In this document: positions 1 through 64,000 of the stretch, one piece after another
Layout: every line of letters begins with the position of its first letter
How positions within the stretch are numbered: position 1 is the stretch's first letter
Assembly: GCA_036172245.1 (NCBI GenBank)
Contig: JAYWIR010000002.1
Coordinates: 3,844,001 to 3,908,000, forward strand
Direction: 5' to 3'
DNA from: Raillietiella orientalis
Lineage: Eukaryota
DNA length: 64,000 nt
Notes under the pieces: generated by a model
What the model saw: the letters and a program-made list of their open reading frames with translations, nothing else
The model's database searches: none
What the model was told of the DNA's origin: nothing
Translations under genes and position numbers: made by a program

Positions 1-76
1 GGGGGAAAAAGCTTCGCGGCTGCATACCGAGGCAGGAGATTAGCTTCTTTGCGCATCCCGGAAAATAAATCTCTTA

Positions 77-1700
77 ATGACGCCTTTCATGATGGATGTC
101 ACTACCGGAACACGTCAGGCCACCATCCTGCGTTCGCAGTTCGTGGAAGGGGTGGAAGGATTTTTCTCTCCGTGCTCCTCCTCCAATCATCTCGCTGACT
201 GCCTCTGCGAGGTTTTTTTCCCCAGCGATGGCAAGAAACGCCCCCTCGCCCCCCTTCTTTCCCAGGATAACCGGTTCCTTCTTGCGGCGTTTCTCAACCA
301 TGCTCCTCGCTCCCAGTCCCGGTTTCCTGATGAGCCCCCGCTTCCCCCAGGAATCGGGAGCCGCATCTCGAGTGCAGTTGCGCCCACACGCACGCGCACG
401 CGGAGGAGCTCTTCCGGCGAAGACGAGCTGCGCCTTCGTAGCTGCTGGACGCCGGAGGGGGAAGAAGAACGGAGGAGGGGAAGATTTCTGGATCGTCGTC
501 TCGATCCGGAAGCGGACCACGGCAACATCGGAACAAGGTCTTCCCCCTCTTTCCTCTACCCTCCCCCCCTTGCTTCCCCTTCTCCCCAAGGAATCCTGCG
601 TCGAGGCACCGAAGAGGCCAAGAGTTGGCCGTGCACGAAGCAGGGAAGGGCGAGCAGGGACTTTCCAGCAGTCAGTCGAGCGGTGGATCCAGCGGCCGCT
701 CACCCTGAGCGCCATCGATGACTACGCGATGCTGTTGGTAGCGATGGTCGGTGGTAGACTGGGTGACTGACTGTGCCGGCGGCGCTAGTGGTGGTGCCGC
801 ACGTCGGTCTGCGCGAGCCGCAGTCGGCAGCGAAGCCATGCGATGCAGCCGATCGAGCGGCTTCCGCGTGCAGCCTGCGGGCAGAGTGAGCGTCGCGAGA
901 TAAAAGCAGAGACCGCGCGCAGAATGCTTCTGTCGAGCAGCCGGGATGCACCATCGTACGGGGAAGTACGTGTACACGTGCCAGATCAGGTCTCCCGGTC
1001 GAGGGAACGGCGCGACTCCTTCCGGCTACTGACGAAGGCGCGAGGTCTGAGAAAGCGGGGGAAGTCCGGTCGGGCTGGCCTCGGTGTGGATCTCTCGTGG
1101 AGCCAGGAGGCAGTGAAAGCTATGGCCGTAGGTCACGAAGACCAGTCCGGAGATGCTGCTCTCCTCCTGGCATCTCGGAAGAGTCCCGACCTTGGAGGAT
1201 GAACCGAAAGAGGCCTTCTCGGACCACCGTCTCACGGTCAGCAGCGGCGCGGTCCTCCCCATGGAAGACGGGCGGAAGCCAACAGCCGAATACCTCGTCA
1301 AGGGGGACTCCCGCGGGGCTGGTCATCGAACCACACAGCCGGAGAGACAAACCTCTGCTTCAAACCACTCCGGTGGGCGGAGCCTCCCTGCTTTTCTGTG
1401 GGGAACCGGCGGTGCTGCCGCTCCTTTTCCCCTGCTTGTGCTCAGCTCCGTGCTGCTGTCCTCGAGGCGGAAACCCGCGCGATGGTGTTCTTCGCGCACT
1501 GAGGACTCCCGTGCAGTGGTCCCTGGCAACACTGGAACGAGGGAGGGAAGGGGGAGAGCGTATCGTTAGGTTGGAGTGCTGGTGGGCAAAGACGTTCTCG
1601 CGCTCGTTACAGAACCGCCGCGGCCGCTTCCGGAGGGAACCAGAGTTGACCGCAGAGCGCATCTTTCTCACTTGAGCGGACGCGTCCGGAGGAGCCGCCA
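77..1700 (+). mobile_element. Highly decayed L1/Tx1-like LINE remnant (ORF1/ORF2 junction, APE endonuclease and possible RT traces)
   Basis: Patchy similarity to 45250-45850 (ccgcttcccccaggaatcgggag vs ccgcttcctctcccggatccgggag; basic GKK run; FWIVV vs AWNVV). APE-like 'FSDH' motif at ~1215. No intact ORF. Confidence 0.4.
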
Positions 1701-2859
1701 ACGCGCGTCAGGTTCTTGAGCCCACGGATGCTTTCTCTCCCCCCTCCGGCCTCCCAGATTGCAACCGAGCGGCTGAGACGATCTGCTCGCCGCTTCTCAG
1801 CGCTCAGAAAGCCTCTCATGACAAGAAGGAACCTCCCGTTTCCGTAAAAGGAAGTGAGAGAGCAGCAGGAAATAAGGGGAGTGGGGATCCCGCCGATCCC
1901 TACCGTGCTTTCCTCATGTATGTGTTTTTTTTTCATCTTAATCTTCGCCAGCTGCTCCCGTTCTCCTCTCCTTGGCAGCGCTCAGCTCAGCCGCCGGGGA
2001 GTCAGGCACCTGCGGGACCCCTGCATCCCAGCCCGAGACCAGTGTGTGCGCTCCGCAGCGAAGAGCCGAAGTTTCCTACAGAGCGCTGCCGTGTCTCCAA
2101 GGCGACTCCACGCCCAGGGTCCACCCGGCTGCTTCCGTGACTGAGGGGAGGGAACTCTCCGTGCACTCTCCATGAACTCATGAATGTGAACTCTCCGGCG
2201 CAGGTGATCTGCGAGTCGGTGCGGCAGCGCCCATCCGTGTTTTTGAAGGGTACACGTCCCGACATGCTCAGGTTGCACATGCGCCTAGAACGTGGCGCAC
2301 TGCCGCGCAACGGCCGGGGAGAAGAATTTCGCGTGGTTCTAGCCCCCGGGCTGCGTCCTCACTGCTCGCAGAGATCCCGAGGGTCTGGTTCTGGTCCGTT
2401 CCCACCAACGCTGTAGGGACGAGCCGCCGAAGGAGGCGACTCCAGGAACAAAAAAAAAAACCGTGTTGCAGGAAAGCAAGGAGCGTTGTTGCAGGACAAC
2501 ACGTGTCCTCTTGCATATTCCTCGCGGCAGAGGGAGATGACGGTGAGGAAGAAGAGCAGCAGAGGAGATCTGGAAGGGCGCCATCGCGATTTCCGCACGC
2601 CTGGTTACGACTACTGCTCACTCGAGTCCTCCTCGGTTTCCAGCAAACGACACCGATGAAACTCTCGGACGAACAGTGATCCCGAATACCTAACGAAACC
2701 CAGCTTTGCTGACTCGAAATCCGTACGATAGTTAGAGTAGCAAATCAGGAAATACACGGCAATACCGGAGGTTGCCAGTAGGACGGCAAATGAGTCATCA
2801 CTCACAGTTTCTTCTTCTTTCACTGCTTCCCTTTCAGATTTTCATTTATTCATTTATTG

Positions 2860-3510
2860 GGACTTCCTTTCCTCGGTTCTAAGGGAGTGGCGAGGAACCT
2901 TTCTCTCCCTAAGGGGAAAAAAGGAGGAGGGAGGGTAGGGATCTATGAAGCTCTTCAACACTGTCCACACCACCCGAAGGCGCGCGCGACCCTTCACGTT
3001 ATTGGGGGTCATGCCACGGCAGGATCGCCCTGTGAATCCGAAAAGGTCCCAGAGGAAGGAGTCCGTTCCTTTCTCACGCGTGAGAGGACTGGGGGGACCC
3101 TCGTCCTGGTTGTCTTCGCAGGGACGACCGGAGGCAAAGACGCTCCCCATTTCTTCTCCGATGGCAACTCGACAAACCCACGCTCCCGAATTTTCCGTCC
3201 GGACGGCGCACCCGGATCGAGTCCGCCCCTTGTTTTTTCTCGCCTGAAGAGAGCCCCGAAGGGACGCCTTTCCGAAGCGAGCAGAGCGCTTCCGGCGCTC
3301 CGGAGGTGAAACTTCCGGGGGGAGCATCAACCGTCACACCACGACGGAGGGAGCCCTCCCTGAGAACGGAGCCCTCCATGTTCCACGACCGGAGGGGAAC
3401 CCCGAAGAGCTCCTTCATGCCCTGGAAAGAAACCGGGCGGTCGACTTCCAATCCCGGAGGCCGGCTCCCGGGGGCATCCGAGGGTTTCCGGCTTCCGCCG
3501 GTGAGCGCCT
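2860..3510 (+). repeat. Unclassified dispersed repeat, family B
   Basis: Shares ggagtccgttcctttctcacgc and ggtttccggcttccgccggtg blocks with 35620-36335 and 37740-38254. Mirrored at ~23860-24500. Strand is an arbitrary reference orientation. Confidence 0.7.
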
Positions 3511-3612
3511 CCCGCCCGTTGCCAGGGGCAGTGCGAAACGTCGACGGCCGCCCAGCGCGCGCTCTTCGTTCGCAGCCTTTCGCTCGGCTACCAGGCGACC
3601 ACGCGAAACTCG

Positions 3613-4046
3613 TGCAGGATGCCCTGCGACCAGCCGCTGCCCTGGCCGCACTTTGCTGCGTCCGTGGGATCGTGACGTGCTGGAGCGACGTAAGAAGACC
3701 GAGCCACGACAGGGATGCCGTCGAACTTGCAGTCCGCTACCTGCGGATTGCGACCAGATGGCCCCACCTGGGAATCATACGGACGGACCTCGAGGGCATC
3801 CTGCAAAGGATGGACCCTCCTCCCAGTGGTCAGTGATCCCTCCCCAACCCTCCAAAATCTTTTTGTTTGTTATGTTTTATTTTTCTTTTTGTTTCCCCCC
3901 CCCCCATCCCCTTCCGCTGCCGAGGAGAGTCGCGCCGGTCTGCGTACCGGCAACCTGGCAGGTCCTGTTGAGTTGGCCGTAGTGGGGCCTCGTACCACGA
4001 ATTATAGAGAATTTTTGATAAACGCCCCGGCGTGACCGGGTGGCAA
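3613..4046 (+). mobile_element. 5'-truncated LINE copy (ORF2 C-terminus + 3' UTR) flanked by a 17-bp TSD
   Basis: TSD cgaccacgcgaaactcg at 3596-3612 and 4047-4063. Encodes ALRPAAALAALCCVRGIV...MDPPPS like 15560-15793. Ends gataaacgccccggcgtgaccgggtggcaa. Confidence 0.9.
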
Positions 4047-5992
4047 CGACCACGCGAAACTCGGCTTCGGCCTGGTGCAGCTCGCGCCACGCTCGCACGC
4101 ACGCCACACTCGCGCGCGCGCACCAGCTTCCCCGCCTCCTGCGATCGCTCCTCTGGCGAAGTAGGCGGATGACGCCTGCCGGACCGGTCGAACCACCGGA
4201 CAGACTGCAGTCAGGTGGGGATGGGGTTGGTTTCGAGGGGGCGGGTGATGGCAAGCGCGACGGGAAGCGGGCGAGTTGCGCGCTGGGAGGGGGTGAGTTC
4301 GCTCTCGCTTCCGGTTCGGACGCGGGTGAGTGTGGCACACGGCTGGGATTCGCAATGCGAGTCGAGTGCCGTTCCGAATGGCGTTTCGGAGCAGTTTCTG
4401 CTTGCCCACAGGCACGGCACCCGCGCAAGGTGGGTTCGACGGGAGACTTGCATGCAGCTGCCGCCGACTTGCCGGCTGCTCGAATCGACGCTCGCCTTTT
4501 CCCCTCGAAAACGCTCGGCCTGGTGAGGCGTGGCTGGTGAGGCTGTTCTTGGTGCCACCCGTGACGGAAACAGCACATTTGTCCCGTCCAGGTGCGTTTC
4601 GCATCACGGTGATACCCTTTTCGTCACTTTCGACCCCCTTCCCCTCTCCCCAGGACGAATCCGATTCGGCAAGAGCTTGGAAAGTTTCCGAAAAGAATCC
4701 GGCACCCATCGGAATTGCTTTAGTTCGCTGATGTGAATCCGAGTGGAGACGTTTCATCTGCAATGGAAACTGATAATTTGCATCAGCGTTCCAGCGAATG
4801 CTCGGTGGGAGAGACAGCAAGCATGGAAGAGCGAATCGTCGACCTGTTGCCTTCTTTTTTTTTTTTGTTACAAAAAGAAACAAAAAGCAAAAAAGACAGC
4901 AGCGATGGCCGAGCGATGCACGGCGACGGATGAGAGAATCCATGACGAATTGCGAGTGAACGACAAGCACTTTCTCGGGTCAGGCTGGAAAGGCAACAGC
5001 AAGAAACCTCTGCATGTGATGTGATTATTTGACTCGTCATCAATTCGTCGTCCAGGATTCGTTTTTGTTCTCTCTCTCTCTCTCTCTCTTCCCTATGCGG
5101 AACGATGGCTGGACCCGTGGCTGTCATTTCCCGATGGCTTCCATGTAATGGAGATTTGCATGTGATATTTGATGGAAACGGGGAGACGCACGACGGCTGC
5201 TGTGCAACCTCTACGAATCCCCCCGGTGGACTTGAAGGAACCGCCTGCTCGGCAATCCGGCAGGGGTTGCATCGAGCCGTTTCCGGGGTGCGGGCTTCTC
5301 CTCTCTGAACGGCTGAGGGATTCTCGTCAAAGAGCACCGCGTGGGCGTTGTCGGAGGATTTGCGGAGGTCTGCGTGAGGGGGGCACTCTTGTGACACCCA
5401 CCCTCCTTCGCTGCCCGTTGCACCGAGTTGGCTTGCAAAGTGCCAATCCTTGCGTTTGGACCTTCGAAATGCGGTGCTCGACCCTGCAGGTTTCCCCTTG
5501 GGGGGCGGCAAGCAAAAGTACGGACGGAAAAAAGCACCCGGTCACGACTTTCCTAGGCAATCGAAAGCAGTCGTGTGCACTCGAAGGGTAGATTTTCGAA
5601 TTCAGGAATACCGTCGCGGAAGTTGCGTTGCCGAAAGGTGTTTTCCTGAGCGTTGCCAGGGATCGCTGACTCTGGAGGAAGGCCAGCGTGCACCGTGTTG
5701 GGGGTGGTGGGGGGGGGGGGGGCATGTCTCCACGATGACGAACGTGGAGGTCGGCATGGCGTTGGAGACGAACACGGCTTTTGCGACGAGTCGCTCGCTG
5801 CACTCCTTTGAACATCGTGCCGGAAGTGCTCACGGCGGTGGCAATGCCTTTCTGCTTGCGTGCGGTGCGCGCCAAGGTGTTGGCAGAAGGACGGTGGTCG
5901 CTGCTGCTGCCGCCGCCGCCACCGTTCCAAGTTGGCGGCCGTCCGCACGCAGCCCGAGTTGCGGGCGAAGAGCAGCATGGTGAGGGGATGAC

Positions 5993-7825
5993 ATGATCAA
6001 GAAAGGGGATTACGTGTTTGTGAAGCGAGGGGAAGTTACCAAATTGTGTCAGGTTCGACACGAAAGTCAGTAAGTGGGGAAGTTGGTTCCTGCACGATCG
6101 TGAATTCGTGCCACTTCGTTGCAGAACGAGCCAGATCTTGAAAGACAAGATTCGCATTGGCGAATTACTGCACTGCCCGTATGGATCCTCCTTCAAGTTG
6201 GTAAAAGATGCAAAAGAAAACGTTTATAATTTGCAACCGTTGTATGGAGACGCGGAAAACAACATTTCGTCAGGTATTTGAAGGCTGTCTGTTTTGACGG
6301 TAAACCGTACGGGTTGGGGAAAAAAGTGCCACGAGCAGTTTGCCCGTATCTGCATGAGAGGATCGGTTTCATTCGGACCAGGGTAGAGTGTGAGTGAATG
6401 GCTGATCAGCGACTCGTTCCGATGTGCAAACGGAACTTTGCAGTCTTGAACGAAATTTCTTTTGGGATCGCACTGTTTCTTGGAGGAACACACTCCCCAC
6501 TGTGTTTTCCCCATACGAGGGATTCAACTGATTCAATTTGCCATCGTCTCAAAGTGGTGTGCGCATTTGATTTCGTCGATGGAATGCATCCCTATTTAAT
6601 TATGTGAACCCATTTATGCGGCAGATTCTTTTTCCAACTCGAAAGACGTGTTCATCCGAGCCATGATGAGGTCTTCATTGATTTCTTTGTTGAAATATGA
6701 TTCCAGTACCTGGAAAAGCTTTTGGATCTGATAACAGAAACATCATAGATACTCATGGAAAGTCGCAAAAACTAGGGCAAGAGGACATTTTGGCTTTGAA
6801 AGAGCAAGGGTTCATAGGAGATGCCATGGTGGAACATCTGGTTGAAAACAGCAGTACTTATTTAGGAAAAACCGATTTGGCACAAGAAAAATATGTTCGG
6901 AAAAAAAAGAAAAAGTACCACGATGCCGTTGATGTTTTGCATCCTTCCATCGCTCTCCTGTGCATGCACTTATACCAGCAAGATCCTCAGAGCATCCTGT
7001 AAGTTGTGAATGCTGTAATTTGATGGGATTGATCATGTGTGCAGTAATCTGCGAGTGGACACCCTGTCTCAGATGATCTGTTTCTCCAATCTGATGCCTG
7101 GATGTCAGTACTTAGTGTTTGAGTGTGGCTGCATGGGACTCGTGGTGGCAGCTTTGCTCGATAGATTGGGCCAGCACAGCACATTGACTCATATTCATTC
7201 AGAGAGCAAACCAAGCAGGCAAGTGTGCATCAGGTGTGTGCCTGATTGTTGTCGTCTCTCTAGACCTGCATTGCAGATGATGAATTTTGACAGCAAGCAT
7301 CTAGAGCAGCTGCATACTGTTTCGTTAGATGTCTTTGTGAAAGAGTTGGTCCAGTGCCAATCTGCTGTTCCTTTGGATGCTACACATGCTGGTATGCCTT
7401 TGTGTATTGAAGGTACGAGGTAGTCTCCTTACCACACAAAGATTGCCCGGATGTTCAGAAACGTGCAACAGAAACTTACCCTACTAAGCAGTACGATGGA
7501 TTGGTGATTGCTTGCAGGCAGCATCCGGTCAGGATCCTCCCAGTTCTTGTCAGCAGTCTGGCATTGTCCCGACCCTTTGTTATCTTCAATCCTTACGTTG
7601 AAGTGAGTGGATATTCCATGTTTCACTCCTTATCACAGAAAAGCATTGCAGCCGTTGATTGATTGTTATACGCTGTTGCGTAAAAAAAAGTTAGCCGTTT
7701 TGATGAAGCTGACAGAATCCTGGTTGCGTGAATACCAAGTTTTGCCAGAAAGGACACACCCATGTGTAAACATGAGTGGTGGAGGAGGGTATTTGTTGAC
7801 AGGAATCCGTGTCAGCCCAGACTGA
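5993..7825 (+). CDS. TRMT6: tRNA (adenine(58)-N1)-methyltransferase non-catalytic subunit TRM6/Gcd10, copy 1 (about 7 exons)
   Basis: Exons ~5993-6069, 6125-6273, 6707-6998, 7045-7218, 7264-7391, ~7442-7603, ~7652-7825 give MIKKGDYVFVKR...PYGSSF, DNRNIID...QKLGQEDI...FIGDAMVEHLVENSSTY...QEKY..KKKKKY, LRVDTLSQM, DGLVIACRQHP...SRPFVIF and WLREYQVLPERTHP..NMSGGGGYLL, all typical of TRM6. Confidence 0.93.
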
Positions 7826-8627
7826 GTCTTTTCATTTGTCAGTGGCAACAGGATGTTTGTGCAAGGAAAAGAAATGCATTCCAATAAACAGCCTGGTTTC
7901 CTCTTTTGGAATCTGCCCCAATTTGTTTACTACTTTGCAGGTGAATGTGCATGCTTGTTCCCAATTGCTTTGAAAGAAGCGTGTTTGCAAGTGAAGATGA
8001 TGATTTCCTAATGTTATGAAATTCACCCAGTGATGCAAAAGAATCAGGATGTTAACATGGCATTGTCTTTAAAAGCTCGCTTTCCTCTCTGCGTGGAAGA
8101 AAGTCCGTCAGTGTGGGAGCCTTTTTTCTGATTTCCCATGTAAAAGATGGGAGGAAGGAAATGGTGAAGAAGAAATTTTCAAACTCTCAAGCTAACTGGT
8201 GGAAAACACTTTTTCAAAAACTTGTTCTTGGATGTTTTTGCTTGTACATTGTACTCCCTTTCTTGTGCTATCAATGAGTTACCTTGGCAACATCATTACA
8301 TCTTAGTTTAGTGCAGAACTTTGGAAATGTGGATGCTTGCAGCTTCTGCTTCCAACTGTAAAAAGGAACTTTTGCCTGGCATTCGAGTGTGTTGCGTTTG
8401 TGCACCTGCATCTGGTCTATGTGATTGGAAAGATTGGTTTCTGAGGCTGCAATATTTCCTAAACACCGAGTAAGCTGCTGTTTGCTGCGTCGATGGGACC
8501 TGTGTGCTCACCAGCAAGCATGTAAGGGTAAAACCATTTGAGCGTTCGTTTTTGTATGGCATGCATTGTGAAATCGCTCAGTAGATTTTAAACAACTATT
8601 GACATTGGTGTTGCGCTCTAAAAGAGG

Positions 8628-8678
8628 TCAACTGCACTTCCTATTGCTACATGATGTAGCAGTAGGAAGTGCAGTTGA
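8628..8678. repeat. 51-bp near-perfect palindrome (hairpin)
   Basis: tcaactgcacttcctattgctacat-g-atgtagcagtaggaagtgcagttga: 25-bp arms with one T.G mismatch. Duplicated at 18692-18742. Confidence 0.9.
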
Positions 8679-9151
8679 TCCGAAACTCTCTCCTGGAATT
8701 GCATCCGGCGTTGTGATCCGATAGAAGTTTTGGTAGTTCGTGGTTTTCCTTAAGTGCGGGAGTATGGAAGTGCAGTTTGCTTTTTGTGAATACATGCTGG
8801 AAAGTGTGTATTGCAGAGGGGAATTTAGAGGACTCTTATTCCCATGGGAGAAAGAAATGGTGCTACCGCCCGCTCCATCAGTTGCAAAAGTTTCACTGTA
8901 CTTCAGAAACTGACGAAAGGACTGTTGCCTGCTCTTGTCAGAAGAATGCATTCTTGTATGTTTTAGCATTCTTATGGTGTTTGTACTTACTCCATGCTTG
9001 GGAAGATCCTTCATGATTGTGAGAGATCTACTTGCAGCTGGGAATTGGTAAAGCGCTACCGCACACCTTCTTGACACCATCATCAGCTGCCTAACTGCGC
9101 AAAACAATTTTGGGGTGTGTCCCATCTTAGTGGCTATTGGCCTTAGGATGA

Positions 9152-10880
9152 TTATCACCCAGTGATGCCGGAGCATTTATTACGTTTCGTAATGAAAATG
9201 CATTTTTGTATTGGAACCGTTGGCTCTATCACGCTCAGCGAACCAGCCGAAGACCGGTACGCGCACTGGCGAGGTCCGCTTCTTCAATGTGGGGGTAGGG
9301 AAAACAAGACACACAAAAAATGTCAAAAAGACACACAGACACACAAAGCAAAGCAGGAGAGGGGATTTTTACACAGGGAGGGGTGGGGAACCGAGGAATG
9401 GACCATGGTTCACTTCTAGGTGTTCTCGGCATCCAGTTCCAGTGGTATATAGAAGGATGTATCATCTGGTTGGTTTGGACTATTTGTAGAATTTCGTTTT
9501 GTGTGTAAGGATGGTTTCATATAGGAACCTTCCCAGAGTGGTGATTCCTTATCTTGCACTTGAAGGAACCTGTCATGATATCAATGCCTCTTTCTTTTTG
9601 TTGTTTCATCTTATCTCAATGCTACTTTTCACAATGCTATTGTGAAGAAAACTATTCTCTTCATTGTATTGTAGGTGTGTATGTTTTCAACCCCCTTGAA
9701 TAGGCTGCTGAGTCCTTCAGTTCTTTTATTTTATCATCTTAATTCAGAAACCTGATTGCTTGTCAGTCCTTACACATATGGTGTGGCAAGTGTATAAGTA
9801 TTGCTTCATTTGGTTTCCCAAGTGAAAAGGAAAAGTGGAAGATGAAGAATCAATCCAGAAACATGAAGGATAGTTAGTTGGAAAAGAATGGTTGCTTCTC
9901 TGTGGTGGTAGTGTTCGGATTCTTAGTTACTGCAGCAGAATCATGAAACATTTCCTGGAGAACATGGAAATGTCCCTTGGCAGTTTGTACGTCTCCTTCA
10001 TTTTTTTCCAAGCTTTGGAGCACCGACATGCAACTGAACCTCTGTGTTCACCTCTTGACAGGCAAGATATCTGGCTGTGTGCAATCAGAGGGTAAAGGGC
10101 GGGGTTAGCGTTTATCAATATGTCGTGTGCCTCCAACAATATATCCATGCATCTACCCAAGATTCCCAAATCGATTCCCAGGTGCCCTGCCTACTGTGTG
10201 GTGCACTTCTTTTGTCAGCAAAAACTCCACCAGGGTCTTGACAAGATGTAGTTGAGAGGTGCATTTGTCCTATTGGTATTGGCAGAAAACTGTTGGTTTT
10301 CCTTCTCATCCTGCCTACTTCCACAAGAACAGATGTAATTGCTGATGTAGTGTCCAGATTGTGTCAACAGAGTCCATTTTCCTGCATTCATTTGTCCAAC
10401 ATAACCAGTCCTAGGCCAAACACTTGACAAGTCTCTCCCAGTCTTTCCTTTGTTGGAAGCACCATCTCCAGTCTCGATTCTGTGGCACCCACTCTGTATG
10501 GGTCAGTTGCGATGATTGTATCTCAAAGAATTTTTCAACACACTCCGAGGAGTCCCTTGTGGATCCATGTAGTAATGGGTGAAGCTGAACCCCAGTGGCA
10601 TCTTGGTGGTATTCCTCTTCCATCCACCTGCATGCGCTCTCGTGAAGTTTCCCCCATCTCAATGCATTTCTTTGCTTTTGGGTTAACCAGGACAAATGAT
10701 GGGAGGATGGAAAGGGCTGTTGACATGGCAGTTGCGTATGGGCAGTCTGCATGCGAATGATTGTGGAATGAAGTTACCATCAGATAGCAAAATGCAAGGG
10801 AGAGGTCTTTTCGACGAGTCCTGTCCCCTAGGTAGACGAGTGTCCCCTTGGTGGGGATGAGGGTTGAGCTGCATTTCCGT
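9152..10880 (-). mobile_element. Old, CpG-decayed LINE copy (3' terminus at ~9152)
   Basis: Terminal motif aataaatgctccggcatcactgggtgataa on the minus strand at 9152-9181. Minus-strand peptides ALYPLIAHSQISCLSRG (~ALQPAAAVAALCCIRG) and TWIHKGLLG (~RYIPKGLL). The 5' extent is uncertain. Confidence 0.6.
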
Positions 10881-12899
10881 GGCCTTTTGCAGACAGTTAG
10901 CTAGGGCATGAAGTTTCCGCAGGGGAGATCAGTGTCTACCTGACCTCGAGGGAATAGGAGAGCCCCTTCGAGCCAACCTAGAACAGGGATGCTCCTGAAA
11001 GCATCTTTCCCCTCCCGTACCCGGCGAACATCTGCAAGGAGGCTCTGTTCTATCGCTTCAGGTGGATTGATGAACACGCGTGAAGACAAGAAAAGTGGAC
11101 CTTCTTACGTTAATTTTCTGTTATCTGCAGATATGCAGCTCGGGAACAAAGATGGAGCGTACGCTCGTGGTGTGATCTTCATGTACTCGCTTATCAACAG
11201 CATGCAAACCGATATCCAAAGCACCTAATCCACACATAATAGCATTCGCTCTTTGCGTCAGAACGACCACTACTTGCATTTGTTTTGACACCACTCATCA
11301 TATGCGTCTTTGCCGAACACTCCTCTCCTCTGAACACTCCATTCCCAACAGAGGCTCGATTTCTCAGCAGCTTCGGATGACATCCATTATCAAACTGCAA
11401 GCGAAGCTCCATGTGTTTAGCATTTGAAGTTGTTCCTTTACCTACTAGGAATCTTTCAATCTTCAGTAAAAATTCTTATCATAACAAGAGTGCGGAGAGT
11501 TGGCAACCGTGGAACCTGGGCTCAGCAACTTACCTGAAAGTGAAAGAGGCAACCCTTAAGGCTTAAAGGCAGCATTAATCCGAACATGCAAAGACTTTCC
11601 AGGTGATAAAGACTTTTAGGCAAGTTTCGATGCTCATTCTTTCCCCTTATTTATCTTTATTATCTGAATTATTATGGATTCTTGAGTTGCCACCGGAGCC
11701 GTTTCTCGGGATCTGTTGAGCACTTTAGATTCTTATTTCTCTTGCAAAACGATCGTTTACATAAGACTTTTTCTCCTTCATCGGATGCAACAAAGAGCTT
11801 TGTGAATAAAAGGTGACGTGTTGCTACTCTAAGTTGATGTCTCTCTCACGGATCATCACAGTATCATTGCTTGGAGTTTCTGAACCGTAGAATGGGCCTT
11901 GCATAATTGTGCCTGGAATTAGCACAAACACCTCTGAAAACGCTCATACAAAACAAACTCGTTCTAATGCGTTTCTAAAAGCGTTCTGTTCTTTCGAAAG
12001 TGCCATTGCATTTGTCTGAATTTGATGGCTTGAGAATATAACAATCATGAATGGCAACTGTGGATTGTCTTATGAGCATGAAAAAAAGGTGCGATCAGAA
12101 CTTGTATGCTGCAGAAGGGCTGTCGCAGCTTCATCTCAACTTGAGATTCACTAGCATCTCACTAGCACGAAAACCAGCGAATGTGAACATTCGCTTTAGA
12201 GCATCACTATGCCATCTTTATCCAATCGTGTCCTCCCTTCTCTTGCAAATCGTGCAAGACAGAAAGAGGGATGGCCATCCCTCTTCACTAATGTCGGTTT
12301 ATGGAACATACCTTGCCCAGTTCCGAGGCTGCTTTACAGAGTTGGAGCCCACGGCTACACTTTTGGTTGGAGCGGCTAAAGCAAAGCGCGTTGGTCTTAA
12401 CGCCGATAGCAAAACAAAAGTTAGAACTTGCTCATCTTCGACAAAAGCGTAAGCTAAATCCTTTTTTTTTTTTCTGCGATCACGCAAGAGTAAGCTAAAG
12501 GATTAAGCTCTATTTTAAATCAGTTCTTTTCCTGGTGGTTCCGCAAATAGAACAGCATAAGAGTGATTCAGAATGAAATGGAAAGTGCTAACATAAGAGA
12601 AAAATCGATGATGGCTGCGATAAAACGTGCAAGAGTGAAGTTGGTGAGAGCCTGTCGGTGTGTGCTACTCCGAAAGATGGTATCAGTATAATTTGTGAAG
12701 CTCTTCTGAGCTTCCAAACATAAATGGCTCAGTTGCTTTCAAGATATGGGTATAAATTGATTAGGAAAACTTCCTATCCTTTCACAGCGCTAAATTTAGC
12801 TTTAGTATTGAAGATGTCGTAATTGTGGAATACTTTTGAGTAGAAGCACTGATGCCATTGCTCGAAGGATAAGCATGGATACACATCGCTACATCTGGC

Positions 12900-13170
12900 T
12901 GGTTCAAAAGAGCTGGCTCCTCCCTCGGGATTTCCCCTCCAGTTTCGGGAAGCAGAAGCTACCGAGAAATTGGAAGTGTTTCCTTTGTCGTTCCTCCAGA
13001 GGAGTCGATCAGAAGCGCTTTCCTTCCGCATTACCTTGGGAAAGAATAAGGACGAGATCCTTCAGAGGCAAACAGAACGATAATTCCTTCCAAAGAGTAA
13101 AGAGGAGACGGACTCTAGCCTCGTAATCCTTCCTAGGTATTATTAGGGTGGCCCCTTCAGGGTTTCTCCC
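12900..13170 (-). repeat. Family B repeat fragment
   Basis: Reverse complement contains gaaaccct...gccaccctaa and gagtccgtctcctc, matching other family B copies. Confidence 0.5.
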
Positions 13171-14954
13171 TAAATGCATCACATGCACCCTCGTGTGGTG
13201 TCACAGCGAAAAGAAATATGTAAGCATTGTCAAGATGCTATGATGCCCTTGTGGATCAAGCAATAGTTCTTGAGTATTTAGCAAATCAAAAAAAAAAAAC
13301 GAAAAACAAAAAAGGCTGGAAGTAAAGCAACAACTAGAAGAACCCAAAGGATTCCCATCATCCTGGGGATCGGACGTGTTGTTTTCTCGCTCCCGGATGG
13401 TGGGTGTTTACTTAATTAATAAGTGAGGGTGAGGTTGTGGAGACTCGGTGGTGGCAAAGGCAGCAATGCCTGACCCACCACCAAGGAAGGTCAGGAGGCG
13501 GTGTCCGCATCGATTCCTCAGGCTATCGAAGTGGGGGAATCCACCTTCACAGAATCGTCCCTCGCACCAGCAAGGGCATGGAACGCCGTGGCTGCGGCTC
13601 TGTCGCCTGCAGCAATGGCAGAACAAAGAAACTACATCGAGTACAACCCATCTCTCTTCTATAAGGTAGGCAATTTGTATTCTCTCAAGAGCGCGAGTGC
13701 CTTTTTGAAGACTGCACGCTCTTAATGTGCCTCAAGAGGAGCTTCTCGCCCTCACCATATGAAGTGAGGGTCAGTTCGTTGAACTGATCTGCAAGGACCT
13801 GATCTTCAGGTGTAGCTCCACGACTTTGAGGACTCTCTTTGTGTTGCGAGACAGGAAGCTCCTCCTGATCACGATGGACCGCTCTATAATGGTCCATCTA
13901 CTCGGCATAACGTTCCGGATGAGCAAAGATGCCGTCCGGAACGAAAGTGAAAAATTCGAAACGGTACACGCGCTAGCCCTCTACCTTCGTATGGATTTCC
14001 TGGCAGCGAGAATCACCGTTCGCGAGGGCTGTGAGTTGCCCCACATACTGCAAGGGAATCAGTGGACTTGTAGTACGTGAGGAAACCCAAGTACTGCGGC
14101 TTTTGCAGCTCTTCGGGTTACCCCAAAAAGAGGTGCCCGAATATTCAATGCCAGCAGTGCGGAATCACGGACTACACCCAAAACGTGTGCCCTCAATGTA
14201 TCATGCGCGACGTTCCCGCCGAAAAAAAAAAAAAAAAAAAAAAGGGAGAACGCGTGGTTAAAACAAAAGAAAAACAAAAACCGGGAAACTCGGTAAAGCG
14301 TCTATTACACCGCCAACCAAAAAGGCTACGCAGTCCTCTGCTTCAGGGGAAACTGAGCATGCCGGGGACGCATACGAAGAGGCTGGATGGACGCTGGTCG
14401 TGAGCAGGAAAAACAAGGCGAAGAAAACCTATACGAAAAGAAGGCGGGACTCCTCACCGGAGAAAGTCTCGCGCTTCGAGCCGAGGAGGCAATAGAGACC
14501 GAAGGGAGCGCCAATTGTCCCCTATTGCTGGAGGCTACCCATCCCTGCGCGGGCGGTATTCCACCGCCAGTTTCCTAGGAGTAAATCCCGGGATCTCTTC
14601 TCGCCACCGGCTACGCGTGGCCTATTGGAACGTAAACGGACTGTGCGACGGCGGCAAGAGACGGGACATAACCTCCACTCTGAGAGACTTTGACCTGGTG
14701 CTGTTGCAGGGGATCCACGTGACCCCCACGCCCACGAAATCGAGAGAATCGCTGGTGGTAGCCTGCTCTGGGGTTGCGGTTCCCTCCGCTCCTGAGGAGT
14801 GGCCTTCCTGCTGGAGCCGGCCGTCGACGCAGCCAGACAGGGCGTGCTCTTCGACGAGGACGGTCGAGTTGGACGGCTTGTGGTCAAGTGGTCTGACACG
14901 ATTGACCTCGTCATCATGAACGTGTACACTCTCAGCGGCAATTGGGCCTACTTA

Positions 14955-16088
14955 AACAAAAAGAAAAACAAAAATCAAAAATAAATAAAGGAACTGGGGA
15001 GAGCGCGGGAAGGGATCACAGTCTGCTGGGTGGATCCGTCATTTCCTCTGGAGGATGACGGCAAGCTCTTCCTGAATGCTGACTTCCAGGTGGGGCCACA
15101 GCGTCGCCGTCCTCAGGAAGCGGAGGGCATATTCGCTGGCATCTTATCGCTGGGTCCTCCCGTCGCGTTGCTCCATGCAGCGACGATCCCGCGTAGGCAG
15201 CACAGGACTGCTAGCGAGACCGCTGGCGGAAGGGGGTCGCGAACGATAGGGGGTCTGATAGCGGCCTTGGAGTTGCCTCCGAAGGTTCCCACAGCCGCGG
15301 CAAAGCATTCCCAGAGAGGCCTGAGAGCAACACAGTCCACTAACAGGTGGGATTGCATTGGGGCCTGCTCTGCAACGCGCGCTGCTTCCACTGGACCCGG
15401 GGGAGAGTGAATCCTGAGTGTGCCCGGTGTGGGGAGAGGGAATCGCTCCCCCACCTTCTTGTTGACTGTGCTGCCCTCCGACCCCTGTGGGAACGGTTTG
15501 GGACGACCCTAGGGCTCCCTACGGGCAGCGCGCCCAGAGACGTTTTCCGCCTCCTCTTCGTGCGGGACGCCCTGCAGCCAGCCGCAGCCGTGGCAGCATT
15601 ATGCTGCATCCGTGGCATCGTGGCGGCGTGGAGTGATAGACGCGACGAAGATGTGGACCAGAACGAGAGGGACGTCATCCCGTATGCTGTTCGCTTCCTG
15701 ACGAGAGCTTCTGGATGGCCCCAGCTGGGTACAATTCGGATGGACTCAAAGGGCTTCCTTCGAAGGATGGGCCCTCCTCCCAGTGCAGAGTGATCCCTTC
15801 CCAGCCCTCCAACTTCTTTTTGTTTTCCTTACTTTTCATTTTTCTTTTTGTTTTCTCCCCCATCCCTTCCACTGCCGAGGAGAGCCACGTCGGGCTGCGT
15901 CCCGGCAGGTCCGGTGTTGTGTGGCCGTTAGTGGGGCCTGGTACCACGTTAGTGGAATGTTTTTTTAATAAACGCCCCGGGATTACCCGGGTGGAAATAA
16001 CAGGTGGGGTGGGATTCTCGCTCCCCGCACCTAACACAGTTAGGGTCGACACCTCACCGAGTCCAGTGGTGACGGCGTGCGTTGCACG
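14955..16088 (-). mobile_element. Antisense LINE 3' fragment inserted in the larger element, itself interrupted
   Basis: Minus strand reads CNARRHHWTR*GVDPNCVRCGERES (16088-16009), then HLLVDCVALRPLW...AVLCCLRGIV...WPHLE (15351-15060), then a T-rich 3' UTR. Confidence 0.85.
15352..15997 (+). mobile_element. 5'-truncated LINE copy with 11-bp TSD
   Basis: TSD taacaggtggg at 15341-15351 and 15998-16008. Encodes the CCHC-type finger CARCGERESLPHLLVDC. Ends aataaacgccccgggattacccgggtggaaa. Confidence 0.9.
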
Positions 16089-19000
16089 GAAGACCCCAAT
16101 GCAGCACCAACAGCGCCGACCGAAGATCCTATCACGGTGGCGGAGGTCATCTCCGCCATCGGAAAGCTCAAGAGGCGGAAAGCACCAGGAGAGGACGGTC
16201 TGCCTGAGGATTTCTACCAAGGCTTCGCGGCAGAGCTTGCCGCTCTGGCACATCGGCTATGCACATTGATTCGTGAACCGAGCTCCTGGAACGCATAGGA
16301 TTCCCGGCATTCTTCTTGGCCTATCTGTGTTCCTCCTGGAGTTTCGCACTCGTTAACGTCTGTTTCAACGTCCGGCACGTGAATGGTGTGTCAGTTCGCG
16401 GCGGCGTAAGGCAAGTTGACAGCCTGAGCCCCCTGCTCTTCAGCATCTACTTCGAGTTGGTGCTGAGAGCAAAAAGGGGGACTCTGGCAGCCCTGCTGAG
16501 CTCGTGTCCGGAAACGTTTTCCGAGTCGATTTATGCAAACGATCTTCTGCTGCTAATCCCCATGTCCACCCCGGCGTCTGCACTCAAGCGCTTCTTCGAG
16601 TTGCTCAGCCTCGGGACTGGACTGTGGTGAACAGGGAGAAGTCGTACATAGTGTCGGTAGGTGCGATGAGGGTCGGACGGTCGGACTGGAATCCACTTGG
16701 GAATCCCCACGGGCGGGTGCTCTAAATACCTTGGCGTTCCGTTGGGGGACTTCTGCGTAGCGGAAACCAGGTCCGACCGTCTTAAAAAGGTAGAGTTGGC
16801 GATCGGCCCGTTCCAGAACGGCAAGTTTTGCTTACCGGAACGGGCCACGGTGTGCAACTCGTTTGTGGATCCCCTCCTCCGCTCCCTGCTTTTTGTTTGC
16901 CACGCCCCACCAAATGTCAAGAGGAAGACCGAGGACCTCCTCAGAAGAGTCTTACTCAGGAAGTCCAGAGTCTGTCTCAAAGACTTGTGTGCTCCGCGCA
17001 GGGATGATGGACTGGGCCCGCTTACAATGGAAATGATGGAGCGTCAGCTCCAATTCAGAAGACTTACTCTAGCGGCGCGAGTATGGACCACGTCCGGGTG
17101 CAGGCCAGAACGGCACCTCGCAAAGAGCGCAACCGGCCGCGAGCAACTCACATCCTTCCTCGTCGCTCGCGAGAGATTGCCGAGGCGTTGCGGATACCAA
17201 CTCCACCAGATGGTTGCCCTGGTGGAGAACACCTCGATCTCCTGCCTCCCCGAGAACTGGACTGCCTGGCTCCAGGAGTCGGTTTGCGCCCGAAGAAAGA
17301 ACGGCGCGAGCGAGGCGTGGTACGCCTGCCTGCAGCGAGACATGAACACTCGCAGGTCGTTGGAGGAGATCGTCCGTAACCCGGAGAATATGCGGTGAAC
17401 TCTTCTACCCCCCTTGCCATAGTGCTGCCTTCCATAACAGACGCAAGGGACAGCGTGATCCCGGCAAGGTGGGAAGTGACGCACAGAAGCGGAGACGAAA
17501 CTTCTGGGCAACTCGGGAGGTGACGGACAACTGAGACCCCGAGTGTCTCACCCCAATTTCACGCTGGGGAGAGCTGGTCGGTATCCCACCGGAGTATGTG
17601 AACTGGGCTCCAGCGTGCTGGTACAGTGCAACCCTCCCACTGAAGTGGTAGGAATTGGCGTTTCTGGACTCGCAAGGGAGAATCTCGTGCAAGCGCACCT
17701 TCATCAGTCTGGACAAGGGGGAGTATGGATGCCGTTCAGTGTGGCAGGTACGGGAAGGAAACACTCCCGCACCTGCTGTTGAACTGTGCTGCCCTCCGAC
17801 CATTTGGGATTGCCTCGCGAGCATCCTAGCAATCCCAGCGGGCGGCCCCAGAACATTTGGAAACACCTCTTCGCGCGTGGTGCCTCTGCCTTCAGCTCAG
17901 TTCCTCGTAGTTCCCTGCTGCGTCCGCGGAACCGTGGCGGCCGGGGACGCGGGAAGGAGAGGTCGGAATAGCAGAGACACCCCTCCACCCCTCCCCGTGT
18001 AAAAATCCCCTCTCCTGCTTTGCTTTGTGTGTCTGTGTGTCTTTTTGACATTTTTTGTGTGTCTTGTTTTCCCTACCCCCACATTGAAGAAGCGGACCTC
18101 GCCAGTGCGCGTACCGGTCTTCGGCTGGTTCGCTGAGCGTGATAGAGCCAACGGTTCCAATACAAAAATGCATTTTCATTACGAAACGTAATAAATGCTC
18201 CGGCATCACTGGGTGATAATCATCCTAAGGCCAATAGCCACTAAGATGGGACACACCCCAAAATTGTTTTGCGCAGTTAGGCAGCTGATGATGGTGTCAA
18301 GAAGGTGTGCGGTAGCGCTTTACCAATTCCCAGCTGCAAGTAGATCTCTCACAATCATGAAGGATCTTCCCAAGCATGGAGTAAGTACAAACACCATAAG
18401 AATGCTAAAACATACAAGAATGCATTCTTCTGACAAGAGCAGGCAACAGTCCTTTCGTCAGTTTCTGAAGTACAGTGAAACTTTTGCAACTGATGGAGCG
18501 GGCGGTAGCACCATTTCTTTCTCCCATGGGAATAAGAGTCCTCTAAATTCCCCTCTGCAATACACACTTTCCAGCATGTATTCACAAAAAGCAAACTGCA
18601 CTTCCATACTCCCGCACTTAAGGAAAACCACGAACTACCAAAACTTCTATCGGATCACAACGCCGGATGCAATTCCAGGAGAGAGTTTCGATCAACTGCA
18701 CTTCCTACTGCTACATCATGTAGCAATAGGAAGTGCAGTTGACCTCTTTTAGAACGCAACACCAATGTCAATAGTTGTTTAAAATCTACTGAGCGATTTC
18801 ACAATGCATGCCATACAAAAACGAACGCTCAAATGGTTTTACCCTTACATGCTTGCTGGTGAGCACACAGGTCCCATCGACGCAGCAAACAGCAGCTTAC
18901 TCGGTGTTTAGGAAATATTGCAGCCTCAGAAACCAATCTTTCCAATCACATAGACCAGATGCAGGTGCACAAACGCAACACACTCGAATGCCAGGCAAAA

Positions 19001-19544
19001 GTTCCTTTTTACAGTTGGAAGCAGAAGCTGCAAGCATCCACATTTCCAAAGTTCTGCACTAAACTAAGATGTAATGATGTTGCCAAGGTAACTCATTGAT
19101 AGCACAAGAAAGGGAGTACAATGTACAAGCAAAAACATCCAAGAACAAGTTTTTGAAAAAGTGTTTTCCACCAGTTAGCTTGAGAGTTTGAAAATTTCTT
19201 CTTCACCATTTCCTTCCTCCCATCTTTTACATGGGAAATCAGAAAAAAGGCTCCCACACTGACGGACTTTCTTCCACGCAGAGAGGAAAGCGAGCTTTTA
19301 AAGACAATGCCATGTTAACATCCTGATTCTTTTGCATCACTGGGTGAATTTCATAACATTAGGAAATCATCATCTTCACTTGCAAACACGCTTCTTTCAA
19401 AGCAATTGGGAACAAGCATGCACATTCACCTGCAAAGTAGTAAACAAATTGGGGCAGATTCCAAAAGAGGAAACCAGGCTGTTTATTGGAATGCATTTCT
19501 TTTCCTTGCACAAACATCCTGTTGCCACTGACAAATGAAAAGAC

Positions 19545-21377
19545 TCAGTCTGGGCTGACACGGATTCCTGTCAACAAATACCCTCCTCCACCACTCATGT
19601 TTACACATGGGTGTGTCCTTTCTGGCAAAACTTGGTATTCACGCAACCAGGATTCTGTCAGCTTCATCAAAACGGCTAACTTTTTTTTACGCAACAGCGT
19701 ATAACAATCAATCAACGGCTGCAATGCTTTTCTGTGATAAGGAGTGAAACATGGAATATCCACTCACTTCAACGTAAGGATTGAAGATAACAAAGGGTCG
19801 GGACAATGCCAGACTGCTGACAAGAACTGGGAGGATCCTGACCGGATGCTGCCTGCAAGCAATCACCAATCCATCGTACTGCTTAGTAGGGTAAGTTTCT
19901 GTTGCACGTTTCTGAACATCCGGGCAATCTTTGTGTGGTAAGGAGACTACCTCGTACCTTCAATACACAAAGGCATACCAGCATGTGTAGCATCCAAAGG
20001 AACAGCAGATTGGCACTGGACCAACTCTTTCACAAAGACATCTAACGAAACAGTATGCAGCTGCTCTAGATGCTTGCTGTCAAAATTCATCATCTGCAAT
20101 GCAGGTCTAGAGAGACGACAACAATCAGGCACACACCTGATGCACACTTGCCTGCTTGGTTTGCTCTCTGAATGAATATGAGTCAATGTGCTGTGCTGGC
20201 CCAATCTATCGAGCAAAGCTGCCACCACGAGTCCCATGCAGCCACACTCAAACACTAAGTACTGACATCCAGGCATCAGATTGGAGAAACAGATCATCTG
20301 AGACAGGGTGTCCACTCGCAGATTACTGCACACATGATCAATCCCATCAAATTACAGCATTCACAACTTACAGGATGCTCTGAGGATCTTGCTGGTATAA
20401 GTGCATGCACAGGAGAGCGATGGAAGGATGCAAAACATCAACGGCATCGTGGTACTTTTTCTTTTTTTTCCGAACATATTTTTCTTGTGCCAAATCGGTT
20501 TTTCCTAAATAAGTACTGCTGTTTTCAACCAGATGTTCCACCATGGCATCTCCTATGAACCCTTGCTCTTTCAAAGCCAAAATGTCCTCTTGCCCTAGTT
20601 TTTGCGACTTTCCATGAGTATCTATGATGTTTCTGTTATCAGATCCAAAAGCTTTTCCAGGTACTGGAATCATATTTCAACAAAGAAATCAATGAAGACC
20701 TCATCATGGCTCGGATGAACACGTCTTTCGAGTTGGAAAAAGAATCTGCCGCATAAATGGGTTCACATAATTAAATAGGGATGCATTCCATCGACGAAAT
20801 CAAATGCGCACACCACTTTGAGACGATGGCAAATTGAATCAGTTGAATCCCTCGTATGGGGAAAACACAGTGGGGAGTGTGTTCCTCCAAGAAACAGTGC
20901 GATCCCAAAAGAAATTTCGTTCAAGACTGCAAAGTTCCGTTTGCACATCGGAACGAGTCGCTGATCAGCCATTCACTCACACTCTACCCTGGTCCGAATG
21001 AAACCGATCCTCTCATGCAGATACGGGCAAACTGCTCGTGGCACTTTTTTCCCCAACCCGTACGGTTTACCGTCAAAACAGACAGCCTTCAAATACCTGA
21101 CGAAATGTTGTTTTCCGCGTCTCCATACAACGGTTGCAAATTATAAACGTTTTCTTTTGCATCTTTTACCAACTTGAAGGAGGATCCATACGGGCAGTGC
21201 AGTAATTCGCCAATGCGAATCTTGTCTTTCAAGATCTGGCTCGTTCTGCAACGAAGTGGCACGAATTCACGATCGTGCAGGAACCAACTTCCCCACTTAC
21301 TGACTTTCGTGTCGAACCTGACACAATTTGGTAACTTCCCCTCGCTTCACAAACACGTAATCCCCTTTCTTGATCAT
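19545..21377 (-). CDS. TRMT6: TRM6/Gcd10, copy 2 (inverted duplicate)
   Basis: Exon ORFs are identical in translation to copy 1 (20368..20673, 19947..20333, 19545..19763). ATG at 21377-21375. Confidence 0.92.
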
Positions 21378-23323
21378 GTCATCCCCTCACCATGCTGCTC
21401 TTCGCCCGCAACTCGGGCTGCGTGCGGACGGCCGCCAACTTGGAACGGTGGCGGCGGCGGCAGCAGCAGCGACCACCGTCCTTCTGCCAACACCTTGGCG
21501 CGCACCGCACGCAAGCAGAAAGGCATTGCCACCGCCGTGAGCACTTCCGGCACGATGTTCAAAGGAGTGCAGCGAGCGACTCGTCGCAAAAGCCGTGTTC
21601 GTCTCCAACGCCATGCCGACCTCCACGTTCGTCATCGTGGAGAAATGCCCCCCCCCCCCCCCACCACCCCCAACACGGTGCACGCTGGCCTTCCTCCAGA
21701 GTCAGCGATCCCTGGCAACGCTCAGGAAAACACCTTTCGGCAACGCAACTTCCGCGACGGTATTCCTGAATTCGAAAATCTACCCTTCGAGTGCACACGA
21801 CTGCTTTCGATTGCCTAGGAAAGTCGTGACCGGGTGCTTTTTCCGTCCGTACTTTTGTTTGCCGCCCCCCAAGGGGAAACCTGCAGGGTCGAGCACCGCA
21901 TTTCGAAGGTCCAAACGCAAGGATTGGCACTTTGCAAGCCAACTCGGTGCAACGGGCAGCGAAGGAGGGTGGGTGTCACAAGAGTGCCCCCCTCACGCAG
22001 ACCTCCGCAAATCCTCCGACAACGCCCACGCGGTGCTCTTTGACGAGAATCCCTCAGCCGTTCAGAGAGGAGAAGCCCGCACCCCGGAAACGGCTCGATG
22101 CAACCCCTGCCGGATTGCCGAGCAGGCGGTTCCTTCAAGTCCACCGGGGGGATTCGTAGAGGTTGCACAGCAGCCGTCGTGCGTCTCCCCGTTTCCATCA
22201 AATATCACATGCAAATCTCCATTACATGGAAGCCATCGGGAAATGACAGCCACGGGTCCAGCCATCGTTCCGCATAGGGAAGAGAGAGAGAGAGAGAGAG
22301 AACAAAAACGAATCCTGGACGACGAATTGATGACGAGTCAAATAATCACATCACATGCAGAGGTTTCTTGCTGTTGCCTTTCCAGCCTGACCCGAGAAAG
22401 TGCTTGTCGTTCACTCGCAATTCGTCATGGATTCTCTCATCCGTCGCCGTGCATCGCTCGGCCATCGCTGCTGTCTTTTTTGCTTTTTGTTTCTTTTTGT
22501 AACAAAAAAAAAAAAGAAGGCAACAGGTCGACGATTCGCTCTTCCATGCTTGCTGTCTCTCCCACCGAGCATTCGCTGGAACGCTGATGCAAATTATCAG
22601 TTTCCATTGCAGATGAAACGTCTCCACTCGGATTCACATCAGCGAACTAAAGCAATTCCGATGGGTGCCGGATTCTTTTCGGAAACTTTCCAAGCTCTTG
22701 CCGAATCGGATTCGTCCTGGGGAGAGGGGAAGGGGGTCGAAAGTGACGAAAAGGGTATCACCGTGATGCGAAACGCACCTGGACGGGACAAATGTGCTGT
22801 TTCCGTCACGGGTGGCACCAAGAACAGCCTCACCAGCCACGCCTCACCAGGCCGAGCGTTTTCGAGGGGAAAAGGCGAGCGTCGATTCGAGCAGCCGGCA
22901 AGTCGGCGGCAGCTGCATGCAAGTCTCCCGTCGAACCCACCTTGCGCGGGTGCCGTGCCTGTGGGCAAGCAGAAACTGCTCCGAAACGCCATTCGGAACG
23001 GCACTCGACTCGCATTGCGAATCCCAGCCGTGTGCCACACTCACCCGCGTCCGAACCGGAAGCGAGAGCGAACTCACCCCCTCCCAGCGCGCAACTCGCC
23101 CGCTTCCCGTCGCGCTTGCCATCACCCGCCCCCTCGAAACCAACCCCATCCCCACCTGACTGCAGTCTGTCCGGTGGTTCGACCGGTCCGGCAGGCGTCA
23201 TCCGCCTACTTCGCCAGAGGAGCGATCGCAGGAGGCGGGGAAGCTGGTGCGCGCGCGCGAGTGTGGCGTGCGTGCGAGCGTGGCGCGAGCTGCACCAGGC
23301 CGAAGCCGAGTTTCGCGTGGTCG

Positions 23324-23757
23324 TTGCCACCCGGTCACGCCGGGGCGTTTATCAAAAATTCTCTATAATTCGTGGTACGAGGCCCCACTACGGCCAACTC
23401 AACAGGACCTGCCAGGTTGCCGGTACGCAGACCGGCGCGACTCTCCTCGGCAGCGGAAGGGGATGGGGGGGGGGGAAACAAAAAGAAAAATAAAACATAA
23501 CAAACAAAAAGATTTTGGAGGGTTGGGGAGGGATCACTGACCACTGGGAGGAGGGTCCATCCTTTGCAGGATGCCCTCGAGGTCCGTCCGTATGATTCCC
23601 AGGTGGGGCCATCTGGTCGCAATCCGCAGGTAGCGGACTGCAAGTTCGACGGCATCCCTGTCGTGGCTCGGTCTTCTTACGTCGCTCCAGCACGTCACGA
23701 TCCCACGGACGCAGCAAAGTGCGGCCAGGGCAGCGGCTGGTCGCAGGGCATCCTGCA
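23324..23757 (-). mobile_element. Mirror copy of the TSD-flanked LINE fragment at 3613-4046
   Basis: Part of the right arm, with the same TSD on both sides, so the insertion predates the duplication. Confidence 0.88.
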
Positions 23758-26700
23758 CGAGTTTCGCGTGGTCGCCTGGTAGCCGAGCGAAAGGCTGCGA
23801 ACGAAGAGCGCGCGCTGGGCGGCCGTCGACGTTTCGCACTGCCCCTGGCAACGGGCGGGAGGCGCTCACCGGCGGAAGCCGGAAACCCTCGGATGCCCCC
23901 GGGAGCCGGCCTCCGGGATTGAAAGTCGACCGCCCGGTTTCTTTCCAGGGCATGAAGGAGCTCTTCGGGGTTCCCCTCCGGTCGTGGAACATGGAGGGCT
24001 CCGTTCTCAGGGAGGGCTCCCTCCGTCGTGGTGTGACGGTTGATGCTCCCCCCGGAAGTTTCACCTCCGGAGCGCCGGAAGCGCTCTGCTCGCTTCGGAA
24101 AGGCGTCCCTTCGGGGCTCTCTTCAGGCGAGAAAAAACAAGGGGCGGACTCGATCCGGGTGCGCCGTCCGGACGGAAAATTCGGGAGCGTGGGTTTGTCG
24201 AGTTGCCATCGGAGAAGAAATGGGGAGCGTCTTTGCCTCCGGTCGTCCCTGCGAAGACAACCAGGACGAGGGTCCCCCCAGTCCTCTCACGCGTGAGAAA
24301 GGAACGGACTCCTTCCTCTGGGACCTTTTCGGATTCACAGGGCGATCCTGCCGTGGCATGACCCCCAATAACGTGAAGGGTCGCGCGCGCCTTCGGGTGG
24401 TGTGGACAGTGTTGAAGAGCTCCGTGGGCCCTCCTCCTTAGGGTGGCGAGAAGGGTTTCGGTAGATGGGGAAATAAAAGAGGAAAAGTCCAAGAAAATAA
24501 AAGTGTGAAGAATAGCTGGTGGATGGAATGTTGAGAAGGTCTTCCAGTCCTTTCGCGTGAGCACTGGTTGTGACCTCGTCTACCAGCTGGTCCATTTTTC
24601 TGAATTTTATATTTGAATTTTTAACCCTGTGTTTTCCTTGAGTGTACCACACTGATTGCACTGCTTGGTAGCAGGTACTCCTAGATTCGAACGAATGTGC
24701 TTGGGAGTGAGATTTCCGCTAAGCATGAATGACCTTTTTCTATGGTATATGTGTTTCACTGTAAATAATATTGCACCATAAGCCGTCTCCTGTCCCCGGA
24801 TGCAAAGGATTCCTTCTCGCTGTCTTCTTTCTTGTCTGCTGTAGCCACGCACATTTACCAAGATGAAATGAACGCTTTTTAAGATAAATAAATAAAAAAA
24901 ATTCGCTGGTTTGATCGTTCACGCACGTTGTTTTCCGGTTCCTGCACCAGGAGTTCACTGGGACGTGAATGCTGAATGTCAACTTTCAGATGTCATTTCA
25001 GATGAAGTCTCCCTGCTGAGATTCAGTCTATGCAATCATTGAACTAATGCGAACGAAACTATCGAAAAATTCCAATGAAGCCAGATTCTATTTTAATCCT
25101 TATTAAGTTATTGCTGAATTCGTCTTGTCGTGGCCTGAGAAGGAATGCCAGCGAGATCGGGGCTTTCTGAACATAAATTATCGATTTTCTCTGAATCTGA
25201 TTCTAGGTACTCTTTCAAGGAAGCAGGCTTGATCACCAACGATTGCTATCAAGTTAATTAATTCCAAACCCACCCCTAGGAATACCTATGAGAATCACTG
25301 AGACCACATTTGATAGGTCACACCCCCACGTGCAGTCCATCACAAGCTTTCCTCCTGTTTTTCTGACGCCCAACGAAAGAGATGAGTTCGAAAGTGAGTT
25401 TTGGGACGCTGAATTTCGAACTTCCGTATGTCTTATTAGGACCGATCGAAATCATCGATCGAGTTGAATTTAAGAAATATGCGAAAATGATCAGCGCAAT
25501 TGGGATACAAGAAAACTCAAGATTAATTCACTATTCGAGAGTAATTACTGTTTTTCTTTGCCTTCATTCTGTGTATTCGCGTTTCGATGCTAATATGGAT
25601 GAAATTTGAAGTTCCATTATCCAAATGCAGGGAGCCTTCCTGATAAAAGAAAACTACCATAATAATTAAATTGAATTTTTTGTTTTCATAAAATCCACAA
25701 GTTTTCCATAGAGACACATCGGTTAAAAATTCCATTAAATTGTTTCCAGGGTACCTACCCGTTTCTATTGCACGTTGACATAACAGCGTAGAGATAGGGA
25801 TTGCCATCAGAATATACCCATTCAAAATTGCTTATTCTCGAACAATAGCAAACACCACTCGTTCAAAACAAAGCTGACAACAGTTGCCACTAAATGCAGT
25901 TCCATTTATAAGCTATTCCGAATATCAAAAACTGCTTACTTTCCAATCTTGAAAATGATTTCAGAAGTAAAATGAATGCCAATACTCATTAAGGTGCCTA
26001 GTGATACGTAAGAAGAATATTTCGAATGCCATCCTGAGGATAATATAATTTTTTTTTTTTCAAAAATGAATCGCTTAGAAGAAAAGGCAGAAAAATTTGA
26101 GACAGAAATTATGAATTTACTAAGCTGATTTCCTAAGCTCAATTTGGCACATCAGAATTGCTCGGGATCGCAGGTTTACTACATTTGAAAAATCTTTTTC
26201 TAATCCATTCTTAAAGACCGGCAAGGAATCAGTTTTTTGAAAAATTATTAGCAAAAGTTTCTGTAATGAATAATATAGCCTCTCTTCGAAAAACATGCTC
26301 ACTTCGATACAATTTAAAAAAAAATTCTTGAAAACATCCATTGCAAGAATACACGAGAATTTGATGTTTTTATCGCCTCATTCTATCAGAACTCATTTTT
26401 GAATAATTACTGAATTTGGTTCATAGCAACTGTGGTTGGATTACTCTGATAGATTGCCAAAACGAAGGAACTCTATAGTTCATCGTAAAGACAACAAAAA
26501 AAACGATTTATGTTTAAAGGTTATGACAGGAGGGTTCTGTTTACAAAATTTTACAAACTAAGGTGTCCCATAATTTTTAATCTGGCAACAAGAATAATGT
26601 TATCGCTATTTTCTGATATTTCAATGATCTGTGTTATGAACTTAATTATAATCTGGGATAAGACAGAATTTTAGCAAACTGCCCAAATATTTTTTTTAAA

Positions 26701-28219
26701 TTTGGTTTCCTAATTGCCATCTCTTTTTTCTGATATTTTAATAATCTATGTTCACTTTACTATAACCAGTAGTTGTAATAGATCTTTCCCGATGTTTCTG
26801 AGCTTCCTTCTGATTTTCTGTTATAAGAATCTGGAACTATAACTTAGATACAGGTTATGACTGTTTTCTTCTAGAAATAAAGAAAAGTAAGAAAAACAGG
26901 AAGTTCCCACGAACGATTCTAAATAACAGTGGATCATAGGTATTGCTAGGAAGGAGGAGAAATTATATCAATAGTCATAGCCAACTTATTTTTATGTTGC
27001 ATCTGAGTTTTTGTACTTACAGACATACATTCTTTGTTATTCATTAATTCAATATAAGGTTTTTGAATTTTCTTTGTGTATTGGTGATCAGTAACCAAAA
27101 GGATTTTTGTTCCAAAAAGTTGTAGCAAAACGATATAAGCAAACGGTGATTTGTTATTTGCAAACAGTGCCGGTTGATATTGATTTAACTTCAATATCAT
27201 ATGAAAGCAGCATTCCAAGAGACGTCTTTTGACTGATGTTTTGATTTGCTTGATTTTGTACTTTGCACTGATGATACTATTTCTAGGAGATACTAATATT
27301 AGGAATGTGTTATCTGTCTTGATCTCGAATTCAATCTTCGTGAAACGTGTATGAGATATTCATACGGATATATATGTATTCTAGTCTAGATCATGAACTA
27401 AATTATAAGAGCCATCCTCTCTAGAGTTTTAATATTAATAAAAAAATACAAAATAACAATATTTATCATATAATATTTTTATCATCTGGTATCACATTAG
27501 GAAAACAAAAAAAATTAAGTTCAGTATACGAAGTCGCTTAAACTATGAAGTTTGTATGAGATGTATTTCAAAAGGGAGAATATTGTTGAGAAGTTTTACG
27601 CTGCTGGAAAACTGATTTCAAAATAAAATTTTTGTTCCATCAAAATAAAAAACTAAGACATTCGTGTTTTTAACAAAACACTGCGTTAGTGTAAGTGCTC
27701 TTATGGGTGTTCCCACAAGTGTAATTTCAACTACTCTTGTAGAATCGGACATAAATTTTTAACTTTCAATTCTTTTGATGAAGCAAAATTCTATCTGAAG
27801 TTGAAGCGCATTCTGTCTATGGTTTTTTTTTTTTATAACTGGGTTCATATTTTATGCGAGAACACATCGGTATTTAGTTAAGATTCATTATTCATTGGTT
27901 TTGCGAGATCCTGAATTTTATTTAGGAAACCTGAGTAAATTTTTGTGGCAGATGTGAGACCTGCATTGGCAATGGGATTTTGTGAATACTAAGTATTTTA
28001 AAACCTACTGTGTTTTCCAAAATATTCGCTAGTTTGGTGACTGTAGCCAAAAAAGATAAATATTGTTTTGCACAGGTGATTTGCCGAGCTTTCTAAGATT
28101 GTACTTCTATTGTGGTTTCGAAGATGTGCGATCATGTGAGAATATAACTAGTGAAAATCCAGAAACTCCTTCATTTGTAAGAAAGTGTTTGATGTGATTA
28201 GAACTGCTCGTCATACTGA

Positions 28220-29464
28220 ATGCAGAGATCTGCAGAAAGCATCCAGGAAAGGTAAAGGTGTAGAAGTGAGGTGCATCTATTTAGGATTTCTTAGAATCAT
28301 TCAACTTTGCACCGAAAATCCAGAAGGTGTTCCTGATAAAGTTTTGCAAAATGATATGCCAGACGTTGATTCCAAAGAAAGAGCCAGAATTATCAATATC
28401 TTGTTGGCCAATGTGAGATAAGCTGTTGCATAAATTTTTACTGTAGCAAGTTATATTTTTAATGTAGCCACTATATCAAGTAATATTTATTCAATATTTT
28501 AAATACAAGCAGAGTATTGTATTATATGTGCATGTTACTTTTTGAGTATACTTAGCATAGGATTTATTATTAGGACTTTTTATTTCCAATTTTCAGAATC
28601 AGATTGTCTTGTACAAACAAGGTGTAGATCTCATATATAAGCTTCAATCTAAAGATGTGGTTGAAAAAATCAAAGGATCTGATAATGAAGAGAAAGTAAT
28701 ATATCAGATAATTGAAGAGGCTGGGAGCAAAGGAATTTGGATTAGAGACATTAGAAACAAATCTAATCTTCTTGCCACACAATTAAATAAGGTTTTAAAG
28801 AATTTAGAAAGCAAAAAATTAATCAAAGCTGTGAAGCCAGTATCAGTATGTAATCTCACATGAGAATATTCCTCTATATTAATCTCTAATCATAATGCAG
28901 GCTTCAAAAAAAAAAGTGTATATGTTATACAACATTGATCCAGATTGTTCCATCACTGGTGGAGCATGGTATTCTGATCAGGATTTTGAATCAGAATTTG
29001 TAGAGATTTTGAATCAACAGTGTTATCGGTTCTTGCAGCACAAATTAGAGTCATCTAAAAAGCAAAATCTCAGTTATTTGACAATGAAAAGCCAAGCAAT
29101 GGCAACAAGTCATGAAGTTTTGGAATATATTAGTAATTTAGGTATTAGTAAGGTAGGATCTTCACTTGATGTTTGAGGACTGATGGTTTTACAGGTACAG
29201 CTTTCTTTAGAAGATATTGAGTGTATTTTAGATACTTTGCTATATGATGGCAAAATAGAAAGAATTTTGCATGCTAATAAGCAGCAGGCCCAAGGGAAAA
29301 AGCAGTTATCTCGTTGGTATTTAGCAGTTATACCACCACTTGCATATCCATCCTTAGTTTCTGTTCCATGTGGTATTTGTCCTTTAAATCAGCAGTGTGA
29401 TGATGAGGGTCATGTTACCCAAGCAAAATGCAAGTATCTTAATGAGTGGCTTGCAGATCTATAA
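28220..29464 (+). CDS. POLR3F: RNA polymerase III subunit RPC6/C34 (multi-exon; start codon uncertain)
   Basis: IIQLC...DKVLQNDMP, KGSDNEEKVIYQIIEEAGSKGIWIRDIR..SNL, KKLIKAVK, ASKKKVYMLY..GGAWYSDQDFESEFVEILNQQC, and C-terminal Fe-S motif PCGICP...C...C. Confidence 0.95.
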
Positions 29465-30374
29465 ATTAAAGACTTTCGATGACGGTTTGAGACAAATTTT
29501 TTATTCCTTGTAGTGTTATTCTGTCACTAAATGGCAGATTTTTATTGAGTGACATAACCCACAAATGGAACAAAGGGACAGATCAATTTTTTTCTTCCAA
29601 CATTTGTTGTATTAAACAGAATGCAAAAGTCTCACAAGCATTTCGATTTAAATCTTCATCAGTTCTTTATTGTCTGCCGTGTTTCTTATGAAATTGTTGA
29701 TTAGTTCATTTGTTTGGAAAATTTTTGTAGAAAAGTAAATTCACGTAGTTCTGTCATAAACTTTGATTACACTTGAGGATCTCATTTGGGACACCTAATT
29801 GAATGATAAAAGAATGCAACTGATGTGAACATTAGTTACCATGACCTTACATGAGATTTCCAGTTCAAACAGAAAAAAGGACATCACTGATGAATTTAGA
29901 CACTAAACAATGTAATTGCACTTTGATGAACAGTGTTTTCTGTTCACTGTAGTTTTGCTTATGCAGGTAAAAGTGCAGAAACTACCAGACATCATGAAAA
30001 TGTAACCTTTAAGAGTATCCTGAAGTATTTGGAGCTTTATACTTCCAACTGAACCATTAAGAGCAGAAGAGGAAGGAAAGGGAACAAAAGCTTCCAGCAT
30101 TAATTGATGAGTGAAACATGTACAAGAATTGCTGGAGGGCGTATTGAATTGAGGAGATACATCAAGAATTGACTGGAAATAGTGTGAGAATAGAAAAACA
30201 CAATATTTGTTGTAGGCAAAAATGAATGCAAGAATGCTGGAGGTGTCTTACACTAGTGACTCATATGGAATCTATTAACAATGATCAAATAGGGTCTCGA
30301 ATCTGAAGATGCATTTAGCAAGCAAAATGGTGCACAGTAAAATGGAAAGATATTATTTAGTGTTTGCAGCTTCT

Positions 30375-30443
30375 GATTTGTTCCATCACTGATGGAGCAT
30401 GGTATTCTGATCAGGATTTTGAATCAGAATTTTGTAGAGATTT
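30375..30443 (+). pseudogene. Short duplicated fragment of a POLR3F coding exon
   Basis: Near-copy of 28943-29009 (gattgttccatcactggtggagcatggtattctgatcaggattttgaatcagaatttgtagagattt) with one substitution and two 1-nt insertions. Confidence 0.85.
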
Positions 30444-31527
30444 CAAGGTGTTCTGAAATGAATAAAATCTTGAAAATGCAAATTGAATTTTTTTAAAATG
30501 AATTTTTTATCAGCATTCCACAGTGCAAGTTAAGTTCTTAAAGAACTACTGAAACACTGAAAAAGTAATGAAGAGGCACAAGAAATCGGAAAACTTTTTA
30601 GTCATTAACTGGTAGACAGTACAGTAAGAATCTGCTTGATAGCTGATCTTTTGAAAGGAGATCCATCATGTTGTGAAGATACTTTTGAAAAATAAATGAA
30701 TCCCTAATCACTTGAAAGTGTGATCACATTTCAGATAACAGTCATTGTGAGTACTGTGTATGTGTTTTTCAGCATGTTACATAGTTTAGTGGTAAAATGG
30801 ATCAGCTTTAATCACCAAGTAATGAAAGAACAAAGATTCAGGCAGACAAATTTTTCCACCATACTTGAAAGCAAATGAAGATCTTTACATTATTACTCGC
30901 TACATCTCCAGATTAATTCGCTTCACACAGAAGTTCTTGTATTACAACCAAACATTCACTTTTCCAGAGCACGCTATTGTTGAAACTAAAGTGTTTTAAT
31001 TGTCCTTTTGCTACTAGAGCACCAGTTTGAAGCAGGCAACACCAGTATTATCAAGTTGAAACTTAGCACAATAGCACTCATTTCCCAATAGTGCTTGAAA
31101 CTATAGTATGTCAGAAAGCAGACTTCCATCACAAATTTCAATTATCTTAATGGGGAAACGATCTGTTCCTCTTTAAACAAATGATCACACTAAAGTGGTT
31201 CCCTAAAAAGTACAGGCATAGTTCTTCCAAGAGCATACATACTTCCCTTGACTCATAACTCAACATAGTTTTTCAGATTGGACGTGAAAACTTATTTGCA
31301 ATCATGATCTAGAGACTATACATACCATGCCTGGAAATGTCACTCAACTGGATTACTACCAAAACTTAGAGATATGGTAACCCCACTCTGCTGTGAAACT
31401 CAGATTAAAATTCGAGTAAACTTTATAGAAAAATTTTTTTATTATCATATGGAAAATGTTCCCATGTTATGTTTGCAAAAATAATGGTTCAATTGGATAT
31501 GGTTCACTTGTATCTGCCATCCTACCA

Positions 31528-34500
31528 TCATGAAAGTCCATATATAATTTCTTTTTCAATATTGATTCCGATGTCATACATGGCAGGACGAGTTGGTAAG
31601 CCAGGCATTGTGCTAATCTAGTAAAAGGGTTAGGAAAATGTAAAAGGGTAAAGAAAAACAAGAAATAACTTACTTCTCCACACAATGGATATATAAAACC
31701 TGCACCAATACTAGCTTGAATGTCAGTGATCAAAAGCACGAAATCCTCAGGTGCATTTCTCAGACTGGGATCATGAGATAAAGATAATGGAGTCTTAGCA
31801 ATGCAGATTGGCAAGTCATTGAAACCCTAAAAGCAATAATACTAACAGAATGTACACGACCACTGAATACCTGTTTCTTCAAGCGTTCAATTTTTTGTTT
31901 AGCTTGCTCCTCCAAGAGAATGTCCATTGCACCATAAATTATTTGTGCTATTAATCGAATTTTATCTTCAATTGGAAGTGTCAGTTCATATAAATAACGA
32001 GGATTTGAGGCTTGCAGACATGCTTGTTCCACTGCCCGACCCAATGCAACAGCACCCAGTCCACCATTTGCATAATGAGTGCATATCACAGCATCAAATG
32101 CCCCATTGTTACGGCTAAACTTCTGTACAAGTTCCAATTCTGCAGCAGTATCAGATCTAAAGGCAATTAGTATAGTAAAACTATCAGGTTAGTCTGTACT
32201 GAAATGCATTTATGGCCACAACAACTGGAAGACCAAACTGATGAACATTGTCAATTTGTTTCTTAAGATTAGCTAAACCAGCACGCAAAAAATCCAGGTT
32301 CTCTTGTAAATACTGGGAAGGGAGTGGTGAACTTGAATTTAATGAATCTCCATGCATCTTTAGTGCTCGCACTGTGGCCACTAACACAGCTGCATTTGGC
32401 ATGATGCCAGAAGAGCGACATTTTATATCAATAAATTTCTCCAAACCTATATTGCATTAACATAGATTTGGGAAAACAGTCGAACTCTGCTGCCTACCAA
32501 GATCAGCTCCGAAACCTGCTTCTGTTACAACAAATCCTGATGGTCCAACAAGCTTCAAAGCAATCTCATCTGCCAAAATGGAAGAGGCACCATGAGCAAT
32601 ATTTGCAAAAGGACCAGTATGAATGAAAACTGGTATTCCCTCCTGTGTCTGCATGAGAGTGGGACAAAGAGTATCATGCAAAAGGACCATCATTGCTCCA
32701 CTGGCTCCCTGGAAACCATCATGATCTTCCCTTATAAGGAAATAGTTACCAAGTCTTCTGCTGTGATAGGCATGCCTGAATGATCACTTGCAACAACCAT
32801 GGAAGCAATACGCTTGTTTAAATCTCTTAGACTGGTAGCAAGGGCCACAATAGCCATGACTTCACTAGCTGTGGTTATGTCAAATCCTGTATTTCGTGCC
32901 ATTCCTTTTTCAGAAGGAGATTGGCCAATTGTAATTTGTCTCAAGAATCTGTCGTTGGTATCCAACACTACAGCCACTAAACCTCTGGAATCCCTTATGT
33001 CTACCTCTATGCAGGGTAATAGTATCAGGATCTATATTAAGACGGGCAAACTGACAGATTTCCTCCTCTGTTAGTTCATCAGGATGACTTTTGTTAATGC
33101 CCAATTTCTGAAGGCGTTTTATCTGTAATTTGAAAGAAAAAAAAAAAAAAAAAAAACATCTACATAGAGCCAAAGCTAGAAACGTATGAGGTGCTGACTT
33201 GGATGGGAGAAAAGGCACAGTTTCCATTCCGAGTAGTAACAAGGCGAGTGTACAAAGCCTTAGTGGTCTGAGTCTTTTCATGGAAGATGCGAGCATCAAT
33301 TTGAGCAGCCAGTAAGTTGGTAGCAGCTGTTATAGCATGTATATCACCTGTTAAATGCAATTGAAGATCTTCCAACGGTACAATCTGTGCATAACCAGCT
33401 GCTCCTAAACAAAAAGTGCACTAAACATGCACATGAGCTGTCACTTCTGCTTACCTTTGATTCCAAATGTAGGACCCTGAGAAGGTTGTCTTAAGCACAC
33501 AAAACAATTCTTTTGCAAGTGAGTGCCCAGTGCTTGTGCCAGTCCCAATGAAGTTGTTGTTTTACCTTCTCCAAAAGGAGTTGGAGTGATCCTGAATAAA
33601 TTTGATAGAACTTAAGCATTCCACCCATCATGCTCACCCTGTCACTACAATGTATTTTCCATTTGTGCATTTTGCAAGACGATCTAGTATTCTTAACTTC
33701 ACTTTGGCAATATACTGACCATGAAGCTTCAAGTCAGTTTTCAGCAATCCTATCTCTTGTGCCAGTTGTTCTATGGCTTTGGGAGTATGAGATACAGGCA
33801 TCTGTGGGTCCCTTCATGAAAATACAAATACAATAATCTCAAAAGCAAACAATAACCTTGGAGTAAGTGAAATGGGTTTCTGTGGAAGAGGAGTCAAATT
33901 CCAATTTCCTGGACCACATTGCACTGCCCTTTCAGCAGCAGTAAATGTATTGTACATGAGCATTGCCACTGTCATAGGCCCTACACCACCAGGAACTGGT
34001 GTTATGTACCCAGCAACTTTAATAGCCTCTTCATATTCCACATCTCCCACTAACTTGTAACCAGACTTTTTTGCTGGGTCTATAAAATTGTTAATTTCAA
34101 ATTCCATCTTAATCAATTTACCAGGAACAGAATTAATGCCACAATCAATGACTACTGATCCAGGTTTTATCCAGTGGCCTTTGACAAAGTGAGGGGATCC
34201 GATTGCTACTACTAGGATATCAGCACTTGCAATCTTGTAACTATGCTTCATTGTATGTTAAGTTATTTTCACTTACAAATTCATGAATATTCCGGGTTTT
34301 GGAATGGCATGTGGTAACTGTGGCATTATGATTAAGTAATAAGTCCCTCATAGGTGCTCCAACAATACGACTCCTACCTATCACAACTGCATTGCTTCCA
34401 GAAATAACAACACCTGACCTAGATGCATTAGTGAAAAACTGTCTTTTTATAATTAGATGACAAACTCTTTAATCAGTTCCATGCATCCTGCTGGTGTACA

Positions 34501-35294
34501 GGGCAAAAAATTGACATCCATCTGATTTCGAGATAGCTTTCCTGCATTTAGAATATGTAACCTAATCATGAAAAAAAAGAAAAAGTAAACAATGGTTCTT
34601 TACACTTGACAAAGTACCCATCCACATCTTTCTGAATAGAAATTGTTTCCAATACTTTATCAGAGTCAATTTTATGATGGCTGTCCAGAGGCATTTGCAC
34701 TATGATGCCATGTACATTTGGATTGGCGTTAAGGGTTTCTATTTCACATAATAACTGAAATAAAATTACATTTCACATAAAACTGCTCTCTCAGTTAATT
34801 ACAGCATTAGAACTTAAATATTTCAAGTTGGCCAAAATACATGCATCTTTTTTAACATGCATATACTAACATAGATAAAAACATATGATTACCTCTGCTT
34901 CTGTGATTGATTTGGGTAACTTCAGATGCTGGACATGTATCCCTATTTCTTTGGCAGCCTGAAGCTTCATACGGATATAAGTATTCGATTCTACGAGATT
35001 TCCAGTTTGAACCAGGGCTAACGAGGGTGTGAAAGATTCATGTTTTATTCTTATCGCCTGGATCTTTGACAGGAGGGCTTGGCGCAAGTTCCTAACAAAG
35101 GAAAACTTATAAGTCAAGTCTGAAATTCACAGCCACAGTGCAGTGACAGCTACAAAGTCGCGCTGGTGCCCGTGCTTTCGGCATGTTTGTGCCCAACATC
35201 ATGAACATTCAACTAACCCAGGGAAACTTTTTGACAAACAAAGTGACTCGAGACCTTACCTAGCAATCTCTGTTCCACTCAGTATCTTTGCCAT
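31528..35294 (-). CDS. MTHFD1: Trifunctional C1-tetrahydrofolate synthase (dehydrogenase/cyclohydrolase + formyl-THF synthetase), many short introns
   Basis: [128 protein letters not shown]. Stop at 31530-31528. Confidence 0.96.
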
Positions 35295-35619
35295 GCTCCA
35301 CACGTTTCGAGTGCACTCGAGCAACTTTCCTCTTCCACACAGAGCAGCGGGTAGTGTTGCACTCGACAAGGAAGAAAAAGCGCCCTTGAGGATCGCCATC
35401 GTTCCCTGAGGCAATCAGATAAAAAACTCATAACCACGGATTATTATGATTCAATCTAATAAGTTAGATTTTAGCATCGTTTCACCCTAACTCCAACAAA
35501 CATACAAAACAAAACACAATGATACAAAACACGAACTGTGATTTCTGTTAACAAGTAACGGCATTCAAACGACGATTTTGCTTTTCGAAAATCTACTTCA
35601 AGTTTTCTTCTCAGGATCA

Positions 35620-36335
35620 CTGACTTTATATGAATCCAGGAAGGGCTCGGAGTCCGTTTCTCTCACGCTTGGGGAGGGATCCCTCCCGTCCAGGGGGGGA
35701 TCGCACCTCCCACCCTGGTTGTCTCCGAAGGGGAACCCCGAAGGAAATCACCTCCTTCCTCATTCTCTCCGGAGGGACATCCCCCTAATGGGGATGGTCC
35801 TCTCCATTTCAACTTCTTCGAAGGGAACCCGGAAAGGATCAACTAGTAGGAATTTTTTCTCCGGAGGGAACCCGCAAGGGAACCGCTCCTGTTCACTCTG
35901 AAGAGAACCCGAAGGGACGCTCCCGAAATTCCGAAGGGGCCCTGAAGCTTCTCGCAGGGAATCGCTCTCGCTTGCTTCCTTGCACTCTTCTGAAGAGGTG
36001 GCGACTCGGCGGGACCCCCGCAAAAGGGGGATCCGCTCCTTTGAACAACTGGAGAGGTGCCCGTGAGAGTTCCCGTTCCATCTTGAAACCGGAGGGGTCC
36101 CCCGGTGAGGGGGGTTCGCTCTCTGTTGTACGACCGGAGGAGGAACTCCCTCTCCTTTTTGTTCCTAGAAGGACCCGAAGGTCGACTCCCATTGTTCCGG
36201 TCTTCATCGGAGACCTCCGGCTTAATCCACCGCCGGTGCCACGCCCGAATGACTAGGCAAACCAGCACCATTGCAGGAGGAACTCGGAACCCAACGACGC
36301 AGTGGCGTCAGTTTCTGCCGGAGCATTCGAACCCT
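35620..36335 (+). repeat. Family B repeat
   Basis: Strong match to 54165-54450 (minus): IRAWHRR..K.E..DE.RNNGSRP.GPSRN in both. Also shares blocks with 2860-3510 and 37740-38254. Confidence 0.75.
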
Positions 36336-38254
36336 CACCGCATGGTGCCACGCACGGAAGCCTTAACCACAAAGCCTCTGACTTGGGCTGGGAAATTAAC
36401 TTCAAGCTTTCCTTCTCAGAAACATATGAAGCATTTCCAATGCGCATTGCTTTTGCCAAATCTATAGGTCAGAGGCAAAAGGAGCACCTGCAAAGTCCAC
36501 ATTCTGAGATGGATTGACTAATGCATGAATGGTACTCCTGACATTGCAATGTGAAGCGCATTGCCAGCATTCGGCAACCACTGAGATATCCTGCCCTATT
36601 TCGTTTTATTGATGTTCATGAAGAGTGATCACATTCCGGATAGTATCAAGAAATCCGTGATCGAAAGTGCTGCTGGTAGGCTCATCGCTCACTTCCTGTT
36701 CCTGTTGAGCTCCATCAGTTCGCTTGTGTCTCCGGCAAGGTTACTTCTTTTGAGGAAAGTTCAACTGATCGTCCTTAACAGTATTCTCAGTATTGAACAT
36801 TGTTTTCACCTGGTCATGCCAGGGCGTTTGTTTCTATGTTGAATACTGATGTGGGACTTTGAAAGAGGCTGCAGGTTTGTTTCACTGGATTTCCAAACTT
36901 CAATTCCGAGACCGATCGCAGCGGAGCAACGAAATGCAACCAGATTATCGTTGGCAAACAACTCTTCTGGGCTCAATTTTGGTTGCCTAGGTTTCTGCAG
37001 TGATCTTCACTCGTCTGATTATCTGAAACCTTATGTTGTGGGTTAAGGAAGGCAAAAACTTGCTAGACATTTGCCAACCACAAACCGCTGCATGTTTCCC
37101 AGTTAACCTTGAGACATCAAGAGACAGGTATGTAGCTACCGAGGCAGCGTACGCCTCATGTCACTCGCACGCTCTTTTCTGAGAAGTTCAAAATACGGCG
37201 ACTTTTCCTTCGCGTCTGCTTGCAACGATTGTTCTAGAGAAGAGTGGATGTGTTTTTGTATTCACGCGAAAGGCGCCAGATCTCCATTGGCACTGCATTA
37301 TTTGAGGCGTATGTAAAAGAGCCAGTTGGGAGTCCAGGCATCCACATGTGAGATAATGGTACTAGAGACGAAGGTGAGCGGAGGAAGAGAAGATTCCGTG
37401 ACCGTTCGTGGTAGACTCCGCTCTTTCTTAACGCAATGTTTCCGTCGCCGACCTCTCTCTCAACACGATTATTTGGTCTTATCCGCGTTCTGGGCACCAG
37501 GTCAGTTCTTCTGGAGTGAGGAGGAGAGAACAGGGGATCCAGCTTGTTTCTCGAATCTTTTGCCGCCTCCTGGCCATTCCGTGGGAGCCAACCGCGTCCT
37601 GTAAGCATTGCCTGAACCAAGCCTACTTTCCAAAAAAGGTTCTGTCCCACTATACGGGTTCAGTATTCCCAACCAATGAAGACCCTTCCCCATTCCTTCC
37701 TATCATGGGCAAAGGGAATAGGTAGCGTGTGCTGATCCTGTAGGAGTTCAACCCTCTCGAAACTGTGATTTCTCCAAACTCTTCAAGTTAGGGGTACTCC
37801 AGGAAGGGACCACTCTTTGAATCCAGAGAGTGCTCCTGAGAAAGGAGTTCGTTCCTCTCACGCTTGGGAGAGAGCCCCGAAGGGAACCTCTTCCTTGTTC
37901 TCTCTGGAGGGACCCCACGGATGGGCCGCTTCACTTTTTATTCTCCAGAGGGAACCTTTGCAGGTTCCTCCTCTAAAGACAACCCTGAAGGGATGTTTCC
38001 AAATTTTCTCTGAAAGTTCGCTCCCAAAGGGAGCAGCGCGCTTCTTGATCCTCTGGAGAGGCATCAATCCACCAGCTCCATGGTACGAGATGGTGGGGTT
38101 CCTTCCGAGGGAGATGGAGATGGCTCCACTTTCACAATATGGGGGGGACCTCGAAGGGAACCGGCTCCATGGTTCCTAAAAGCACCCCGGAAAGTCAACT
38201 TCCAATCCCGGTCACTCAGCGGAGGCATTCGGTTTCCGGCCTCCACCAGTGCCA

Positions 38255-41200
38255 GGGCGGCGGCCTAGGCCTCCTGACGCTGGAGCGGATGGAGCTGCAG
38301 CTCCAGTTCAGACACTTGCCCTCGTGGCAATCCTCTGGAGAACTACCTGGTGTCAACCTGCATGTCTTCTCGTGCAGCACGCCACCGGCAGCGTGGGACT
38401 GCGACCTTCCTTGCCCGCCGTCCACGCAGTCTCATCCGCTGCGCACTGCACCTTCAGCAGGTAACCACGCTGGCTAGGAAAAACAAATGAATCTCGTGCT
38501 GCCCCGCGAACGGTGGTACCTGGTTGCAAGGAACCGTGCGCAAGTGGGCGAGAATACAGGAGCCAAGCATGGAACAGGTGAGACGACGTTTCCTGTACAC
38601 GTGCAACGGCAACTGCACGCTCCGGGAGATCCTGGAAGATCCTGCGAAGAGTGCGTGACAAGCAGAACCTCTCTCGTCGCCGAGCTTCCCGTCCTTAGGA
38701 TAAACACATGGTCAGAAGCCTTACGGCTAGATGGGAAGGTACTATGGAAATGTCCGGAAGTAGAAAAGGAGTGGGCGAGTGGACGACGAACCAGCCCAAC
38801 GACGCCGCGATCCTGATTGCTCGAACTCGTGAACTTTTGCGCTGGGGCGTGCTACTGGGTATTCCGAAGGAAGTCACGCAGTAGCCCCCGGTGCTCATGA
38901 ACTCCCGCACCCTCCTCTTAAAGTGGCAGGAGTCGGCGTTGATTCTGCTGCACTGGGGTCTCCCGTGCAGGGAGTTCCCAAGGCAGCACTGGACACGTGG
39001 GTGTGTGGATTCAAACTATGCAAGGTGAGGGGAGCGGGAACCCTCCCACTCCTCCTAGTGGACTGTGTTGCCTTCCAAGGGATGATTTCCGGGACCCCCG
39101 GTGGCAACGCTAGAGATGTGATGCGGTTCCTTTGTGCGGGATGCCCTGCAGCCGGCCGCAGCACTTGCAGCACTTTGCTGCCTTCGTGGGATCGTGGCGG
39201 CATGGAGCGGACTCCAATGACAGGGATGCCATCCACTTCACTCTCCGCTTTTTATGAATAGCGGTCAGATGGTCCTACCTGGACATTTGTATAAAGCAAG
39301 ACCTTGCCGACATTCTCTAAAGGATGCAGAGAACCGCTCCCTACAGGACGTGATTCCTTCCCGCCCCACCGCCCCCAGAATTGTTTTATTTTTGTTTTGT
39401 TTGCTTTCTTTTTGTTTAGCCCGTCCCCTCTGCTGTCTTGGTGATCTTTATCGGTCTGCGAACCGGTAACACAGCAGATTATCAGCAGGTAACACTTGTG
39501 GGAGGGGCAGTCCGACTGGATCCGCCTGGGGATTCCGACCGCTTCGTCCATCCAATATCTGGGCGTTCCGCTGGGGAACATCAGCCCAGTGGAAGTGTGG
39601 TCGGACTGCCTTTGGAAGGCTACGAGTGCTCTGAGCCCGTTCCACCATGGCAGGTTCGTCCTGCCGGAGCGGGCCGCGATATGGAACACCTTCGTTGCCC
39701 CCCTCTTGCGCCCCCTGCTTTTTGTTTGCCCGCTTCCCTACTCGGCCAAGCTCCAGGCGCACAGCCTGTTGAGGAACGCTCTGTGGGGACCTGCGAGGTC
39801 CAGGATCCGCCTCAAAGACTTGGCGGCTCAGCGTCGGGATGCTGGCTTAGGCATCCTGACGCTGGAGAGAATCGAGCTGCAGGTGCAGCTTCGGATGTTG
39901 GCCCTGTGCGCCAACCTTTGGTCCACTCCGTGGTGCGCTCCCACGCGCCTGCTCCTGCGGCGCTGCACCGGCAGCGATGGACTTCTGTCGCTCCGGCCGC
40001 ACACGGAGCGCTCCACGAATAGCTTCGGTTTCCCCTTGAAACCGCTCTACCGGCTCCTGGAAGCCCAGGAATGGATCTCCTGCCGCCCAACGAACTTTGA
40101 CGCCTGGCGGCACGAACCGTTGCATGCCTGGGCAAAGCACCAGGATGTTTCACTCCTGGAACTCCGTTGAGCTCACCTCTCCCCGTACTGCACGGTGGAT
40201 GAGGTGTGCAACAGCCAGGAGAAGTGGACTCGCCTGGCCATCACGCCCCTCGCCGACGCGCTGTCAGCCCTCAGGGCAAGAGATGACAGCTGCGAACCGG
40301 CGAGATGGGAAGTCGCCTGCACCATCGCAGGAACAACACGACCCATAGGCGGCTGGAGGACTTGCGAGCTGGCAGACGCAGCCACGCCTCGCTACATCCC
40401 GAAGGGACTCCTTCGATGGAGTGAACACTTGAGTGTGGCCCCCGAAGAACTTGTGGTCCCTCCCTCCTGTTTGAACACTTCTGTGTTCCCCCTTTCGTGG
40501 AAGCAGGACGTGATCATGCTGGTGCATTGGGGTTTTCACTCCAACCAGCGCACGAACCGTGTTTCCGGGGGAGTTGTCTCCCCAAACTGCAAGCGGTGCG
40601 GGGAAGTGGAAACGCTCCCGCACCTGCTCCTGGACTGCGGTGCCCTCCTAGGACTTTGGCGGAGGCTGGCCTCAGCTCTCCTGCACCAGGGGGACACCGT
40701 GAGAGACTTGATGCGCCGCTTCTTCACGCCAGGCGGCCTGTCTTTGGGTGCTCTCGTTGCAACCGTGTGTTGCACCCGCGCCGTCGACAAGGCCCACCGA
40801 GAGCTGGAGAAGCTGGCCATCCTTCGTCAGCCCACCGGATTAGCCAGCGCAAGCATGTCGTCGGCTGCCGAGTGGGCCCATCTGCCAGAGGACGTGAGGA
40901 GAGAGATCGCCGGCATCCATCGCCGGTTTTGAAAGGAAGGAACGGACTCACCAAAGACCCCTGTCCCCTGCCCTCCATATTTTTATTTTTATTTTTTTAC
41001 AGTAGTGTATATGTGGTCCCCTCCCTCCCGTTCCGGACTTTTGGCATACCGACCTGCGTGTCGGGGATCCCACCCCCTTCGTCTCTTGTTTTTCCTTTGT
41101 CCAGGAACTCTGTTCCCGGATAGTTTCTTAATAAACGCCCCGGCGTACCCGGGTGATAAACAGCAGATTATCCGCAGAAAGGACGTGGTAGGATCAACGG

Positions 41201-41270
41201 TCCAACCACAAAAATTGTAAATGTTTATTTTATTTTAAATAAACACCCCAGCGAACCCGTGTGAAAAGCT
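38255..41270 (+). mobile_element. 5'-truncated, decayed LINE copy (outer), probable 7-bp TSD
   Basis: agtgcca at 38248-38254 and 41271-41277. Encodes GGLGLLTLERMELQLQFR and LLLVDCVA. The 3' UTR resumes at 41178 and ends aataaacaccccagcgaacccgtgtgaaaa. Confidence 0.8.
39489..41159 (+). mobile_element. Younger 5'-truncated LINE (diverged subfamily) inserted in the 3' UTR of the outer copy, 18-bp TSD
   Basis: acagcagattatcagcag (39471-39488) vs acagcagattatccgcag (41160-41177). ORF2 frame 39496-40932 has a single in-frame TGA (40168-40170), QYLGVPL and CKRCGEVETLPHLLLDC. Ends aataaacgccccggcgtacccgggtgata. Confidence 0.92.
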
Positions 41271-41382
41271 AGTGCCACACCCGAATATAGGCCAACAGAG
41301 TTATCTTGCATGGGGAACTCGAACCCATTTCGAGTTCCACTCGAGCCCACAACGCACCCATTTCTCTGGCATCGATCCTCTA

Positions 41383-41870
41383 TTTTCACCCGGTCACTCC
41401 GGCGTATTTATTGTAAAAAAAAATATTTACAAAAAAAAAACAGTTATAAAATATAAAAATGCCTTTCTTCGCGTTAGTTTCACTTCGTAGTGGCGTCGAT
41501 TCTCCACGTGGAGATACAAACCCGCAATGCTTGGTACCATGCGCGGAGGCCTCAGCCACACGGCCGCCAACGTGGGCGTGTCTATGGCAATCCGTAAGAC
41601 ATGTTGGCAGAGATCTCGTTCCAAGTCGCCGACTGAAGGTGACAGAGATTCTCTTGAAACTCCTGCACTTCTGGACGAGAGACCTCCCAGGAGACTTCTG
41701 CTGACCTGCAATGCCCAAGACTGTGGTGCTTTTATCGTATCCAGCTACCACTTTTCTGGGGAGGAACGGGGGGCATCCTGCAGATGCTGAGGCAGCAGCA
41801 ATCGGGCATTGCTCGAAGGAACCGGGGTTCGCGGTGCGCTCTCTGCGTCCAGACCAAGCTCCTTGTCCCT
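41383..41870 (-). mobile_element. Decayed antisense LINE 3' fragment
   Basis: Minus-strand terminus aataaatacgccggagtgaccgggtgaaaa. Peptide GGLS...DLE...LAAVWLRPP...IAGLY aligns with GGLS...ELE...SAAEWAHLP...IAGIH of the 39489-41159 copy. Confidence 0.7.
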
Positions 41871-44800
41871 CCTAACAACCTCTAGAAGTACGCGGGATGG
41901 AACAGTTCTTCCTTCCTTTCTCTCTTTGGAGGGATGAGAATGCTCCTCTGCCCTCCATCTGTGGAGACCGCAGCAACAGCAGCAGCAGCAGCAGCCAGTG
42001 TTTGGTTCCCCTCTTCCTTTCCTCTTCTGACCGACGTCTTCGCGTCTTCTCCTTCCGGTCCCCAGTTGACCTCATTGTTGTTTTAGCTTGGAGAAAGAGT
42101 TTCAGAGATTAGAAGCGGGAGAGGGGAGCTTTCAAGTTGCCTGATGAGGTGCGTTTCTGCGGCGAAGGACTGTCCTCTTCCTTGCACTCCTGTTCCACGA
42201 ATTGACAGCTTGCTTCAAGAGACGTTTTGAGGTCCCCATACAGTGAAACTGACCTGTGTCGCATGGGGGAGGAGGACCTCGGAGGGAGCAACAGCAGCAG
42301 CAGAGCTGCAGGCAGCAGGAGCGGTTTTTCCCCAGGTCCGACAAACGATGGGGTAAATTTATTAAGCGACATTGGTTCACAGGTAACACATTGTTGCAGA
42401 CACTTTCCCAAGTGTTCCTGCACACAACACTTCAAATCAGCAGTTGTCACATTCTGCGTTCACTTTGGAAAACATTCCTCTGGTGGAGGAGGAGGCACCA
42501 GGGTCTGCTGGCCAGTCCACTCACTTGGGTCACTTCTGCCATCTTTTTCAAGATGTATCGGTAAGTCCAGTCGGATATCCTGCCGCAGTTCCTGATCCCC
42601 GTCTTCCTCTTGAAAACTCCTTGGACGATGGTCGCTTCAGGTGCTTTCGCTCCGGTGCTCCTCATCTTTGTCCTTCTTTGTCGCGATGCTCGTGGTGAAG
42701 AGGGCGATGGTGGTGCGAACCATGAGGTTGTATCGGGGGAGCGTTCCCGTCCTTTTCAAGCTTTGTTGCCAGGGTCTCCACCTTCGTGCTCGCCTGCAGG
42801 CCGGTCAACGCCTTCAGCCTTGTCCGATATTGGCGCCACGTCGTGCAGGTGGGAAACGTGGAGCCGGGTTTCCCTGTCTGCACGGGCCCTTGCAGAGCTC
42901 CTCTCGGCCGCTTCCCCAGTCATTATTTCGATAGGGAGCCGCTTAGGATGCCTATGTGGTGAAGCATTGGCAGGTGATCCTCAGTGTCCAATGGTGAATC
43001 CGCCTCCCATGGGGTCATCCCAACCGCCAACGAATCCGCCTTCTGGATCACCTTGAGGTTGGCGGCCGTGTTCATTAGGTCCAGTCTGTGTCCTCAGACG
43101 GTTCCCGTCTTCATCCTTGTCGCTGCGGAAGGAGTGGCTCCCGCTGCCGCGACGGTGCGAAGAAAAGGCGACAAGAATCCGGGATGCTGTTTCAAGCAAA
43201 GTCACTACGCTCGAGGCATTCGGAATTCATTGACCCGAACTGTGAGGTGTGCACTCCTTGCCTCCCCCTTCCCCCTTCTTTAACCAAAAGAAAGGTCTCT
43301 GGAGTCTTTGCAGAAAAAGGACGATGAAGAGTGCGGTGCAGAGCGCCTCAAGTCAGCGCCGAGAGAGGGCAGAGGAAGAGGAGAAGGAGCAGCGCGGATA
43401 TCCTGTTGAGTCCTCAGACGCTTCCGACAGGCGGGAGACCCCCCCCTCCCCACGGAAGAAACTGAGTGACCCGGTGATCCTGCTTTATCCTTTCCCCCCC
43501 CTCGCGGCCGATACCCAGTGCGGGAAATGTCCGCGGAGATCCTGGAAGGCGGCACGCGCTCGACCGCACGCCTCAGGGACGTCCAGGGGGAGCTGGCGAG
43601 AGACTGTCGCTTCGGACGGCGTGGGAGGTCGATGTGCGAACGGAGGGATCTGCTGGAAGACACCTCAAGGAGGGTCAAGGGAGAAAGCGGAGTGCAGGAC
43701 CGGCAGCAACAGAGAGCGACGGTCAATTGCAGACTGGACGGAGCGTCAAAGTGGGCGAGATCACCCCAGAAGGGAGGAGGAGGAGGAAAGGACCAGTGGC
43801 GAAGTCGGAGGAAGGCCAGGAGAACCGTCAGAAGATCGCGCGCGCGCATTCGTCCAACAGTAGGGAGGGGTTGCCCCGCGGAAGGGCCTCGACCCCCTCT
43901 CGTTCCCAAGAGGGACAGGGGGTGTCCTACCAGTGCTCCTCCTTGCTTGCTCGCTCCTTCTTCTTTTGAAGATCAAGCAGCGGCAGGTCAGCAGATCTTC
44001 CATGGCACCTCGCTGGAACCTTCGTGGGCACCAGCGAGTCGAGCGCATGTGGTTCGGATGCTGCGGAGGTTACCACAGGAAGGAGGGAGGGAACCTGCCT
44101 ATGACGGGATGAATTCCACCAAATGCAACGCGGCGCGCCTTCCACGTTTCCCTCCTCCCTCCTTCCCTCTTGTTCTTGCACAGGGGCACGCCCGTGACCG
44201 AAAACCCTCGATGTGGCTGCCGCCGCTCCCCTTTCAGGGAGACCTCAGGGAGGAAAGAAAGAATGGTCACTGTTGATCCAAGGAGGATGCTACGAGGGCA
44301 GAAACCTCTCCGGTGGTCATGGGAAAGCGTACCCTCCGTGGGGGTTCCGGCACCTCTGGCCGAGGAGGAGGAAGCCGCGACCTCTCTCCTTTCGAAGAAC
44401 ACTCCCTCCCCCTCTTACTCTGACCGCTCTGGGAGGTTCTCCGTCCGGAGGGGAGCTAGACAGTGATGGCTTCTCCTCCCCACAAAGGGATCGTGCAACC
44501 GGTCCTACCGTTAGGGACAGCCTCTGGAGCCCCTATATTACTTTGCTCTTTCAGTCCAGCGGGCAGCTTCCGAGCTCGGAATGCTCCAGATTTCGCCTCC
44601 AGTCTACCCGCCACCGATGGATTCCTAGGTCGCCGTCCGGGAAGCAGCACGCGCGCGCTGATCTATCCCCTCAGTGCAACCGCTCCCTGACAAAGGGTTC
44701 ACCTGCAGACGAGCAGCAAAGCTCAGTCTGTGGAAGCCTCTGGAAACCGTGGCAGTCCGTATACCCCCCCCCCCCCCCTTCCTCTGCGCTCCCGCGATTC

Positions 44801-45249
44801 CGTCCACCTTTTGTCGCTAAGGATGCAAAATGGCTGCGGAGATCCTTGCAGCCACAGGGGAAGGGAGAAAGGAAGGAGAGAAGGGAGTCGAAGCGGTCCC
44901 GCCGGAGTATGGACTGTTCCACAGAGGCACCGGCGTCCGAATGCCCGGAGGCGCGTTTCGAGGACGCACTAACGATGCTGGATGCCCCTCTCTTACTCAG
45001 CAGACAGGAGCGGCGATAACCCCGCGCGGGCGGGTCACCCACGAGAGCCGAGCTGCCCCCCGATCGTAAACGGGGACGCGGGGAGAAGGAGGAGAGGTCA
45101 GGATCTTTCCGGAATTATCGCGGATGGGGTTAGGAGTCATTCTTCAGCGAGGCAAGGAGGCTGCGAGCGCAAGGAAGAGGAGCGGGAAAAGGGGGGGGGG
45201 GAAACGAGGATTATCGCAAAATCCCGGTTGCCAAGGTTGCGGAAAGAAG

Positions 45250-46550
45250 TGAGAAGCCTCCACTCCTTGGAACCCTCACCGCCTTGCCCTGCTCTGATGC
45301 TCGCCGGAGGAAAGGTACTTCCGGATAAGTTCGGAGAGCTCCTCTGGGAGTCTCGGCTGACCTTCTCGGAGGACCGTGCTCCTCGCCCCGAGGTCTCGAG
45401 GAGGCTGCGAGTTGGCTCCTCCGCCCGCCGGGCTACTCGCTCGTCCGCTTCCTCTCCCGGATCCGGGAGTAGAGCAAGAGGCGGTTGGCCCTCCACGGCC
45501 GCGTCCTCTCACGGGACGAAAGGCACGGCGGTCGGAAGAAGAAGAGGGCGCGGCGGGCCCGTCGTCTCCGGGGAAACGTGGAAACCTCCCAAAACCTCTT
45601 CGAGGACTCCTGCAACTTGGCGCCTCCTCCGGCAATTCGAGAGCCAGGTTCTTCCCGCTCGGCAAGCTCTCCACCCTGTCTCTTCCTCCCCATTGAGGTT
45701 CTCACGGTGGCCGCTTGGAACGTTGTCCGGAACCGTCGCGGGTTCGTCCTGTCAACGGAGCTGCCCGAAGTACCACCTTCCTGCCTTTCCCACGTATCTG
45801 TCAGAGGAGGTCCGAGGAGGCGAGGGAAGGCGAGAGCAGAGGCGTCACTTGCATACCGCTCAGCAGAAATAAATGTCTTCCTCCCCCCCTCTCCCCCACT
45901 GCTGACCTCGAAAACTTCCAGCACTCGGAAAGCAAAGACGAAGTCGTCACCCGCGGGCGACAAAGCATTTGTTGCCAGGGCCATGCATGGAGGGAGCGCA
46001 CGGACGCGAGTGCTCCTGGCATCGCGTGGGAAAGGATGCGACGAGGTTGCCTCGGAGGTTCTGCGCAATCGGCCTGGGGAGTCTCCTTGATGCATCGCCT
46101 TGGTCCTTGGGCAGCACCGCTGCTGCATGCGCAGTCGAGAGTTCCTTCCCCCTTCTCTCTCCTGGCTCGACAGCGCTGTCAGAATGCAAGGGCACTGGAG
46201 ACTTCATTTCTTCCCTGAGGCGGTTGTCCTGACAACGGAAAGGTTCGGAATGCAAATCAGGCGGGTTGCGAAGCACGCTGGCTAAGCACGCTCCCCGGTC
46301 TGGAGTGCGCTCGCTCCCTGCTGGCGCCACCTTCTCGATGCGGCGAACTTCTCGACCAGCGTCTTCGACCAACCCTCGCCAGAAGGCACCTTCCCCTTCT
46401 CTGACAGATACGTCGGAATCCCGGAATCCCACAACCACCGTACACGGTCGCATCTTCTTCCCCTTCCTCAGAGAGGAGGAGGGCGCTGTGCGGCGGACGA
46501 ATAGATGCTACCCTCTCCCCCCATTCTGTGGGGCAGAGCACACCTGGTCT
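45250..46550 (+). mobile_element. Decayed LINE remnant (ORF1 end, APE start, RT trace)
   Basis: GRKKKRARRARR followed by EVLTVAAWNV (APE N-terminal motif), the same order as at 14400-14640. Possible LSPIL RT trace at ~46510. Confidence 0.55.
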
Positions 46551-46959
46551 GGTCGCTTCCCCGAGAGCGCAGGCACACACGTCGCATCCGAACGTCCTCT
46601 GCGTCGATCCGGCTTGCTCAGAGGGCCTCAACCCCCGGTGCGCCCCCGTGGAAACCAGCTCGCACCGGTACAGGGGCACCATGTGACAGGGAAGGCACTC
46701 TCCCGGCATTGCAGAAGTCTAGAAGGTGTGTTCCCGGGGGGAAACCCGGCGTGGCTAGCCGCTCAGCGACGGCCCTTTTTGCTCTCAGACTCCGGAAGGA
46801 ATCCTAGACTGCCCACCGGCGACGTGTCAAGTGACGTGCCACCGTGCACTCATCCATTCGTAAGAGCAGGAGAAAGAATCTCCGTTTGGCAGCCAGCCAG
46901 CAGCAGTCTCTCCTCGAGGGACCGCCTTCCGCCCTGCCTCCCTGGTCTAAGTTCGGAAA

Positions 46960-47470
46960 GCACCTCCTAGTAGACGCTCACTTGACTTGACGGCGACGGG
47001 CAAGTTGCGGCAAGCGACGATTCCTCCTGGTTCCCGGGTAACCAACACACCCAAACAAGGGTGGGAAGGAGTTCCTGGAACGACCGCAGCTCGTGCCAGT
47101 TATGTGCGCTCGAAGCTAGGAATCCTAGGGAACTCCACAGAGCCTCGAGCAAACCAGAGCGGAACGCGTTCCTAGGAGCCACTCCCAAGGCGCCTACCCT
47201 GCTGCAGGGGTCCTGCATCGCGCGATCCGACCCCGATGAAGGAAGGAATTCCGAAGGAAGGAACATGCTGCTCGTAAGGTGTCCGGCTGCAAGTCTTGCT
47301 GCTTGCATCCCTGCACCGGTTTCCAGCCCCTTAGACAGAGGATTCTCGAAAAAAGGAGGAAGATCTTTTGCATGCTCGCTGAGCTCACAAGCGCGATGCA
47401 GTACCCATGCTCTCAAGTCAAGGCGTTGGGGCTTTTTCGGGGATGCGCCAGCCTCGAACCCCATCGCACT
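46960..47470 (-). mobile_element. Possible decayed LINE ORF2 C-terminal fragment
   Basis: LLEALWSSLG...TLVWVC weakly resembles LRPLWERFGTTLG...ALVATVC of other copies. Confidence 0.3.
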
Positions 47471-48260
47471 GCACTGAGTGAGAGGCTGTTTGGAGCATGA
47501 AGCCTCCGGGAAATACGAAAATTACCGCCCTTGCAGTTCCTCATCAACGAATCTGTCGACCGAGAGAGCGCAAGGAGCACCGGAGTGGTTACGACAAGGA
47601 TGTCGAAAATTCGAACTAAAACCGCGTGACGGTAAGCTCGAATGGAATCAAAAGGAAGCCAGCAATATTTCGTTTGCACCCTCCCCCCCCCAAAAAAAAG
47701 CAAAGTTTCGAGCAGGTGCTTTTGTGATTTTTTTCCACCGCTTCATACGTTGATTCAGTGTGTAAACTGTGTTATATGTACGTCATGTACGTAAAAGACA
47801 TTCGTCGAATGTGTCGCGCGAAAGTCCCGCGCAATGGCGACGAATCAAACGAAGGAAAGTGATTCTGAAACACTGATACATCGATGAAGATCAGTGTTTG
47901 CGACACATCTGTGGCGGCAGCTATCGTGTAAGAAAAAGACCGAGCAGCAATGGCTTCGGTTTTCCGTTTAAGAAGTGGACCGTGGGGATGACCACTGTTG
48001 AAATCCGGGAAAGCCAATCGTGCCCAAGCTAGTCGAGCTAGCAGTGACTCCACATGGTTGAACATTCAAATTTTTTTTTTTTTTTATTCTAGGAAATCGA
48101 GGTCTGCTCTCGTGTGGAAAACAACGAAATCCTCCTTTTGAACTTGTTTATGCACATTTACAAGAAACCACTGACAAAATCAAGTTACAACGTCTTTGGG
48201 TTTGTGGAAGACTGGGTAATTTTGCAGAGCTCTGAGTGAATTTCGGAAGACCGAAAAACT

Positions 48261-48467
48261 TTGGAAGACTTGCGTCACTTTGGAAGACTCGCGTCACTCT
48301 GGAAGACTCGTGTCACTTTGGAAGACTTGCGTCACTTTGGAAGACTCGTGTCACTTTGGAAGATTCGCGTCGCTTGGAAGACTTGCGTCACTTTGGAAGA
48401 CTTGCGTCACTTTGGAAGACTCGTGTCACTTTGGAAGATTCGCGTCGCTTGGAAGACCCAGCTCGCT
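48261..48467. repeat. 19-bp minisatellite (ttggaagacttgcgtcact), ~11 units
   Basis: Ten full units (two are 18-bp variants) plus one degenerate unit, with no unique spacers. Confidence 0.95.
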
Positions 48468-48744
48468 GAATACAAGAGGACTTCCTGGAAGCTGAATTTC
48501 TAAAACTTTACAAGCACTGAATCCTCTGATAACTCCTTTCTCCTTTCCGAAGCAATCTTCTGTTGATGAATGTCTCTTGCTGTCAAACAGGAACATCTTC
48601 CAGAGATGCAGATACAATTTCGTCCTCTTCTTTTTTTTTCGCCCCCAGAACGTTTAGGCATTATACCAAAACCGCAAACTTTTTTTGTATCAAAAACACG
48701 GACAAAAGGAACACACAAAGAAGAGGTGAGCCATGAGAGACAAT

Positions 48745-62725: not shown

Positions 62726-64000
62726 GTAAGGCTTCACTTATTTAATTTCATTTTATTATCAGACGATACATTCTTCATAATTTAGATTTATCTTTCATAC
62801 AATCAAAAGAAATAGCTCTTTCAGTCTTTCTTTGACTCTTAACATTTAATTTGCTCCCCAATTTCAACACTCACACTGAATTTGAAATACATGCTAAGAA
62901 AGATGTTAAGCCTTTAGGTAATTTATATTCCTAAGAGGTTTCTGCTAATAGAAGACAAAAGAGTTTGCAAATTTCTCGGTGGAATTTGGAATTAGCATAA
63001 GATTTAAATATAATAAAATCTTCCTTTATATTGTCATTTCGATACGATTGTATATTCTTTACATATTGGAACAGATGGATTAATAAATAGTAGTTAAACA
63101 AAATGATTGTTGTACTTTGTGATGAAATACGAATCGGTGTTTCATTATTCCTGATTTTTTCCATTGTGCTTGCATAGATAAAACCCGGAAATGTAAATAA
63201 GATTCAGTTCCAAGATTTAATTTTCACTTGTGTGAATTTTAATGATACCTTTCAAAGAATAATGATTCAGGATTTAAAAGCGTACTGTTTGTGATTGAGA
63301 AGTCCAAGATTTCTGATAGGAAAAATGACACAAAGCGATAACTGTGTTCATTTTTTCAATAAACAGTGAAAATCATTTGCATATCCTTAGGGTGCTAAAG
63401 AGTTCTTGCTATTATTTTCGGTCAGGATACTTTTCTTTCTTTCTTTCTTTTTTTTGCAATTTTCCTTATTGACTGTGTGTTAATTAACTTCCGTTCAGTC
63501 CAGCAAATAAGTCCCTCTGATTTGGCTTCGGTCTTCGTCTCTTCATCCACTTGGTGACGATGAAAGTGTCCGTTTGCCCGTCGACTTTTGGCTCATTCGA
63601 ATCGAGTCCGAAAATGTCAACCGTTTGCGACGCGTGAAAGTATCTCGCTAATGAAATCTTGTAATTAAAAAAATAGGTTCCTATGTGCTCTTGTGGTGCC
63701 ACCTGAGGTAAGCTCACGGGTCATTCAGTATCTTGCGAAAGTACGAAACCACGCGTCGTGTTTTCTGAAACAGTAAGTTGCAGCGTGGATCTTTTTGCTT
63801 CCTTGGACGTACGGTGCTCCCTTTGCTGACAGGCGTTTCCCGGAACCCAGGTCGAGTTTTTCCTTCTTCGTACTTGGCATGCCTGCACGAGTTTTATTTT
63901 CGGTTTCGCGCTCTTGCCCCCCCCCCCCCCCCCCTCCCTCGGTGCATGTGGTCCTTGACGCTGCGCAAAAGAACGGGGAGTGCATTCGTTCTTTCGACGG

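Follow-up and report, generated by a model that had tools for sequence, protein, structure and literature searches.

Inverted copies enclosing a spacer of normal copy number are known from several settings. Fold-back inverted duplications (Hermetz et al., 2014, PMC3907307; yeast, PMC10622511) have short inverted homology at the spacer boundary and a far end closed at a dispersed repeat, and the described events are large, pass through a dicentric stage and end in a terminal deletion, a translocation or a ring. In yeast, single-stranded DNA folds back between inverted repeats that lie at most 30 kb apart and differ by at most 25% (PMC10164571), and closure of inverted duplications proceeds by recombination at dispersed repeats (PMC10622511). 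The gene-bearing inverted repeats of C. elegans (Zhao et al., 2007, PMC1803023) and the palindromes of primate Y chromosomes (cited in PMC5490193) hold convergent identical genes in near-perfect arms around a spacer and are dated as old by orthologous palindromes. Staggered-break inversions (Ranz et al., 2007, PMC1885836) double unique sequence in inverted orientation around a single-copy segment, with breaks independent of inverted repeats. Among small invertebrates, gene-bearing palindromes have been counted in the genomes of Folsomia candida (11) and Adineta vaga (17); they are blocks of several genes in collinear order, and their Ks varies widely (PMC5490193). In addition, whole-genome amplification is known to place local, near-identical inverted copies in long-read assemblies (Pacasus, PMC6218980).

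Two convergent TRM6 genes in inverted arms

Comparison of the window, the whole 64,000-nucleotide stretch analysed, with itself by BLAST gave a single inverted match pairing 2949-9386 with 24421-17985 over 6439 columns at 99.876% identity (5 mismatches, 3 gaps). The left arm (2949-9386, forward strand, 6438 bp) and the right arm (17985-24421, reverse strand, 6437 bp), its reverse complement, enclose a single-copy spacer of 8598 bp (9387-17984); the arms are those proposed in a sequence-only reading of the same stretch. The contig is 7.45 Mb long, and the locus stands in its middle, at 3.85 Mb. Outside the arms the two flanks run on into different sequence, the right flank, which is single-copy, leading into the genes for RPC34 and C1-THF synthase. 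When the assembly was searched, neither flank had another copy, nor did the spacer; the TRM6 gene and the arm interior were found in the two arms and nowhere else.

Each arm carries one TRM6 gene (copy 1, 5993-7825, forward strand; copy 2, 19545-21377, reverse strand, identical to copy 1), modelled with seven exons, GT-AG introns and an open frame of about 390 aa with no internal stop in either arm; the splice sites of introns 4 and 5 are not exact. Exons 3 and 4 of both arms match the Pfam family Gcd10p (PF04189) with 91 and 53 bits (cut-off 27), and the conserved C-terminal region is present, with matches to human TRM6 (PDB 5ccb_B) at E 7e-4 for exon 6 and at E 8e-17 for exon 7. Neither exon 1 nor exon 2 by itself matched a PDB entry, so the predicted N-terminus follows from frame and splice signals only. 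A protein search with exon 3 against longer proteins, a weak search, returned 30 candidates, none of them significant. The reading of two TRMT6 genes placed tail-to-tail is upheld by their convergence, their intact frames and the Gcd10p matches in both arms. Within the assembly TRM6 has no match outside the arms and TRM61 has one locus. The titles and abstract openings returned by a literature search contained no case of a duplicated TRMT6, although a published one may exist.

An AATAAA motif stands 58 bases past the TRM6 stop (7883-7888, forward strand) and is mirrored in the right arm. Given this motif, and since the two mRNAs have the same sense and a transcript would need about 10 kb of read-through to meet the other arm, the long fold-back dsRNA suggested earlier is unlikely. 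TRM6 belongs to an enzyme of 2:2 composition, in which it is not the catalytic subunit (PMC5372732); given this composition and the single TRM61 locus, a young extra copy is probably near-neutral, and the locus alone would have little consequence.

Upstream of TRM6 lies a GC- and CpG-rich region (4060-5992, forward strand) that is present in the two arms only and whose ORFs have no Pfam match. A Pfam scan of 121 further ORFs from the left arm and the spacer gave one sub-threshold chance match, and no second gene was found there. Each arm also contains a near-perfect hairpin of 51 nt (8628-8678, mirrored at 18692-18742; z about -9), which has two of the eight arm differences at its sides and of which no copy was found elsewhere. 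Rfam and ARAGORN gave no match over the window, so neither this hairpin nor the repeat r1 described below has a known RNA family. The VGAT sequence in the window shares 69% identity with a protein of a cladoceran and 57-66% with the other listed matches; the matches with names are mostly from arthropods, with some from molluscs and other protostomes, which points to an invertebrate that has no near kin in the database.

The spacer had been called LINE-rich, a description that holds from about 13250 to 17984, about half of its length. Its first 3.8 kb (9450 to about 13250) had no match in the genome search except a short local one at 13066-13198. LINE remains on the forward strand at 13250-15990 comprise a repeated 5' region, an endonuclease fragment (14593-14927) and a 3' end reaching about 15990, and are followed by a decayed element (16122-18238, forward strand) with a reverse transcriptase (RT) fragment (16122-17284) and a 3' region that crosses the inner-right junction at 17984/17985. 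The RT fragment matches R2 (E 2e-5) and L1 ORF2p (E 0.002), and by tblastn four ORF2-like frames of the same genome match the spacer LINE; P0121 is 48% identical and RVT_1-positive. RT and endonuclease homology class the spacer repeats as non-LTR retrotransposons; the LINE ORF returned unnamed clusters and a weak RVT_1 lead from the ESM Atlas, and nothing more.

Arm ends, arm differences and the origin of the copy

All four arm ends fall inside old repeat families. The body of the left copy of r1 (2850-3509, reverse strand, tail start approximate) lies in the arm and its tail runs in register past the outer-left junction at 2948/2949; in the right copy (23861-24520, forward strand, tail end approximate) the arm body is joined in register to the tail of a different r1 copy across 24421/24422. 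No coding identity was shown for r1. The 3' end of a related LINE-like repeat lies within the arm (3609-4047, forward strand, mirrored at 23323-23761). At the inner-left junction (9386/9387) the 3' end of the LINE family r2 (9133-9446, reverse strand) continues for about 60 bp as family sequence: 44 of 60 bases agree with the majority of the family, and shuffled sequence reached 28 at most. Register is lost at the inner-right junction; about 135 bp of family sequence are absent (127-134 bp against the copies L037, L040, L067 and L068), and the join shows a 4-base CCAC microhomology within the r2 copy pair, a length within chance alone. The repeat library used here was enriched in r1 and r2 through targeted searches.

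The two r1 tails match in 21 of 55 columns, below all family pairs (53-83%), and when relatives are ranked by closeness to one tail the other comes just 7th to 22nd of 28, which indicates two separate copies rather than a single old duplication with eroded ends. Shared ancestry of the outer flanks was rejected, since each tail resembles other copies at least as closely as it resembles its counterpart. Tail identity to family copies was 49-60% on the left and 40-63% on the right, where single pairs are near noise, unrelated 300-mers reaching 51% with a similar aligner. A donor test correlating body with tail gave rho 0.26-0.34 for the left tail (P 0.08-0.18) and about 0 for the right (n 27). 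An inversion of the spacer with staggered breaks, of the type known from Drosophila and with no homology at the breaks, would likewise leave non-repetitive sequence inverted and duplicated around a single-copy segment (PMC1885836). It requires one new outer junction without homology, yet both outer flanks continue in register as r1, so this account is largely refuted and very improbable. A giant transposon with 6.4-kb terminal repeats was also considered and rejected, because each end is embedded in a repeat older than the arms and no further copy of the arm interior was found.

Global alignment placed five substitutions between the arms (left/right: 3448 C/T, 5512 G/A, 5726 G/T, 8616 C/T and 9375 A/G), at exactly the positions given in the earlier reading, and three 1-nt indels, at 5528 in an A run, at 5709 in a G run and at 8680, close to the three that had been claimed. 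Four of the five substitutions are transitions. The left-arm segment 5727-8615, which contains the entire TRM6 gene, is 100% identical to its mirror, in agreement with the earlier remark that no differences were noticed in TRMT6 exons. At 3448 the left-arm base occurs in 16 of 18 copies of the repeat family, making the right arm derived; at 9375, 12 bp from the junction, the right-arm base occurs in six of nine family copies, making the left arm derived. With a derived base in each arm by family majority, neither arm appears to have been simply copied from the other.

These data are best explained, and probably so, by a real and young interstitial inverted duplication that arose through homeologous repeat-guided repair synthesis, either as a template switch or as a long conversion tract. 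Two pairs of old, diverged repeats would have faced each other across about 21 kb, with r1 outside and r2 inside. A break would have occurred on one side, more likely the right; one broken end may then have primed at short microhomology on the inverted r2 copy 8.6 kb away and copied 6.4 kb, TRM6 included, while the other end would have been rejoined in register through the r1 pair, the sequence between the two repeats there being replaced. In this explanation TRM6 is a passenger between the two repeats. An r1-r1 inversion followed by unequal exchange between r2 copies of both arrangements would give an identical product, and the two routes are indistinguishable from one haplotype. Old r2 copies are about 75% identical, a divergence at the limit tolerated in the yeast assay (PMC10164571), which counts against the repair-synthesis model, as do the lost register at the inner-right junction, the near-noise identity of single r1 tail pairs, the small number of family copies behind site 9375 and the enrichment of the library in r1 and r2.

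The arms might instead be an old inverted duplication kept alike by repeated gene conversion, as in the kinesin pair described below, with two TRM6 genes possibly of long standing and the arm ends marking the end of usable homology (the 135-bp deletion inside, a variable pyrimidine run outside). Conversion between inverted paralogs demonstrably occurs in the region, both ends coincide with breaks in the alignment to the repeat family, and one ancestral r2 copy could be the source of all three r2 parts (body, 60-bp stub and 3' end). The eight arm differences are clustered, with three adjacent pairs within 70 bp (P 0.013), but two of the clustered differences are homopolymer indels, and the identical 2.9-kb block around TRM6 falls short of significance (P 0.075). 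Arm identity shows no gradient, falling at either end from 100% to the background level over no more than 50 bp, and this, together with the distance between the r1 tails, makes long maintenance by conversion improbable.

Other inverted pairs in the assembly

In a survey of 684 kb, 484 kb of it the window with its flanks, sequences that matched over 200 bp or more at 90% identity or more formed eight inverted loci (the TRM6 pair and seven further ones) and two direct ones, all less than 90 kb apart; there was no match beyond 100 kb or between contigs. The surveyed pairs measure 0.2-6.4 kb and are mostly 95-99.9% identical, and many short ones have 100% identical cores. None of the four ends of a second 99.9% pair (2.9 kb) lies in a repeat, so repeats are not required for such pairs in this genome. 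The four pairs of at least 99% identity show 8 transitions and 7 transversions, a weak excess; the pooled pairs show 105 and 39, mostly from an inverted kinesin pair (72 and 19). In the latter, 120-180 kb downstream of the TRM6 locus, protein identity rises from 52% through 95% to 99-100%, which is in vivo conversion between old inverted paralogs separated by 28 kb. The assembly contains many local inverted pairs, the TRM6 locus is not special among them, and little surprise is left in its doubling.

This frequency of near-identical local palindromes bears on whether the arms are an assembly or library artefact, either a heterozygous-inversion mosaic joined via r2 or a doubly switched amplification chimera, with one TRM6 per haplotype and allelic differences. 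Amplification is a documented source of such structures (PMC6218980), the substitution divergence between the arms (0.08%) could be allelic, and the identical cores of many short pairs would fit. A fold-back copy, however, would return into the left flank or end the contig, whereas here the sequence continues into unique genes; two switches would be needed, one of which would have to keep register between copies with only about 70% identity; a derived base appears to be present in each arm; and neither flanks, spacer nor gene recur in the assembly. No artefact could account for the graded kinesin pair, and some inverted pairs, at least, are therefore real. An artefact is thus rather unlikely at the TRM6 locus, and the sequence evidence leans towards a real structure. 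The earlier proposal of a recent or conversion-maintained palindrome, or else a mis-join, is supported in part, as regards a recently made or homogenised pair in which TRM6 is present twice in identical form while TRM61 has a single locus; its choice between real and mis-assembled leans to real. The spacer flipping that it foresaw would be expected from NAHR between inverted copies (PMC3449122).

More tentatively, short-range copying may be unusually active in this lineage, entering and exiting at old LINE or SINE remains or other short homology and overwriting or duplicating, in inverted orientation, stretches of 0.3-20 kb over distances of up to about 90 kb. It is conceivable, if doubtful, that the 210-Mb genome holds hundreds of near-perfect gene-bearing palindromes, with even housekeeping subunits such as TRM6 doubled and old paralogs such as kinesin homogenised, amounting to intrachromosomal concerted evolution genome-wide on ordinary chromosomes. 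Concerted evolution on such a scale has been proposed for asexual animals. If the TRM6 pair and its siblings are real, they would offer a natural system in which to measure how dead retrotransposons drive local inverted duplication and conversion; the TRM6 locus would be a clean example in it, its junctions recording a homeologous repeat-guided event and its diagnostic SNPs making it a test case. If the pairs are artefactual, duplicates of single-copy genes and gene counts from this assembly would be unreliable.

Comparison with described systems

The TRM6 locus shares with fold-back inverted duplications the inverted copy beside a normal-copy spacer, the far end at a dispersed repeat and possibly, in the four bases CCAC, the short inverted homology at the spacer boundary, but it is 6.4 kb long and interstitial, with both flanks on the same contig. 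Its mid-contig position and single-copy right flank speak against the terminal deletion, translocation or ring of the Hermetz type, least firmly against the translocation. Near-perfect arms with convergent identical genes give it the layout of the C. elegans and primate Y palindromes; in contrast to these, its ends are abrupt and its flanks are independent repeat copies. Graded divergence, absent from the TRM6 arms, is found at the kinesin pair, which resembles the conversion-maintained class more closely. Staggered-break inversions produce the same inverted doubling of unique sequence, yet their breaks are independent of inverted repeats, whereas all four TRM6 arm ends lie in repeats, three of them in register. 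Like Folsomia and Adineta, this is a small-invertebrate genome with many palindromes, but its pairs measure 0.2-6.4 kb and are mostly 95-99.9% identical where theirs are multi-gene blocks. An amplification palindrome would have one arm that is a plain copy running to the flank or the contig end, whereas the TRM6 copy is bounded by two junctions and carries substitutions on both arms. The kind of rearrangement is already known, and the genome-wide habit is more interesting than the TRM6 locus; what is new here is that all four arm ends lie in old repeats and that the outer ends continue in register in two different r1 copies.

Arms, genes and spacer

Self-comparison of the window aligned the left arm (2949-9386, +) with the right arm (17985-24421, -) at 99.876% identity across 6439 columns, exactly the coordinates proposed in the sequence-only reading, and the alignment bore out its five substitutions (left-arm 3448, 5512, 5726, 8616 and 9375; 0.78 per kb) and three one-base indels (5528, 5709 and 8680). 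The block 5727-8615 contains no difference between the arms. The window occupies 3.84-3.91 Mb of a 7.45-Mb contig, in an assembly of 210 Mb and 491 contigs. A 51-nt near-perfect hairpin, present only in the arms (8628-8678 and 18692-18742), lies 800 bp past the TRM6 stop with an arm difference on either side (two in all), and had no match in Rfam.

The two intact TRMT6 genes reported earlier were recovered as one seven-exon TRM6 model per arm, copy 1 at 5993-7825 (+) and its mirror, copy 2, at 21377-19545 (-), each without an internal stop. Exons 3 and 4 exceeded the Gcd10p (TRM6) cut-off and exons 6 and 7 matched human TRM6; exons 1 and 2, each searched alone, gave no match. The poly(A) signal AATAAA is found at 7883, just past the stop. 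Two introns of the model are only 29 and 30 nt long, alternative frame-keeping sites give about 45-54 nt, and the boundaries of these two introns are uncertain; introns 4 and 5 (7219-7276 and 7392-7441) allow other sites, with a possible GC-AG intron or introns of 29-30 nt. Genome searches placed Gcd10p at the two arm loci only and GCD14 (TRM61) at one locus on a different contig, and no further genes were found among 121 ORFs in the left arm or spacer. The spacer had been called LINE-rich, which is correct for ~13250-17984, a LINE-derived stretch, and not for most of its first 3.8 kb, where the genome search returned no repeat match. Elsewhere in the window, VGAT had its best protein-database match in a cladoceran (69% identical) and is followed directly behind its stop by a 19-bp tandem array of 10.6 copies (48258-48457), and a 275-bp repeat forms an inverted pair (36046-36320 and 54168-54441, 87%) 18 kb apart.

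Junctions within repeat families

Analysis of the junctions is what was added to the first reading. A dispersed repeat, r1, makes up the outermost 560 bp of each arm, and past both 2949 and 24421 the r1 sequence carries on, aligned in register with further copies of the repeat. The two continuations matched each other at 21/55 columns, below every pair among nine aligned family copies (53-83%), and each placed the other only 7th to 22nd of 28 among relatives; single tail comparisons are near noise, and the tails are most readily taken for separate old copies of r1. The inner 250 bp of each arm consist of the 3' end of a LINE family, r2. On the left (9386/9387), r2 sequence extends ~60 bp into the spacer and then ends (44/60 matches against a shuffle maximum of 28), and on the right (17984/17985) a long r2 body, with a reverse transcriptase fragment at 16122-17284, joins the r2 3' end with a CCAC overlap and with 127-134 bp absent relative to four family copies. 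Three junctions thus keep the register of a repeat family; the fourth is a near-register, microhomology-type joint within a family. Inversion from staggered breaks (PMC1885836) does not predict outer ends in register, and is very improbable here.

An old palindrome held near-identical by repeated conversion would fit arm ends that coincide with the points where homology breaks, as well as the clustering of arm differences (P 0.013); however, the arms lack an identity gradient and the flanks are independent of each other, making this an unlikely history.

Several features adjoin these sequences. At six loci of the assembly (L005, L038, L041, L047, L048 and L049), r1 precedes the r2 3' region by a few hundred bases and shares its orientation, which suggests a single composite non-autonomous element borrowing a LINE 3' end. 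Composition shifts sharply at the outer-right junction (~24400): GC drops from 55-60% to 30-35% and CpG o/e from near 1 to 0.2-0.3, the low-GC side being the RPC34 / C1-THF synthase region. On the left, a direct duplicate adjoins the palindrome (28-1050 plus the 2.2 kb preceding the window), with its partner stretch 88 kb upstream (1.0 kb at 99.2%, 1.7 kb at 97.7%).

Near-identical pairs elsewhere in the assembly

Self-comparison was extended to 684 kb, comprising 200 kb of another contig, C1, and 484 kb of C2, the contig of the window, made up of the window and its flanks and therefore non-random. At thresholds of 200 bp and 90% identity there were twelve alignments, representing eight inverted loci, the TRM6 pair included, and two direct ones; the copies at all ten lie <90 kb apart, with none beyond 100 kb and none between contigs in this survey, and the repeat families of these pairs match at 65-85% whatever the distance. 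A second 99.9% inverted pair (C2:4069700-4079387) has 2.9-kb GC-rich arms and a 3.85-kb spacer, and no repeats were found at its four ends with a library enriched for r1 and r2. With the same library, a repeat was touched at 10/24 end positions in six inverted pairs tested besides the TRM6 pair, against 29/400 random positions, one untestable end being scored as a miss and several pairs being themselves repeat fragments. Four more local inverted pairs of 0.5-1.3 kb at 96-99% (L059, L060-L061, L056-L057 and L064-L065, on C2 and two other contigs, C46 and C3) surfaced through repeat searches and were kept out of the unbiased count.

Inverted kinesin-motor paralogs, a 3.7-kb pair 28 kb apart (C2:3988800-3992777 and C2:4021119-4025075), differ at 28, 31, 13, 11, 3, 4, 0, 0, 1, 0, 0, 0 and 1 positions per 300 bp, with 72 transitions and 19 transversions. 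The gradient is polar, the 5' parts being 99-100% identical and the 3' frame 52% at the protein level (frames 52%, 95% and 99%), and this graded identity establishes in vivo conversion between inverted copies.

Amplification introduces inverted duplications into assemblies (PMC6218980), and their high frequency here is a warning that the TRM6 palindrome might itself be an artefact. Against this, the right copy leads on into RPC34 and C1-THF synthase, not back into the flank, the assembly yielded no extra copy of a flank or of the spacer, and each arm appears to bear one derived base (majorities of 16/18 and 6/9 family copies, the latter at a site 12 bp from a junction). An artefact is accordingly considered improbable, and the TRM6 palindrome, one of many in the assembly, looks real.

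Origin, consequences and known classes

The palindrome was probably made by repeat-guided repair synthesis, which would have copied 6.4 kb bounded by the r2 pair at one end and the r1 pair at the other, or by an equivalent route in which inversion between r1 copies would have been followed by unequal exchange between r2 copies. Yeast work makes the steps plausible: single-stranded DNA folds back between diverged inverted repeats as much as 30 kb apart (PMC10164571), and dispersed repeats serve as closing sites for inverted duplications (PMC10622511). Structure, junction positions and regional background were observed directly; from them we infer a break, a donor side and a lost segment, and a donor test leaned toward the left arm without reaching significance (rho 0.26-0.34, P 0.08-0.18). 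At an animal mutation rate of about 3e-9 per site per generation, five substitutions in 6.4 kb would represent on the order of 100,000 generations, or they may simply distinguish two alleles.

TRM6 joins TRM61 in a 2:2 complex, where it is the non-catalytic partner (PMC5372732), and with TRM61 present at one locus an extra TRM6 would probably add little to activity. Fold-back RNA from the arms also appears unlikely, since both TRM6 transcripts have the same sense and a poly(A) signal just past the stop, so that ~10 kb of read-through would be needed. With 6.4 kb of identity in inverted orientation, the spacer would be expected to flip.

A literature search at listing level found no report of a TRM6 duplication, and known classes of inverted duplication did appear. 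Unlike an old maintained palindrome, a class that can also be tested by comparison between species (PMC1803023), the TRM6 palindrome does not show graded flanks, and with neither a terminal deletion nor a dicentric outcome it falls outside the Hermetz class (PMC3907307). It resembles fold-back or template-switch inverted duplications, in which an inverted copy is accompanied by a single-copy spacer.

Follow-up and report, generated by a model that had tools for sequence, protein, structure and literature searches.

The window, that is, the whole 64-kb stretch of DNA that was analysed, carries truncated, nested and decayed copies of a LINE family whose 3′ ends share a terminal motif. An earlier note had listed six such termini, and all six were found with the right coordinates and letters when checked in the window. 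A looser terminus pattern gave seven exact window matches (mean of 100 shuffles, 0.00), which represent five independent termini and two mirrors, the decayed copy at 41238 being unmatched by this pattern. Both mirrors originate from a 6.4-kb inverted duplication with 99.9% identity (2949–9386 / 17985–24421). The match at 9152 had correctly been called a mirror of the 18190 terminus; the second mirror, at 23353 (−), had gone unmentioned. The features are as follows:

3596–3612 / 4047–4063: 17-bp target duplication of the 3613..4046 copy
3613..4046 (+): 5′-truncated LINE copy with ORF2 C-terminus, stop at 3836, and 3′UTR
3934..3951 (+): upstream hairpin H1, 6-bp stem with conserved CTGCGT loop
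4017..4046 (+): 3′ terminus, with GATAAA (4017–4022), bulged hairpin (4023–4042) and tail GCAA (4043–4046)
9152..9181 (−): mirror of the 18190 terminus by inverted duplication, not independent
14590..18219 (+): long decayed ORF2-bearing copy, EN 14590–14950, RT from about 16130
14951..16120 (−): antisense fragment of a sibling element, lying inside the EN region of the 14590–18219 copy and lacking its own terminus
15341–15351 / 15998–16008: 11-bp target duplication of the 15352..15997 copy
15352..15997 (+): 5′-truncated copy nested in the 14951..16120 fragment, terminus 15967–15997, tail GAAA
23324..23353 (−): mirror of the 4017 terminus by inverted duplication, not independent
36803..36832 (−): seventh terminus, decayed, tail AAAA, from the motif scan
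38250..41267 (+): older copy, 3′UTR split by the 39489–41159 insertion
39471–39488 / 41160–41177: 18-bp target duplication, one mismatch, of the 39489..41159 copy
39489..41159 (+): younger 5′-truncated copy, ORF2 from the RT thumb, stop at 40932
41383..41412 (−): AAAA-tailed terminus of an antisense copy, decayed ORF2 C-terminus just upstream

The 3613..4046 copy is 92% identical to L119; its GATAAA is a variant of the poly(A) signal. The 14590..18219 copy is broken up by the nested copies and ends in a terminus at 18190–18219 (tail ATAA). In the 39489..41159 copy, which shares about 94% identity with L111 and L113, the H1 loop lies at 41054–41059 and the terminus at 41130–41159 (tail ATAA), and the older copy around it has a long hairpin, H2, at 41185–41209 and a decayed terminus at 41238–41267 (tail AAAA). 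Target duplications were also sought at the 18190, 41238 and 41412 termini, and none were found.

The 3′ end across the genome

Genome-wide collection of matches, as proposed in the earlier note, returned 1774 copies of the terminal motif versus 0 in the control, and confirmed the motif as the genuine 3′ terminus of a LINE of the L1 superfamily with APE and RT domains. The element is about 5.8 kb long, with a short 5′UTR, an ORF1 with CCHC knuckles and an APE-RT-zinc ORF2. Its 3′UTR contains, in order, H1 (CUGCGU loop), H2, a U-rich stretch, AAUAAA, the bulged terminal hairpin and NNAA. As in the L1 superfamily, 5′ truncation and target duplications of 10–20 bp are present, and insertions duplicate 11–18 bp of a subfamily-specific target. 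The terminus is common to diverged subfamilies, as had been suspected: RT identity to the reference copy is 58–82%, UTRs cannot be aligned, and 165 termini fall into 45 clusters by UTR. AATAAA was retained in 155 of these 165, in a scan that itself demanded a near match, and is kept in both sister lineages too.

No poly(A) tail follows the motif. Its last base is followed exactly by NN-AA in 1628/1774 copies, and at least seven A were found at only 3/1774 sites, one of which duplicates an A-rich target. The "few A-rich bases" noted before the duplication are indeed a short spacer, which we can refine to exactly four, NN-AA. The same end was seen in 26/28 copies picked by protein match, independently of the motif. 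In a subfamily with an AAAA tail, a hand tally of the 100 copies listed gave AAAA in 95 and a fifth A in none. Target duplications begin at offset 4 from the stem in 15 of 29 candidates (control, 5/117); the last A is therefore absent from the target, and the 3′ end is defined to one base. Targets often begin with T or C, which rules out pairing between the AA and the primer. The 29 duplication candidates included no clear case of 3′ transduction. Rfam gave no match in the window, nor in L111 and L119, and the terminus is therefore not a catalogued RNA; a metagenome scan for the terminus gave 0 matches.

Three other origins of the motif were ruled out: an inverted-duplication artefact, by the 1774 copies across the genome; a Helitron or DIRS end, by its position 3′ of an APE-RT ORF2 and between duplications; and the eroded poly(A) of old copies, since copies with an open ORF2 of 1100–1200 codons also end in NNAA.

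Each subfamily has its own target consensus of 3–8 nt directly after NNAA, often within conserved codons of sibling LINEs, a sequence preference of the kind that characterises the Tx1 clade. One subfamily has TCG next after the end in 88 of the 100 copies listed, another has 22 of 49 copies at one homologous site, and in the TCGA subfamily a G precedes the nick in 5/5 duplication-bearing copies. A sister lineage, whose RT shares about 31% identity, has a different hairpin within the same AATAAA-stem-NNAA geometry, its terminus giving 145 matches versus 1 in the control, and a third lineage ends in CCCT, not NNAA, in the 2 termini seen. Sister families are located in U1 and U4 snRNA genes, with tandem arrays of them at a single snRNA site.

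3′UTR hairpins and the ORF2 protein

That the stem is mostly kept while the loop varies held up: 97% of cells are paired versus 27–51% for slid partners, stem changes are pair-keeping wobble or A-U, and the loop is free to vary. The compensatory change expected alongside did not appear in the terminal stem; among 38 hand-picked rows of the 165 termini, 0/7 pairs changed on both sides and the covariation score was no higher than in shuffles, and the stem could therefore be read as sequence. Taken singly, terminal hairpins are not more stable than shuffled sequence (z −0.48 to −1.61), so that support for the stem is conservation, not energy. The 100 nt upstream of the terminus have a median folding z of −1.2, below −2 in 12/45 clusters.

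H1 behaves differently. It is paired at 82% versus 68% when shuffled, all 5 of its pairs show double-sided change, and 0/500 shuffles reached its covariation, in a control that ignores kinship of copies. H1 was detected in 29/45 clusters only, and its hexamer in 26/45 real versus 12/44 control stretches. For H2, pairing was 51/65 versus 39 shuffled, in a test anchored on complementary ends and therefore partly circular and of little weight. The conserved, compensated 3′ stem-loop of stringent LINEs is represented here by H1, not by the terminal hairpin. In the sister lineages, 2 hairpin pairs changed on both sides; in the one with the same geometry, a hand tally of the free pair in the 100 copies listed gave C-G in 67, G-C in 18, wobble in 8 and unpaired in 7, a change that may be one event. 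Covariation thus sits in H1, which is absent from the earlier note, and in the sister lineages.

Membership of the L1 superfamily was supported by two RT trees (FastTree support 0.82 and 0.78 for the L1 group), in which R2 and jockey/CR1-like RTs fall outside this group, some outgroup labels being provisional. The two trees, built with no authenticated Tx1 reference, place the lineage differently: it is basal within the L1 group in the first, and in the second it lies to the sister side of a group of proteins from fish, tick and pseudoscorpion (0.93). We take these outside proteins to be Tx1-like from the ZCCHC3-type domains found in one of them, P0006, and a presumed link between such domains and Tx1. 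In the ORF1 of L111, two C-x2-C-x4-H-x4-C motifs of the Tx1 type were read by eye; Pfam places zf-CCHC there below cut-off (E 0.003–0.2) and gave no ZCCHC3 RBD match in ORF1. The nearest named proteins are 27–34% identical. Neither the AATAAA plus poly(A) tail nor the full-length tower or EN linker of relaxed vertebrate L1s was found (88 versus 126 aa).

Pfam recognises Exo_endo_phos and RVT_1 on L111 and, weakly, zf-RVT on L119. Human ORF2p is the best PDB match both by sequence (E 1e-43; R2, E 1e-16) and by fold (E 3e-44, TM 0.59). The ORF2 "tower" of the whole lineage is 35–45 aa shorter than in other L1/Tx1 proteins: the three lineages have 88, 90–91 and 80 aa from the baseplate W to the PIP-helix Y, versus 118–134 aa in 29/30 outside homologues and 126 in human L1 (manual count). 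The tower is full-length in the Tx1-like proteins of fish and tick; short towers occur in 8/101 outside proteins, including a separate pseudoscorpion clade known here from proteins alone. The human tower helices span 301–370, and RT activity survives deletion of 302–363 (PMC10830420); the tower is required for transposition and dispensable for RT (PMC10830416, PMC10830420). In human L1, W365 and F366 contact poly(A), and start sites scatter when the template stem is unpaired (PMC10830416). By sequence, the missing part appears to correspond to these poly(A) contacts, the identity of the lost residues being alignment-dependent and the predicted model having pLDDT <50 at 298–323. Together with the missing tail and the exact end 4 nt after the hairpin, partial loss of the poly(A)-gripping region suggests a different, more precise start of each copy. 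In ZfL2, the region that binds the 3′ end lies between EN and RT (PMC5135761).

Models for the start of cDNA synthesis

On balance, we favour a host-specific L1-superfamily lineage with stringent, structure-based template recognition, in which ORF2p would dock on the 3′UTR hairpins and begin cDNA in a set register that does not depend on pairing of poly(A) with oligo(dT). Through AAUAAA, the RNA would come to end some 22 nt 3′ of that signal and just beyond the stem; ORF2p would bind the 3′UTR hairpins, and its endonuclease would nick a preferred short sequence. The protein would then fix the start of cDNA 4 nt 3′ of the stem; the template there would be the second A of a poly(A) tail, or else the end of an RNA cut back to the same position. 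Poly(A) would not pair with a T-tract at initiation, and loss of tower helices would have accompanied loss of poly(A) dependence.

A first alternative is that the hairpin sets the RNA end, host cleavage or exonuclease trimming giving all transcripts one and the same end without poly(A), 4 nt beyond the stem, at which a relaxed ORF2p would start. Histone mRNAs end in this manner just past a stem, and their 3′ ends are similar to a stem followed by 4 nt of which the last is A; snRNA transcripts are also processed without poly(A), and sister families lie behind snRNA genes. The near absence of long A tails would follow as well. We nevertheless judge this unlikely, as AATAAA is kept in nearly all termini and both sister lineages, Rfam gave no match, single-base uniformity such as the missing fifth A is rare from trimming, and the covarying H1 would be left unexplained. 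Less probable still is transcription through into the flank, with pairing between the nicked target and the flank bases that come first in the RNA, a mode known from co-transcribed site-specific LINEs. This would explain a fixed end with an inherited target, and the target consensus right after NNAA, the 22/49 copies at one site and the snRNA arrays are in line with it; RNA pairing, however, cannot dictate the G 5′ of the nick, conserved AATAAA speaks for cleavage, and clear 3′ transductions are missing among the 29 duplication candidates. Least probable is that ORF2p or a host protein reads the terminal motif as primary sequence, with incidental pairing and only H1 and H2 as functional structures, which would suit the lack of double-sided change, the shuffle-level covariation and the weak z-scores, but not the 97% pairing, the pair-keeping changes beside a free loop, or the hairpin of other sequence, two pairs changed on both sides, that the sister lineages keep at the same place.

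Structure-based recognition by ORF2p may be part of a broader picture, which we put forward tentatively, at a little under even chances: a deep arthropod lineage on the L1/Tx1 side would have replaced poly(A)-primed TPRT by deleting the poly(A)-binding tower helices, reading a multi-hairpin 3′UTR and starting to one base without primer pairing, its subfamilies being aimed at conserved RT/EN codons of sibling LINEs or at U1/U4. If this is true, an L1 protein of the APE type would have become a precise inserter similar to R2, and the lineage would offer a natural experiment on the role of the L1 tower. The lineage bears on how an L1-type ORF2p chooses its RNA and where it starts a copy: in nature it has lost both tail and tower helices and has left thousands of one-base-precise junctions, so that the relation of tower and poly(A) to the start site can be tested directly. 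The question of stringent versus relaxed recognition in the L1 clade is thereby carried into animals. Precise RNA-templated insertion is a further field in which a tailless APE LINE with a short target may offer a lead.

Comparison with known LINEs

A structured 3′ end is typical of stringent LINEs, as had been pointed out, whereas the suggestion that one in an L1-type element is unusual and perhaps undescribed stands in part: stringent hairpin L1s are known from monocots and Chlamydomonas, and in the literature covered we found no tailless, tower-shortened L1; Tx1L and other Tx1 elements may hold a precedent for a tailless end. The monocot 1a L1 LINE1-1_ZM and Chlamydomonas L1-1_CR (PMC3472496, PMC3747384) are stringent hairpin elements that, like ours, belong to the L1 clade, have a conserved 3′ end on a diverged body and, as in H1, a hairpin with conserved loop and compensatory stem. 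Both have SINE partners, and the parts of the two papers that we covered report no one-base-precise tailless end or short tower for either; unlike our element, L1-1_CR has a poly(A) end, shared by 224/233 flowering-plant L1 families. Our element has no 3′ terminal repeat, and some L1 families without one are catalogued (PMC3472496, Table 1).

Tx1L, Keno, Kibi, Koshi and Tx1-Mar share with our element an APE endonuclease and target preference, and Tx1-clade LINEs, like this lineage, insert into other transposons and snRNA genes. The targets reported for that clade are of other kinds, namely DNA transposons, LTR elements, microsatellites, U2, U5 and 5S, as against sibling LINE codons, U1 and U4 here. 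A poly(A) tail, absent from our element, is present in SINEU, which Tx1-Mar is thought to mobilise (PMC4494074, PMC4640811). Human LINE-1 resembles our element in duplications of 10–18 bp and AATAAA (PDB 8UW3, 8SXT), but needs about 20 A and has a long tail at T-rich nicks and a full tower (PMC10830416, PMC10830420, PMC7617806); vertebrate L1s all end in AATAAA plus poly(A) (PMC5381506). The bulged 3′ stem-loop is shared with UnaL2, ZfL2-1, ZfL2-2 and SART1, where it is needed for template recognition (PMC5135761, PMC3747384), although these belong to other clades (L2, R1) and keep terminal repeats or poly(A). Finally, R2 can be likened to our element in its structured 3′UTR, bound by an N-terminal extension, its lack of a tower and its site specificity, and differs in its RLE endonuclease, single ORF and 28S target (PMC10830420, PMC12503042); the resemblance is one of functional convergence only.

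Termini of the family and their insertion targets

The earlier note had described six termini of an L1-type LINE family that end in AATAAA and a hairpin, with no poly(A) tail; all six were located in the window with the letters as stated. We found seven exact matches there to the terminal motif (AATAAA and a bulged terminal hairpin), with 0.00 expected from shuffles. Two of the seven are mirrors within a 6.4-kb, 99.9% identical inverted duplication (2949–9386 and 17985–24421, with a 51-nt palindrome at 8628–8678), which either arose recently or is an artefact of assembly or amplification. Across the 210-Mb genome, in which the window occupies positions 3844001–3908000 of contig C2, the exact motif was matched 1774 times and its reversed control 0 times, and a pattern that left the stem free gave 2908 matches vs 215.

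The lack of a poly(A) tail was also borne out. NN-AA came next after the motif in 1628 of the 1774 copies, and at least seven A within 3 nt of the end were found at only three sites (five rows) of the 1774, one of which has duplicated an A-rich target. When 29 loci were selected via protein match alone, without use of the motif, the UTR was present in 28; the motif was found in every one of these 28, with NNAA as the ending in 26. Candidate target duplications of 10–17 bp were detected at 29 of 117 termini, compared with 5 of 117 in a displaced control; seven of the 29 are 10-mers, most of them probably due to chance. The duplication starts at offset 4 in 15 candidates (last A absent from the left flank) and at offset 3 in five. 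Because many of the loci tested came from a list requiring NNAA, it is the counts across the genome that are unbiased. For a subfamily whose tail is AAAA, 95 of the 100 copies listed (of 105) carry AAAA and 0 of 100 a fifth A (hand tally), a pattern that would not result from a start templated on poly(A). The terminal feature is real; its precision and its support both exceed those of the first reading, and it is accompanied by a matching protein change.

TCG directly follows the tail in 88 of the 100 copies listed for one subfamily, and the preferred targets of others are (A/T)CA(A/G)C, NCAG(T/C) or a first-base C. LINE coding sequence flanks 65 of 165 termini (47 antisense), which upstream sequence sorts into 45 clusters; in one cluster, 22 of 49 copies lie antisense at ORF2 (EN) codon 79 of diverged siblings. 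The fixed, conserved sibling codons hit antisense were EN codon 79, DAKL (codon 503) and KAFD of the RT (codon 588), the last being the target of another subfamily. Long copies lying in LINE clusters are over-represented in the samples behind these target figures, and part of the identical flanks may be duplications. These insertions and other features of the window and genome were:

Loci L066–L090, L074, L112, L128 and L186–L188, and window 14590–18219: antisense insertions at sibling codons; the window stretch is a nest three deep
Window 48205–48468: tandem array, about 14 units of 19 nt
Window 48745–50088 (−): open frame of a gene like the vesicular inhibitory amino acid transporter (VIAAT; Pfam Aa_trans, E 3e-90)
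Locus L121, 7116–7293 (−): RT element without an APE domain, Utopia-like, ending at a U2 snRNA gene
Locus L105, 1–1636: second RT element without an APE domain, R2-like, adjoining 28S rRNA

The three best matches of the VIAAT-like gene are all crustacean (69%, 66% and 64% identical); the host is an arthropod without a close relative in the database.

RNA structure of the 3′UTR

Compensatory change in the terminal stem, proposed in the earlier note as a check on a hairpin-defined signal, was not seen, and this is the main result against that reading. Among 38 hand-picked, mostly intact termini out of the 165, the stem is 97% paired, with zero double-sided changes and a covariation score equal to that of shuffles, and the terminal hairpin of single copies folded no better than shuffles. 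Stem-breaking changes in the 165 termini were mostly C-to-T or G-to-A at CpG, a hint that these elements may be methylated.

A further hairpin (H1), with a CTGCGT loop, lies 70–115 nt upstream of AATAAA; the loop (at most one mismatch) occurs in 29 of the 45 clusters and its hexamer also in 12 of 44 control stretches. In 28 rows selected by the loop only, one further row having been removed because its match was a nested copy's terminal hairpin, 82% of cells pair vs 68% when shuffled. All five pairs show double-sided change, a score reached by 0 of 500 shuffles, which ignore relatedness. Many clusters also have a long hairpin (H2) between H1 and AATAAA, as judged by a partly circular test.

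Relatives and the shortened ORF2 tower

Full-length copies (L113 and L115) measure ~5.8 kb, with a 5′UTR of ~115 nt and target duplications, and encode a CCHC ORF1 and an APE-RT ORF2 of ~1190 aa. The nearest solved protein to ORF2, by sequence and by fold of the predicted model (mean pLDDT 82), is human LINE-1 ORF2p. RT identity to the L111 copy is 58–82% across seven subfamilies; the closest named proteins are 27–34% identical, and P0304, an unnamed protein with 79% identity, branches inside the family in the tree. The family is a member of the L1 superfamily and probably behaves like a stringent LINE.

Two sister groups of the same genome, A and C, have RTs ~29–32% identical to L111 and form one clade with the family in both RT trees (support 0.99). 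This clade is basal in the L1 group in the first tree (108 RTs). In the second, which has 87 RTs after the removal of 36 unnamed rows and the inclusion of 14 representatives and one pseudoscorpion protein, it lies beside Tx1-like proteins (0.93); neither tree includes an authenticated Tx1 reference. Group A ends in AATAAA, a spacer of 4 nt, a bulged hairpin unlike that of the family, and NNAA (145 matches vs 1 control, NNAA being fixed in the pattern). By hand tally of the 100 rows listed, its free inner pair was C-G in 67, G-C in 18, wobble in 8 and unpaired in 7, with no C-C or G-G, and an alignment of 15 group A and C termini held two pairs with double-sided change. The group C hairpin is strong (z −4.1), and since the two termini seen continue with CCCT, the terminal AA is not universal. 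Sister-lineage LINEs headed by U1 (L101, L103, L108–L110; Rfam, L103 by eye) or U4 snRNA sequence (L094–L096, L099, L100, L107, L125; Rfam), with Rfam scores of 52–133 bits, are possibly undescribed so far; a decayed ORF2 C-terminus from this snRNA-headed lineage lies at window 42534–43045 (−).

The tower, the ORF2 segment between EN and RT, is shortened. From baseplate W to PIP-helix Y, leaving out two partial rows, we counted 88 aa in six family rows, 90–91 in five of group A and 80 in two of group C, compared with 118–134 in 29 of 30 outside homologues and 126 in human L1 (our own count on the alignment). An alignment-free measure gave 191–194 in the five measurable rows of this genome; for 101 outside proteins the median was 237, and eight of them fell under 215. 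In a further protein set, 2 of 129 measurable were short, and both belong to a separate, L1-like clade of pseudoscorpion proteins (P0015, P0045, P0312, P0323) with an independently shortened EN-to-RT linker. The absent stretch aligns to the tower helices, residues 301–370 of human L1, without which the RT works and transposition does not (PMC10830420). Within these helices, W365 and F366 contact poly(A); human ORF2p requires ~20 A, and its start sites scatter once the template stem is unpaired (PMC10830416).

Proposed mechanism and comparison with known L1 elements

The exact end, the element-borne AA, the structured UTR, the short tower and the target preference are established. Building on these, AAUAAA would direct RNA cleavage ~22 nt downstream, the usual spacing being 10–30 nt. 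ORF2p may dock on the hairpins, and cDNA would start at a fixed register without primer pairing. The template RNA may carry a poly(A) tail and be entered at an internal position, or may be trimmed back as far as NNAA.

In full-text literature searches, with PMC3747384, PMC4494074, PMC4640811, PMC5135761, PMC7617806 and PMC12503042 also consulted, we found no description of the terminus, nor of an L1 that both lacks a tail and has a shortened tower; a precedent may exist in sources outside this scope, namely Repbase, Dfam, subscription papers and the PMC4494074 supplements. All vertebrate L1s surveyed in PMC5381506 end in AATAAA and poly(A), whereas in the family described here AATAAA is followed by the hairpin and NNAA. 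There are precedents in PMC3472496: a monocot L1 lineage with a covarying 3′ hairpin, and L1 families listed as having no 3′ repeat, which number 9 of 233 in flowering plants and 5 of 15 in green algae.
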